Source of the DNA: Scyliorhinus canicula
Taxonomy: Eukaryota
DNA: 64,000 bases
Direction of reading: 5' to 3'
Assembly: GCF_902713615.1 (NCBI RefSeq)
Contig: NC_052158.1
Span: forward strand, 17,914,546 to 17,978,545
Position 1 is the stretch's first letter. Each line of letters begins with the position of its first letter. Positions 1 through 64,000 of the stretch are shown here, one piece after another. The notes beneath the pieces are model-generated. The model saw nothing but the letters and a program-made list of their open reading frames with translations. It made no database searches and was not told where the DNA came from. A program made the position numbers and the translations under genes.

Positions 1-1142
1 AAGGTTTCCCACGGTAGGCTATTGCAGAAAATAAGGAAGTATGGAATTGAAGGTGATTTAGCGGTTTGGATCAGTAATTGGCTAGCTGAAAGAAGACAGA
101 GGGTGGTGGTTGATGGCAAATGTTCATCCTGGAGTTCAGTTACTAGTGGTGTACCGCAAGGATCTGTTTTGGGGCCACTGCTGTTTGTCATTTTTATAAA
201 TGACCTGGAAGAGGGTGTAGAAGGATGGGTTAGTAAATTTGCAGATGACACGAAGGTCGGTGGAGTTGTGGATAATACTGAAGGATGTTATAGGATACAG
301 AGGGACATAGATAAGCTGCAGAGCTGGGCTGAGTGGTGGCAGATGGAGTTTAATGCGGAAAAGTGTGAGGTGGTTCACTTTGGAAGGAGTAACAGGAATG
401 CAGAGTACTGGGCTAATGGCAAGATTCTTGGTAGTGTCGATGAACAGAGAGATCTCGGCATCCAGGTACATAAATCCCTGAAAGTTGCCACCCAGGTTAA
501 TAGGGCTGTTAAGAAGGCATATGGTGTGCTAGCCTTTAGAAGCAGGGGGGTTGAGTTTCGGAACCACAAGGTCATGCTGCAGCTGTACATAACTCTGGTG
601 CGGCCGCACCTGGAGTACTGCGTGCAGTTCTGGTCACCACATTATAGGAAGGATGTGGAAGCTTTGGAAAGGGTTCAGAGGAGATTTACTAGGATGTTGC
701 CTGGTATGGAGGGAAGGTCTTACGAGGAAAGGCTCAGGAAATTGAGGTTGTTTTCATTAGAGAGGAGAAGGCTGAGAGGTGACTTAATAGAGACATATAA
801 GATAGTCAGAGGGTTAGATAGGGTGGACAGTGAGAGTCTTTTTCCTCGGATGGTGATGACCAACACGAGGGGACATAGCTTTAAATTGAGGGGTGATAGA
901 TATAGGACAGATGTCAGAGGCAGTTTCTTTACTCAGAGAGTAGTAGGGGTGTGGAACGCCCTGCCTGCAATAGTAGTAGACTCGCCAACTTTAAGGGCAT
1001 TTAAGTGGTCACTGGATAGACATATGGATGAAAATGGAATAGTGTAGGTCAGATAGGCTTCAGATGGTTTCACAGGTCGGCGCAACATCGAGGGCCGAAG
1101 GGCCCATACTGCGCTGTAGTGTTCTATGTTCTATGTTCTATG
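1..1142 (+). mobile_element. CR1 (HER1-like) LINE, 3' part, runs off the left edge
   Basis: Uninterrupted RT/C-terminal ORF 22-1047 (GVPQGSVLGP, KFADDTK, RPHLEYCVQFWSP); 3' tail ending in (GTTCTAT)n. Confidence 0.95.
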
Positions 1143-1366
1143 GTGTTTGAAGAAATTCAAGAGCACCTCCCTTCTTTGTGTTGAGGATGTGGTTGGGGTG
1201 GGGGAGATTTGCAGGGGAGGGAACTGTTTTAAAGACTGGTGTGGTTCACAGAGAAAAGGAAATAATGTTATAAATCTGACTTTATAAAAGTAAAAAAGGC
1301 TCCAGACACAATAAAGGGGTTAGTTTGATTTAGTTACAAAGTTGCTGACACTGAGTGTGTCACTGA

Positions 1367-1421
1367 TCACGTGAAGTGAAATCCAGGAAGTGGAACGCTG
1401 AACAGGAATTGAAAGTGAAAG
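1367..1421 (+). promoter_or_regulatory. Proximal promoter, copy 1: E-box TCACGTGA, ETS CAGGAAGTG, IRF-E/ISRE AATTGAAAGTGAAAG
   Basis: GAAAGTGAAA at 1411-1420 matches the GAAANNGAAA consensus, about 50 nt before the ATG. TATA-like TATAAAAG lies near 1283. Confidence 0.7.
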
Positions 1422-1461
1422 AGCTGGAACAGGGAAGGCGAGAGAGACTCTGGGCACTGAG

Positions 1462-4400
1462 ATGGCATCTCCAGATCTCACACAGGAACTAACCTGTCCC
1501 ATCTGTCTGGAGATATTCACCCACCCGGTGTTTCTGGAATGTGGGCATCATTTCTGCAGCTCCTGCATCTCCCAGAGTTGGCAGAAGGTCCCGGGAGATG
1601 TTTCCTGCCCCCAGTGTCGACAGGTCTTCACCCAGAGGAACGTCAGGCCCGCTCGGACCCTCATTAACATCGTGGAGAAGGTTAGAGAGGTGAAGGTGAA
1701 GGTGACACAGCCACAGGAGGAGTTTTACTGTCAGGAACACGAGGAGAAGCTGAAACTCTTCTGCGAAGATGAACACAAAGCGATCTGTCTGGTGTGTGGG
1801 ATGTCCAGAGCTCATAAGACGCACAGTGTGATCCCAATAAAGGAGGCAGCCCAGATCTTCAAGGTACTGGATCACTGCTCCTGCCACAGGTAGATGGGGA
1901 AGAGGGACAGGGTGTAAGTCACAGAGAGAGAGAGTGTTTGTAGAATGTGGGGAGGGGAAGAGAGAGCGGGAGAGACAGGGATAGGGAAGGGGAGAGGGAT
2001 GTTGAAAGAGGAGAGGGTTGGAGCGAGTAGAGGATTGATTGAGGAGGGGAATTAACCTGGAGGAGGATAATTGCAACAAACAGAATTAATCCACAGCTTC
2101 TACTTTGTTTATTGAGTGTAATCAATCCTGAGAATATCTCCTTCTCTACCTCACTGGCCTCACTCTATTTAAACACAGCAAACTCCCCCAGAAGGTGACA
2201 ATGATTGTTTCCTTTGATAAACCCATTTGTGTCCTTTCTGTCTCAGAACAAGTTAGAAACATCATTGGAAACTCTGCAGAAGCAAATGGACCTCAGTCTT
2301 CACAGTAAAAGAGAACGAGAGGATGGGATTTTCCACATGAAGGTAGGAGAGTGTCCTTTAGGCTTTGTGTAAACTTCCCTGTGTTTGTTATTCAGAGTGA
2401 GTGAGCTTCTCACACAGTCAGAGAGAGAGTTTTACTGAATAAAATCCAAAGTACACTGCGGGCTTCTCCCTGAACTGCAATATAAGGGACCGTCTGTAAA
2501 TTGCAGATTATTATAACAATGTTTAAATGTATTATTTTCTCTCTCAAGCCAATCCCATCGATTGATGAAATAAATCATGTGTGTAACTCACTCCCGGGGA
2601 TCCATTATTCTATATATGAACCATCGATTAGAATCCCCTCGATTAGATTCCAGTCTGTAACTCACTCCCGGCGATCCATTATTCTATATATGAACCATCG
2701 ATTAGAATCCCCTCGATTAGATTCCAGTCTGTAACTCACTCCCAGGAATCCATTATTCTATATATAAACCATCTCAACCCCTTGATTAGATTCCAGTCTG
2801 TAACTCACTCCCAGGAAATCATTATTCTATATATAAACCATCTCAACCCCTCGATTAGATTCCAGTCTGTAACTCACTCCCAGGTATCCATTATTCTATA
2901 TATAAACCATCTCAACCCCTCGATACGATTCCAGTCTGTAACTCACTCCCAGGTATCCATTATTCTATATATAAACCATCTCAACCCCTCGATTCGATTC
3001 CATTCTGTAACTCACTCCCAGGTATCTATTATTCTATACATAAACCATCTATACCCCTCGATTAGATTCCAGTCTGTAACTCACTCCCAGGTATCCATTA
3101 TTCTATATATAAACCATCTCAACCCCTCGATTCGATTCCAGTCTGTAACTCACTCCCAGGTATCCATTATTCTATATATAAACCATCTATACCCCTCGAT
3201 TAGATTCCAGTCTGTAACTCACCCCCAGGTATCCATTATTCTATATATAAACCATCTGAACTTCTCGATTAGAATCCAGTCTGTAACTCACCCCCAGGTA
3301 TCCATTATTCTATATATAAACCATCTGCATTCCGCGATTAGATTCCACTCAGTGACTCAGTCCTTGATGCCTATTATTTAATAATAAACGATTGGAATCA
3401 CTATATCATGTTTGTAACTCAGTCCCACATAGCTAAAGTTCCATCAAACTGTTCAGCCGGCAGTGAGCTGTTATCGTTTGTTATCCTTGCTGGATATAAA
3501 TTTTTATCCCTATATCCCAGTGGACAGAGACCATGGAGACTGGGATTAAGAACGTTGTTTATTCCGTTCTGTATTCAATCTGTTCCAGGCTGAAGTTGAC
3601 AGACTGAGAAATGAAATCAACAGTGAATTTGAAAAGATGCACAAGTTCCTGTTTGAGAAGGAGGAGCTGATGAAAGCAGAGTTGGAGAGAAAAAGCAATA
3701 AAATATTCGAGGAAATGGAGAACAATTTAACCAAAACCATGGATGAAATCTCTTCTCTTGAAGCAGCAATAAGAGATCTTAAATCGAGGCTGGAGGTACA
3801 ACTGGCCCCAGAGTTCCTCAAGGTACAAAATCTCTTTGTCTTGTCCAGTGAAACATTCCAGAGACGGAGGGCAGGCACTCTGACCTTTAACCTCTGGGTT
3901 TGGTTTAGGCCTCAGTCTGATTGGTTGGATGATTGTCTCTTTGTGCTGTCAGTAAGGGTCCAATGGGAAATGAGGTGAGATAATCTCAGTGTAATTCCTA
4001 TACACAGCGTAACCACGGCGCTGATTGATGATTGGACTCCGAGAGAGATGGGCTGGGAACTGGAGATGTTTACACTGCTGCAGATGGAGTTCTACTGAGA
4101 TCTGCTGAGGACGGGTTAAAGTGCATTATTGCAGGGGTGATGGAGCTATGGTTAGAGAGAAAAGAATGGGAACGGGTGAGGGTAGAACGCCCAGCTGGAC
4201 AACAGTGGAGAGGCGGTGGAGGAGGATGGTGTGATCGACCATGTCAAAGGCTGCAGACTGACCGGGAATAATGAGGAGGGAAAGTTTGTAAGGATGGGTT
4301 TTTTGGGGAGAGGGGTGAAGATGTAGATTTAAATGAGAGAGAGGGCCAACAGCTGAAGAGATGAAACAGTTTACAATCCCAGCTAACATGGGGGCCAGGA

Positions 4401-7400
4401 GGGGAGGTTGGGAGATCAGTAGTTTTTGGGAATTGGATGGAGGGGACAGGAGGTGGGTCTCATGGACAAGATGAGCTCCGAGAGGGAATGAAAGGAAAAT
4501 GTAAAAGTTATTTTCTAATTGAAATCTTGGTCTCTCAATTTCTACTCGAGATTTACAACAAGAACTCTTTAATCTGACTCGATCATATCTATTCTGTTTC
4601 TTTCCCCTCAGGATATTCAAGACCTGTTGTTGAGGTAAGCAGATATAAAGAAACAGTTTTGTGATGTGATCACTGCTGTCTCTCTAACACACACTGATTT
4701 CCAGACCTGTTTTTACAGGAGTCAGATGGAGTTTCACAAGCCTGGAACTGTCTCCACTCAGTTACCTGTGGCTATCGCTGGTGAACCAGTCAAATACATC
4801 AAAGTGTGGAGGGAAATGAGAGCCGTGATTTCACCAGGTATCATTCTCTGTATATTACTGTCTCCCTGCTGTTATCCACGTCATTAATGAGGTTTGACAC
4901 ACTGATGAAATGATCAGAAGATCAGAAGGAATAAGAACAGGAGTGGTCCAGCCCAGTGAACCTGCTCTGATTTTTGATCAGATCATGTCTGATCTGATTG
5001 TGGCCTTTACTCCACTTTCCTGCCTGTCCCAGATGACCCTTAACCACCCTGTTAATCAACAATTTGTGGAACTTGGTCATGAATCAATGACGCAGCCTCT
5101 GCTGCTCTCTGTGGTAGAGAATTCCAAAGACTAATATCCCTCTCCGAGAAGGAATTCCTCCTCATCTCTGTCTTCAATAGAGGCCCCTTCATGTAATGCT
5201 GTGTCACCTACACCTCGATTGACCCGGAGATCAAACATCCTCCCAGCATCTACCCTGGTGAAGGAATCCCCTCAAAATGTTATGTTTCAATAAGATAACC
5301 TCTTATTCTTCTAAACTCCAGTGAGTATAGACCCAACCAGCTCACCTTTCCTCATAAGGCAATCCCTTCATCCCAGGAATCAGCCCAGTGAACCTTCTCT
5401 GAACTCTGTCCAATAGAGTCTCTCCCTCCTGATGTAAGGAGATCAGATCTGAACACAGTACTCAAGCTGCAGTCTCACCAATCCCCTGTAAAGTTGGAGC
5501 AAGTCTTCCCTACTTTACACTCCATCCCTTTTCCAATTAAGGCCAACATTCCATTTCTTTCCCACATTCCTTGCTGCACCTGGACACTAGCTTTTAGTGA
5601 TTGATGTACAAGGTCCCCCAGATCCCTCTGTACTGCAGCATTCTGCTGTCTCTTTCTATTGAAATAATTTGCTGCTATTCTATTCTTCCAAAGCTCCCAT
5701 TTTCCCACATTATACTCCATCTGCTAAATCTTTGTCCACTCACTTAACCGGTCTATATCCCTCCGCAGACACTTTGTATCCTCCTCACAACTTCCCGACC
5801 TAACTTTGTGGCATCAGAAAATTTGGCTCCAGCATATTCGGTTTCTTCATCCAATCAGGAATATTGATCATAAATAGTTGTATCCCCATCACTGATCAGT
5901 AATCTCGGGAATTTGCAAAGATTACAACCAATGAATCCACTTTCTCTCCAGCCCCTCCTTTAAAATCCTGGGATTACGGACATCAGGGCCAGGGGACAAG
6001 TTGCCTTTAATCCCGTTAGTTTTGCAGATATTTTTTCTCTGGTGATCATGATTGTTCAAAATGTATCCCTCCCTTTTCCCTCCTGCTTTTCCCCAACACT
6101 GGATGACCCCATGTATTGTTCTCTGTATATTGTTGGGTATTTTTCTTTCCCCAGGTTATAAGAAAACATTTATTTAACAATATTTTGACATTTCTGAGGG
6201 ACATTGCCAGACCTCAGCACAGAGCACCTATTGGTCCCCACATGCCCCGTTGCTAAGACTGATACGCTTCCCCTCACTCCGTACACCAGTTACCATGACT
6301 ACACTCTGTCCGCTTCTGTGGCCAAGAACAGGAACTCCCAACTTAGGCAGACATCACCTTCTGTCTCTCCCTCAGCACTTTGCCTTGCTGTGAATGGAAT
6401 TCAGTTCAGAGAAGTGTGAGGTTAATGTATTGGGAGAGGGAAGATATGACAAGGGAATAGACAATAAGTGGTAAGATAGTGAGAGGTGTGGAGGAACAGA
6501 GGGAGATTTGAGTTTATCTCCACAGATTCAGGACAGGTGGATAAAGTGGTGACGATAACACACCGGATATTTTCCTGTACTGACCACGGAATAGAAAATA
6601 AGCGCTGGGAGCTAATGTCGGAACTTTATTAAACACTAGGTAGTCTACAGCTAGAGTACTTAGTATCTTTCTGGTCAGTGTGTTGGAGAGGTTACCGAGG
6701 AGATTAATGAGGGTGTTGGCTGGTTCAGAGAACATGAGTTCTGCGTTATGATTGGATAGATTGGGGTTGTTTTCATTGGATCAGAGGAGGCTGAGGGGAG
6801 ATTTAGTTGAGGTGTATAAAATTAGGAGTGTCCAGATAGAGTGGAAAGGAAATCCCGAGTCCCATTGCCTCGGGGTCCCTGATCAGGGAGAATAGATACA
6901 GGGTAAGAGGGAGGAGGGTTAAAGGGATTATTTTCACACACAATGTGGTCTAGATCTAGGACTCACAGCCTGAAAGGTTGATAGAGGCAGAAACCCTCAT
7001 AACATTTATTAAGTAATCAGATCTGCACTGAAAGTGCTGTAACCAAAAGAGTTACGGAGCAGGAACTGGAAACCGGGATTGGGCTGGAGAATTATTTTTC
7101 AGCCGAATCTCCCAGGTTGGTCTGAAATTGCCTCTTTCTGTGAATCCCAGAATGTTTACAAACTGAGAGGTGACCATTCGGTCCATTGTGTTCCTGCTAG
7201 CTCACTGCATAATCAACTCACCCAGGGCCATTCCTTCACCTTTTTCTCTGTCGCTCTGCAGATTTAAGTTCTTCAGTTAATGATTCAATTCCATATGAAA
7301 GCTATGATTGAATCTGATTCCACCACAGTGCATTCCTGATCCTAAACACTCGCTGTGTGAAAAGGTTTTTCCTCACGTTAATGTGGCTTCTTTTGTCAAT

Positions 7401-8470
7401 CAGTTTAAATTCTGTGTCCTCTGGTTCTCTTCTCTCAGTGGAACCACCTCAGCTTCTCCAATCTGTGTCCGTAACTGAATTTCCTCATCCCAGGAATCAT
7501 TGTGGTGAATGTTTCCTGCTCTCTCTCTAATGCCCTCACATCCTCCCTCAAAGTGTGTTTCCCAGATCAGAGTTGAGGGTTAACCAGTGTTTATACAGAT
7601 ATAACTTTGTCACTCTATTCTGTGTTAATAAAGCCTAAGATGCTGTATTCTTTATTAACCACTCTCTCTCCTTGTCCTGTCACCCCTAATTGTGAAATGA
7701 TATCCTGTGCATCAAGGTTTAGGTCATTAATTTACATCAGGAAAGTCAGAACCCTTTGAACACCAATGTATATCTATCTTCAGTCTGAACAAGCAACAAC
7801 TGTCATTCACCCCGTTTCATATCCATGTTGCTACTGTCCTCGTTATTCTGTATATTTTCTATGTTTCTGCCTGTTAGGGTGACTGTTCCCCTGTTGCCAC
7901 GGAGACTAGGGAACATACGAGGAGGTTAAAGGGCAAAACCGTGTATTGAGATATTGAAGTTATTTCTCTGTCATTTAGATGTCAATTTTCCACCAGGATC
8001 ACTCCTTCCAGCTCTACAGCCCCCTTGTCCTGGCTGAGATCTCAGAGGGGGGTGTAGGGCTGGAGGAGGAGAGCCCACTCCCTTTTCCTGACTGAGATCT
8101 TGGAGGGGGTGTAGGGCTGGAGCGGTGGAGCCCACCCCCTTGTCCTGGCTGAGACCTCAGAGGGGGGTGTAGGGCTGGAGGAGGAGAGCCCAGCCCCTTG
8201 TCCTGACTGATATCTCGGAGGGGGGTGTAGGGCTGGAGGAGGAGAGCCCACCCCTTGTCCTGACTGAGATTTCGGAGGGGGGGGGGGTTGTAGGGCTGGA
8301 GGGGGAGAGCCCATCCATTTGTCCTGACTGAGATCTCGGAGGGGAGGGGGTTGTTGGGCTGGAGGAGGTGACAGAGATAGGGGACGCGATTCTCCGCTCC
8401 CCATGCCAGGTGGGAGAATAGCGGGAGGGCCTGGCGACTCATTTCACGCCCCCCTGACGCTTCCAGCGAT

Positions 8471-8501
<31 letters not shown>

Positions 8502-10273
8502 CTCGGAAGAATCAGCGCTCGCTGTTTTTCACAGCGACCGCCGACTCTCCGACCCGGATGGGCCGAGCGGCCGGCCGTTTGCGACCGTTTCACGTCGGCG
8601 GCAAACACACCTGGTCGCTGCCGTCGTGAAAACGCCGTAAGATGCCCGTTTGGGGCTTGTAGGGGGACTGGTGGGGACTGAGCACCACGACTGTTCTCGG
8701 GAGGGGACAGGCCTGCAATCGGTGCCCACCGATGGTCGGGCTGGCGTCTCAACGGGACGCACTAATTCCCCTCCACCGCCCCACAAGATCAAGCCGCCAC
8801 GTCTTGCGGGGCGGCTGAGAGGGAAGACGGCAACTGCGCATGCGCGGGTTGGAGCTGGCCAATCTGCGCATGCGCGGCTGACGTCACATAGGCGCCCTCG
8901 ACGGGCATTCTTGGTGCGCCAAGGCCCAGCAGTTGAGAATAAAGGAGCGCTGCTCCTAGCCCCCCGGGTGGGGGTGAAACTCAGCCAAGTTCACGACGGC
9001 CTTCACGATTTTTCCCGGGAGCGGAGAATCCCGCCCAGGGTGTGGGCAGTGAGAATTTTAAGATCGAGGCTGTTGGAACCAACAATTCTATGGGACATGT
9101 GCTTGTAGGATTAGAATAGCGGTTTTAATATACTCACAACAGAGCCAGCCTATTAGCCATTGAACTTTCGGTGAACTGGCCGGCTGACCATGTGGTACTG
9201 ATCTTTATACAGCAGCTTCCGGGGGAGGAGTCCTGGGCAGAGCCAAGGGAGACATCCCGTACAACTCGACCATTCCCAGCTACTCCCCCTGGAGGACAGG
9301 TAGTGCAACTGCACTTACAATATAGACACATGTATATACAGATTATAATCCGGTGTGAATCACATTCACCACAGAGGCATTGCTGGGTTCGAAGCTGATG
9401 TGGATCAGTGAGCACTGGGGGGGCTGAAATTGTCAACAGGGGACAACCAGTGTCAGATTCCAGTAGATTGAGTTCAGGGCGGTGACTGACTTCCTACAAC
9501 TCGTCTTCACCGAGGTCCTGGACTGGAGAGAGATCTTTATTCTCAGTGAATTGATGCTGATCTGAGCTGAGTGAATGGAGCTGAGGGAATGGGGAGGAAT
9601 TTCTTCAGACACTCTGTCGCTGAGCTTCCACAGTTCCTGCGCTGTGGAAAGTGGTGATGTCCCATCACCGTCTGTACACGTCCCGTCATTCACTCCTGTT
9701 TTTCTTATAGTAACAGCTTCCCAATCATGTTCTCTTCCAGTTCCAGCATCTCTCACCCTGGACCTGGAGACAGCAAACAGCGGACTCATCATTTCACAGG
9801 ATCTGACTAGTGTGAGGGACGGAAGTGAGGAGCCAGATCGACCTGATCATCCGAAAAGATTTGAAATGAGCTTGTATGTTTTGAGCTCCCAGAGTTTCAC
9901 ATCAGGGAGACACTACTGGGAGGTGGGTCTTGGAAACAAACCTCTCTGGATTGTGGGTGTCTGCAGAGAGTCTGTCGACAGGAAAGCATACATCTCAGAG
10001 TCAGCTGAGAATGGATTCTGGACCATCGCCCGGCTTTCTAGCGGCAAATTATTGAAGATCCCAGGTGTCATCTCCCAGCTGGAAGTGAAAACCCGGAAGT
10101 TGGGAATTTACCTGGATTATGAGGGAGGACAGGTGTCATTTTACGATGCTGAGGACATGTCTCACCTGTACACCTTCACTGACACATTCACCGAAAAACT
10201 CTATCCCATCTTTAATCCCTGTAATAATGACTTTGGTGATAACTCTGAGCCACTCACATTGCTCTCTGGGTAA
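1462..10273 (+). CDS. TRIM E3 ligase copy 1 (RING-Bbox2-coiled coil-PRY/SPRY, class IV; TRIM35/39/69/A33-like), about 468 aa
   Basis: Exons 1462-1863, 2247-2342 (96 nt), 3589-3822 (234), 4612-4634 (23), 4719-4837 (119), 9741-10273. All introns GT-AG and phases compatible (1407 nt). C3HC4 RING CPIC..CGHHFC..C..CPQC, B-box CQEH..LFC..C..C..H..H, PRY LTLD, SPRY SGRHYWEV, LDYEGGQVSFY, LYPIF. Confidence 0.93.
2575..3360 (+). repeat. 69-bp minisatellite in intron 2 (about 11 units); paralogous arrays 16560-17125, 34430-34995, 45510-46255
   Basis: Unit ATTAGATTCCAGTCTGTAACTCACTCCCAGGTATCCATTATTCTATATATAAACCATCTSAACCCCTCG. Confidence 0.95.
4100..4500 (-). mobile_element. Degenerate L2-like LINE RT fragment in intron 3 (all four copies)
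   Basis: DLSAAFDTVDH.ILLHRL motif in ORFs 4126-4620, 17895-18158 and 47018-47224. Confidence 0.7.
4915..7800. mobile_element. Patchwork of old CR1 remnants in intron 5 (minus about 4915-6060, plus about 6390-7100, minus about 7160-7800), shared by all copies
   Basis: MEYNVGKWE, VQRDLGDLVHQSLK, RRLRGDLI motifs, heavily decayed; boundaries approximate. Confidence 0.7.
8015..8372. repeat. About 59-bp G-rich minisatellite in intron 5; paralogous at 26468-26875, 39655-39882, 50175-50348
   Basis: Unit CCCCTTGTCCTGRCTGAGATCTCRGAG(G)nTGTAGGGCTGGAGGAGGAGAGCCCAC, 3-7 copies. Confidence 0.9.
8382..9036. mobile_element. GC-rich non-autonomous TIR element (PIF/Harbinger-type MITE), copy 1 only
   Basis: Ends GGACGCGATTCTCCGCTCCC and GGGAGCGGAGAATCCCGCCC are inverted repeats; 3-bp TSD AGG; absent at about 26882. 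Confidence 0.82.
9071..9373 (-). mobile_element. Solo LTR (303 bp), copy 1 intron 5
   Basis: TGTTGGAA...TTCACCACA termini; 5-bp TSD GAGGC (9066-70, 9374-78); empty site TGAGGCATTGC at about 26911; TATA and ATTAAA on the minus strand. Confidence 0.8.
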
Positions 10274-10570
10274 CACAGTGGGACACGTTTTGGGAGGTCG
10301 GAGTTTTAGTGAGAAGCCTGATTCCCTGTCTGAACAGCTCATGTTGTCCTGATTCTCTGCTGTGTGCTGTCAGGGGGTGAGTGTGTCTCTGTATTGTTTA
10401 TTCTGTAAATTTAACTCAGATTCTCCACCCATCCCACTGTCCCGATCTCAATCTAATGGGATCCATAAACACTGGGCTGGTATAGAATGAAGCAAAATCT
10501 CCTGAATTGTGGTAACTGTGCCCAGCTCTCGAACAATTCATTGTCAATCTTTATTTTGTTTCCTCCCTTG

Positions 10571-10576
10571 AATAAA
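10571..10576 (+). terminator. Polyadenylation signal AATAAA, copy 1 (paralogous at 41516-41521 and 51802-51807; GATAAA at 28106 in copy 2)
   Basis: About 300 nt after the stop, followed by T/GT-rich sequence, position conserved among copies. Confidence 0.6.
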
Positions 10577-10659
10577 TATTTTATTTGAAGACGGGACTGA
10601 CACCTGGTGTGATGATTATTGATTCAGTGAATGAGTAGAAAGAATGTTTTTTCACTCCT

Positions 10660-11501
10660 GTATGGGATGTGGGTGTCGCTGGCTGAGCCCTCGTTGCCCA
10701 TCCCTAATTGCCCTTGAGAAGCTGGTGTAGGTACACCCACAGTGCTGTTAGGGATGGAGTTCCAGGATTTGACCCAGCGACAGTGAAGGAACAGCCAATA
10801 TGTTTCCAAGTCAGGATGGTGAGTGACTGGAAGGGAACCTCCAGGTGGTGGTATCAGGAATGAGAATATCAGAATAGGTTCCGGAGTAGGACCTGTGACC
10901 ATTCGGGAAGATCCTGTCTGAACATCAACATCGACTCCACTTTCCCATCCTATCCTTTCATTCCCTTTGTACTCAGGAATATATCGCTCTCTGTGTTGAA
11001 TATACTCACTGACATCTCACCAAGAGGGAGAGAATTCCAAAGATTCACAACTCTCTCTGAGGGAAGGAATTTCTCCTCATCTCAGTCTTAAATGGACGAC
11101 CCCTTATCCTGATTCTGTGACCCCTCGTTCCAGACCAGTCTCAGCATCTACCCTGTCAGGATCTCTGAGAATTGTACATGTTTCAATAAGATCATCTCTT
11201 ATTCTTCTAAACGTCAAAGAATATAGAGCCATCCAACTCAATCCTTCCTCATATCGGAAAACCCTTTCATCCCAAGAATCAATTCCGTGAACCTTCATTG
11301 CTCCCTCTAAGGTAAGTATATGTTTCCTCAGGTAAGGAGACTGAAACTGTCCACAGCCCTCCAGCTGTGTCCACACTCAATCCCTGTTACATTGCAGCAA
11401 GACTTATTCTCTTATACTTCAACCCCATTGTAATAAAGGCTAAGATACCATTTCCCTCCCTAATTGTTCACTGTATCTGCTTGTTACCTTTCTCTGCTTC
11501 A
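10660..11501 (-). mobile_element. Old non-LTR retroelement 3' remnants downstream of each gene (including CR1 at about 10865-11501)
   Basis: SWNSLPNSTVGVPTP and QFQSPYLRK..RRIRDDLIE motifs on the minus strand; present in each spacer. Confidence 0.65.
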
Positions 11502-12527
11502 GTGTATTTCGGGGTGTTGCCATTTAGGGTAGGTGGGGATAGGTTTAGGGATCTGGGGGTCCAGGTGACAGGGGTGTAGGCGACAATGCATAAGTGGAAC
11601 TTAACAAAGTTGGTGGAGGAGATAAAGGAGGACTTTAGGATGTGGGATACACAACGCCTGATGCTGGCAGGAAGGGTCCAAGTGGTTAAGGTGAATGTCT
11701 TGCCAAGGTTTTTATTTGGATTTCAGATGCTTCCGATTTTTATTCCGAAGGCCTACTTCCGGAGTTTGGTCAATGTAATTTGGGAGTTTATTTGGGCGGG
11801 GAAGGTGCCAAGGGTGAAGTGGGCCCTGATACAGAGGCAGGGAGTGAAAGGGGACTTGGCGTTACCGAACCTGCTGTACTATTATTGGGCGGTGAATGTG
11901 GAGAAAGTGAGGTGATAGTGGGAGGGAGAGAGGCCGGAATGGGTTAGGATGGAGGAGGAGTCCTGTAGGGGGCCCAGCTTCAGGGCCATGGTAACGGTGG
12001 CACTACCGTTGTCACCGAGGGGATATACGGAGAGCCCGGGTGTACAGTCCACGGTTAGGGTGTGGAACCAGCTGAGGAGACACTTTAGGATGGAGGGGAT
12101 GTCGGTGCTAATACTGTTGTGTGTGAACCACGGATTCAAACCGAGGGAGACGGATGGCATGTACAGGAGGTGGAGAGAGGTGGGGTTGATGAGGGCCAGG
12201 GATTTATATTTGGAGGAGAGGTTCTCCAGTCTGGAAGAGCTGCGGGACAGGGTGGAGCTCCCGAGGGGGGAGTGATTTTAGGTATTTCCAAGTGAGGGTC
12301 TTTGCATGGAAGGTGTGGAAAGGGTTCCCCAGGCTACCGAAGTCGCCCTATTGGAATGGCTGCTGCTTCCGGACATGGAGGAGAAGGGTAGGATTGGGGA
12401 CATATTGGGGGAGCAGGGAGAATGCACATGGTAAGGATTAAGGAGAAATGGGAGGAGGAGTTGGGGGGAGATAGGGGAGTGGTGAATGAGGCGCTGGGTG
12501 GGGTGAATTTAACCTGTTGTGTGCGGA
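11502..12527 (+). mobile_element. L1-clade LINE ORF2 fragment; its 3' end lies inverted at about 13558-13757
   Basis: F(R)YLGVQV, GRVQVVKVNVLPRFLF, FIWAGKVPR, LALPNL..YYWA motifs. Confidence 0.85.
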
Positions 12528-12855
12528 TGAGTTACAGACGCATCTAATTGAGGGGTTCAGCTGGTTTATATATAGAATAATGGGTACCTGGGAGTGAGTT
12601 ACAGACTGGAATCTAATCGAGGGGTTCAGATGGTTTATATATAGAATAATGGATACCTGGGAATGAGTTTCAGACTGGAATCTAATCGAGGGGTTCAGAT
12701 GGTTTATATATAGAATAACGGATACCTGGGAGTGAGTTACAGACTGGAATCTAATCCAGGGGTTCAGATGGTTTATATATAGAATAATGGATACCTGGGA
12801 GTGAGTTACAGACTGGAATCTCATCGAGGGGTTCAGATGGTTTATATATAGAATA

Positions 12856-13168
12856 GCAAGCAGCACGGAAAAACAGTGGTTAGCCCTGTTGCTGCACAGT
12901 TCCAGGGTCCCAGGTGCGATTCCCTGCTTGGGCCACTGTCTGTGTGGAGTCTGCACGTTCTCCCTGTGTCTGCGTGGATTTCCTCCGGGTGCTCCGGTTT
13001 CCTCCCACAAGTCCCGAAAGATGTCCTGTTAGGTAATTTGGACATTCTGAACTCTTCCTCTGTGTACCCGAACAGGCGCCGGAATGTGGCGACTAGGGGC
13101 TTTGGTAACTTCATTGCAGTGTTAATGTAAGCGGACTTGTGACAATAATAAATATTATTGTTATTATA
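12856..13168 (+). mobile_element. V-SINE with a different (ATT)n tail; paralogous at about 30768-31084 and 55838-56120
   Basis: tRNA-like head, V-domain, tail GTGTTAATGTAAGC..CTTGTGACAATAATAAA(ATT)n. Confidence 0.8.
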
Positions 13169-13239
13169 TTTATGGCCTCACTCAATCCCATCTCCAACCG
13201 AAAGGCAGCTGACAGTGCAAGTGGTCATTCACAGTACTG

Positions 13240-13254
13240 CCAGTAGATGGCGGC
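13240..13254 (+). promoter_or_regulatory. CTCF-like motif, spacer 1
   Basis: CCAGTAGATGGCGGC matches the CCASYAGRKGGCRS core. Confidence 0.6.
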
Positions 13255-14374
13255 GCTGTTCCATGTAAAGCCCTTCCAGCCAACATGGGGAAAGTGTGGG
13301 TCAGGATGAGAGAGATCAAGGGGGGGATTTCGGGAAGCGCTTCTTCACACAAAGGTTATAAAACAAAGGTGAGTAAATGTGGTTCAGATACAGACCAGCT
13401 GTGAGCAAACTGAATGGTGGATCAGCCTGGAGGCACTCGATACCCATCACCTTTTGTAAAATTATCCATTTTGACATGGGGATCTCAGGATATTTTTAAA
13501 AGCTGAGAGACTTGTAAATATTGGGAGACGGAAGGATTTGTGTATCCATGAAGTAGAAATTTTTTTAAAATGTATTTTATTCCAAATAAATTCAATAATA
13601 CAACAACAAGCAACCTGGGGAACATTCCCTCCAGCACACAATGTGACAATCTGTGCAAATGTTTCCATTTTACACATTCCACCCCCCTCGTGATGAACAA
13701 TTCCTCAAACGTGGCCACAGACGATCCCCACCGTTTGGGGATCAGAATCCCCTCCGATATGGGAGTCACTGAGAAATCCAATAGGGAATTCAGGAGAAAC
13801 ATCTTTACCCAGAGCGGGATTAGAATGAGGAGGTCACTGCCGTTCACTGGGAACAGGGCAGGGGACTGGGGTAAAATAGAGGGAGTGTGTCCTTGCCACC
13901 AGTTCAGTGCTGGACTCACTCTGACTGGGTTTGGGGATGGATACGAGGCCCTTGTTTCAGGTGAAGCAACATTTTAAAGTCTGGGCTCGATGGCAGCATT
14001 TACACTCACAGTGACTCCCAGTGGGAGTCAATGGAAAGGGATATTGTCCAGAGTGTTCAACAAGAGGCTGATTCACTGTCTCCCATTGAGTGCTGCCACC
14101 CCAGTCGAATATCCTATTAATGAGCATCACTGTCTCAGTAACATGTCTTGTGAGATGATCACAAACTGTGGGTGAGGCAACAGCAGAATCAGCTTCACGA
14201 TTTGTTCAAACTAACAGAAGATTAACAAGTGGATGGAGCAGGAGGTGAACAGGAATTTAAAGATGTTATTGGGCAGTCGATATCCCAGCTCCTCATGTGT
14301 AAATGTGATCGAGTGACTGACAGAGCCTGTCCCTTCATCACTCTCCAGTAAATGGAAGCTCTGCACAGCTAGGG

Positions 14375-14500
14375 TGCGTGTGTGTGTCAGGGTCTGTGTT
14401 TGTGTGTGTGTGCGTGAGGGTGTGTGTGTGTCAGGGTCTGTGTTTGCATGTGTGAGGGTGTGTGTGTGTCAGGGTCTTGGTCTGTGTGTCTGTGAGGGTC
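14375..14500. repeat. (GT)n / TGTGTCAGGGTC low-complexity tract; paralogous at about 32300, 43315, 57840
   Basis: Directly visible; length varies among units. Confidence 0.8.
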
Positions 14501-15347
14501 TCTGACTGGGACTGGAGACCCCCCTGAGGACAGTTTCCAGCACAAACACTTTGATTCAGTCAGAGGCAACAACAAGTTACATTTATATAGCACCTTCAAT
14601 GCAGGAAAACAGCCAAAGGGACTCGACAGCAGCGTCAATCAGACAACAATATTTGAGACTGAATCTGTTCTTCGAGACGCTTCTCCCCAAAGGCAGAGAA
14701 TGTGCAGCATCTGAGAAATGAGCAGCTCCAACACACCATTGTTCCTGTTCACTCCAGTTACAGAAACTCTGCACCAACTTTCCATCTTCCTGTCCAGAAG
14801 CTGATCAGAGAGGTTCCGGCAGGATTGAGGGGGGAAAAGATGGGACCGGATTTGGGAGGGAGAGAGACTCTCCAGGAATTTGGAGAACAAGGGGGAGGTA
14901 GGAGATGGGGGTGGACATTTTCAAAAAGATGTTTTTTGTGAGAATGAGGGTCAGATGGTGACAGGGCGGAGAGAGGATAAGGAGGGGCTCAGGGATCAAA
15001 TGGATTTGGAAAGGAATTGGGGGGAGGGTGAGGAGAGAAAGTAGAGAAAGATGTGGGGGTGAAGGGGGGATGTTTGGTCAGTGGGTTGGGGGGCAGGAGG
15101 TTAGTAACAGAAACAGCTGTAAGGATGGTCTGGATTGTAACTAAGAAAGCCATTGCTGAGTTCCTCACACGGGGGAGTTGAGGGAGGTAGGGAAAGGGGA
15201 GAGAGAGTTTTCAAGGGGTGGGTTTGTAGAGAGAGAAGAGAAATACTGTTATAAATCTGACTTTATAAAAGTGAGAAAGCCTCCAGACACAATAAAGGGG
15301 TCAGTTTGATTTAATTCCAAAGTTCCTGACACTGAGCGTGTCACCGA

Positions 15348-15402
15348 TCACGTGAAGTGAAATCCAGGAAGTGCAGAGCTGAACAGGAATTGAAAGTGAA
15401 AG
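15348..15402 (+). promoter_or_regulatory. Proximal promoter, copy 2 (E-box/ETS/ISRE)
   Basis: GAAAGTGAAA at 15392-15401; same module as copy 1. Confidence 0.7.
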
Positions 15403-15442
15403 AGCTGGAACAGGGAAGGAGAGAGAGACTCTGAGCACTGAG

Positions 15443-18400
15443 ATGGCATCTCCAGATCTCACACAGGAACTAACCTGTCCCATCTGTCTGGAGATATTCA
15501 CCCACCCGGTGTTTCTGGAATGTGGACATCATTTCTGCAGCTCCTGCATCTCCCAGAGTTGGCAGAAGGTCCCGGGAGATGTTTCCTGCCCCCAGTGTCG
15601 ACAGGTCTTCACCCAGAGGAACGTCAGGCCCGCTCGGACCCTCATTAACATCGTGGAGAAGTTCAGAGAGGTGAAGGTGACACAGCCACAGGAGGAGTTT
15701 TACTGTCAGGAACACGAGGAGAAGCTGAAACTCTTCTGTGAAGATGAACACAAAGCGATCTGTGTGGTGTGTGGGATGTCCAGAGCTCATAAGACGCACA
15801 GTGTGATCCCAATAAAGGAGGCAGCCCAGATATACAAGGTACTGGATCACTGCTCCTGGCACAGGTAGATGGGGAAGAGGGACAGGGTGGAAGTCACAGA
15901 GAGAGAGAGTGTTTGTAGAATGTGGGGAGGGGAAGAGAGGGCAGGAGAGACAGGGATAGGGAAGGGGAGAGGGATGTTGAAAGAGGAGAGGGTTGGAGCG
16001 AGTAGAGGATTGATTGAGGAGGGGAATTAACCTGGAGGAGGATAATTGCAATAAACAGAATTAACCCACAGCTTCTACTTTGTTTATTGAGTGTAATCAA
16101 TCCTGAGAATATCTCCTTCTCTACCTCACTGGCCTCACTCTATTTAAACACAGCAAACCCCTCCAGAAGGTGACAATGATTGTTTCCTTTGACAAACCCA
16201 TTTGTGTCCTTTCTGTCTCAGAACAAGTTAGAAACATCATTGGAAACTCTGCAGAAGCAAATGGACCTCAGTCTTCACAGAAAAAGAGAACGAGAGGATG
16301 GGATTTCCCACATGAAGGTAGGAGAGTGTCCTTTAGGCTCTGTGTAAACATCCCTGTGTTTGTTATTGAGAGTGAGTGAGCCCCTCACACAGACAGAGAG
16401 AGTTTTACTGAATAAAATGCTGCTGCTCCAAAGTACACTGCGGGCTGCTCCCTGAACTGCAATATAAGGGACCGTCTGTAAATTGCAGATTATTATAACA
16501 GTGTTTAAATGTCTTACTTTCTCTCTCAAGCCAATCCCATCGATTGTTGAAATAAATCATGTCGGTAACTCACTCCCGGGGATCCATTATTCTATATATG
16601 AACCATCTGAACCCCTCGATTAGATTCCAGTCTGTAACTCACTTCCAGGAATCCATTATTCTATATATAAACCATCTCAACCCCTCGATTAGATTCTAGT
16701 CTGTAACTCACTCCCAGGTATCCATTATTCTATATATAAACCATCTGAACCCCTCAATTAGATTCCAGTCTGTAACTCACTCCCAGATATCCATTATTCT
16801 ATTTATAAACCATCTGAACCCCTCGATTAGATTCCAGTCTGTAACTCACTCCCTGGTATCCATTATTCCATATATAAACCATCTGAACCCCTCGATTAGA
16901 TTCCAGTCTGTAACTCACTCCCAGGTCTCCATTATTCTATATATAAACCATCTGAACCCCTCAATTAGATTCCAGTCTGTAACTCAGTCCCAGGAATCCA
17001 TTATTCTATATATAAACCATCTGAACCCCTCAATTAGGTTCCAGTCTATAACTCACTCCCAGGTATCCATTATTCCATATGTAAACCATCTGAATTCCAC
17101 AATTAGATTCCACTCAGTGACTCAGCCCTTGATGTCTATTATTTCATAATTAACCACTGGAATCACTTTACAATGTTTGTTTGTAACTCACTCCCACATA
17201 GCCAATATCCCATCAAACTGTTCAGCCGGCAGTGAACTGTTATTGTTTGTTATCCTTGCTGGATATAAATTTTTATCCCTATATCCCAGTGGACAGAGAC
17301 CAGGGACACTGGGATTATAAACGTTGTTTATTCCATTCTGTATTCAATCTGTTCCAGGCTGAAGTTGACAGACTGAGAAATGAAATCAACAGTGAATTTG
17401 AAAAGATGCACAAGTTCCTGTTTGAGAAGGAGGAGCTGATGAAAGCAAAGTTGGAGAGAAAAAGCAATAAAGTATTCGAGGACATGGAGAACAATTTAAC
17501 CAAAACCATGGATGAAATGTCTTCTCTTGAAGCAGCAATAAGAGATCTTAAATCGAGGCTGGAGGTACAACTGGCCCCAGAGTTCCTCAAGGTACAAAAT
17601 CTCTTTGTCTTGTCCAGTGAAACATTCCAGAGACTGAGGGCGGGCACTCTGACCTTTAACCTCTGGGTTTGGATTAGGCCTCAGTCTGATTGGTTGGATG
17701 ATTGTCTCTTTCTGCTGTCAGTCAGGGTCCAATGGGAAATGAGGTGAGATAATCTCAGTGTGATTCCTATACACAGCGTAACCACGACACTGATTGATGA
17801 TTGGACTCCGAGAGAGCTGGGCTGGGAACTGGAGATGTTTACTCTGCTGCAGATAGAGTTCTACTGAGATCTGCTGAGGACGGGTTAAAGTGCATTATTG
17901 CAGGGGTGATGGAGATATGGTTAGAGAGATAAGAATGGGAGCGGGTGAGGGTAGAACACCCAGCTGGACAACAGTGGAGAGGCGATGGAGGAGGATGGCG
18001 TGATCGACCGTGTCAAAGGCTGCAGACAGATCGGGAAAAATGAGGAGGGAAAGTTTGTAATGATGGATTTTTTGGGGAGAGGGGTGAAGATGTAGATTTA
18101 AATGAGAGAGAGAGACAACACCTGAAGAGATGAAACAGTTTACAATCCCAGCTAACATGGGGACCAGGAGGGGTGGTTGGGAGATCAGTAGTTTTGGGAA
18201 TTGGATGGAGGGGACAGGAGGTGGGTCTCATGGACAAGATGAGCCCCGAGAGGGAATGAAAGGAAAAAGTAAAAGTTATTTTCTAATTGAAATCTTGGTC
18301 TCTCAATTTTTACTCGAGATTTACAACAAGAACTCTTTAATCTGACTCGATCATATCTATTCTGTTTCTTTCCCCTCAGGATATTCAAGAGCTGTTGATG

Positions 18401-21400
18401 AGGTAAGCAGATATAAAGAAACAGTTTTGTGATGTGATCACTGCTGTCTCTCTAACACACACTGATTTCCAGACCTGTTTTTACAGGAGTCAGATGGAGT
18501 TTCACAAGCCTGGAACTGTCTCCACTCAGTTACCTGTAGCTATCGCCGGTGAACCATTCAAATATATCAAAGTGTGGAGGGAAATGAGAGCAGTGATTTC
18601 ACCAGGTATCATTCTCTGTATATTACTGTCTGTCTGCCATTATCCACTTGATTAATGAGGTTTGACACACTGATGAAATGATCAGAAGATCAGAAGGAAT
18701 AAGAACAGGAGTTGTCCAGCCAATTGAACCTGCTCTGATTTTGATAAGATCATGTCTGATCTGATTGGGGCCTTTACTCCACTTTCCTGCCTGCCCTAGA
18801 TGACCCTTAACCCCTTGTTGATCAACAATCTATGGAATTCGGTCATGAATCAATGACCCAGCCTCTGCTGCTCTCTGTGGTAGAGAAGTCCAAAGACTAA
18901 TATCCCTCTCCGAGAAGGAATTCCTCCTCATCTCTGTCTTCAATAGAGGCCCCTTCATTTGATGCTGTGTCACCTACACCTCGATTGGCCCAGAGATCAA
19001 ACATCCTCCCAGCATCTACCCTGGTGAAGGAATCCCCTCATAATGTTATGTTTCAATAAGACAACCTCTTAGTCTTCTAAACTCCAGTGAGTACAGACCA
19101 ACCAGCTCAACCTTTCCCCATAAGGCAATCCCTTCATCCCAGGAATCAGCCCAGTGAACCTTCTCTGAACTCTGTCCAATGAGAATCTCTCCCTCCTGAT
19201 GTATGGAGATCAGATCTGAACACAGTACTCAAGCTGCAGTCTCACCAATCCCCTGTAAAGTTGGAGCAAGTCTTCCCTACTTTACACTCCATCCCTTCTC
19301 CAATAAAGGCCAACATTCCATTTGTTTCCTCATTCCTTGCTGCACCTGGACACTAGCTTTTAGTGATTGATGTACAAGGTCCCCCAGATCCCTCTGTACT
19401 GCAGCATTCTGCTGTCTCTTTCTATTGAAATAATTTGCTGCTTTTCTATTCTTCCTGCCAAGGTGGACAACCTCCCATTTTCCCACATTATACTCCATCT
19501 GCTAAATCTTTGTCCACTCATTTAACCGGTCTATATCCCTCCGCAGACACTTTGTATCCACCTCACAACTTCCCGAACTCACTTTGTGGCATCAGAAAAT
19601 TTAGCTTCTGTACATTGGGTTTCTTCATCAAATCAGGAATATTGATCATAAATAGATGTATCCCCATCACTAATCAGTAATCTCGGGAATTTGGAAACAT
19701 CACAACCAATGCATCCACTTTCTCTCCAGCCCCTCCTTTAAAATCCTGGGATGCAGGACATCAGGTCCAGGGGACAAGTTGTCTTTAATTTCATTGGTTT
19801 TCCAGACACTTTTTCTCTCGTGATCATGATTTTTTTAAGTTTATCCCTCCCTTTCCCTTCCTGCTTTTCCCCAACACTGGATGAACCCAGGTGTTGTTCT
19901 CTGTATATTGTTGGGTATTTTTCTCGCCCCAGGTTATAAGGAAACATTTATTTGATGATGTTTTGACATTTCTAAGGGACATTGCCAGACCTCAGCACAG
20001 AGCACCGATTGCCCCCCACATGCCCTGTTGCGAAGACTGATACTCTTCCCCTCACGCCGTACACCAGTCACCATGACTACATTCTGTCCCCTTCTGTGGC
20101 CAAGGACAGGAACTCCCAACTTAGGCAGACATCACCTTCTGTCTCTTCCTCAGCACTTTGCCTTGCTGTGAATGGAATTCAGTTCAGAGAAGTGTGAGGT
20201 TAATGTATTGGGAGAGTGAAGATATGACAAGGGAATAGACAATAAGTGGAAAGATAGTGAGAGTTGTGGAGGAACAGAGGGAGCTTTGAATTTATGTCCA
20301 CAGATTCAGGACAGGTGGATAAAGTGGTGAAGATAACACACCGGATATTTTCCTGACTGATCACGGAATAGAAAATAAGAGCAGAGAGGTAATGTAGGAA
20401 CTTTATTAAACACTAGTTAGTCTACAACTAGAGTACTTTATATCTTTCTGGTCAGTGTGCTGGAGAGGTTACCGAGGAGATTAATGAGGGTGTTGGATGG
20501 ATCAGAGAACTTGAGTTCTGAGTTATGATTGGATAGATTGGGATTGTTTTCTTTCGATCCGAGAAGGCTGAGGGGAGATTTAATTGATGTGTATAAAATT
20601 AGGAATGTCCTGAGTGGAAAGGAAGCCCTGAGTTCCATTATCTCGGGATCCATGATCAGGGAGAGTAGATACAGGGTAAGGGGGAGGAGAGTGAAAGGGG
20701 ATTATTTTCACTCAGGGCGTGGTCTGGATCTGGGAAAGGAAGATTGAGGCAGAAACACTCGTCACATTTATAAAGTAATCAGATCAACACTAAAGGTGCC
20801 GACAGGGTTACGGAGCAGGAACTGGAAACCGGGATTGGGCTGGAGAATTAATTTGCAGCCGAATCAGGTTGGTCTGGAATTCCCTTTTTCTGTGAATCCC
20901 AGAATGTTTACAAAACAGGAGGAAACCAATCGGCCCATTGCGTTCCTGGTAGCCCGTTGCAAGATCAACTCCCCAGGGCCGTTCCTTCACCTTTTCTCTG
21001 TAGCTCTGCAGATTATATAGATACATAGAAGCAGGAGGAGGCCTTTTGGCCCTTCAAGCCTGGTCCGCCATTCATCATGGTCATGGCTGATCATCCAACT
21101 CAATAGCCTAATCCTGCTTTCGCCCCATAGCCTTTATAACATTATCCCCAAGTGCCCTAGCCACCTTTTGAATATATTCAATGTTTTAGCATCAACTAGT
21201 TCCTGTGGTAATGAATTCCACAGGCTCAGCACTCTCTGGGTGAAGAACTGTCTCCTTGTATCTGTCCGAAATGGTTGATCCTGAATCTTCAGACTGTGAC
21301 CCTGGTTCTGGACACACCCATCATTGGTAACATCTTCCATCCATCTACCCTGTCTAGTCCTATTAGAATTTTATAAGTCTCCATGAGATCCCCCCCTCGT

Positions 21401-24400
21401 TCTAATGAATTCCAGCGAGGACAATCCCAACCTAGTCAATCTGTCCTCATATGACAGTCCCGCCATCCCTGGAATTAGTCTGGTAAACCTTCGCTGCACT
21501 CCCTCGAGAGCAAGAACATCCTTCCTCAGAGAAGGAGACCAAAACTGCACACAATACTCCAGGTGTGGCCTCACCAAGGCCCTGTATAATTGCAGCAACA
21601 CATCCCTGCTTCTATACTCGAAACCTCTCGCAATGGAGGCCAACATACCATTAGCCTTCTTTACAGCCTGCTGCAGTACATACTGACCTTCAGCGACTGG
21701 TACATAAGGACACCCAGGTCCTTCTGCACACTCCCCTCTCCCAATTTACAAGCATCCAGGTAGTAATCTGTCTTCCTGTTTTTGCTTCCAAAGTGAATAA
21801 CCTCGCACTTATCCAAATTATACTGCATCTGCCATTTTTTTGCCCACTCGCCCAACCTGTCCAGATCATGCTGTAGCATCCCTGAATCGTCGTCACAGTT
21901 CACAGTTTGAAGAATAAAGTGTTCGGCGCGAAATTGGAGCTGAGTCCACACTTGATCAACCATGATCTCATTGAAGGCGGAGCAGGCTCGAAGGGCCAGA
22001 TGGCCTACTCCTGCTCCGAGTTCTTATGTTATGTTCACCCTTCCACCCAATTTGATTCATCTGCAAACTTTGAGATGTTACATTTTGTTTCCTCATCCAA
22101 ATCATTCATATATATTGTGAATAGCTGGGGTCCCAGCACCGATCCTTGTGGTACCCCACTTGCTACTGCCTGGCAATTTGAAAAGGCCCCATTAATTTCT
22201 AGTCTTTGTTTCCTCTCTGCCAACCAGTTTTCTATCCACCTCAATACATTTCCCCCAACCCCATGCGCTGTAATTTTGCACAATAATCTCTTATACGGGA
22301 CTTTGTCAAACTTCTTCTGAAAGTCCAAATATACCACATCGACTGGCTCCCCCTTGTCAACTGTACTGGTTACATCTTCAAAGAATTCCAATAGATTTGT
22401 CAAGCATGATTTTCCCTTCATGAATCCATGCTGACTCTGACTGATCCTGCCATTGATTTTTCCTCATCAGTTAATGATTCAATTCCATTTGAAAGCTGTG
22501 ATTCACTCTGATTCCACCACAGTACATTCCTGACCCTAAACACTCGCTGTATGAAAAGGATTTCCCTCACGATAATGTGGCTTCTTTTGTCAATCAGTTT
22601 AAATTCTGTGTCCTCTGGTTCTCTTCTCTCAGGGGAACCACCTCAGCTTCTCCAATCTGTGTCCGTAACTGAAGTTCCTCCTCCCAGGAACCATTGTGGT
22701 GAATGTTTCCTGCACTCTCTCTAATGCCCTCACATCCTTCCTCAAGTGTATTGCCCAGAACAGAGTTAAGGATTAACCAGTGTTTTATACAGATGTAACT
22801 TTGTCACTCTATTCTGTGTTAATAAAGCCTAAGATGCTGCATTCCTATTAATCATCCTCTCAACTTGTCCTGTCACCGCTAATTAGAACAAAGAACAAAG
22901 AAAATTACAGCACAGGAACAGGCCCTTCGGCCCTCCCAGCCTGCGCCGATCCAGATCCTTTATCTAAACCTGTTACCTATTTTTCAAGGTCTACTTCTCT
23001 TTGTTCCCCACCTGTTCATATATCTGTCCAGATGCATCTTAAATGATGCTATCTTACCCGCCTCTACCACCTCCGCTGGCAAAGCATTCCAGGCACCCAC
23101 CACCCTCTGCGTAAAAAACCTTTTCCCCTCTCACCTTGAAATCGTGACCCCTTGTAATTGACACCCCCACTCTTGTAAAAAAGCTTGTTGCTATCCACCC
23201 TGTCCATACCTCTCATAATTTTGTAGACCTCAATCAGGTCTCCCCTCAACCTCCGTCTTTCCAAGGAAAACAATCCTAATCTACACAACCTTTCTTCATA
23301 GCTAGCACCCTCCATACCGGGCAACATCCTGGTGAACCTCCTCTGCACCCTCTCTAAAGCATCCACATCCTTCTGGTAATGTGGCGACCAAAACTGCAGG
23401 CAGTATTCCAAATGTGGCCTAACCAAAGTCCGATACAACTGTAACGTGACCTGCCGACTCTTGTACTCAATACCCCATCCGATGAAGGCAAGCATGCTGT
23501 ATGCCTTCTTGACTACTCTATCGACCTGCGTTGCCACCTTCAGGGTACAATGGACCTGAACTCCCAGATCTCTCTGTACATCAATTTTTCCCAGGACTCT
23601 TCCATTGACCATATAGTCTGCTCTTGAGTTAGATCTTCCAAAATGCATCATCTCGCATTTGCCTGGATTGAACTCCATCTGCCATTTCTCTGCCCAACTC
23701 TCCAATCTATCTGTATTTTGCTGTATTCTCTGATAGTCCGCCCCGCTATCTGCAACTCCACCAATCTTAGTATCATCTGCAAACTTGCTCATCAGACCAC
23801 TTATACCTCGTCCAGATCATTTATGTATATCACAAACAACAGGGTCTGAGCACGGATCCCTGTGGAACACCACTAGTCACCTTTCTCCATTTTGAGACAC
23901 TCCCTTCCACCACTACTCTCTGTCTCCTGTTGCCCAGCCTGGTCTTTATCCATCTAGCTAGTACACCCTGAACCGCATACAACTTCACTTTTCCCATCAA
24001 CCTGCCATGGGAAACTTTATCAAATGCTTTACTGAAGTCCATGTATGTGACATCTACAGCCCTTCCCTCATCAATTAACGTTGTCACTTCCTCAAAGAAT
24101 TCTATTAGGTTTGTAAGACATGACCTTCCCTGAACAAAACCATGCTGCCTATCACTGATAAGTCTATTTTCTTCCAAATGTGAATAGATCCTATCCCTCA
24201 GTATCTTCTCCAACAGTTTGCCTACCACTGACATCAAGCTCACAGGTCTATAATTCCCTGGATTATCCCTGCTACCCTTCTTAAACAAAGGGACAACATT
24301 AGCAATTCTCCAGTCCTCCGGGACCTCACCCGTGCTCAAGGACGCTGCAAAGATATCTGTTAAGGCCCCAGCTATTTCGTCCCTCGCTTCCCTCAGTAAC

Positions 24401-27400
24401 CTGGGATAGATTCCATCTGATCCTGGGGACTTGTCCAATTTAATGCCTTTTAGAATACCCAAAACCTCCCCCTTCCTTATGCCGACATGGCCTAGAGTAT
24501 TTAAACATCCATCCCTAGTCTCAACATCCATCATGTCCCTCTCCTTGGTGAATACCGATGCAAAGTACTCATTAAATTCTCACTCATTTCCTCTGACTCC
24601 ACGCATAAATTCCCTCTTTTGTCTTTGAGTGGGCCAATCCTTTCACTGGTTACCCTCTTGCTCCTTATATAAGAATAAAAGGCTTTGGGATTTTCCTTAA
24701 TCCTGATAGCCAAAGATATTTCATGACCCCTTTAGCCCTCTTTATTGCGCGTTTGAGATTTGTCCTACCTTCCCGATATTCCTCCAAAGCTTCATCAGTT
24801 TTGAGTCGCCTCGATCTTATGTATGCTTCCTTTTTCATCTTAGCTAGTCTCACAATTCCACCCGTCATCCATGGTTCCCTAATCTTGCCATTTCTATCTC
24901 TCATTTTCACAGGAACATGTCTGTCCTGCACTCTAATCAACCTTTCCTTAAAAGACTCCCACATTTCAAATGTGGATTTACCCTTAAACAGCTGCTCCCA
25001 ATCCACATTCCCGAGCTCCTGCCGAATTTTGTTATAGTTGGCCTTTCCCCAATTTAGCACTCTTCCTTTAGGACCACTCTCGTCTTTGTCCATGAGTATT
25101 CTAAAACTTATGGAATTGTGATCGCTATTCCCAAAGTAACCGTCGACTGAAACTTCAACCACCTGGCCGGGATCATTCCCCAATACCAGGTCCAGTATGG
25201 CCCCTTCCTGAATTGGACTATTTACATATTGCTCTAAAAATCTCTCCTGGATGCTCCTTACAAACTCTGCTCCATCTACGCCTCCAACACTACATGAGTC
25301 CCATTCAATGTTGGGGAAGTTAAAATCTCCCATCACAACCACACTATTGCTCCTACATTGTTCTATAATCTGTCTCCATATTTGTACCTCTACTTCACGC
25401 TCGCTTTTGGGAGGCCTATAGTAAAGTCCCAACAATGTTACTGCACCCTTCCTATTTCTTAGCTCCATACATATTGCCTCAGTGCTCGAATCCTCCATCG
25501 TGCCCTCCTTAATCACAGCTGTGATATCATCTCTGACCAGTAATGCAACTCCTCCCCGCCTTCTACCTCCCTCTCTATCCCTCCTGAAGCATCTATACCC
25601 TGGGATATTTAGTTGCGAGTCTTGCCCATCCCTCAACCAAGTCTCAGTAATACCAATAACATCATATTCCCAGGTACTAATCCAAGCCCTAAATTCATCT
25701 GCCTTACCTGCTACACTTCTCGCATTAAAACAAATGCACCTCAGACCACCTGTCCCTTTGCGATCATCACCTCTTCCCTGTCTACTCTTCCCCTTAGTCA
25801 CATTGAGTTTATTGTCTCGTACCTTACTGGCTTTAGTTGCTGCTTCTTTATTGACCTCTAACTTCCTAATCTGGTTCCCATCCCCCTGCCACATCAGTTT
25901 GTGAAATGATGTTCTGTATCAAGGTTTAGGTCATTAATCTACACCAGGAAGAGTCGGGGTGCGAACACTGACCCCTGTGAACACTAATGTATAATCTATG
26001 TCCAGTTTGACAACAACCAACAACTGTCATTCACCCCATTTCATATCCATGTTGCTACTGTCCTCGTTATTCTGTACATTTTCTAGGTTTCTGTCTGTTA
26101 GGGCCCATGTTGGCATGGAGACCAGGGAACATACAAGGAGATGAAAGAGCAAAACCGTGTATTGAGATAACTGAAGTAATTTCTCTGTCATTTGGATGGG
26201 AATTTTCTACTGGGATCACTCCTTCCGAGTGTGAATGGAATTCCCAGTGGGAATGTAGCTGTTGTCCGTGTTATCCCATCACTGAGTCAGAAAGCTGTAG
26301 ATTTTTGTCCCATTCCAGAATCTGGAGCAGGAAGTCCAGACTGACAATCCCAGCACAGTACTGAGGAAGTGCTGCAGTGTTGGAGGAGCCTCTTTCAGCT
26401 GAGACTTTACACCTCCTCAGCTGGAGAGCAATGATCCAGTGGCTGGAGTTTGAAAAGGAGGAGGAGAGATCACCCCCTTGTCCTGGCAGAGATCTCAGAG
26501 GGGGTGTAGGGCTGGAGGGGGAGAGCCCACCCCCTTGTCCTGACTGAGATCTCAGAGGGGGGGTGGAGGGCTGGAGTGGGAGAGATCACCCCCTTGTCCT
26601 GGCTGAGATCTCGGAGGGGGGTGTAGGGCTGGAGGAGGAGAGCCCACCCCCTTGTCCTGACTGAGATCTCAGAGGGGGGGTGGAGGGCTGGAGTGGGAGA
26701 GATCACCCCCTTATCCTGACTGAGATCTCAGAGGGGGGGTGGAGGGCTGGAGTGGGAGAGATCACCCCCTTATACTGACTGAGATCTCGGAGGGAGGTGT
26801 AGGGCTGGAGGGGGAGAGCCCACCCCCTTATCCTGACTGAGATCTCGGAGGGAGGTGTAGGACTGGAGGAGGTGACAGAGATGGAGTGTGGGCAGTGACA
26901 ATTTTAGGTTTGAGGCATTGCTGGGTTCAAAGCTGATGAGGATCAGTGAGCACTGGGGGGCCTGAAATTATCAACAGGGGACAACCAGTGTCAGATTCCA
27001 GTAGATTGAGTTCAGGGTGGTGACTGACTCCCTACAACTTGTCTTAACCGAGGTGTTGTACTGAAGAGAGATCTTTATTCTCAGTGAATTGATGCTGATC
27101 TGTGCTGAGTGAACGGAGCTGAGGGAATGGGGAGGAATTTCTTCAGACACTCTGTCCCTGAGCTACCACAGTTCCTGGGCTGAGGAAAGTGGTGATGTCC
27201 CATCACCGTCTGTACACGTCTCGTCATTCACTCCTGTTTTTCTCACAGTAACAGCTTCCCAATCATGTTCTCTTCCAGCTCCAGCATCTCTCACCCTGGA
27301 CCTGGAGACAGCAAGCGACGGACTCATCATTTCCCAGGATCTGACTAGTGTGAGGGCCGGAAATGAGCAGCAAGATCTCCCTGATCATGCGGGAAGATTT

Positions 27401-27811
27401 GATGAATGTGTGTATGTGTTGAGTTCCCAGAGTTTCACATCAGGGAGACACTACTGGGAGGTGGGTCTTGGAAACAAACCTCTCTGGGTTGTGGGTGTCT
27501 GCAGAGAGTCTGTCAACAGGAAAGGAAATATCACAGAGTCACCTGAGAATGGATTCTGGGTCATCGCTCGGCTTCCTGACTGCAAATCATTGAAAATCCC
27601 GGATGCCATCTCGCAGCTGAAAGTGAATCCCCGGAAGTTGGGAATTTACCTGGATTATGAGGGAGGACAGGTGTCATTTTACAATGCTGAGGACATGTCT
27701 CACCTGTACACCTTCACTGACACATTCACTGAGAAACTCTATCCCATCTTTAGTCCTTGTGTTAATATCTTTGGTAATAACCCTGAGCCACTCACACTGC
27801 TCTCTGGGTAA
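15443..27811 (+). CDS. TRIM E3 ligase copy 2 (RING-Bbox-CC-B30.2), about 466 aa
   Basis: Exons 15443-15838, 16222-16317, 17358-17591, 18380-18402, 18487-18605, 27279-27811; GT-AG, open frame (1401 nt). Intron 5 is expanded by two CR1 insertions. Confidence 0.92.
21015..22454 (-). mobile_element. 5'-truncated CR1 LINE, specific to copy 2 intron 5
   Basis: Frameshifted RT pieces (KSCLTNLLEFFE, GVPQGSVLGP, RPHLEYCVQFWSP); flanked by GATT at 21011-14 and 22455-58; empty site at about 38905 in copy 3. Confidence 0.9.
21904..22032 (+). mobile_element. Short CR1-type 3' tail nested in the CR1 above
   Basis: Ends GAAGGGCCAGATGGCCTACTCCTGCTCCGAGTTCTTATGTTATG; GTTCAC duplicated at 21898-21903 and 22033-22038. 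Confidence 0.75.
22885..25900 (-). mobile_element. CR1 LINE with near-complete but frameshifted ORF2 (APE endonuclease + RT), specific to copy 2
   Basis: CFNARS, GITETW, YYRPP, MGDFN, SDHN endonuclease motifs; RT in 23830-24534 and 23064-23792; AGAACAAAG tail; empty site CTAATTGTGAAATG at about 7686. Confidence 0.95.
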
Positions 27812-29037
27812 CGCAGTGGGACATATTTTGGGAGGTCGGAGTTTTAGTAAGATGCCTGATTCACTGTCTGAACAGCTCATGTTGTCCTGATTCTCTGCTG
27901 TGTGCTGTCAGGGGGTGAGTGTATTTCTGTATTGTTTATTCTGTAAATTTAACTCAGATTCTCCACCCATCCCACTGTCCCGATCTCAATATAATGGGGC
28001 CCATAAACACTGGGCTGGTATAGAATGAAGCAAAATCTCCTGAATTGTGGTAACTGCCCAGCTCTCGAACAATTCATTGTGAATCTTTATTTTGTTTCCT
28101 CCCTTGATAAATATTTTATTTTAACACGGGACTGACACCTGGTGTGATGATTATTGATTCAGTGAATGAGCAGAAAGAATGTTTTTTCACTCCTGTATGG
28201 GATGTGGGTGTTGCTGGCTGAGCCCTCGTTGCCCGTCCCTAATTGCACTTGAGAAGCTGGTGTAGGTACATCCACAGTGCTGTTAGGGAGGGAGTTCCAG
28301 GATTTGGACTCAGCGACAGTGAAGGAACGGCCGATATGATTCCAAGTCAGGATGGTGAGTGACTGGAAGGGAACCTCCAGGTGGTGGTATCAGGAATGAG
28401 AATATCAGAATAGGTTCCGGAGTAGGACCTGTGACCATTCGGGAAGATCCTGTCTGAACATCAACTCCGACTCCACTTTCCCATCCTATCCCTTCATTCC
28501 CTTTGTACTCAGGAATATATCGATCTCTGTGAGGAATATACTCACTGACACCTCACCAAGAGGGAGAGAATTCCAAAGATTCCAAACTCTCTCTGCGGAA
28601 GGAATTTCTCCCCATCTCAGTCTGAAATGGACGACCCCTTATCCTGATTCTGTGACCCCCTCGTTCTAGACCAGTCTCAGCATCTACCCTGTCAGGATCT
28701 CTGAGAATGGTATATATTTCAATAAGATCATCTCTTATTCTTCTAAACTTCAAAGAATATAGAGCCGTCCAACTCAATCCCTCCTCATATCGGAAAACCG
28801 TTTCATCCCAAGAATCAATTCCGTGAACCTTCATTGCTTCCTCTAAGGTAAGTATATGTTTCCTCAGGTAAGGAGACTGAAACTGTCCACAGCCCTCCAG
28901 CTGTGTCCACACTCAATCCCTGTTACATTGCAGCAAGACTTATTCTCTTATACTTCAACCCCATTGTAATAAAGGCTAAGATACCATTTCCCTCCCTAAT
29001 TGTTCACTGTCTCTGCTTGTTACCTTTCTCTGCTTCA

Positions 29038-30021
29038 GTGTATTTCGGGGTGTTGCCATTTAGGGTAGGTGGGGATAGGTTTAGGGATCTGGGGGTCCAG
29101 GTGACAGGGGAGTGAGCGACACTGCATAAGTGAAACTTAACAAAGTTGGTGGAGGAGATAAAGGAGGACTTTAGGATGTGGGATACACAGCGCCTGATGC
29201 TGGCAGGAAGGGTCCAAGTGGTTAAGGTGAATGTCTTGCCAAGGTTTTTATTTGGATTTCAGATGCTCCCGATTTTTATTCCGAAGGCCTTGTTCCGGAG
29301 TTTGGTCAATGTAATTTGGGAGTTTATTTGGGCGGGGAAGGTGCCAAGGGTGAAGTGGGCCCTGATACAGAGGCAGGGAGAGAAAGGGGACTTGGCGTTA
29401 CCGAACCTGCTGTACTATTATTGGGTGGTGAATGTGGAGAAAGTGAGGTGATAGTGGGAGGGAGAGAGGCCGGAATGGGTTAGGATGGAGGAGGAGTCCT
29501 GTAGGGGGCCCAGCTTCAGGGCCATGGTAACGGTGGCACTACCGTTGTCACCGAGGAGATATACGGAGAGCCCGGGTTGTACAGTCCACGGTTAGGGTGT
29601 GGAACCAGCTGAGGAGACACTTTAGGATGGAGGATTCAAACTGGGGGAGACGGATGGCATGTACAGGAGGTGGAGAGAGGTGGGGTTGATGAAGGCCAGG
29701 GGTTTATATTTGGAGGAGAGGTTCGCCAGTCTGGAAGAGCTGTGGGAGAGGGTAGAGCTCCCGAGGGGAGTGATTTTAGGTATTTCCAAGTGAGGGGCTT
29801 TGCACGGAAGGTGTGGAAAGTGTTCCCCAGGCTGCCGAAGTCGCCCTATTGGAACGGCTGCTGCTTCCAGACATGGAGGAGGAGGGTAGGATTGGGGATA
29901 TTTGGGGGGAGCAGAGGGAATGCACATGGTGAGGATTAAGGAGAAATGGGAGGAGGAGTTGGGGGTAGATAGGGGAGTGGGGAATGAGGCGCTGGGCGGG
30001 GTGAATCTGACCTCGTGCACG
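29038..30021 (+). mobile_element. L1 fragment, paralogous copy in spacer 2 (3' end inverted at about 31476-31678)
   Basis: Colinear with 11502-12527. Confidence 0.85.
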
Positions 30022-30766
30022 GATGTGTTACAGACTGGCATCTATTCGAGGGTTTTGTATGGTTTATATATATAATAATGGATATCTGGGAATGAGATAC
30101 AGATTGGAATCTAATCGAGGGGTTCAGATGGTTTATATATAGAATAATGGTTACCTGGGACTGAGTTACAGACTGGAATCTAATCGAGGGGTCCAGATGG
30201 TTTATATATAGAATAATGGATACCTGGGAGTGAGTTACAGACTGGAATCTAATCGAAGGGTTCAGATGGTTTATATATAGAATAATGGTTACCTGGGACT
30301 GAGTTACAGACTGGAATCTAATCGAGGGGTTCAGATGGTTTATATATAGAATAATGGATACCTGGGAGTGAGTTACAGACTGGAATCTAATCGAGGGGTT
30401 CAGATGGTTTATATATAGAATAATGGATACCTGGGAGTGAGTTACGGAGTGGAATCTAATCGAGGGGTTCAGATGGTTTATATATAGAATAATGGATATC
30501 TGGGGGTGAGTTACAGACTGGAATCTAATCGAGGGGTTCAGATGGTTTATATATAGAATAATGGATACCTGGGAGTGAGTTACAGAGTGGAATCTAATCG
30601 AGGGGTTCAGATGGTTTATATATAGAATAATGGATATCTGGGAGTGAGTTACAGACTGGAATCTAATCGAGGGGTTCAGATGGTTTATATATAGAATAAT
30701 GGATCCCTGGGAGTGAGTTACAGACTGTAATCTAATCGAGGGGTTCAGATGGTTTATATATAGAAT
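30022..30766 (-). repeat. The same 69-bp minisatellite in reverse orientation in spacers (about 11 units); also 12528-12855 and 55575-55837
   Basis: Reverse complement of the intron-2 unit; absent from spacer 3. Confidence 0.95.
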
Positions 30767-31155
30767 AGTGAGCAGCACGGCAACACAGTGGTTAGCACTG
30801 TTGCTACACAGTTCCAGGGTCCCAGGTGCAATTCCCTGCTTGAGCCACTGCCAGTGTGGAGTCTCCATGTTCTCCCTGTGTCTGTGTGGGTTTCCTCCGG
30901 GTGCTCCGGTTTCCTCCCAAAAGTCCCGAAAGATGTGCTGTTAGGTAATTTGGACATTCTGAATTCTCCCTCTGTGTACCCAAACAGGCGCCAGAACATG
31001 GCGACTAGTGGCTCTTCACAGTAACTTCATTGCTGTGTTAATGTAAGCCTACTTGTGACAATAATAAAGGTTATTATTATTATATTTATTGCCTCACTCA
31101 ATCTGGTCTCCAACTGAAAGGCAGCTGACAGTGCAAGTGGTCATTCACAGCACTG

Positions 31156-31170
31156 CCAGCAGATGGCGGC
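31156..31170 (+). promoter_or_regulatory. CTCF-like motif, spacer 2
   Basis: CCAGCAGATGGCGGC. Confidence 0.6.
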
Positions 31171-33217
31171 GCTGCTCCATGTAAAGCCCTTCCAGCCAAC
31201 ATGGGGAAAGTGTGAATCAGGATGAGAGAGATCAAGGAGGGATTTCGGGAAGCGCTTCTTCACACAAAGGTTATAAAACCAAGGCGAGTAAATGTGGTTC
31301 AGATACAGATCAGCTGTGAGCTAACTGAATGGTGCAACAGGCTGGAGGGGCTCAATACCCAACACCTTTTGATAAAATTATCAATTTGACATGAGGATCT
31401 CAGGATATTTTTAAAAGTTGAGAGACTTGTAAATATTGGGAGACGGAAGGATTTGTGTATCCATGAAGCAGAGAACGTTTATTTTAATGTATTTTATTCC
31501 AAATAAATTCAATAAATTCAAAAACAAAAACAAGCAACCTGGGGAACATTCCCCCAGCCACAATGTTACAATCTGTACAAATGTTTCCATTTTACACATT
31601 CCACCCCCCTCGTGATGAACAATTCCTCAAACGTGGCCACCGACGATCCCCACCGTTTGGGGATCAGAATCCCCTCAGATATGGGAGTCACTGAGAAATC
31701 CAATAGGGAATTCAGGAGAAACATCTTTTCCCAGAGCGGGATTAGAATGAGGAGGTCACTGCCGTTCACTGGGAACAGGGCAGGGCAGGGGACGGGGGTA
31801 AAATAGAGGGAGTGGGTCCTTCCCACCAGTTCAGTGCTGGACTCACTCTGACTGGGTTTGGGGATGGATACGAGGCCCTTGTTTCAGGTGAAGCAACATT
31901 TTAAAGTCTGGGCTCGATGGCAGCATTTACACTCACAGTGACTCCCAGTGGGAGTCAATGGAAAGGGATATTGTCCAGAGTGTTCAACAAGAGGCTGATT
32001 CACTGTTTCCCATTGATTGCTGCCACCCCAGTCGAATATCCTATTAATGAGCATCACTGTCTCAGTAACATGTCTTGTGAGATGATCACAAACTGTGGGT
32101 GAGGCAATAGCCAGAATCAGCTTCACGATTTGTTCAAACTAACAGAAGATTAACAAACGGATGGAGCAGGAGGTGAACAGGAATTTAAAGATGTTATTGG
32201 GCAGTAGATGTCCCAGCTCCTGATGTGTAAATGTGATCTGGTGGCTGACAGAGCCTGTCCCTTCATCACTCTCCAGTAAATGGAAGCTCAGCCCAGCTAG
32301 GGTGTCTGTGTGTGTGTGAGGTTCTGTGTGTGTCTGTGTCAGGGTCTGTGTGTGTGAGGGTCTGTGTTTGTGTGTGTCAGGGTCTCGGACTGGCACTGGA
32401 GACTCCCCTCAGGACAGTTTCCAGCATTTTGATTCATTACATTTTACATTTATATAGCGCCTTTAATGAAGTAAAACATCCAAAGGGACTCGACAGCAGC
32501 GTCAATCAGACAACAAAATTTGAGACTGAATCTGTTCTTCGAGACGCTTCTCCCCACAGGCAGAGAATGTGCAGCATCTGAGAAATGAGCAGCTCCAACA
32601 CACCATTGTTCCTGTTCACTCCAGTTACAGAAACTCTGCACCAACTTTCCATCTTCCTGTCCAGAAGCTGATCAGAGAGGTTGCGGCAGGATTGAGGGGG
32701 GAAAAGATGGGCCCGGATTTGGGAGGGAGAGAGAGAGACTCTCCAGGAATTTGGAGAAGGGGGAGGTTGGAGATGGGGGTGGACATGTTCAAAAAGATGT
32801 TTTTTGTGAGAATGAGGGTCAGATGGTGACAGGGTGGAGAGAGGATAAGGAGGGGCTCAGGGATTAGATGGATTTGGAAAGGACTTGGGGGGGAGGGAGA
32901 GGAGAGAAACTAGAGAAAGATGTGGGGGTGAAGGGGGGGTGTTTAGTCAGTGGGTTGGGGGGCAGGAGGTTAGTAACAGAAACAGCTGTAAGGATGGTCT
33001 GGATTGTAACTAAGAAAGCCATTGCTGAGTTCCTCACACGGGGGGAGTTGAGGGAGGTGGGGAAAGGGGAGAGAGAGTTTTCAAGGGGTGGGTTTGTAGA
33101 GAGAGAAGAGAAATAATGTTATAAATCTGACTTTATAAAAGTGATAAAGGCTCCAGACACAATAAAGGGGTCAGTTTGATTTAATTCCAAAGTTGCTGAC
33201 ACTGAGTGTGTCACTGA

Positions 33218-33272
33218 TCACGTGAAGTGAAATCCAGGAAGTGCAGAGCTGAACAGGAATTGAAAGTGAAAG
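33218..33272 (+). promoter_or_regulatory. Proximal promoter, copy 3 (E-box/ETS/ISRE)
   Basis: GAAAGTGAAA at 33262-33271. Confidence 0.7.
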
Positions 33273-33312
33273 AGCGGGAACAGGGAAGGAGAGAGAGACT
33301 CTGGGCACTGAG

Positions 33313-36300
33313 ATGGCATCTCCAGATCTCACACAGGAACTAACCTGTCCCATCTGTCTGGAGATATTCACCCACCCGGTGTCTCTGGAATGTGGACATC
33401 ATTTCTGCAGCTCCTGCATCTCCCAGAGTTGGCAGAAGGTCCCGGGAGATGTTTCCTGCCCTAAGTGTCGACAGGTCTTCACCCAGAGGAACGTCAGGCC
33501 CGCTCGGACCCTGGGTAACGTCGTGGAGAAGATCAGAGAGGTGAAGGTGACACAGCCACAGGAGGAGTTTTACTGTCAGGAACACGAGGAGAAGCTGAAA
33601 CTCTTCTGTGAAGATGAACACAAAGCGATCTGCCTGGTGTGTGGGATGTCCAGAGCTCATAAGATGCACAGTGTGATCCCAATAAAGGAGGCAGCCCAGA
33701 TATACAAGGTACTGGATCACTGCTCCTGGCACAGGTAGATGGGGAAGAGGGACAGGGTGTAAGTCACAGAGAGAGAGAGTGTTTGTAGAATGTGGGGAGA
33801 GGAAGAGAGGGCGGGAGAGACAGGGGTATGTAAGGGGAGAGGGATGTTGAAAGAGGAGAGGGTTGAAGCGAGTAGAGGATTGATTGAGGAGGGGAATTAA
33901 CCTGGAGAAGGATAATTGCAATAAACAGAATTAACCCACAGCTTCTACTTTGTTTATTGAGTGTAATCAATCCTGAGAATATCTCCTTCTCTACCTCACT
34001 GGCCTCACTCTATTTAAACACAGCAAACTCTGCCAGACGGTGACAATGATTGTTTCCTTTGACAAACCCATTTGTGTCCTTTCTGTCTCAGAACAAGTTA
34101 GAAACATCATTGGAAACTCTGCAGAAGCAAATGGACCTCAGTCTTCACAGTAAAAGAGAACGAGAGGATGGGATTTTCCACATGAAGGTAGGAGAGTGCC
34201 CTTTAGGCTTTGTGTAAACTTCCCTGTGTTTGTTATTGAGAGTGAGTGAGCTTCTCACACAGTCAGAGAGAGAGTTTTACTGAATAAAATGCTGCTGCTC
34301 CAAAGTACACTGCGGGCTGCTCCCTGAACTGCAATATAAGGGACCGTCTGTAAATTGCAGATTATTATAACAATGTTTAAATGTCTTACTTTCTCTCTCA
34401 AGCCAATCCCATCGATTGTTGAAATAATTCATGTCTGTAACTCACTCCCGGGGATCCATTATTTTATATATGAACCACCTGAACCCCTCGATTAGATTCC
34501 AGTCTGTAACTCACTCCCCTATCCATTATTCTATATATAAACCATCTGAACCCCTCGATTAGATTCCAGTCTGTAACTCACTCCCAGGTATCCATTATTC
34601 TATATATAAACCATCTCAACCCCTCGATTAGATTCCAGTCTGTAACTCACTCCCAGGTATCCATTATTCTATATATAAACCATCTGAAACCCTCAATTAG
34701 ATTCCAGTCTATAACTCACTCGAGGATATCCATTATTCCATATATAAACCATCTGAACCCCTCGATTAGATTCCAGTCTGTAACTCACTCCCAGGTATCC
34801 ATTATTCTATATATAAACCATCTGAACCCCTCAATTATATTCCAGTCTGTAACTCACTCCCAGGTATCCATTATTCTATATATAAACCATCTGAACCCCT
34901 CAATTAGATTCCAGTCTATAACTCACTCCCAGGTATCCATTATTCCATATTTAAACCATCTGAATTCCACAATTAGATTCCACTTAGTGACTCAGCCCTT
35001 GATGTCTATTATTTCATAATTAACCACTGGAATCACTTTACAATGTTTGTTTGTAACTCAGTCCCACATAGCCAATATCCCATCAAACTGTTCAGCCGGC
35101 AGTGAGTTGTCATTGTTTGTTATCCTTGCTGGATATAAATTTTTATCCCTATATCCCAGTGGACAGAGACCAGGGATACTGAGATTATAAACGTTGTTTA
35201 TTCCGTTCTGTATTCAATCTGTTCCAGGCTGAAGTTGACAGACTGAGAAATGAAATCAACAGTGAATTTGAAAAGATGCACAAGTTCCTGTTTGAGAAGG
35301 AGCAGCTGATGAAAGCAGAGTTGGAGAGAAAAAGCAATAAAATATTCGAGGACATGGAGAACAATTTAACCAAAACTATGGATGAAATCTCTTCTCTTGA
35401 AGTAGCAATAAGAGATCTTAAATCGAGACTGGAGGTACAACTGGCCCCAGAGTTCCTCAAGGTACAAAATCTCTTTGTCTTGTCCAGTGAAACATTCCAG
35501 AGACTGAGGGCGGGCACTCTGACCTTTAACCTCTGGGTTTGGATTAGGCCTCAGTCTGATTGGTTGAAAGATGTCTCTTTCTGCTGTCAGTAAGGGTCCA
35601 ATGGGAAATGAGGTGAGATAATCTCAGTGTGATTCCTATACACAGCGTAACCACGGCACTGATTGATCACTGGACTCCGAGAGAGCTGGGCTGGGAACTG
35701 GAGATGTTTACACTGCTGCAGATGGAGTTCTACTGAGATCTGCTGAGGGCGGATTAAAGTGCATTATTGCAGGGGTGATGGAGCTATGGTTAGAGAGATA
35801 AGAATGGGAGCGGGTGAGGGTAGAACACCCAGCTGGACAACAGTGGAGAGGCGATGGAGGAGGATGGTGTGATCGACCCGTGTCAAAGGCTGCAGACTGA
35901 CCGGGAATAATGAGGAGGGAAAGTTTGTAAGGATGGGTTTTTTGGGGAGATGGGTGAAGATGTAGATTTAAATGAGAGAGAGAGGCAACACCTGAAGAGA
36001 TGAAACAGTTTACAATCCCAGCTAACATGGGGACCAGGAGGGGAGGTTGGGAGATCAGTAGTTTTTGGGAATTGGATGGAGGGGACAGGAGGTGGGTCTG
36101 ATGGACAAGATGAGCTCCAAGAGGGAATAAAAATAAAGAATAAAAGTTATTTTCTTACTGAAATCTTGGTCTCTCAATTTCTACTCGAGATTTACAACAG
36201 GAACTCTTTAATCTGACTCGATCATATCTCTTCTGTTTCTTTCCCCTCAGGATATTCAAGACCTGTTGATGAGGTAAGCAGATATAAAGAAACAGTTTTG

Positions 36301-39300
36301 TGATGTGATCACTGCTGTCTCTCTAACACACACTGATTTCCAGACCTGTTTTTACAGGAGTCAGATGGAGTTTCACAAGCCTGGAACTGTCTCCACTCAG
36401 TTACCTGTGGATATCGCTGGTGAACCATTCAAATACATTAAAGTGTGGAGGGAAATGAGAGCAGTGATTTCACCAGGTATCATTCTCTGTATATTACTGT
36501 CTCCCTGCTGTTATCCACGTGATTAATGAGGTTTGACACACTGATGAAATGATCAGAAAATCAGAAGGAATAAGAACAGGAGTGGTCCAGCCCAGTGAAC
36601 CTGCTCTGATTTTTGATAAGATCATCTCTAATCTGATTGGGGCCTTTACTCCACTTTCCGGCCTGTCCCAGATGACCCTTAACCCCTTGTTGATCAACAA
36701 TCTCTCGAACTCGATCACGAACCAATGACCCAGCCTCTGCTGCTCTCTGTGGTAGAGAATTCCAAAGACTAATATCCCTCTCCGAGAAGGAATTCCTCCT
36801 CATCTCTGTCTTCAATAGAGCCCCCTTCATTTGATGCTGTGTCACCGACACCTCGATTGGCCCAGAGATCAAGCATCCTCCCAGCATCTACCCTGGTGAA
36901 GGAATCCGCTCAGAATGTTATGTTTCAATAAGACAACCTCTTATTCTTCTAAACTCCAGTGAGTACAGACCCAACCAGCTCAACCTTTCCTCATAAGGCA
37001 ATCCCTTCATCCCAGGAATCAGCCCAGTGAACCTTCTCTGAACTCTGTCCAATGAGAGTCTCTCCCTCCTGATGTAAGGAGATCAGATCTGAACACAGTA
37101 CTCAAGCTGCAGTCTCACCAATCCCCTGTAAAGTTGGAGCAAGTCTTCCCTACTTTACACTCCATCCCTTTTCCAATAAAGGCCAATATTCCATTTGTTT
37201 TCCTCATTCCTTGCTGTCCCTGGACACTAACTTTTAGTGATTGATGTACAAGGTCCCCCAGATCCCTCTGTACTGCAGCATTCTGCTGTCTCTTTCTATT
37301 GAAATAATTTGCTGCTTTTCTATTCTTCCTGCCAAGGTGGGCAACCTCCCATTTTCCCACATTATACTCCATCTGCTAAATCTTTGTCCACTCACTTAAC
37401 TGGTCTATATCCCTCCGCAGACACTTTGTATTCTCCTCACAACTTCCCGACCTCACTTTGTGGCATCAGTAAATTTGGCTACAGCATATTCGGTTTCTTC
37501 ATCCAATCAGGAATATTGATCATAAATAGTTGTATCCCCATCACTGATCAGTAATCTCGGGAATTTTGAAAGATTACCACCAATGCATCCACTTTCTCTC
37601 CAGCCCCTCCTTTAACATCCTGGGATGCAGGACATCAGGTCCAGGGGACAAGTTGTCTTTAATCCCGTTAGTTTTGCATATATGTTTTCTCTGGTGATCA
37701 TAATTGTTTTAAGTTTGTCCCTCCCTTTTCCCTCCTGCTTTTTCCTAACACTGGATGACCCCAGGTGTTGTTCTCTGTATATTGTTGGGTATTTTTCTTT
37801 CCCCAGGTTATAAGAAAACATTTGTTGAACGATATTTTGACATTTCTGAGGGACATTGCCAGACCTCAGCACAGAGCACTGATTGGTCCCCACATGCCCC
37901 GTTGTCAAGACGGATACTCTTCCCCTCACTCCGTATACCAGTTACCATGACTACATTATGTCCCCTCTGTGACCAAGGACAGGAACTCCCAACTTAGGCA
38001 GACTTCACCTTCTGTCTCTCCCTCAGCACTTTGCCTTGCTGTGAATGGAATTCAGTTCAGAGAAGTGTGAGGTTAATGTATTGGGAGGGGGAAGATGTGG
38101 CAAGGGAATAGACAATAAGTGGTAAGATAGTGAGAGGTGCGGAGGAACAGAGGGAGATTTGAGTTTATCTCCACAGATTCAGGACAGGTGGATAAAGTGG
38201 TGACGATAACACACCAGATATTTTCCTGTACTGACCAAGGAATAGAGAATAAGAGCAGGGATGTAATGTCAGAACTTTATTAAACACTAGTTAGTCTACA
38301 ACTAGAGTACTTTATATCTTTCTGATCAGTGTGCTGGAGAGGTTACCAAGGAGATTAATGAGGGTGTTGGATGGTTCAGAGAACTTGAGTTCTGAGTTAT
38401 GATTGGATAGATTGGGGTTGTTTTCATTTGATCAGAGGAGGCTGAGGGGAGATTTAATTGAGGTGTATAAAATTAGGAGTGTCCAGATAGAGTGGAAAGG
38501 AAATCCCGAGTCCCATTGCCTCGGGGTCCCTGATCAGGGAGAATAGATACAGGGTGAGAGGGAGGAGGGTTAAAGGGATTATTTTCACACACAATGTGGT
38601 CTGGATCTAGGACTCTCAGCCTGATAGAGGCAGAAACCCTCATAACATTTATAAAGTAATCAGATCTACAGTGAAAGTTTTGTAACCAAAAGTGTTATGG
38701 AGCAGTAACTGGAAACCGGGATTGGGCTGGAGAATTCTATTTCAGCCGAATCTCACATGTTGGTCTGAAATTGCCTCTTTCTGTGAATCCCAGAATAGTT
38801 ACAAAACAGGAGCTGACCATTCGGCCCATTGTGTTCCTGCTAGCTCACTGCAAGACCAACTCACCCAGGGCTATTCCTTCACCTTTTTCTCTGTCGCTCT
38901 GCAGATTTTTCCTGTGCAGTTAATGATTCAATTCCATATGAAAGCTGTGATTGAATCTGATTCCAATACAGTGCATTTCTGATCCTAAACACTCGCTGTG
39001 TGAACAGATTTTCCCTCACGCTAATGTGGCTTCTTTTGTCAATCAGTTTAAATTCTGTGTCCTCTGGTTCTCTTCTCTCAGGGGAACTACCTCAGCTTCT
39101 CCAATCTGTGTCCGTAACTGAATTTCCTCCTCCCAGGAATCATTGTGGTGAATGTTTCCTGCTCTCTCTCTAATGCCCTCACATCCTCCCTCAAAGTGTG
39201 TTCCCAGAACAGAGTTGAGGGTTAACCAGTGTTTATACAGATATAACTTTGTCACTCTATTCTGTGTTAATAAAGCCTAAGATGCTGCATTCTTTATTAA

Positions 39301-41014
39301 CCACTCTCTCTCCCTGTCCTGTCACCGTTAATTGTGAAATGATATCCTGTGCATTAAGGTTTAGGTCATTAATTTACATCAGGAAAGTCAGAACCCATTT
39401 GAATACCAATATCTATCTTCAGTCTGAACAAGCAACAACTGTCATTCACCCCGTTTCATATCCATGTTGCTACTGTCCTCGTTATTCTGTATATTTTCTA
39501 TGTTTCTGCCTGTTAGGGTGACTGTTCCCCTGTTGCCAGAGACTAGGGAACATACGAGGAGGTTAAAGAGCAAAACCGTGTATTGAGATATTGAAGTTAT
39601 TTCTCTGTCATTTAGATGTCAATTTTCCACCAGGATCACTCCTTCCAGCTCTACAGCCCCCTTGTCCTGACTGAGATCTCGGAGGGGGATGTAGGGCTGG
39701 AGGAGGAGAGCCCACCCCCTTGTCCTGGCTGAGATCTCGGAGGGGGGGGGGTAGGGCTGGAGGAGGAGAGCCCACCCCCTTGTCCTGACTGAGATCTAAG
39801 AGGGGGGTGTAGGGCTGGAGGATGAGAGCCCACCCCCTTGTCCTGGCTGAGATCTCGGAGGGGGGTGTAGGGCTGGAGGAAGTTACAGAGATACTGGCTG
39901 GGAGGATGCCGTGTAGACATTTACGTTTGAGATATGTCTGGGTCAGAAGGCGATGACGGTCAGTGAGAATGGGGTCCTGGGAACGTGGAAGGTGAGGTGG
40001 ATCACGAGGGGGGAGGGGGGAAAGGTGGTTGGTGATGGGTGTATGGGTCTTGGTGGAAGTTATGACTGTGGGCAGCAGAATTTGGATGAGCTCACGTTTC
40101 CGTTTCGGGTTCCACGTTGAAAATAAATGAACGCACATCCAGACTCCCCCTTGACTGTTGTGTACAGGGAAGTGAGACAGTTAATGTTTCAATCCCATTC
40201 ACAAATTGAAAAACGTGTCAACACTGTCCAAAAAATGTCACAACAGGCTGGACACAGGGCAGTGACCGAGTTCCTACAATTTGGCTTCACCGAGGTGTTG
40301 TACTGGAGAGAGATCTGAGCTGAGTGAATGGAGCTGAGGGAAGGGGGAGAAATTTCTTCAGACACTCTGTCCCTGAGCTTCCACAGTTCCTGGGCTGAGG
40401 AAAGTGGTGATGTCCCATCACAGTCTGTACACGTCCCGTCATTCACTCCTGTTTTTCTCACAGTAACAGCTTCCCAATCATGTTCTCTTCCAGTTCCAGC
40501 ATCTCTCACCCTGGACCTGGAGACAGCAAGCGACGGACTCATCATTTCCCAGGATCTGACTATTGTGAGGTTCGGAAATGAGGAGCCAGATCGACCTGAT
40601 CATCCCAAAAGATTTGATGTATACTTAAATGTTTTGAGCTCTCAGAGTTTCACATCAGGGAGACACTACTGGGAGGTGGGTCTTGGAGACAAGACTGACT
40701 GGATTGTGGGTGTCTGCAGAGAGTCTGTCAACAGGAAAGGAGACATCACACAGTCACCTGAGAATGGATTCTGGGTCATCGCCTGGACTGAAGACTGCAA
40801 ATCATTGAAAATCCTGGATGTCATCTCCCAGCTGGAAATGAAACCCCGGAAGTTGGGAATTTATCTGGATTATGAGGGAGGACAGGTGTCATTTTACGAT
40901 TCTGAGGACATGTCTCACCTGTACACCTTCACTGACACATTCACCGAGAAACTCTACCCCATCTTTAATCCCTGTAATAATGACTCTGACCCACTCACAC
41001 TGCTCTCTGGGTAA
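33313..41014 (+). CDS. TRIM E3 ligase copy 3 (RING-Bbox-CC-B30.2), about 462 aa
   Basis: Exons 33313-33708, 34092-34187, 35228-35461, 36251-36273, 36358-36476, 40494-41014; open frame (1389 nt). In-frame 12-nt deletion near the C-terminus. Confidence 0.92.
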
Positions 41015-41219
41015 CGCAGTGGGACACGTTTTGGGAGGTCGGAGTTTTAGTGAGAAGCCTGATTCACTGTCTGAGCAGCACATGTTGTCCTGATTCTCTG
41101 CTGTGTGCTGTCAGGGGGTGAGTGTGTTTCTGTATTGTTTATTCTGTAAATTTCACTCAGATTCTCCACCCATCCCACTGTCCCGATCTCAATCTAATGG
41201 GACTCGTAAACACTGGACT

Positions 41220-41419
41220 GGATCAAATTTGCCTGAAGGGGGGTTGGAGGAGGGCTTTGAGGTCCGGTGGAGACCGTTCATGGCTAGATTTGAGGAGCTG
41301 TTTGTTGCGGGTGAGGATAGGGGAGGGAGTAAATGGGGGAAAACTGTAGAGACTGTTTACTTTGTTGGATGTGAAGAATATTTTGTTGAATGTGTTTGGA
41401 ACAAAATATATTTTTTCGA
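41220..41419 (+). mobile_element. Short L1 3'-end insertion in the copy 3 3' UTR
   Basis: 12-bp TSD AAACACTGGACT (41208-19, 41420-31); encodes EGFEVRWRPFMARFEELF, similar to the inverted L1 tail; absent from the other copies. Confidence 0.75.
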
Positions 41420-41852
41420 AAACACTGGACTTGTATAGAAAGAACCATAATCTCCTGAATTGTGTTCCAATTGTGGCACAATTCATTGTGAATCTTTATT
41501 TTGTTTCCTCCCTTGAATAAATATTTTATTTGAAGACGGGACTGACACCTGGTGTGATTCAGTGAATGTGCAAAGAATGTTTTTTCACTCTTGTAAGGGA
41601 TGTCGCTGGCTGAGCCCTCATCCCTAATTGCCCTTGACAAGGTGGTGTTGAGCTGCCTTCTTGAACCCGCAGCAGTCCCTGTGGTGTAGGTACACCCATA
41701 GTGCTGTTAGGGAGGGAGTTCCAGGATTTGGACCCAGCGACAGTGAAGGAACGGCCAATATGTTTCCAAGTCAGGATGGTGAGTGACTGGAAGGGAACCT
41801 CCAGGTAGGGGTACAAGGAATAAGAATATCAGAATAGGTTCCGGAGTAGGAC

Positions 41853-42157
41853 ATATAATAGCAATCTTTATTGTCTCAAGTAAGCTTACATTAATACTGC
41901 AATGAAATGACTGTGAAAATCCCCTAGTCACCACATTCCGGTGCCTGTTCGGGTACAAGGAGGGAGAATTCAGAATGTCCAAATTACCTAACAGCACGTC
42001 TTTTGGGATTTGTGGGAGTAATCTGGAGTGCCCGGAGGAAACCCAAGCAGACACCGGAAGAACGTGCAGACTCTGTACAGACAGTGACCCAAACCGGGAA
42101 TCGAACCTGGGACCCTGGTGCCGTGAAGCAACAGTGCTAACCACTGTGCTGTGCCGC
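41853..42157 (-). mobile_element. V-SINE of the (ATT)n-tail family, independent insertion in spacer 3
   Basis: Reverse complement of the 12856-type SINE; interrupts GAGTAGGAC|CTGTGACCATTC seen at about 10884. Confidence 0.8.
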
Positions 42158-42798
42158 CTGGGACCATTCAGTAAGATCCTGTACATGTTTCAATAAGATT
42201 ATCTCTTATTCTTCTAAACTTCAAAGAATAGAGAGCCATCCAACTCAATCCTTCCTTATATCGGAAAACCCTTTCATCCCAAGAATCAATTCCGTGAACC
42301 TTCATTGCTCCCTCTAAGGTAAGTATATGTTTCCTCAGGTAAGGAGACTGAAACTGTCCACAGTCCTCCAGCTGTGTCCACACTCAATCCCTGTTACATT
42401 GCAGCAAGACTTATTCTCTTATACTTCAGCCCCATTGTAATAAAGGCTAAGATACCATTTACCTCCCTAATTGTTCACTGTATCTGCTAGTTAACTTTCT
42501 CTGCTTCATGGATACACAAATCCCTCTGATTCCCAACATTTAAAACTCATTTAAAAAAAATATCCTGAGATCCTCATGTCAAATTGATAATTTTATCAAA
42601 AGGTATTGGGCATTGAGCCCTTCCAGCCTGTTCCACTATTCAGTTCGCTCACAGCTGGTCTGTATCTGAACCACATTTACTCACCTTCGTTTTATAACCT
42701 TTGTGTGAAGAAGCGCTTCCCGAAATCCCCCCCTTCATCTCTCTCACCCTGATCCACACTTTCCCCATGTTGGCTGGAAGGGCTTTACATGGAGCAGC

Positions 42799-42813
42799 GC
42801 CGCCATCTGCTGG
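42799..42813 (-). promoter_or_regulatory. CTCF-like motif, spacer 3 (reverse orientation)
   Basis: GCCGCCATCTGCTGG is the reverse complement of CCAGCAGATGGCGGC. Confidence 0.6.
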
Positions 42814-44299
42814 CAGTACTGTGAATGACCATTTGAACTGTCCGTTGCCTTTGAACTGGAGGTTCGATTCAGTGAGGACGAGGCCCTTGTTTCAGGTGAA
42901 GCAACATTTTAAAGTCTGGGCTCGATGGCAGCATTTACACTCACAGTGACTCCCAGTGGGAGTCAATGGAAAGGGATATTGTCCAGAGTGTTCAACAAGA
43001 GGCTGATTCACTGTCTCGCATTGAGTGCTGCCACCCCAGTCGAATATCCTATTAATAAGCATCACTGTCTCAGTAACATGTCTTGTGAGATGATCACAAA
43101 CTGTGGGTGAGGCAACAGCAGAATCAACTTCACGATTTGTTCAAACTAACAGAAGATTAACAAGCGGGTGGAGCAGGAGGTGAAAAGGAATTTAAAGATG
43201 TTATTGGGCAGTCAATGTCCCAGCTCCTGATGTGTAAATGTGATCGAATGACTGACAGAGCCTGTCCCTTCATCACTCTCCAGTAAATGGAAGCTCAGCC
43301 CAGGTAGGGTGGCTGTGTCTGTGGATGCCTGTGTGTGTGTGTCAGGGTCTGTGTTTGCATGTGTGTGTGTGTCAGGGTCTGCTTTTGTGTGCATTTGTGT
43401 GTGTGTGTCAGTGTTTGGGTCTGTTTGTGTGAGGGTCTGTGTGTCACGGTCTCTGGGACTGGAGACTCCCCTCAGGACAGTTTCCAGCATTTTGATTCAG
43501 TCAGAGACAGCAACAAATTACATTTATATAGAGCCTTCAATGCAGGAAAACATCCAAAGGGACTCGAAAGCAGCGTCAATCAGACAACAATATTTGAGAC
43601 TGAATCTGTTCTTCGAGACGCTTCTCCCCACAGGCAGAGAATGTGCAGCATCTGAGAAATGAGCAGCTCCAACACACCATTGTTCCTGTTCACTCCAGTT
43701 ACAGAAACTCTGCACCAACTTTCCATCTTCCTGTCCAGAAGCTGATCAGAGAGGTTCCGGCAGGATTGAGGGGGGAAAAGATGGGCCCGGATTTGGGAGG
43801 GAGAGAGAGAGACTCTCCAGGAATTTGGAGAAGGGGGAGGTTGGAGATGGGGGTGGACATGTTCAAATAGATGTTTTTTGTCAGAATGAGGGTCAGACGG
43901 TGACAGGGTGGAGAGAGGATAAGGAGGGGCTCAGGGATGAGATGGATTTGGAAAGGATTTGGGGGGGAGGGTGAGGAGAGAAACTAGAGAAAGATGTGGG
44001 GGTGAAGGGGGGATGTTTAGTCAGTGGGTTGGGGGACAGGAGGTTAGTAACAGAAACAGCTGTAAGGATGGTCTGGATTGTAACTAAGAAAGCCATTGCT
44101 GAGTTCCTCACACGGGTGTGTTGAGGGAGATGGGGAAAGGGGGGGGGGGGGGGAGAGAGTTTTCAAGGGGTGGGTTTGTAGAGAGAGAATAGAAATAATG
44201 TTATAAATCTGACTTTATAAAAGTGAAAAAGCCTCCAGACACAATAAAGGGGTCAGTTTGATTTAATTCCAAAGTTCCTGACACTGAGTGTGTCACTGA

Positions 44300-44354
44300 T
44301 CACGTGAAGTGAAATCCAGGAAGTGCAGAGCTGAACAGGAATTGACAGCGAAAG
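44300..44354 (+). promoter_or_regulatory. Proximal promoter, copy 4, with degenerate ISRE
   Basis: GACAGCGAAA at 44344-44353 replaces GAAAGTGAAA; the E-box and ETS sites are retained. Confidence 0.65.
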
Positions 44355-44394
44355 AGCTGGAACAGGGAAGGAGAGAGAGACTCTGGGCACTGAG

Positions 44395-47300
44395 ATGGCA
44401 TCTCCAGATCTCACACAGGAACTAACCTGTTCCATCTGCCTGGAGATATTCACCCACCCGGTTTCTCTGGAATGTGGACATCATTTCTGCAGCTCCTGCA
44501 TCTCCCGGAGTTGGCAGAAGGTCCCGGGAGATGTTTCCTGCCCCCAGTGTCGACAGGTCTTCACCCAGAGGAACGTCAGGCCCGCTCGGACCCTGAGTAA
44601 CGTCGTGGAGAAGTTCAGAGAGGTGAAGGTGACACAGCCACAGGAGGAGTTTTACTGTCAGGAACACGAGGAGAAGCTGAAACTCTTCTGTGAAGATGAA
44701 CACAAAGCGATCTGTGTGGTGTGTGGGATGTCCAGAGCTCATAAGACGCACAGTGTGATCCCAATAAAGGAGGCAGCCCAGATATACAGGGTACTGGATC
44801 ACTGCTCCTGGCACAGGTAGATGGGGAAGAGGGACAGGGTGTAAGTCACAGAGAGAGAGAGTGTTTGTAGAATATGGGGAGGGGAAGAGAGGGCGGGAGA
44901 GACAGGGATAGGGAAGGGGAGAGGGATGTTGAAAGAGGAGAGGGTTGGAGCGAGGAGAGGATTGATTGAGGAGGGGAATTAACCTGGAGAAGGATAATTG
45001 CAATAAACAGAATTAACCCACAGCTTTTACTTTGTTTATTGAGTGTAATCAATCCTGAGAATATCTCCTTCTCTACCTCACTGGCCTCACTCTATTTAAA
45101 CACAGCAAACTCTGCCAGAAGGTGACAATGATTGTTTCCTTTGACAAACCCATTTGTGTCCTTTCTGTCTCAGAACAAGTTAGAACCATCATTGGAAACT
45201 CTGCAGAAGCAAATGGACCTCAGTCTTCACAGTAAAAGAGAACGAGAGGATGGGATTTTCCACATGAAGGTAGGAGAGTGTCCTTTAGGCTTTGTGTAAA
45301 CTTCCCTGTGTTTGTTATTGAGAGTGAGTGAGCTTCTCACACAGTCAGAGAGAGTTTTACTGAATAAAATGCTGCTGCTCCAAAGTACACTGCGGGCTGC
45401 TCCCTGAACTGCAATATAAGGGACCGTCTGTAAATTGCAGATTATGATAACAATGTGAAAATGTCTTAATTTCTCTCTCAAGCCAATCCTATCGATTGAT
45501 GCAATAAATCTTGTCTTTAACTCATTCCCGGGGATCTATTATTCTATATATAAACCATCTGAACCCCTCGATTATATTCCAGTCTGTAACTCACACCCAA
45601 GTATGCATGGGGCAGCACGGTAGGATGATGGTTAGCATAAAAGCTTCACAGCTCCAGGGTCCCAGGTTCGATTCCCGGCTGGGTCACTGTCTGTGTGGAG
45701 TCTGCACCGTGTGTGCGTGGGTTTCCTCCGGGTGCTCCGGTTTCCTCCCACGGTCCAAAGACGTGCGGGTTAGGTGGATTGGCCATGCTAAATTGCCCGT
45801 AGTGTCCTTAAAAGTAAGGTTAAGCAGGGGGGTTGTTGGGTTACGGGTATAGGGTGGATACGTGGGTTTGAGTAGGGTGATCATTGCTCGGCACAACATC
45901 GAGGGCCGAGGGGCCTGTTCTGTGCTGTACTGTTCTATGTTCTATGTATATATAAACCAACTGAACCCCTCGATTAGATTCTAGTCTGTAACTCACTCCC
46001 AGGTATCCATTATTCTATATATAAACCATCTGAACCCTTCGATTAGATTCCAGTCTGTAACTCAGTCCCAGGTATCTATTATTCTATATATAAAGCATCT
46101 GAACCCCTTGATTAGATTCCAGTCTGTAACTCACTCCGAGGTATCCATTATTCTATACATAAACCATCTGAACCCCTCGATTAGATTCCAGTCTGTAACT
46201 CACTCCCAGGTATCCATTCTGAATTCCTCAATTAGATTCCACTTAGTGACTCAGCCCTTGATGGATATTATTTCATAATTAACCACTGGAATCACTTTAC
46301 AATGTTTGTTTGTTTGTAACATAACCAAAGTTCCATCTAACTGTTCAGCAGACAGTGGGCTGTTATTATTTGTTATCCTTGCTGGATATAAATTTTTATC
46401 CCTATATCCCAGTGGACAGAGACCAGGGGCACTGGGATTATAAACGTTGTTTATTCCGTTCTGTATTCAATCTGTTCCAGGCTGAAGTTGACAGACTGAG
46501 AAATGAAATCAACAGTGAATTTGAAAAGATGCACAGGTTCCTGTTTAAGAAGGAGGAGCTGATGAAAGCAGAGTTGGAGAGAAAATGCAATAAAATATTT
46601 GAGGAAATGGAGAACAATTTAACCAAAACCATGAATGAAATGTCTTCTCTTGAAGGAGCAATAAGAGATCTTAAATCGAGGCTGGAGGTACAACTGGCCC
46701 CAGAGTTCCTCAAGGTACAAAATCTCTTTGTCTTGTGCAGTGAAACATTCCAGAGACTGAGGGTGGGCACTCTGACCTTTAACCTCTGGGTTTGGATTAG
46801 GCCTCAGTCTGATTGGTTGGATGATTGTCACTTTGTGCTGTCAGTAAGGGTCCACTGGGAAATGAGGTGAGATAATCTCAGTTTGATTCCTATACACAGC
46901 GTAACCACGGCACTGATTGATGATTGGACTCCGAGAGAGCTGGGCTGGGAACTGGAGATGTTTACACTGCTGCAGATGGAGTTCTACTGAGATCTGATGA
47001 GGACGGGTTAAAGTGCATTATTGCAGGGGTGATGGAGCTATGGTTAGAGAGATAAGAATGGGAGCGGGTGAGGGTAGAACGCCCAGCTGGACAACAGTGG
47101 AGAGGAGATGGAGGAGGATGGTGTGATCGACTGTGTCAAAGGCTGCAGGCAGACCGAGAATAATGAGGAGGGAAAGTTTGTTAGGATGGGTTTTTTGGGG
47201 AGAGGGGTGAAGATGTAGATTCAAATGAGAGAGAGAGACAACATCTGAAGAGATGAAACAATTTCAAATCCCAGCTAACATGGGGACTAGGAGGGGAGGT

Positions 47301-50300
47301 TGGGAGATCAGTAGTTTTTGGGAATAGGATGGAGGGGACAGGAGGTGGGTCTGATGGATAAGATGAGCTCCGAGAGGGAATGAAAGGAAAGTAAAAGTTA
47401 TTTTCTAATTGAAATCTTGGTCTAATGATTCTGTCCCTCTTCATAATTTCTACTCGAGATTTACAACAAGAACTCTTTAATCTGACTCGATCATATCTAT
47501 TCTGTTTCTTTCCCATCAGGATATTCAAGAGCTGTTGATGAGGTAAACAGATAAAAAGAAACAGTTTTGTGATGTGATCACTGCTGTCTCTCTAACACAC
47601 ACTGATTTCCAGACCTGTTTTTACAGGAGTCAGATGGAGTTTTACAAGCCTGGAACTGTCTCCACTCAGTTACCTGTGGCTATCGCTGGTGAACCAGTCA
47701 AATACATCAAAGTGTGGAGGGAAATGAGAGCAGTGATTTCACCAGGTATCATTCTCTGTATATTACTATCTCCCTGCTGTTATCCACATGATTAATGAGG
47801 TTTGACACACTGATGAAATGATCAGAAGATCAGGAATAAGAACAGGAGTGGTCCAGCCCAGTGAACCTGCTCTGATTTTTGATAAGATCATGTCTGATCT
47901 AATTTGGGCCTTTACTCCACTTTCCTGCCTGTCCCAGATGACCCTTAACCCCCTTGCTGATCAACAGTCTATGGAACTCGATCATGAATCAATGACCCAA
48001 CCTCTGCTGCTCTCTGTGGTACAGAATTCCAAAGACTAATATCCCTCTCCGAGAAGGAATTCCTCCTCATCTCTGTCTTCAATAGAGGCCCCTTCATTTG
48101 ATGCTGTGTCACCGACACCTCGATTGTCCCAGAGATCAAGCATCCTCCCAGCATCTACCCTGGTGAAGGAATCCCCTCAGAATGTTATGTTTCTATAAGA
48201 TAACCTCTTATTCTTCTAAACTCCAGTGAGTACAGACCCATCACTGATCAGTAATCTCGGGAATTTGCAAAGATTACAACCTATGCATCCACTTTCTCGC
48301 CAGCCCCTCCTTTAACATCCTGGGATGCAGGACATCAGGTCCAGGGGACGAGTTGTCTTTAATCCCATCGCTTTTCCAGATACTTTTTCTCTGATGATCA
48401 TGATTGTTTTAAGTTTATCCCTCCCTTTCCTTCCTGCTTTTCCCCAACACTGGATGACCCCAGCTGTTGTTCTCTGTATATTGTTGGGTATTTCTCTGTC
48501 CCCAGATTATAAGAAAACATTTATTTAATGATATTGCCAGTCCTCAGCACAGAGCTCCGATTGGTCCCCACATGCCCCGTTGCTAAGACTGATACTCTTC
48601 CCCTCACTCCATATACCAGTTACCATGACTACATTCTGTCCCCTTCTGTGACCCAAGGACAGGAACTCCCAACCTAGGCAGACTTCACCTTCTGTCTCTT
48701 CCTCAGGATTTTGTCTTGCAGTTCAGAGAAGTGTGAGGTTAATGTATTGGGAGGGGGAAGATGTGGCAAGGGAATAGACAATAAGTGGTAAGATAGTGAG
48801 AGGTGTGGAGGAACAGAGGCAGATTTGAGTTTATCTCCACAGATTCAGGACAGGTGGATAAAGTGGTGACGATAACACACCGGATATTTTGCAGTCCTGG
48901 CCAAGGAATAGAGAATAAGAGCAGGGATGTAATGTCAGAACTTTATTAAACACGAGTTAGTCTACAACTAGAGTACTTTATATCTTTCTGATCAGTGTGC
49001 TGGTGAGGTTACCAAGGAGATTAATGAGGGTGTTGGCTGGTTCAGAGAACTTGAGTTCTGCGTTATGATTGGATAGATTGGGGTTGTTTTCATTGGATCA
49101 GAGGAGGCTGAGGGGAGATTTAATTGAGGTGTATAAAATTAGGAGTGTCCAGATAGAGTGGAAAGGAAATCCCGAGTCCCATTGCCTCGGGGTCCCTGAT
49201 CAGGGAGAATAGATACAGGATAAGAGGGAGGAGGGTTAAAGGGATTATTTTCACACACAATGTGATCTGGATCTAGGACTCTCAGCCTGAAAGGTTGATA
49301 GAGGCAGAAACCCTCATAACATTTATAAAGTAATCAGATCTACAGTGAAAGTTTTGTAACCAAAAGTGTTATGGAGCAGAAACTGGAAACTGGGATTGGG
49401 CTGGAGAATTCTATTTCAGCCGAATCTCACATGTTGCTCTGAAATTGCCTCTTTCTGTGAATCCCAGAATAGTTACAAAACTATGCATTCCTGATCCTAA
49501 ACACTCACTGTGTGAACAGGTTTTCCCTCACGCTAATGTGGCTTCTTTTGTCAATCAGTTTAAATTCTGTGTCCTCTGGTTCTCTTCTCTCAGTGGAACC
49601 ACCTCAGCCTCTCCAATCTGTGTCCATAACTGAATTTCCTCCTCCCAGAACCATTGTGGTGAATGTTTCCTGCACTCTCTCTAATGCCCTCACATCCTTC
49701 CTCAAAGTGTGTTCCCAGAACAGAGTTGAGGGTTAACCAGTGTTTTATACAGATATAACTTTGTCACTCGATTCTCTATGTTAATAATAAAGCCTAAGAT
49801 GCTGCATTCTTTATTAACCACTTTCTCTCCCTGTCCTGGCACCGCTAATTGCGAAATTATATCCTGTGCATTAAGGTTTAGGTCATTAATTTACATCAGG
49901 AAAGTCAGAACCCTTTGAATACCAATGTATATCTATCTTCAGTCTGAACAAGCAACAACTGTCGTTCACCCCGTTTCATATCCATGTTGCTACTGTCCTC
50001 GTTATTCTGTATATTTTCTATGTTTCTGCCTGTTAGGGTGACTGTTCCCCTGTTGCCAGAGACTAGGGAACATACGAGGAGGTTAAAGGGCAAAACCGTG
50101 TATTGAGATATTGAAGTTATTTCTCTGTCATTCAGATGTCAATTTTCCACCAGGATCACTCCTTCCAGCTCTACAACCCCCTTATCCTGGCTGAGATCTC
50201 GGAGGGGGATGTAGGGTTGGAGGAGGAGAGCCCACCCCCTTGTCCTGGCTGAGATCTCAGAGGGGGGGGGGGGGGGTAGGGCTGGAGGAGGAGACCCCAC

Positions 50301-51520
50301 CCCCTTGTCCTGACTGAGATCTCGGTGGAGGTTGTAGGGCTGGAGGAAGTTACAGAGATACTGGCTGGGAGGATGCCGTGTAGACATTTAAGTTTGAGAT
50401 ATGTCTGGGTCAGAAGGCGATGACGGTCAGTGAGAATGGGGTCTTGGAAACGGGGAAGGTGAGGAGGATCACGAGGGGGGAGGGGGGGAAGGTGGTTGGT
50501 GATGGGTGTATGGGTCTTGGTGGAAGTTATGACTGTGGGCAGCAGAATTTGGATGAGCTCACGCTTCCGTTTCGGGTTCCACGTTGAAAATAAATGAACG
50601 CACATCCAGACTCCCCCTTGACTGTTGTGTACAGAGCAGTGAGACAGTTAATGTTTCAATCCCATTCACAAATTGAAAAACGTGTCAACACTGTCCAAAA
50701 AATGTCACTACAGGCTGGACACAGGGCAGTGACCGACTTCCTACAACTTGTCTTAACCGAGGTCCTGTACTGGAGAGAGATCTTTATTCTCAGTGAATTG
50801 ATGATGATCTGTGCTGGGTGAATGGAGCTGAGGGAATGGGGAGGAATTTCTTCAGACACTCTGTCCCTGAGCTTCCACAGTTCCTGGGCTGAGGAAAGTG
50901 GTGATGTCCCATCACCGTCTGTTCACGTCTCATCATTCACTCCTGTTTTTCTTATAGTAACAGCTTCCCAATCATGTTCTCTTCCAGTTCCAACATCTCT
51001 CACCCTGGACACAGAGACAGCAAATGACGGACTCATCATTTCCCAGGATCTGACTAGTGTGAGGTACAGAAATGAGCAGCAACCTCGACCTGATCATCCT
51101 AAAAGATTTGATAAAAACTTAGATGTTTTGAGCTCTCAGAGTTTCACATCAGGGAGACACTACTGGGAGGTGGGTCTTGGAAACAAACCTCACTGGATTT
51201 TGGGTGTCTGCAGAGAGTCTGTCAACAGGAAAGGAAACATCACAGAGTCACCTGAGAATGGATTCTGGGTCATCGCCCGGTTTCCTGACTGCAAATCATT
51301 GAAATTCCTGGATGTCATCTCCCAGCGGAAAGTGAAACCCCGGAAGTTGGGAATTTACCTGGATTATGAGGGAGGACAGGTATCATTTTACGATGCTGAG
51401 GACATGTCTCACCTGTACACCTTCACTGACACATTCACTGAGAAACTCTATCCCATCTTTAATCCCTGTAATAATAACTCTGGTAATAACTCTGAGCCAC
51501 TCACACTGCTCTCTGGGTAA
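44395..51520 (+). CDS. TRIM E3 ligase copy 4 (RING-Bbox-CC-B30.2), about 466 aa
   Basis: Exons 44395-44790, 45174-45269, 46481-46714, 47520-47542, 47627-47745, 50988-51520; GT-AG, open frame (1401 nt). Confidence 0.92.
45609..45946 (+). mobile_element. tRNA-derived V-SINE (HE1-like) inserted in the 69-bp array of copy 4
   Basis: Pol III B box GGTTCGATTCC; V-domain GGGTTTCCTCCGGGTGCTCCGGTTTCCTCCCAC; 3' tail CAACATCGAGGGCCGA..GTTCTATGTTCTAT shared with the CR1 tails at 1081-1142 and 61100-61155. Confidence 0.88.
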
Positions 51521-52542
51521 CACAGTGGGACACGCTTTCGGTCTGCGGAGTTTTAGTGAGAAGCCTGATTCATGTTGTCCTAATTCTCTGCTGTGTGCTG
51601 TCAGGGGGTGAGTGTGTTTCTGTATTGTTTATTCTGTAAATTTAACTCAGATTCTCCACCCATCCCACTGTCCCGATCTCAATCTAATGGGACCCATAAA
51701 CACTGGGCTGGTATAGAATGAAGCAAAATCTCCTGAATTGTGGTAACTGTGCCCAGCTCTCGAACAATTCATTGTGAATCTTTATTTTGTTTCCTCCCTT
51801 GAATAAATATTTTATTTGAAGACGGCACTGACACCTGGTGTGATGATTATTGATTCAGTGAATGAGCAGAAAGAATGTTTTTTCACTCCTGTATGGGATG
51901 TGGGTGTCGCTGGCTGAGCCCTCGTTGCCCATCCCTAATTGCCCTTGAGAAGCTGGTGTAGGTACATCCACAGTGCTGTTAGGGATGGAGTTCCAGGATT
52001 TGGACCCAGCGACAGTGAAGGAACGGCCGATATGTTTCCAAGTCAGGATGTTGAGTGACTGGAAGGGAACCTCCAGGTGGTGGTATCAGGAATGAGAATA
52101 TCAGAATAGGTTCCGGAGTAGGACCTGTGACCATTCGGGAAGATCCTGTCTGAACATCAACACCGACTCTACTTTCCCATCCTATCCCTTCATTCCCTTT
52201 GTACTCAGGAATATATCGATCTCTGAGAGGAATATACTCACTGACATCTCACCGAGGTGGAGAATTCCAAAGATTCACAACTCTCTGAAGGAAGGAATTT
52301 CTCCTCATCTCAGTCTTAAATGGACGACCCCTTATCCTGATTCTGTGACCCCTCGTTCTAGACCAGTCTCAGCGTCTACCCTGCCAGGATCTCTGAGAAT
52401 TGTATATGTTTCAAAAAGATCATCTCTTATTCTTCTAAACTTCAAAGAATGTAGATCCATCCAACTCAATCCTTCCTCATATCGGAAAACCCTTTCATCC
52501 CAAGAATCAATTCCGTGAACCTTCATTGCTCCCTCTAAGGTA

Positions 52543-54360
52543 CCGTATATACTCACGTATCATGCGATCTCGCGTATCATGCGACCCCTAAATTTTAGAC
52601 CCCAAAACATGATTTTATGCTATACCTCATGTATCATGCGAGTCACTTTTTCGAGACACCAAATGAGATACCAAATTACGCCGTTATCAACCAGCTGTTT
52701 TGCAGTTTCTAATCATGGTAATAAGCAGTTAACTAACGCGTAACACATAATGGTCGATTACATTCTACCATTAGCCACTATGGAGAAAAGATCTGCCAAG
52801 AAATATACTGCCAAATTGAAGCTGCAAGTCGTTGCCGAAGTGGGAACACAGCAACAACGTTAAAGCTGCAAAGCTGTTTGGTGTCGGAGAAAGCTGTGTC
52901 CGCAACTGGAGAAAACAGAAAGAGAAATTGATGGAAAGTCCTTCCTATAAATGCGCTAATCGTGGGTCGAAATGTCATTGTCCGCAATTAGAAGATAACG
53001 TCTCAAAGTGGGTGTCCGAAAATTGGGAAAATGGTTATATTATAACTCAATCTAAAATTAGACTTTATGCTTTCCGAGAAGCAAGAAACATGGGCATTCG
53101 TGAGTTTACTGCAAGTCCTGGATGGTGTACACGGTTCATGAAAAGACATGACTTTGTGTTAAGAAGAAAAACAAAAATTGCACAGAGACTCCCAAAAGAA
53201 TTAGAAGAAAAAGTGACTAGTTTTCAAACATTTGTAATCAAACATCGCAAAGCTGACAGCTATCAGTTATCGTGCATTGGAAACATGGATGAAACACCCG
53301 TGAATTTTGATATGCCATCAAACTCAACCGTTAATAAAGTCGGTGAGAAAAGTATTTTTATCAAAACTACAGGGCTTGAAAAGACACATTTTACGGTTGT
53401 ACTAACGTGTATGGCAGATGGGACAAAACTTCCTCCAATGGTTATCTTTAAACGGAAATTAATGCCCAAAGTAAAATTTCCAAATGGTATCGTTGTCCAT
53501 GTCCATGAAAAAGGTTGGATGAACGATAATGGTTGCAAGTTTGGGAATCAAGAGCAGGTGGTTTACGACGCCCAAAAAGTTTACTTGTGTGGGATATGTT
53601 TAGGTCACATCGCATGGATTCTGTTGTGAAAGCTGCTCGCGAATCAAACACCGATATAGCAATCGTTCCAGCTGGCTTGACTAGCGTCGTTCAGCCACTT
53701 GACGTATCCATTAATAAGCCATTTAAAGACAATATAAGAAAGAAATGGAATGACTGGATGATGGAAGGAGAGAAATCATTTACGAAGGGAGGGAATATGA
53801 AGGCTCTGGATTTGCCTCTACTGTGTTTGTGGGTAAAAGAAGCATGGGCAGAGATAGAGTCAGATTTGATTGTTAAAGCATTTAAAAAATGTGGAATAGC
53901 AAATGCTTTGGATGGAAGTGAAGATGATGCTATATTCGAAGACACAGGAGAAGAGGATGAAGATATTGAAGACCTGGAAGGTGATCAGTATGACGACTGC
54001 CTCGATGAAGAAGAATTCCAAGCTTTATTTGATGATGACACTGATAGCAATGAAAGCGAATTTGACGGATTTTAGTTAACCTGCAAAAGTTTGTTTTAAT
54101 AGTTTTTTAAATAAAGTTTTATTAAAGTTTGTTAATTAACCTACATATGTATCCCTGTTTTATATTTCATTATGTCCATAATAATGTCCATTTGACTTTC
54201 CGTTAATGGATACAGTCTGCTGAACAGCCTAACAGCCTAACAGCCTAATCTTGACCAGTACTTCACACCCAAAATTTTGTATCTCACATATCATGCGACC
54301 CCCCAAATTCAGGTCAAAATTTAGGTCTTCAAAGGTTGCATGTTACGCGAGTATATACGG
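52543..54360 (+). mobile_element. pogo-family DD35D DNA transposon (Passer/POGK-like), full length, transposase frameshifted
   Basis: TA TSD, 25-bp TIR CCGTATATACTC(A/G)CGTA(T/A)CATGC(G/A)A; ATG 52780 to TAG 54075 with frameshifts near 52840 and 53535; Brinker-like and CENP-B HTH domains; NMDETP...VWD(35 aa)PLD; empty site CTAAGGTAAGT at about 11307, 28843, 42314. Confidence 0.93.
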
Positions 54361-54549
54361 TAAGTATATGTTTCCTCAGGTACGGAGACTAAAACTGTCC
54401 ACAGTCCTCCAGCTGTGTCCACACTCAATCCCTGTTACATTGCAGCAAGACTTATTCTCTTATACTTCAACCCCATTGTAATAAAGGCTAAGATACCATT
54501 TCCCTCCCTAATTGTTCACTGTATCTGCTTGTTACCTTTCTCTGCTTCA

Positions 54550-55573
54550 GTTTATTTCGGGGTGTTGCCATTTAGGGTAGGTGGGGATAGGTTTAGGTAT
54601 CTGGGGGTCCAGGTGACAGGGGAGTGGGCAACACTGCATAAGTGGAACTTAACAAAGTTGGTGGAGGAGATAAAGGAGGACTTTAGGGTGTGGGATACAC
54701 AGCGCCTGATGCTGGAGGGAAAGGTCCAAGTGGTTAAGGTGAATGTCTTGCCAAGGTTTTTATTTGGATTTCAGATGCTTCCGATTTTTATTCCGAAGGC
54801 CTTGTTCCAGAGTTTGGTCAATGTAATTTGGGAGTTTATTTGGGCGGGGAAGGTGCCAAGGGTGAAGTGGGCCCTGATACAGAGGCAGGGAGAGAAAGGG
54901 GACTTGGCGTTACCGAACCTGCTGTACTATTATTGGGTGGTGAATGTGGAGAAAGTGAGGTGATAGTGGGAGGGAGAGAGGCCGGAATGGGTTAGGATGG
55001 AGGAGGAGTCCTGTAGGGGGCCCAGCTTCAGGGCCATGGTAACGGTGGCACTACCGTTGTCACCGAGGGGATATACGGAGAGCCCGGGTGTACAGTCCAC
55101 GGTTAGGGTGTGGAACCAGCTGAGGAGACACTTTAGGATGGAGGGGATGTCGGTGCTAATACTGTTGTGTGTGAACCACGGATTCAAACCGGGGGAGACG
55201 GATGGCATATACAGGAGGTGGAGAGAGGTGGGTTTGATGAGGGCCATGGATTTATATTTGGAGGAGAGGTTCGCCAGTCTGGAAGAGCTGCGGGAGAGGT
55301 GAGAGCTCCCGAGGGGGGAGTGATTTTAGGTATTTCCAAGTGAGGGTCTTTGCACGGAAGGTGTGGAAAGGGTTCCCCAGGCTGCCGAAGTCGCCCTATT
55401 GGAACGGCTGCTGCTTCCGGACATGGAGGAGGAGGGTAGGATTGGGGACATATTGGGAGAGCAGGGAGAATGCACATGGTGAGGATTAAGGAGAAATGAG
55501 AGGGGGAGTTCGAGGGGAGATAGGGGAGTGGGGAATGAGGCACTGGGCGGGGTGCATTTGACCTCTTGTGCGT
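54550..55573 (+). mobile_element. L1 fragment, paralogous copy in spacer 4 (3' end inverted at about 57018-57215)
   Basis: Colinear with 11502-12527; ORF 54415-54963. Confidence 0.85.
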
Positions 55574-56186
55574 TAATGAGTTACAGACTGGAATCTAATC
55601 GAGGGGTTGAGATGGTTTATATATAGAATAATGGATACCTGGGAGTGAGTTACAGACTGGAAACTAATCGAGGGGTTCAGATGGTTTATATATAGAATAA
55701 TGGATACCTGGGAGTGAGTTACAGACTGGAATCTAATCGAGGGGTTCAGATGGTTTATATATAGAATAATGGATACCTGGGAGTGAGTTACAGACTGGAA
55801 TCTAATCGAGGGGTTCAGATGGTTTATATATAGAATAGTGGACAGCACGGCATCACAGTGGTTAGCACTGTTGCCACACAGTTCCAGAGTCCCAAGTTCA
55901 ATTCCCGGCTTGGGCCACTGTCTGTGTGGAGTCTGCATGATCTCCCCGTGTCTGCGTGGGTTTCCTCCGGGTGCTGTTAGGTAATCTGGACATCCTGAAT
56001 TCTCCCTCTGTATACCCGAACAGGCACCGGAATGTGGCGACCCGGGGCTTTTCACAGTAACTTCATTGCAGTGTTAATGTAAGCCTACTTGTGACAATAA
56101 GAAACATTATTATTATTATATTTATGGCCTCACTCAATCTGGTCAACTGAAAGGCAGCTGACAGCTGACAGTCATTCACAGCACTG

Positions 56187-56201
56187 CCAGCAGATGGCGT
56201 C
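56187..56201 (+). promoter_or_regulatory. CTCF-like motif, spacer 4
   Basis: CCAGCAGATGGCGTC. Confidence 0.5.
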
Positions 56202-56452
56202 GCTGCTCCATGTAAAGCCCTTCCAGCCAACATGGGGAAAGTGTGGGCAGGATGAGAGAGATCAAGGGGGGGATTTCGGGAAGCGCTTCTTCACACAAAG
56301 GTGATAAAACCAAGGTGAGTAATGTGGTTCAGATACAGACCAGCTGTGAGCTAACTGAATTGTGGATCAGCATTGAGGGACCTAATACCCAACACCTTTT
56401 GTAAAATTATCCACTTTGACATGAGGATCTCAGGATATTTTAAAAAGATGAG

Positions 56453-56961
56453 GGGCGCGATTCTCCGCTGCCCACGATGGGTCGGAGAATAGTGGGAGGG
56501 CCTTCCCGACAATTTTCAAGGCCTTCCGCTATTCTCCCCCCCCCCCCCCTTCCTGCCGCGCCCCAACACGAATTGCTGCTCGCCGTTTTTTACTGCGAAC
56601 AGCGGGTCCGATGCCCGCGCACTATTTGTTCTTCCCCCGCGCCGCAGGATCTGTCCGCGGGGTGGCTGAGGGGCATGACGACCCGCGCATGCGCGGGTTT
56701 GACGCGTCTGCGTGATGACGTCATCCGCGCATGCGCGGGTTGGAGCCGTCCAACCTGCGCATGTGCGGCTGACGTCATCGTGCGCGTCAGCCGCCGTGAC
56801 TCTTGCCAGGCGGAGTTAGCGACGTTCGCTAACTCTGCATCGCCGTGATTCCCCCAGCCCCGATACTAGCCCCGCCCGGGGGGGAGAATCGGGTCCCGGG
56901 ACGGAGCGCCGAGGCTGATGTGAAACTTCATGGCATGCCGGATTTGCGGAGAATCGTACCC
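56453..56961. mobile_element. Related GC-rich Harbinger-type MITE, spacer 4 only
   Basis: TIR GGGCGCGATTCTCCGC / GCGGAGAATCGTACCC; 3-bp TSD GAG; empty site at about 13505. Confidence 0.85.
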
Positions 56962-57945
56962 GAGAGACTTGTAAATATTGGGAGACGGAAGGATTTGTGT
57001 ATCCATGAAGCAGAGAACGTTTATTTTAATGTATTTTATTCCAAATAAATTCAATAATGGAAAAACAAGCAACCTGGGGAACATTCCCCCAGCACACAAT
57101 GTTACAATCTGTACAAATGTTTCCATTTTACACATTCCACCCCCCTCGTGATGAACAATTCCTCAAACGTGGCCACCGACGATCCCCACCGTTTGGGGAT
57201 CAGAATCCCCTCAGATATGGGAGTCACTGAGGAATCCAATAGGGAATTCAGGAGAAACATCTTTACCCAGAGCGGGATTAGAATGAGGAGGTCACTGCCG
57301 TTCACTGGGAACAGGGCAGGGGACTGGGGTAAAATAGAGGGAGTGGGTCCTTGCCACCAGTTCAGTGCTGGACTCACTCTGACTGGGTTTGGGGATGGAT
57401 ACGAGGCCCTTGTTTCAGGTGAAGCAACATTTTAAAGTCTGGGCTCGATGGCAGCATTTACACTCACAGTGACTCCCAGTGGGAGTCAATGGAAAGGGAT
57501 ATTGTCCAGAGTGTTCAACAAGAGGCTGATTCACTGTCTCCCATTGAGTGCTGCCACCCCAGTCGAATATCCTATTAATGAGCATCACTGTCTCAGTAAC
57601 ATGTCTTGTGAGATGATCACAAACTGTGGGTGAGGCAATAGCAGAATCAGCTTCACGATTTGTTCAAACTAACAGAAGATTAACAAGCGGATGGAGCAGG
57701 AACTGAACAAGAATTTAAAGATGTTATTGGGCAGTCAATGTCCCAGCTCCTGATGTCTAAATGTGATCTGGTGGCTGACAGAGCCTGTCCCTTCATCACT
57801 CTCCAGTAAATTGAAGCACTCCCCAGGTAGGGGGGTGGTGTATGTGTGTGTCTGTGTCAGGGTCTGTCTGTCTCTGTGTGGGAGGGTCTGTGTGTGTGAG
57901 GGTCTCTGACTGGGACTGGAGACTCCCCTCAGGACAGTTTCCAGC

Positions 57946-58541
57946 TGAAGTGGGAAATGGGCAGAAGGGTACTTGGCACACAAGATGGCTGCCTGACACA
58001 CAAGATGGCGACACATAGAATAAAGCAGACATAACTGATACCTGGAGCCCAGCGGGATGCCAGTGGGACAGATAGGAACAGATCCAGGACAAAGGGAGCC
58101 AGACAGGAAGATTTAAAAATACATAAATGCAGGACACCACTTGAATAAAGCTGACTTCAGCCAAGGTGTACACAATGATATGCTAATACAAATATCTTGG
58201 GCCATTTCCTAAAACAAAGGGACAATCGATACTGCTTTCCTGCTGCTACCTGTAGCCTGTAAAATCTCTTTAACTATAACCATGTGGAAATGGCAAAACG
58301 CTTACAAATAGCGATGTACAATGTATAAAATGTTTAAAGATAACAAGGTGATAATTGTTTTGTATCTGGGCTCATTGTGAACCCAAAGTATAAAATGAAT
58401 GACGGCCATTCAAACCATGTGAAAAGTTGGCTACCGTACCGCGGGGTACGGACGCTTTCTCCCGAAGCTTTGTGTAACAATAAACTGCACTGATTGAACA
58501 CAGCAAGTCTGACTCCCGAAGTGGTTGATTTCCCCACAACA
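57946..58541 (+). repeat. ERV 5' LTR
   Basis: TGAAGTGGGAAAT...ATTTCCCCACAACA; two YY1-like CAAGATGGC (57981, 58001); TATAAAA near 58389; AATAAA at 58479. Confidence 0.88.
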
Positions 58542-58544
58542 TAT

Positions 58545-58562
58545 TGGCGTAGTCGGCAGGAT
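58545..58562 (+). promoter_or_regulatory. Primer-binding site, tRNA-Ser(AGA/TGA)
   Basis: TGGCGTAGTCGGCAGGAT is the 18-nt complement of the vertebrate tRNA-Ser 3' end (ATCCTGCCGACTACGCCA). A splice donor TG|GTAAGT follows at 58573. Confidence 0.85.
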
Positions 58563-59225
58563 CTTACTTCTGGTAAGTTCCGATCGAAGGCCTCGATCGA
58601 AAAGTCAGGTTAAAGATAATTTCGAATCTGCAGGAGTCAGACAGGTCAAAAGGTGCAGTTTAAACTAAGGTACCTATAGTGATCAGCATAGTGATATCAG
58701 TCTTGCCTATATAGTGACATGATAATAGATAAAGTTTGGTACTAACTGCTGATAGTATTCAGGATTTGTGGCTTGTGCTGATCAACAAACAGACAAGGTT
58801 GTGCTGCCCAAAATGCCCAGCCTTAGACTGGCTGTCAAGAGGAGGAATGTCCCACGCCAAGGTCAGGATTTGAAGTGGGTATTGAGGCACCAAAGGCACT
58901 AAGGATTGTGAAGCACAAGTGGCAGAAATCGGCTAACCCTGAACTCTGTAGTGGCGAACAAACGCAGAGTTCTTGTATGAAAATAGAGCATAGGTTGGGT
59001 ACTGGGCTGTCAAATATCTTATTAGCGGAGCGGAAAAGGAGCTGATCAACTCTGACCTAGTGCCGAACTCCGGTGGAGAAGCACGTTGCCGAGGTGGTAA
59101 TAGTGGACACCGTGAGTATAAGTCAAACCCTGAGAAGACGGTAGCAATAACGCGGTGCTGGAATAGTAATAGTGGCTGGGGGGTAGTGAAGTCCCTTCAG
59201 TAGAGAGCACACTTTACTCATAGTA

Positions 59226-59261
<36 letters not shown>

Positions 59262-59969
59262 ATTGAAGTCTGCGAGATGGCGGGCAATGATATAAAAAGG
59301 GGATCTGCAGGTTCTCTTATCGAGACATATATGACAGACAGACAAGCGTTGATAAAAAAGATGAAGCAGGACGGCTGGGACACTTCCCAGACCTTAGAAC
59401 AACAGAGGGGTTGGATAGACAAAGAGAAGAGAAACAAGACTAAAAGATAGGGATAATGTTAGTACATCACTTAGCAGGACTAATTGAACAAGTAGGCACC
59501 TCTACTGAAAAGTGGAAGGAAGACAAAGAGAAGATCAGGGAATTATAGTAAGGGAACTGGAGAAACACAATCACGTGTTGAGAGAACAACAAGGGAGGGG
59601 GGAAACTGATCCCCTACCCCCTTACGAGCCCACACAGCAGGGGCTAACCGCCCCTCCGGCAGGGTGGGGTGCGTTAGAATACAATTTAGTGCCAGTAACA
59701 CGAGGGGGAACAGATGCGCAGCCAAAAGCAAATTATAAACCCTTTACCCCAGGTGAGAGGCTGCAGGTAATGGCTTCCCTGGGAAAATTACAACCTAGAA
59801 ATGCAAACACCAAATTCTGGGACGAATTAGACACAATCTGGGTAGGCCATTGTAGCAATGAGGGAGGATTCTATTCCGCAGTAGTGACACAGGACCATGG
59901 CGACAAGAGGAGACCCATAGGGTACTATCCGACTGCAGAGGGACCGACAGTCACCGGGTTGCCAAGTTG

Positions 59970-61155
59970 ATGTGGTGTATATGGATTTCAGTAAAGCGTT
60001 TGATAAGGTTCCCCATGGTCGGCTATTGCAGAAAATACGGAGGCTGGGGATTGAGGAGATTTAGAGATGTGGATCAGAAATTGGCTAGTTGAAAGAAGAC
60101 AGAGAGTGGTGGTTGATGGGAAATGTTCAGAATGGAGTTCAGTTACGAGTGGCGTACCACAAGGATCTGTTCTGGGGCCGTTGCTGTTTGTCAATTTTAT
60201 AAATGACCTAGAGGAGGGCGCAGAAGGATGGGTGAGTAAATTTGCAGACGACACTAAAGTCGGTGGAGTTGTAGACAGTGCGGAAGGATGTTGCAGGTTA
60301 CAGAGGGACATAGATAAGCTGCAGAGCTGGGCTGAGAGGTGGCAAATGGAGTTTAACGTGGAGAAGTGTGAGGTGATTCACTTTGGAAAGAATAACAGGA
60401 ATGCGGAATATTTGGCTAATGGTAAAATTCTTGGTAGTGTGGATGAGCAGAGGGATCTCGGTGTCCATGTACATAGATCCCTGAAAGTTGCCACCCAGGT
60501 TGATAGGGTTGTGAAGAAGGCCTATGGTGTGTTGGCCTTTATTGGTAGAGGGATTGAGTTCCGGAGCCATGAGGTCATGTTGCAGTTGTACAAAACTCTG
60601 GTACGGCTGCATTTGGAGCATTGTGTACAGTTCTGGTCGCCTCATTATAGGAAGGACGTGGAAGCTTTGGAACGGGTGCAGAGGAGATTTACCAGGATGT
60701 TGCCTGGTATGGAGGGAAAATCTTATGAGGAAAGGCTGATGGACTTGATGTTGTTTTCGTTAGAGAGAAGAAGGTTAAGAGGTGACTTAATAGAGGCATA
60801 CAAAATGATCAGAGGGTTAGATAGGGTGGACAGCGAGAGCCTTCTCCCGTGGATGGAGGTGGCTAGCACGAGGGGACATAGCCTTAAATTGAGGGGTAAT
60901 AGATATAGGACAGACGTCAGAGGTGGGTTTTTTACGCAAAGAGTGGTGAGGCCGTGGAATGCCCTACCTGCAACAGTAGTGAACTCGCCTTCATTGAAGG
61001 CATTTAAAAGTTTATTGGATAAGCATATGGATGATAATGGCATAGTGTAGGTTAGATGGCCTTTAGTTTTTTTTTGGGTTTTTTTTACTTTCCATGTCGG
61101 TGCAACATCGAGGGCCGAAGGGCCTGTACTGCGCTGTATCGTTCTATGTTCTATG
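59970..61155 (+). mobile_element. 5'-truncated CR1 (HER1-like) LINE inserted into the ERV pol region
   Basis: ORF 60067-61050 is closely similar to ORF 22-1047; (GTTCTAT)n tail; removing it rejoins ERV codons CCA AGT TG|C ATA GCC. Confidence 0.95.
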
Positions 61156-62678
61156 CATAGCCGCTTTAGATTGTGCCGCCTGGGCCGTAAGAATTAGCGA
61201 AGCAGTAGTGATGGCAGGGAACACAATCCTCCAGACCAAGCACACCTTGGTGGAAACGTTAAATACGGGGAAAGTGAGGCCAGTCTCGAACATAAGGAGG
61301 GCCAAGTGGGAAGCTGTCCTCCTACCCCCAAGCAAGTCCGTAGTAATAGTAAGAGATATAGGGGAGAATCCAGCAGAAGGGATTTTAGATACAGGAGAGC
61401 CACACACCTGTGGAGATGTAGGCAGAGATGAAGGCGAAGGTAGAATAAAAGACACACCATTAACAACAGCTGAGGAGACCCTCTTTGTAGATGGGTCACG
61501 AAAATATGTGGAAGGATCACCCCAGACAGAGTGGGCAGTAGTGAATGATAAGTTAGAAACCATAAGGTCAGGAAGGATTGACGGAGGTCAATCTGCGCAA
61601 GTAGCTGAACTAGTGGCGCTCACACAGGCACTAGAGTTATCTGAGGGAACAACCGTGAACATATACACGGATAGCCGATATGCATTTGGAATTAGACATG
61701 ATTACATGACAACATGGGGAAGGAGAGGGTTCATAACCACGGGCGGAACCCCTATCAAACATCAGCAAAGAATTAAGGCGCTACTTAACAGCCAGTGAGA
61801 AACCCCGAGAAGCCACCGTAATCAAAATTAAAGCGCACCAGAAGGAGCCAGGAAGAGACAACCCGGATTGGTTGAATTTCAAAGGAAACCAAGCGGCTGA
61901 TGCAGCAGCACAACTGGCTCTAGAACAAAAACCAATTGGCGAGCTACCAATAGCAGCTACAGAACCAGTAGAAGAAGATACAGATATTAGGGAATTACAG
62001 GAGAACACCCCAAGTGAGGAGAGAGAGAGATGGGAAGCGCAGGGTGCAGCCAAAGGGGCTGATAATGTTTGGAGACGAGAGGATAAGGTGATAGCACCGG
62101 AATGCCCTATTGGAATTACACCATGGGCTCTCGCATGTGGGTAGAGAGGCCATGATAACCAGCTTAGGTAGAGAATGGTGGTGGAAAGCGATGGGAAGAG
62201 ACATAGCCAGACACTGTCACCGATGCGTGATATGTGCGCAACACAACCCTGGTAAACCCATAAAAATTAAAATGGGACACCAGCCCAGACCCAAGGGTCC
62301 CTGGGAACACCTGCAAATGGATTTCACAGGGCCACTACCACAATCCCATGGAAAAACGTATTGTCTGGTCATCATAGACCAATTCACCCAGTGGGTAGAA
62401 GCATTCCCTACCAGACGTTGTACTGCTACCACGGTAGCCAGAATATTGGCAGAGGAAGTAATCCCTAGATGGGGAGTACCCCAACAAATTGATTCGGACC
62501 AGGGGACACACTTCACTGGGAAAGTGATAAAAACAGTATGTAAGCTGATGGGGATAAAACAAAAATTCCATATCCCCTATCATCCACAGAGTTCAGGGAT
62601 GGTGGAACGTATGAATAGAACACTTAAGAATACATTAGCTACCAGGAGGGGGGGATTGGGGATTGGGATTATGGCTCA

Positions 62679-63368
62679 ACAAAGGGAGCCATACAGGAAG
62701 ATTAAGAAATACATAAATGCAGGACACGACTTGAATAAAGCTGACTTCAGCCAAGGTGTACACAATGATATGCTAATACGAATATCTTGGGCCATTTCCT
62801 AAAACAAAGGGACAATCGATACTGCTTTCTTGCTGCTACCTGTAACCTGTAAAATCTCTTTAACTATAACTATATGTAAATGGCAAAACGCTTACAAATA
62901 GCGATGTACAATCTATAAAATGTTTAAAGATAACAAGGTGATAATTGTTTTGTATCTGGGCTCATTGTAAATCCTCTTTAACTATAACCATGTGTAAATG
63001 GCAAAACACTTACAAATAGCGATGTACAATGGATAAAATGTTTAAAGATAACAAGGTGATAATTGTTTTGTATCTGGGCTCATTGTAAATCCTCTTTAAC
63101 TATAACCATGTGTAAATGGCAAAACACTTACAAATAGCGATGTACAGTGTATAAAATGTTTAAAGATAACAAGGTGATAATTGTTTTATATCTGGGCTCA
63201 TTGTGAACCCAAAGTATAAAATGAATGACGGCCATTCAAACCATGTGAAAAGTTGGCTACCGAACCGCGGGGTACGTACGCTTTCTCCCGAAGCTTTGTG
63301 TAACAATAAACTGCACTGATTGAACACAGCAAGTCTGACTCCCGAAGTGGTTGATTTTCACCACATCA
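62679..63368 (+). repeat. ERV 3' LTR with a 118-bp unit triplicated
   Basis: Homologous to 58089-58541; units 62849-62966, 62967-63084, 63085-63202; polypurine run AGGAGGGGGGGA at about 62644. Confidence 0.88.
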
Positions 63369-63372
63369 CAGC

Positions 63373-64000
63373 ACAAACACTTTAATTCAGTCAGAGGCAA
63401 CAACAAATTACATTTATATAGCGCCTTCAATGCAGTAAAACATCCAAAGGGACTCGACAGCAGCGTCAATCAGACAACAATATTTGAGACTGAATCTGTT
63501 CTTCTCCCCAAAGGCAGAGAATGTGCAGCATCTGAGAAATGAGCAGCTCCAACACACCATTGTCCCTGTTCACTCCAGTTACAGAAACTCTGCACCAACT
63601 TTCCATCTTCCTGTCCAGAAGCTGATCAGAGAGGTTCCGGCAGGATTGAGGGGGGAAAGATGGGCCCGGATTTAGGAGGGAGAGAGACTCTCCAGGAATT
63701 TGGAGAAGGGGGAGGTTGGAAATGGGGGTGGACATGTTCAAAAAGATGTTTTTTGTCAGAATGAGGGTCAGATGGTGACAGGATGGAGAGAGGATAAGGA
63801 GGGGCTCAGGGATGAGATGGATTTGGAAAGGACTTGGGGGGGGGGGGGGGGGGGAGGGAGAGGAGAGAAACTAGAGAAAGATGTGGGGGTGAAGGGGGGA
63901 TGTTTGGTCAGTGGGTTGGGGGGCAGGAGGTTAGTAACAGAAACAGCTGTAAGGATGGTCTGGATTGTAACTAAGAAAGCCATTGCTGAGTTCCTCACAC
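63373..64000 (+). other. Upstream region of a probable fifth TRIM copy (ATG predicted near 64270, outside the window)
   Basis: Colinear with 14542-15170, which ends about 270 nt before the copy-2 ATG. Confidence 0.75.

Follow-up and report, generated by a model that had tools for sequence, protein, structure and literature searches.

A tandem array of class IV TRIM genes with variable B30.2 loops in the catshark Scyliorhinus canicula

The 64,000-nucleotide stretch of DNA that we analysed (hereafter, the window) contains four class IV TRIM genes, each intact and with six exons, arranged head to tail on the + strand. We read them as a real and recently amplified tandem array, diversified in the loops of the B30.2 domain, whose products may bind varied ligands and whose transcription may respond to IRF proteins; we put the probability of this reading at roughly 55%. 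On this model, the proteins would dimerise through their coiled coils, the B30.2 loops would bind a range of ligands (most plausibly pathogen proteins), and ubiquitination would proceed through the RING. Transcription would be responsive to IRF/ISGF3-type factors, and the repertoire would diversify by duplication, by point changes in the loops, and by exchange between paralogues.

Gene models and protein domains

The host is Scyliorhinus canicula. Proteins encoded in the window are identical to S. canicula RefSeq proteins, which bears out the shark origin that the original prediction had thought probable. The four start codons lie at 1462, 15443, 33313, and 44395, giving spacings of 13981, 17870, and 11082 bp, and the spliced models of U1, U2, U3, and U4 yield open frames of 468, 466, 462, and 466 aa.

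1462–10273, + strand: TRIM gene U1, 468 aa, open frame, canonical splice sites; exons 1462–1863, 2247–2342, 3589–3822, 4612–4634, 4719–4837, 9741–10273
15443–27811, + strand: TRIM gene U2, 466 aa, open frame, canonical splice sites; exons 15443–15838, 16222–16317, 17358–17591, 18380–18402, 18487–18605, 27279–27811
23064–25894, − strand: endonuclease and reverse transcriptase ORFs of a LINE in intron 5 of U2 (8673 bp)
33313–41014, + strand: TRIM gene U3, 462 aa, open frame, canonical splice sites; exons 33313–33708, 34092–34187, 35228–35461, 36251–36273, 36358–36476, 40494–41014
44395–51520, + strand: TRIM gene U4, 466 aa, open frame, canonical splice sites; exons 44395–44790, 45174–45269, 46481–46714, 47520–47542, 47627–47745, 50988–51520

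All splice sites in the four models are canonical GT..AG. Internal exons of 96, 234, 23, and 119 nt are followed in every unit by a B30.2 exon of 521–533 nt. This layout had been proposed beforehand, together with the lack of an extra small exon; it recurs in all four spliced models, and no such exon was present when we looked for one in them. The U1 protein matches P0157, “zinc-binding protein A33-like” of Scyliorhinus canicula, at 100% identity over its full length, and the U4 protein matches P0156 in the same way. Since U1 and U4 are RefSeq “zinc-binding protein A33-like” proteins at 100% identity, the genes are already annotated. The U2 and U3 proteins are 93% identical to P0153 and 97% identical to P0158, respectively.

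The domain content is that predicted for class IV TRIM proteins (RING, B-box2, coiled coil, and PRY/SPRY), and the genes are assigned to that class on sequence grounds. Pfam matched a RING, a B-box, PRY, and SPRY in U1, and the PRY and SPRY matches recur in the terminal exon of every unit. The C3HC4 RING (zf-C3HC4_4, E = 1.7e-12) keeps all eight zinc ligands in each of the four copies, as the B-box (zf-B_box, E = 5e-11) keeps its C-H-C-C-C-H-H spacing; there is one B-box per protein, of type 2. The intact RING suggests E3 ubiquitin-ligase activity. In an AlphaFold2 model (pLDDT 82), the predicted coiled coil forms a single helix at residues 126–234 (pLDDT 83–90) and a beta sandwich occupies residues 297–466. 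Matches in the PDB were to the B30.2 domains found in BTN3A, pyrin, TRIM7, and TRIM21 (E values from 5e-42 to 1e-37).

Variation and selection in the B30.2 domain

Sequence variation among the four copies was expected to be concentrated in B30.2, and it is: 58 of 177 columns vary there versus 31 of 291 in the remainder (p = 6e-9), and the B30.2 variation falls in predicted loops. Values of dN are 0.09–0.11 in B30.2 versus 0.01–0.035 elsewhere. The same holds among 13 catshark copies, where 14 of the 15 sites with at least four residue types fall in B30.2, 13 of them off the strands, and mean entropy is 0.54 versus 0.17–0.18. The variable loops lie between strands, at residues 319–337, 355–360, 368–383, 390–410, and 451–462.

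Another explanation, which we consider doubtful but worth keeping in view, holds that E3 ligases acting on host substrates (signalling regulators, for example) expanded here by neutral birth and death, that variation in the B30.2 loops stems from relaxed constraint following duplication and not from selection by pathogens, and that the GAAA-repeat element of the promoter serves constitutive or cell-type-specific IRF/ETS control and not induction by interferon. Codon counts over the four coding sequences bear on this in both directions. Omega is about 1.0 in the non-strand part of B30.2, with no significant excess over 1 in the loops, and we therefore do not claim positive selection. Relative to Heptranchias, omega is 0.3–0.6 in every region. 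Both values fit the neutral explanation, and relaxed constraint after duplication would yield the same dN/dS numbers. Against it, omega is 0.5 in the B30.2 strands, which are thus constrained while the loops vary (the RBCC region gives 0.45), and open frames and intact zinc ligands are maintained in all four copies. Exon 6 also diverges more than its surroundings, at 9.5–10.2% versus 5.8–6.0% in non-coding flanks (p = 2e-5 to 5e-4), a comparison weakened by the elevation of dS itself in the loops. The informative sites of exon 6 conflict with one another, with 6, 6, and 3 sites favouring the three possible four-taxon topologies.

Proximal promoter and transcript 5′ ends

Each unit has a related module proximal to its start codon.

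1368–1421, + strand: U1 proximal module, with an E-box CACGTG, GAAGTGAAAT, an ETS-like CAGGAAGTG, and an IRF-E/ISRE-type GAAAGTGAAAG at 1411–1421
15349–15402, + strand: U2 proximal module, ISRE-type core at 15392–15402
33219–33272, + strand: U3 proximal module, ISRE-type core at 33262–33272
44301–44354, + strand: U4 proximal module, degenerate core GACAGCGAAAG at 44344–44354

The original prediction had placed an ISRE-type module at every promoter. This stands for U1–U3, the only units with the IRF-E/ISRE-type core at −51 from the ATG; in U4 the core is degenerate, and an ISRE pattern search of the window missed it. That U4 is intact despite the loss of its core motif favours the neutral explanation. 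The same search gave five matches in the window (three of them paralogous copies) versus 1.7 expected, which is not above chance. Because the count is not above chance, our argument about the motif relies on cross-species conservation, assessed at loci of Heptranchias, Stegostoma, and Pristis. The motif is kept as GAAACTGAAAGT at −48 in the orthologue from the hexanchiform Heptranchias, and weaker versions occur in sister-clade genes of Stegostoma (zebra shark) and Pristis (sawfish). The adjoining ETS site is likewise conserved, a further point in favour of the neutral explanation with its constitutive or cell-type-specific control. These comparisons show that an ETS site paired with an IRF-E/ISRE-type element, beside the transcription start, is conserved across shark lineages, and that the IRF/ISRE-type element has been retained since the divergence of catshark and sevengill shark.

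RNA contigs contain the exon 1–2, 2–3, and 3–4–5 joints at U4 and the exon 1–2 joint at U3 (33708 to 34092, GT..AG). These contigs support transcription at the level of the family, are not assignable to individual copies, and have joints covering exons 1 to 5. RNA 5′ ends map at about −68 (the best candidate) and −39 relative to the ATG. The IRF/ISRE-type motif is thus located at these mapped ends or slightly downstream of them, not clearly upstream of the transcription start; its position downstream of the −68 end weighs against the preferred reading, as does the loss of the core in U4.

33245: candidate transcript 5′ end at U3, preceded by a template-switch-like loose end

Also at U3, the depth of run X16 climbs from 33214–33265. 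A single RNA contig points to a leader exon that joins at −57; its 24-letter leader was not found within the window. Two TATA-like elements, TATAAAT and TTTATAAAAG, occur at around −195 to −165, and we considered these as the main transcription start. However, the sequence downstream of them is covered by a low-depth contig only (depth ~6), and RNA depth climbs by a factor of about 20 to 70 on the way from about −90 to the ATG, so the depth profile rules them out in that role.

Family placement and lineage history

The best reviewed matches were A33 (38% identity), xnf7 (35–36%), TRIM39 (32–35%), TRIM69 (35–36%), and TRIM21 (33–35%). A33, xnf7, TRIM39, and TRIM69 match over the whole RBCC-B30.2 length, with E values from 2e-48 to 5e-43. 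The exon layout had been taken to place these genes closer to TRIM35 and TRIM69 than to TRIM5, TRIM21, and TRIM39. That placement was not upheld: TRIM35 is absent among the best 30 reviewed matches, and TRIM69 is level with TRIM39 and TRIM21. TRIM5 is also absent from those 30. Caecilian TRIM39 is 44% identical and falls outside a supported 20-row fish clade that includes the shark genes in a FastTree phylogeny of representatives only. The genes seem best described, from their sequences, as an elasmobranch subfamily with affinity to the A33/xnf7/TRIM39/TRIM69 group.

Automatic names (TRIM35, TRIM69, A33-like, xnf7-like, TRIM39-like) proved inconsistent among close paralogues and were discarded as a guide to orthology. 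The coelacanth “TRIM35”, for instance, is a member of a coelacanth expansion with inconsistent automatic names, and tetrapod TRIM35 was not found in its match list.

The RefSeq name and the best reviewed matches (35–38% identity to A33 and xnf7) would also fit a quite different idea, which we regard as improbable, namely that these are counterparts of the amphibian A33 and xnf7 proteins, nuclear or maternal developmental factors without immune function. However, TRIM39, TRIM69, and TRIM21 are nearly equal in identity, and the name carries little weight given the inconsistency among close paralogues. A33 (Pleurodeles) and xnf7 (Xenopus) have an N-terminal extension of about 130–150 residues, whereas the shark proteins lack it, with matches beginning at residue 134–152 of A33 and xnf7. 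A multi-copy, loop-variable, lineage-specific array is also ill-suited to a conserved developmental factor.

At least 13 distinct full-length proteins of the family occur in the catshark, and several copies are likewise present in S. torazame, Mustelus, lamniforms, and Mobula. In Heptranchias two copies stand in tandem, and the exon layout there (399/96/234/23/119/533) is the same as that of the catshark. On the tree, copies cluster by lineage, with separate clades (support 99–100) for S. torazame, Mustelus, lamniforms, and batoids, and one-to-one orthologues of the catshark copies were not seen, which agrees with the lineage-specific repertoire that had been proposed. Such independent expansions of the same family in several lineages speak against the neutral explanation; lineage clades of this kind could also arise by concerted evolution. 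Intron divergence of 2–10% is far above expectation between alleles. We reject as very improbable an assembly artefact (haplotigs, or collapsed or expanded repeats), since the window contains no N, its units differ by 2–10% in introns and by distinct kilobase-sized transposon insertions, and multiple copies are present in the catshark and in the other species, including the tandem pair in Heptranchias.

Comparison with known TRIM expansions

The preferred reading, a loop-diversified and possibly IRF-responsive array, has close parallels in teleosts. The finTRIM (ftr), bloodthirsty-like (btr, trim39-like), and trim35-like (hltr) genes share with the shark genes an RBCC-B30.2 structure of about six exons with one terminal B30.2 exon, and both sets expand in tandem, lineage by lineage, and diversify in the B30.2 loops. 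Induction by virus or poly(I:C) is known for some finTRIMs (PMC2657112, PMC3137616). The shark array differs in forming an elasmobranch rather than a teleost clade and in its proteins having a single B-box, of type 2. Positive selection has been shown by site models in ftr, btr, and trim35, whereas omega in the shark loops stays near 1.0.

The primate and mammalian cluster of TRIM5, TRIM22, TRIM6, and TRIM34 similarly combines tandem class IV TRIMs with variation focused in the PRY/SPRY loops. TRIM5 has an interferon-responsive promoter, and its loops are named v1–v3. The variable loops of the shark proteins lie between strands, as those of TRIM5 do, although TRIM5 itself is outside the best 30 reviewed matches.

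The array appears to represent, in a shark, a type of immune gene expansion already known elsewhere, and it is a candidate restriction-factor-like family. Sharks possess type I interferons; to our knowledge, restriction-factor-like gene families have not been described in them, and our literature search did not find work on shark TRIM arrays or catshark interferon-stimulated genes. More tentatively, cartilaginous fishes may hold their own IRF/interferon-wired, pathogen-recognising TRIM array, independent of the teleost finTRIM/btr and mammalian TRIM5 sets, whose B30.2 specificity loops would be renewed by exchange of exon 6 segments between array members as well as by point changes. If so, the strategy of expanding and diversifying a TRIM sensor, together with its interferon wiring, would be placed at the base of jawed vertebrates. 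Should induction and antiviral activity be demonstrated for these genes, expansion and diversification of class IV TRIMs would be seen to recur as a solution throughout the jawed vertebrates, and the array would supply tools for shark virology. Otherwise, it is an ordinary case of class IV TRIM birth and death, already captured by genome annotation.

Upstream flank of a fifth unit

The original prediction counted four paralogues and the start of a fifth. The four intact copies and their exact spacings held up, and the fifth unit turned out to be represented by its upstream intergenic flank only, split by an LTR element roughly 5.5 kb long. No coding sequence of this unit lies within the window; by homology, its ATG is expected about 280 bp past the window end.

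57401–57905, + strand: fifth-unit flank, part 1, 92% identical to 42878–43380 upstream of U4
57906–63377, + strand: LTR retroelement inside the flank, LTRs at about 58089–58531 and 62679–63357
63378–64000, + strand: fifth-unit flank, part 2, 93% identical to 43488–44113

RNase H and integrase domains are present in the pol ORFs of the LTR element, in which a LINE reverse transcriptase fragment is nested at 60067–61050. At the other end of the window, the homology of U1 to the other units reaches no farther upstream than −212, since a LINE fragment lies beyond.

Gene Structure, Annotation and Expression

The catshark array is a real, transcribed, lineage-specific tandem set of class IV TRIM genes, with B30.2 diversity focused on loops and a conserved IRF/ISRE-type element. 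Its known counterparts are the ftr, btr and trim35-like genes of teleosts and the TRIM5 cluster of mammals (PMC2657112, PMC3137616). Interferon induction, rapid diversification under selection and a restriction-factor role are hypotheses for this array.

The window contains no N. Four ORFs with the common beginning MASPDLTQELTC start at 1462, 15443, 33313 and 44395 (U1 to U4, + strand), and these starts reproduce the predicted ATG spacings of 13981, 17870 and 11082 bp exactly. Each has a first-exon donor (AAG/GTACTG or AGG/GTACTG, exon/intron) 396-402 nt into the ORF. When open intervals bounded by AG..GT were sought at the expected lengths, every unit yielded a single conserved candidate per exon, with internal lengths of 96, 234, 23 and 119 nt followed by a 521-533 nt terminal exon. 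The internal exon layout noted earlier is thus real in all four units, which have open spliced frames of 468, 466, 462 and 466 aa (U1 to U4). By Pfam, exon 1 encodes the RING and B-box and the terminal exon (exon 6) encodes PRY and SPRY, and the zinc ligands of RING and B-box2 are a complete, intact set in 4/4 copies. Exon 1 of U1 (1462-1863) is 402 nt long versus 396 nt in the other units, owing to a 6-nt (two-codon) insertion, VK, found in U1 only, in the linker between the RING and B-box.

Protein searches were run with exon 1 as the query and then with full-length proteins. For U1 and U4 they gave full-length matches at 100% identity to S. canicula RefSeq proteins named "zinc-binding protein A33-like", so these genes are already annotated; for U2 and U3, further catshark cluster representatives match at 93% and 97%, respectively. 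Our chosen exon 5-6 junction (acceptor 9741 and its homologues) agrees with the RefSeq models. In RNA contigs from four public runs, exon 1 is joined to exon 2 and exon 2 to exon 3, and the letters of exon 4 stand between exons 3 and 5. No window copy matches these contigs exactly (each is a few letters off), so transcription and the modelled splicing of exons 1-5 are established for the TRIM family, not for any given copy. Intron 2 of U4 carries a very high-copy repeat (45531-46014) that is transcribed from both strands; in RNA contigs its word depth peaks at about 9e5. This repeat, probably a SINE, is unrelated to U4 expression.

Placement and Family History

The best reviewed matches to the model were A33 (38% identity), xnf7 and TRIM69 (35-36% each), TRIM21 (33-35%) and TRIM39 (32-35%), with TRIM35 and TRIM5 absent among the best 30. 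By sequence, the nearest solved structures are TRIM21 for the RING/B-box and BTN3A, pyrin, TRIM7 and TRIM21 for B30.2. In a tree built from cluster representatives, a supported group unites the shark clade with other cartilaginous-fish "A33-like" genes, a sturgeon gene and a teleost A33, and leaves out a caecilian TRIM39. A coelacanth entry named TRIM35 sits in an expansion within that lineage in which close members go by TRIM69, A33-like and TRIM39-like, and its matches include no tetrapod TRIM35. Taken together, the reviewed matches, the tree and the context of this entry leave the earlier preference for TRIM35/TRIM69 unsupported.

A tree of 66 proteins unites all Scyliorhinus copies in a single clade (support 99) and nests those of S. 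torazame within it as a clade of their own (99). The Mustelus, lamniform and batoid copies form one clade each, and Heterodontus, Pristiophorus and Heptranchias are single rows. This clade-per-lineage pattern reflects repeated lineage-specific expansion or concerted evolution, and either way there are no one-to-one orthologues. The Heptranchias perlo gene has the catshark exon layout (399/96/234/23/119/533), and a second tandem copy lies about 3.1 kb after it (18336-18782 of locus L001), with exon 1 86% identical between the two. Tandem duplication of this TRIM family is therefore not catshark-only.

Variation in B30.2 and Tests for Selection

The concentration of sequence variation in B30.2 noted earlier was borne out: among the four proteins, 58/177 columns are variable in B30.2 versus 31/291 elsewhere (odds ratio 4.1, p = 6e-9), and pairwise dN is 0.09-0.11 versus 0.01-0.035 in the rest. 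AlphaFold, run on a 70-sequence alignment (pLDDT 82), predicted a RING, a B-box, a single long helix (126-234), linker helices and a beta sandwich. Of the 15 positions at which 13 catshark copies show at least four residue types, 14 lie in B30.2, 13 of these 14 outside strands; non-strand B30.2 has a mean entropy of 0.54, versus 0.17-0.18 elsewhere. The variable stretches (319-337, 355-360, 368-383, 390-410 and 451-462) would, by position, match the loops known to vary in TRIM5 and TRIM21.

Omega was estimated with U1-U3 and U2-U4 as phylogenetically independent pairs. It was 0.45 in the RING/B-box/coiled-coil part and 0.50 in the strands of B30.2, versus 1.00 in B30.2 codons outside strands, and non-synonymous change was not in significant excess. 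Relative to the Heptranchias orthologue it was 0.3-0.6 in all regions. Positive selection is therefore not demonstrated. Divergence is 9.5-10.2% in exon 6 versus 5.8-6.0% in 960 bp of the non-coding sequence flanking it (p = 2e-5 to 5e-4). The informative sites of exon 6 are split over all three four-taxon groupings (6, 6 and 3), and like sites occur in runs, alternating with conflicts at adjacent bases (codons 333-334). The excess divergence and conflicting sites fit diversifying pressure plus exchange between paralogues. Because dS in the loops is also elevated, a mutational or conversion effect could account for the exon 6 pattern as well.

The Start Region

The 212 bp preceding the ATG are common to all four units and share CACGTG, GAAGTGAAAT and CAGGAAGTG. 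An ISRE-type module had been proposed for each promoter; the IRF-E/ISRE-type core GAAAGTGAAAG is present at -51 to -41 (relative to the ATG) in U1-U3, whereas U4 reads GACAGCGAAAG at that place. Since ISRE-type patterns in the whole window show no excess over chance, and conservation among recent duplicates is uninformative, other species were examined. The Heptranchias perlo protein is 69% identical, and the stretch before its ATG is alignable while further-upstream sequence is not. This stretch holds CCAGGAAGTG plus GAAACTGAAAGT at -48, the latter a full IRF-E/ISRE-type match; the tandem neighbour has GAAACTGGAAG for this element. In the sister clade, the Stegostoma and Pristis genes have AGAACTGAAAGT and AAAACTGAAAGC, respectively, equally far from the ATG. 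The presence of the element in Heptranchias, Stegostoma and Pristis shows it to be under long-term constraint.

Contig depth in the public RNA run X16 climbs across 33214-33265, with a loose end directly before 33245 (-68), presumably a template-switch tail. Adapter sequence directly precedes about 33274 (-39). These mapped 5' ends place the ISRE-type core at or just after the transcription start and an ETS-like site just before it. In one RNA contig, 24 foreign letters, absent from the window, are joined to the AG at -57 (33256, and 44338); the contig could be chimeric, or the letters may derive from the distal leader exon of some array member beyond the window.

Repeats and the Fifth-Unit Flank

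Introns and flanks are 85-97% identical between units, which differ in repeat copy number and transposon insertions.

Repeats and mobile elements of the array
Intron 5 of U2, - strand: LINE
2582-3363, 16561-17124, 34433-34982, 45947-46218, + strand: 69-bp satellite, intron 2 of every unit
12528-12855, 30027-30767, 55577-55842, inverted: 69-bp satellite, every intergenic spacer
8020-8344, 26457-26872, 39657-39880, 50176-50347: G-rich repeat of 58-59 bp, intron 5 of every unit
52832-54075: pogo/Tc5-like DDE transposase (HTH_Tnp_Tc5 and DDE_1, two overlapping frames), spacer after U4
57906-63377, sense orientation: LTR retroelement of about 5.5 kb, interrupting the spacer before the fifth unit

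The satellite has about 4 to 11 copies and the G-rich repeat 2.8 to 7.1, the latter about 0.6-1.4 kb upstream of the B30.2 exon. Sequence homologous to the U4 upstream spacer reappears at 57401-57905 and goes on at 63378-64000, ending about 280 bp before the expected fifth ATG; what had been read as the start of a fifth unit is therefore its upstream flank and nothing more. The retroelement in between has LTRs at about 58089-58531 and 62679-63357, the 3' one with a 118-bp unit repeated three times. Its pol ORFs carry RNase H and integrase, and a LINE RT fragment (60067-61050) is nested inside it.

What the first reader, a model, noticed from the sequence alone, without database searches (positions are those of the whole stretch)
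9741..51520. B30.2 variable loops are hypervariable while RING/B-box/coiled coil are nearly invariant
By hand count, copies 1 and 2 differ at about 36 of 177 residues in the last exon but at only 3 substitutions plus a 2-aa indel in about 133 residues of exon 1. Changes cluster: SVR-D/A/F/Y; RF-EMSLY/DECVY/DVYLN/DKNLD; NKPL/NKPL/DKTD/NKPH; ARLSSG/ARLPDC/AWTEDC/ARFPDC; PC-NNDFGDN/VNIFGNN/NND(4-aa deletion)/NNNSGNN. Core strands (SGRHYWEV, LGIYLDYEGGQVSFY) are identical. These positions correspond to the v1-v4 ligand-binding loops defined in TRIM5alpha, which suggests positive selection for distinct ligands.
Basis: partly seen in the sequence, partly recalled or inferred. Interest (0 to 1): 0.82.

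Follow-up and report, generated by a model that had tools for sequence, protein, structure and literature searches.

The report
Shark TRIM array with diversifying B30.2 loops
Four neighbouring, transcribed TRIM ubiquitin-ligase genes, part of an array of about 26 in what is almost certainly the small-spotted catshark genome, keep a uniform front end while the target-binding loops of the last exon change fast, as in primate TRIM5 and teleost finTRIM antiviral genes, so this is a new example of a known kind.

Summary
The window carries four intact six-exon TRIM genes (RING, B-box, coiled coil, PRY/SPRY). Copies A and B differ at 3 residues plus a 2-aa indel in exon 1, and at 35 of 176 residues in exon 6. 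Variable positions cluster in five long loops of a confident B30.2 model (44/76 loop columns against 13/102 elsewhere, p=2e-10).

- Using 23 copies from the array of about 26 genes, codon site models support positive selection at 12-19% of exon-6 codons (omega 3-5).
- The signal survives recombination-aware partitioning, synonymous-rate variation, removal of odd copies and a small null simulation.
- Exon 1 shows no such signal.

However, synonymous divergence is also about 2.8-fold higher in exon 6 (0.104) than in exon 1 (0.037), and about twice the flanking intron and 3' divergence (0.04-0.06). Whole-loop omega is only about 1.4-1.5, and about 1 in the v1-like loop. Distance matrices of neighbouring gene parts are uncorrelated, and recombination tests are positive.

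So much of the exon 1 versus exon 6 contrast comes from gene-conversion homogenisation of the rest of the gene, with exon 6 escaping it. This is the known TRIM5/finTRIM pattern in a cartilaginous fish. The scan's first readers noted the same array in adjacent windows.

The parts
1462..1863 (+). Gene A exon 1 (RING + B-box; 134 codons, carries the extra KV)
   Evidence: ORF and tblastn to retrocopy; donor AAG|gtactgg; Pfam RING and B-box on the paralogous copy D
2247..4837 (+). Gene A exons 2-5 (coiled coil/linker): 2247-2342, 3589-3822, 4612-4634, 4719-4837
   Evidence: Splice sites and retrocopy alignment
9741..10273 (+). Gene A exon 6 (PRY/SPRY = B30.2, incl. stop). Long loops: 9821-9877, 9929-9946, 9968-10015, 10034-10096, 10217-10252
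   Evidence: Pfam PRY 5.9e-15, SPRY 1.8e-19; loop coordinates from AF2 DSSP mapping
15443..15838 (+). Gene B exon 1 (RING + B-box)
16222..18605 (+). Gene B exons 2-5: 16222-16317, 17358-17591, 18380-18402, 18487-18605
27279..27811 (+). Gene B exon 6 (B30.2). Long loops: 27359-27415, 27467-27484, 27506-27553, 27572-27634, 27755-27790. Intron 5 holds a LINE insertion (about 22.0-25.9 kb, minus strand ORFs)
33313..33708 (+). Gene C exon 1 (RING + B-box)
34092..36476 (+). Gene C exons 2-5: 34092-34187, 35228-35461, 36251-36273, 36358-36476
40494..41014 (+). Gene C exon 6 (B30.2, 4-codon deletion in the last loop). Long loops: 40574-40630, 40682-40699, 40721-40768, 40787-40849, 40970-40993
44395..44790 (+). 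Gene D exon 1 (RING + B-box)
   Evidence: Pfam zf-C3HC4_4 2e-12, zf-B_box 8e-12; closest solved RING-B-box is TRIM21, 1e-30
45174..47745 (+). Gene D exons 2-5: 45174-45269, 46481-46714, 47520-47542, 47627-47745
   Evidence: Splice sites. RNA contigs join exon 3 to 5 through the 23-nt exon 4, carry the exon 2 tail before 46481, and join 47745 to 50988 with GT..AG
50988..51520 (+). Gene D exon 6 (B30.2, incl. stop). Long loops: 51068-51124 (b2-b3, v1-like), 51176-51193 (b4-b5), 51215-51262 (b5-b6, v2-like), 51281-51343 (b6-b7, v3-like), 51464-51499 (b10-b11, v4-like)
   Evidence: Pfam PRY 2e-17, SPRY 1.3e-21; pyrin/BTN3A1/TRIM21 B30.2 hits; AF2 pLDDT 90; Foldseek TM 0.90 to TRIM21 PRYSPRY; near-identical RNA contigs tile 50995-51521

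Best explanation
The window holds four members (A-D) of a tandem array of about 26 class-IV TRIM E3-ligase genes (RING, B-box, coiled coil, PRY/SPRY). The array lies on one chromosome of a 4.2-Gb shark genome, almost certainly Scyliorhinus canicula.

Two processes act together.
1. Frequent gene conversion and unequal exchange among the copies keep promoters, exon 1, the coiled-coil exons, introns and 3' flanks similar, at about 4-6% divergence. They also shuffle segments, so each part of a gene has a different nearest relative.
2. The B30.2 exon escapes this homogenisation and keeps older lineages. Its synonymous divergence is about 10%. On top of that, about 12-19% of its codons accumulate amino-acid replacements 3-5 times faster than synonymous changes. 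Nearly all of these codons lie in five long loops at the positions of TRIM5alpha V1-V4 plus the beta4-beta5 turn.

Loop variants are also recombined between copies, giving a mosaic of loop cassettes. The likely result is a panel of ligases with a common effector half and different target-binding surfaces.

Shown here: gene structure, transcription and splicing; the divergence pattern; recombination; omega>1 at loop sites. Inferred: that selection is for different ligands (probably viral or other pathogen proteins), that conversion tracts erasing loop diversity are selected against, and that the genes are interferon-inducible.
For: Array and models.
- About 26 exon-1/exon-6 pairs lie on C13 between 17.80 and 18.26 Mb.
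- All four window genes have intact ORFs, and 22 of the 25 exon-6 copies fetched (24 array copies plus the C18 retrocopy) are intact.
- RNA contigs are exon-restricted and spliced.

Divergence (14 genes, 91 pairs).
- Exon 1 dN .020, dS .037; exon 6 dN .085, dS .104.
- Flanking K.052 (5').050 (intron 1).063 (intron 5).043 (3').
- Nucleotide diversity peaks inside exon 6 (.085-.13) and falls to .014-.06 within 120-240 nt on either side.
- Long loops: dN .156, dS .105. Strands: dN .032, dS .104.

Selection.
- M0 omega is .98. M1a/M2a gives 2dlnL=159 (omega2=5.3, 12.7% of codons). M7/M8 gives 167 and M8a/M8 gives 150.
- Each of 3 or 4 recombination partitions is significant (p from 7e-4 to 5e-11).
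- Partitions plus gamma synonymous rates give 2dlnL=67.6 (omega2=3.4, 19% of codons).
- The 18-copy subset without the odd copies still gives a summed LRT of 98.
- A null simulation (M1a on three different trees, analysed on one tree) gives LRTs of 0.9-27.
- The exon 1 control is not significant (p=.13).
- A-priori loops have omega 1.37 (p=.037); strands have .51.
- Column 70 carries 8 different residues with no synonymous change.

Recombination and homogenisation.
- PHI test p<.001 for exon 6.
- Breakpoints improve AICc by about 257.
- Distance matrices of the 5' flank, exon 1, intron 5, exon 6 and 3' flank correlate at r=-.13 to .29, with different nearest neighbours.
- The recent pair g20/g21 has 12 substitutions in 521 nt of exon 6 against 9 in 3 kb of flanks (p=8e-6).
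- Array copies are closer to each other than to the retrocopy at exon 1 (dS .036 vs .066) but not at exon 6 (.138 vs .125).

Fold: AF2 pLDDT 90, TM .90 to TRIM21 PRYSPRY.
Against: - Whole-exon and whole-loop omega values are near 1: .83-.98 for the exon, 1.4-1.5 for the loops, .97 for the v1-like loop.
- Per-site FEL tests with site-specific synonymous rates are weak. The best p is .003 and none survives multiple-test correction.
- The codon models are my own implementation, with branch lengths fixed from M0 up to a scale factor. Only five null simulations were run. Residual recombination within partitions could still inflate the LRTs.
- In the recent pair g20/g21, several exon-6 synonymous changes are private singletons. 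This could also mean a higher mutation input in exon 6 rather than escape from homogenisation.
- BLAST-based flank divergence may be biased low, because only well-aligned stretches are counted.
- No ligand, induction or activity data exist.
Confidence: 0.75

Rival explanations
1. No positive selection. Exon 6 is an older or less homogenised segment whose loops evolve nearly neutrally (relaxed constraint), while gene conversion keeps the 5' exons alike. The omega>1 class would be an artefact of recombination, multi-nucleotide cassette replacement and synonymous-rate variation.
For: - dS in exon 6 is 2.8 times that of exon 1 and about twice the flank K.
- Whole-exon omega is .83-.98. The v1-like loop has omega .97 with a raised synonymous rate.
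- Recombination is demonstrable.
- Ignoring it inflates the LRT up to 27 in simulation.
- FEL per-site support is weak.
Against: - The LRT stays at 67.6 (p=2e-15) with partitions and synonymous-rate variation, and stays significant in every partition and in a cleaned 18-copy set.
- The observed single-tree LRT of 159 far exceeds the simulated null of 0.9-27.
- Loop dN (.156) exceeds both exon-6 dS (.105) and flank K (.04-.06).
- Eleven top sites have dN .72 against dS .24, although those sites were chosen from the same data.
- Strands in the same exon are constrained (omega .3-.5).
Confidence: 0.13
2. Exon 6 receives an unusually high mutational input. This could be a local mutation hotspot or templated patch conversion from diverged donors. 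It would raise synonymous and non-synonymous change together, with selection only filtering the core strands.
For: - Synonymous divergence is raised throughout exon 6, in strands as well as loops.
- The diversity peak ends at the exon borders.
- In the recent pair g20/g21, four synonymous exon-6 changes are private (three) or nearly private (one) to one copy.
- A 29-nt v1 cassette differs at most positions from the common form and is shared by three otherwise different copies.
Against: - No donor for the divergent cassette exists elsewhere in the genome at 3 or fewer mismatches.
- A hotspot does not explain dN>dS at loop sites, or omega of .3-.5 in strands.
- g20/g21 also have a 2.8%-divergent patch in intron 1. 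This fits patchy homogenisation of an older duplicate better than an exon-specific hotspot.
- The retrocopy comparison fits homogenisation of exon 1.
Confidence: 0.07
3. The array is a decaying set of redundant duplicates or pseudogenes, and the loop variation is drift in genes that no longer matter.
For: Some copies are damaged: stops in L048 exon 1, a TGA in L021, a frameshift in L022, one gene without exon 6, and one partial exon 1. Exon 1 omega is .5-.7.
Against: - 22 of the 25 exon-6 copies fetched and all four window genes are intact.
- Core strands are strongly conserved.
- Transcripts are spliced and abundant in several studies.
- Splice sites are conserved.
Confidence: 0.03

Closest known systems
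Teleost finTRIM (ftr) multigene family (van der Aa et al. 2009, PMC2657112)
   Same: Both are large lineage-specific tandem TRIM expansions. The RING/B-box part is conserved. B30.2 variability is concentrated in the variable loops. M2a/M8 detect about 16-18% of sites with omega>1. Recombination is detected by GARD, and selection persists after partitioning (PARRIS).
   Different: This array is in a cartilaginous fish. The paper found no finTRIM counterpart in elephant shark. The RING/B-box here is closest to TRIM21/TRIM5 rather than TRIM25/16, so this is probably an independent expansion. Here synonymous divergence was also compared with introns and flanks, showing that exon 6 escapes homogenisation.
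Primate TRIM5alpha (and the TRIM6/34/5/22 cluster)
   Same: Same class-IV domain architecture and six-coding-exon layout, with B30.2 in the last exon. Hypervariable V1-V4 regions form the capsid-binding surface, and indels occur in the loops. The variable blocks here fall at the corresponding positions by spacing.
   Different: TRIM5 diversification is mainly between orthologues of different species. Here it is among about 26 paralogues in one genome. A fifth hot element (the beta4-beta5 turn) lies outside V1-V4. No restriction activity or ligand is known. Orthology was not tested.
TRIM21 / pyrin / butyrophilin B30.2 domains (solved structures)
   Same: These are the best sequence and fold matches: pyrin 2e-46, BTN3A1 6e-42, TRIM21 about 4e-38; Foldseek TM 0.90 to TRIM21 PRYSPRY in complex with IgG Fc.
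   Different: Those are single conserved genes with defined ligands (IgG Fc, phosphoantigens). Identity is about 40-44%, so no ligand can be transferred.
MHC peptide-binding exons with homogenised introns
   Same: Diversity peaks in the ligand-binding exon, synonymous diversity is raised there, flanking introns are homogenised by recombination or conversion, and motifs are exchanged as a mosaic. This comparison rests on my own knowledge and was not checked in a paper here.
   Different: The MHC pattern concerns alleles at a locus under balancing selection. Here it concerns tandem paralogues.

Membership tests
Class-IV (C-IV) TRIM / RBCC-B30.2 E3 ligases | N-terminal C3HC4 RING finger | tested here: met
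   Pfam zf-C3HC4_4 2.1e-12, zf-RING_UBOX 8.5e-12 at residues 12-52; TRIM21 RING-B-box 1e-30
Class-IV (C-IV) TRIM / RBCC-B30.2 E3 ligases | B-box type 2 zinc finger after the RING | tested here: met
   Pfam zf-B_box 7.7e-12 at residues 84-124
Class-IV (C-IV) TRIM / RBCC-B30.2 E3 ligases | Coiled-coil region between B-box and C-terminal domain | tested here: inconclusive
   Exons 2-5 encode about 157 residues at the expected place and with the usual small-exon layout (96, 234, 23, 119 nt). There are only sub-threshold Pfam hits to coiled-coil families (Filament, Tektin). No coiled-coil predictor or structure model was run.
Class-IV (C-IV) TRIM / RBCC-B30.2 E3 ligases | C-terminal PRY + SPRY (B30.2) domain | tested here: met
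   Pfam PRY 2e-17 and SPRY 1.3e-21; AF2 beta-sandwich with pLDDT 90; TM 0.90 to TRIM21 PRYSPRY
Teleost finTRIM (ftr) | Membership of the teleost-specific clade whose RING/B-box is nearest TRIM16/TRIM25 | tested here: not met
   The organism is a shark: the closest named proteins are from Scyliorhinus canicula, Carcharodon and Callorhinchus. The RING/B-box is nearer TRIM21 (1e-30) and TRIM5 (2e-20) than TRIM25 (3e-17). PMC2657112 reports no finTRIM counterpart in elephant shark. No formal phylogeny was made.
Teleost finTRIM (ftr) | Works alike: tandem expansion with omega>1 sites in B30.2 variable loops despite recombination | tested here: met
TRIM5alpha-type restriction factor | Hypervariable, positively selected V1-V4 regions of B30.2 | tested here: met
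   Selected or variable sites lie in the b2-b3, b5-b6, b6-b7 and b10-b11 loops. Positional correspondence to the rhesus V1-V4 ranges is by spacing only, not by residue-level alignment.
TRIM5alpha-type restriction factor | Binding of a viral capsid lattice and block of infection | not testable with these tools
   No ligand or activity data
TRIM5alpha-type restriction factor | Orthology or synteny with the TRIM6/34/5/22 cluster | not tested
   NCBI names for the closest proteins are 'zinc-binding protein A33-like' and 'TRIM69-like'. No tree with tetrapod TRIMs was built.
TRIM5alpha-type restriction factor | Interferon inducibility | tested here: inconclusive
   An ISRE-like GAAAGTGAAAG lies about 50 nt before the ATG in genes A-C and is altered in D. 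No induction data.

The most novel reading that the evidence does not exclude
The excess of divergence confined to the B30.2 exon includes synonymous and private changes in a very recent duplicate pair, and a 29-nt replaced loop cassette has no donor elsewhere. Together these could reflect a germline diversification mechanism aimed at this exon: a local mutation hotspot, or templated patch conversion among array members comparable to immunoglobulin gene conversion. On this reading it would not be only selection acting on ordinary mutations against a homogenised background.
Probability: 0.07. Interest if true: 0.8.

Novelty: new member of a known kind. Interest (0 to 1): 0.4.

Why it matters
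Large, fast-diversifying TRIM-B30.2 families are regarded as innate antiviral sensor or restriction repertoires in primates and teleosts. The finTRIM paper (PMC2657112) found no counterpart of that family in elephant shark. In the literature I could search, no comparable TRIM array is described for a cartilaginous fish.

A transcribed 26-gene array in a catshark, on a chromosome carrying well over a hundred further B30.2 exons, points to repeated invention of one design. That design is an invariant E3-ligase chassis joined to a diversified binding domain, and it would have arisen independently near the base of jawed vertebrates.

The array also offers a clean natural system for two questions. 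One is how gene conversion and diversifying selection partition a gene into homogenised and protected segments. The other is what the shark viral or endogenous-retroviral targets are.

Tried and rejected
Middle exons and full introns could therefore be studied only for the four window genes.
- Flank divergence from the multiple alignment was inflated by misaligned insertions, with K up to 0.35. I replaced it with BLAST-HSP-based divergence, which may be biased low.
- The first M8 and M8a optimisations did not converge: M8a came out below M7. They were refitted with Nelder-Mead.
- Per-site FEL has little power here. Six sites reach p<.05 and none survives correction, so it is not used as main evidence.
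- A genome-wide search for a donor of the divergent v1 cassette found only the three array copies themselves.
- A residue-level alignment to TRIM5alpha was not possible. The sequence is not retrievable through the tools, and I did not type it from memory. The mapping to V1-V4 is by loop order and spacing only.
- The 'one surface' test was not possible because no model coordinates are returned.
- Literature searches for a described catshark or cartilaginous-fish TRIM expansion found nothing relevant.
- No RNA run is on record as RNA for the older contig sets. Their RNA nature is inferred from exon-only depth and spliced joints. The raw oligo-dT run X22 gave almost no reads on the stretch.
- Contigs were accepted at 96% identity or more, so the depth sums several paralogues.


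Full report
**What is there**

The window is G000:C13:17914546-17978545 of a 4.22-Gb, 646-contig genome. The closest named protein is 'zinc-binding protein A33-like [Scyliorhinus canicula]', at 84% identity to copy D's B30.2. More distant relatives come from Carcharodon (69%) and Callorhinchus (55%). The genome is therefore almost certainly that of the small-spotted catshark.

The window contains four tandem units that are 90-95% identical at the DNA level, introns included. An intronless retrocopy on another contig (L013:634-2034, 466-aa ORF) served as a spliced template. With it, tblastn, splice-site inspection and a search for the 23-nt exon gave a six-coding-exon model for each unit.

For copy D the exons are 44395-44790, 45174-45269, 46481-46714, 47520-47542, 47627-47745 and 50988-51520. 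All four coding sequences are open.

Pfam finds RING and B-box in exon 1 and PRY plus SPRY in exon 6. The closest solved RING/B-box is TRIM21 (1e-30). The closest B30.2 domains are pyrin, BTN3A1, TRIM7 and TRIM21.

An AlphaFold model of copy D's B30.2 has pLDDT 90 and pTM 0.88. It superposes on TRIM21 PRYSPRY with TM 0.90.

Contigs of three public runs from three studies cover the exons at depths of hundreds to thousands and the introns at about 0-30. They carry the exon 2-3 boundary, an exon 3 to 5 joint containing the 23-nt exon 4, and a GT..AG joint from 47745 to 50988. One run tiles exon 6 of copy D with 0-2 mismatches per contig. The family is therefore transcribed and spliced as modelled. 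At the 96% identity threshold, the depth sums several paralogues.

**The observation**

- A vs B: 3 substitutions plus a 2-aa indel in exon 1, and 35 of 176 residues in exon 6.
- Over all six pairs: 3-9 of 132 in exon 1, 6-13 of 156 in exons 2-5, and 28-35 of 172-176 in exon 6.

I defined loops independently of variability, from the DSSP strands of the model. On that basis 44 of 76 long-loop columns vary among the four copies, against 13 of 102 elsewhere (p=1.9e-10).

**The wider array**

Searching the genome with exon 6 and exon 1 shows about 26 exon-1/exon-6 pairs on C13 between 17.80 and 18.26 Mb. Exon 6 is 77-87% identical to copy D at the protein level. Exon 1 is 93-96% identical in 18 copies. 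Nine further copies carry a replaced B-box half.

The next most similar B30.2 exon in the genome is only 62% identical. More than 120 more distant B30.2 exons lie on the same contig.

Of the 25 exon-6 copies fetched (24 array copies plus the C18 retrocopy), 22 are intact. I used 23 exon-6 sequences and 17 type-1 exon-1 sequences, each with 1.5 kb of flank, for the evolutionary analysis.

**Divergence pattern**

For 14 genes with both exons intact (91 pairs, Nei-Gojobori):

| Compartment | dN | dS or K |
|---|---|---|
| Exon 1 | 0.020 | dS 0.037 |
| Exon 6 | 0.085 | dS 0.104 |
| 5' flank | | K 0.052 |
| Intron 1 | | K 0.050 |
| Intron 5 | | K 0.063 |
| 3' flank | | K 0.043 |

Replacement divergence is thus 4-fold higher in exon 6. 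Silent divergence is also 2.8-fold higher, and about twice that of the adjacent non-coding DNA.

Column-wise diversity rises to 0.085-0.13 inside the first 360 nt of exon 6. It falls to 0.014-0.06 within 120-240 nt on either side.

Within exon 6, dS is about 0.10 in loops, strands and the remaining positions alike. dN is 0.156 in long loops, 0.032 in strands and 0.044 elsewhere. Whole-exon omega is 0.83 pairwise and 0.98 under M0.

**Selection tests**

I wrote a Goldman-Yang F3x4 likelihood implementation. Branch lengths are fitted under M0 and then scaled.

- On one ML tree: M1a/M2a gives 2dlnL=158.9 (omega2=5.3 for 12.7% of codons). M7/M8 gives 166.7 and M8a/M8 gives 149.6.
- Recombination is real. 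The PHI test gives p<0.001 for exon 6 and 0.75 for exon 1. A GARD-like dynamic-programming search prefers breaks near nt 120-165, 210 and 270, lowering AICc from 6472 to 6215.
- With separate trees per partition, M2a still beats M1a in every partition (p from 7e-4 to 5e-11).
- A joint PARRIS-like model adds gamma-distributed synonymous rates. It improves the fit (LRT 52) and leaves 2dlnL=67.6, p=2e-15, omega2=3.4 for 19% of codons.
- I removed the pseudogene, the retrocopy, three copies with a divergent v1 cassette and one with an 8-codon deletion. The summed LRT is still 98.
- Five data sets simulated under M1a on the three partition trees, each analysed on a single inferred tree, gave LRTs of 0.9-27 and M0 omega of 0.38-0.66. 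The observed values are 159 and 0.98.
- The exon 1 control is not significant (LRT 4.1, p=0.13).
- With loops fixed a priori, omega is 1.37 in long loops (p=0.037 against 1) and 0.51 in strands. By loop it is 3.9 (beta4-beta5), 3.1 (beta10-beta11), 1.46 (beta6-beta7), 1.02 (beta5-beta6) and 0.97 (beta2-beta3, where the synonymous rate is highest).
- Site-by-site FEL is underpowered. The best sites are columns 70 and 163 at p about 0.003-0.005.

Recurrent top sites are alignment columns 14, 26, 44, 45, 70, 85, 88, 100, 101, 109, 163, 165 and 170. Column 70 shows eight different residues and no synonymous change.

**Homogenisation and mosaicism**

All-against-all distances were computed for five compartments of 23 genes: 5' flank, exon 1, the last 600 nt of intron 5, exon 6 and the first 600 nt after it. 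They are essentially uncorrelated (r from -0.13 to 0.29), and most genes have a different nearest neighbour in each compartment. For example, copy A and g01 share an identical first 300 nt of exon 1 and a 5' flank that differs by 0.1%. The nearest exon 6 to copy A, however, is g24 at 7.7%.

The youngest pair (g20/g21) differs at 12 positions in 521 nt of exon 6. It differs at only 9 positions in 3 kb of flanks (p=8e-6). It also has a 2.8%-divergent patch in intron 1 next to long identical stretches. This looks like patchy homogenisation of an older duplicate. However, several of its exon-6 silent changes are private, which leaves room for a mutational contribution.

Loop cassettes are shuffled. 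The divergent v1 form FVDRVLIALPN(K/N)PE is shared by three copies that differ elsewhere. One of them shares a beta6-beta7 deletion with a copy that has the common v1. No donor for that cassette exists elsewhere in the genome.

The retrocopy cannot easily take part in array conversion. Relative to it, array copies are closer to each other than to it at exon 1 (dS 0.036 vs 0.066) but not at exon 6 (0.138 vs 0.125) (the counts are small).

**Reading**

Positive selection on loop residues is supported. The striking contrast with exon 1, however, is also produced by concerted evolution of everything except exon 6, and silent divergence is raised in exon 6 as well.

The most economical mechanism is that conversion tracts homogenise the gene wherever they are harmless. 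Tracts that overwrite the dispersed specificity-determining loop residues are removed by selection, so the whole exon retains old lineages. New replacements and new loop combinations are favoured.

**Comparison with known systems**

The variable blocks match the published rhesus TRIM5alpha V1-V4 ranges by order and spacing. These regions form the capsid-binding interface there.

The overall picture closely resembles that described for teleost finTRIMs. That work reports 15.6-17.6% of sites with omega>1, GARD breakpoints and PARRIS confirmation (PMC2657112). The same paper found no finTRIM counterpart in elephant shark. The RING/B-box here is nearer TRIM21 and TRIM5 than TRIM25. This therefore looks like an independent, shark-lineage expansion working the same way.

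I found no description of it in the searchable literature. First readers of this scan flagged the same array in adjacent windows. Those notes are unchecked and are not independent support.

**Verdict**

The finding is a new member of a known kind, of moderate interest.

Noticed in passing
L049-L057 (exon-1 loci of nine array genes outside the window, e.g. C13:17978817, 272 nt beyond the window end): These genes carry a 'type 2' exon 1. The first ~100 residues are as in the window genes, but the C-terminal half of the B-box is replaced (…CEVEQRAICVDCWSSEHQTHKDLHIKEAVHIYK). In seven of the nine (L049, L052-L055, L057) the native half is still recognisable downstream in intron 1. This matches scan note s1-240144.
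   Followed up: partly
L013:634-2034 (= G000:C18:6650327-6651727): An intronless retrocopy of an array gene lies on another contig. Its 466-aa ORF is intact, with a type-2 B-box and the KVKV variant. Its B30.2 part groups with array gene g15 (L023). I used it as a splice template and as a rough clock.
   Followed up: partly
G000:C13, about 1.6-39 Mb (outside the window): Contig C13 carries at least 140 B30.2 exons and at least 115 RING/B-box exons related at 39-62% identity. These counts are lower bounds, because only 150 candidates were scored in each search. Almost the whole TRIM-B30.2 repertoire found sits on this one chromosome.
   Followed up: no
window 1408-1421, 15389-15402, 33259-33272, 44341-44354: An ISRE-like GAAAGTGAAAG lies about 50 nt upstream of the ATG in genes A, B and C. 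Copy D reads GACAGCGAAAG. An E-box-like CACGTG and GGAAGT lie just upstream. This agrees with scan notes s1-228722 and s1-228723.
   Followed up: partly
window 2579-3363, 16561-17124, 34427-34982, 45947-46218 (intron 2 of each gene); also 12438-13010, 29936-30868, 55573-56055 on the minus strand: A 69-nt minisatellite varies in copy number between paralogues. It reads through as ILYINHLNPSIRFQSVTHSQVS and creates long spurious ORFs.
   Followed up: no
window 22035-25894 (minus strand), 22-1047, 59512-62802: A LINE-type endonuclease/reverse-transcriptase ORF set is inserted in intron 5 of gene B. Another RT fragment lies at the window start. Retroviral-type RT, RNase H and integrase ORFs lie downstream of gene D.
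   Followed up: no
L014, L021, L024 (C13:18019900, 18107162, 18094295): A 29-nt core of a highly divergent v1-loop cassette (FVDRVLIALPN(K/N)PE, one codon longer) is shared by three otherwise different array copies. It has no other match in the genome at 3 or fewer mismatches. Its origin is unexplained.
   Followed up: partly
window 51173-51389: Contigs of three runs join 51173 to 51389, skipping 215 nt inside exon 6 with GT..TT ends. Other contigs match only the conserved core 51152-51411 and diverge on both sides. These are probably assemblies across paralogues rather than a real splice.
   Followed up: no
L048, L021, L022, L059; C13:17994857: Damaged array members: two stops in exon 1 (L048), a TGA in exon 6 (L021), a frameshift near the end of exon 6 (L022) and a partial exon 1 (L059). 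One gene has an exon 1 with no exon 6 before the next gene, which fits scan note s1-240312.
   Followed up: partly
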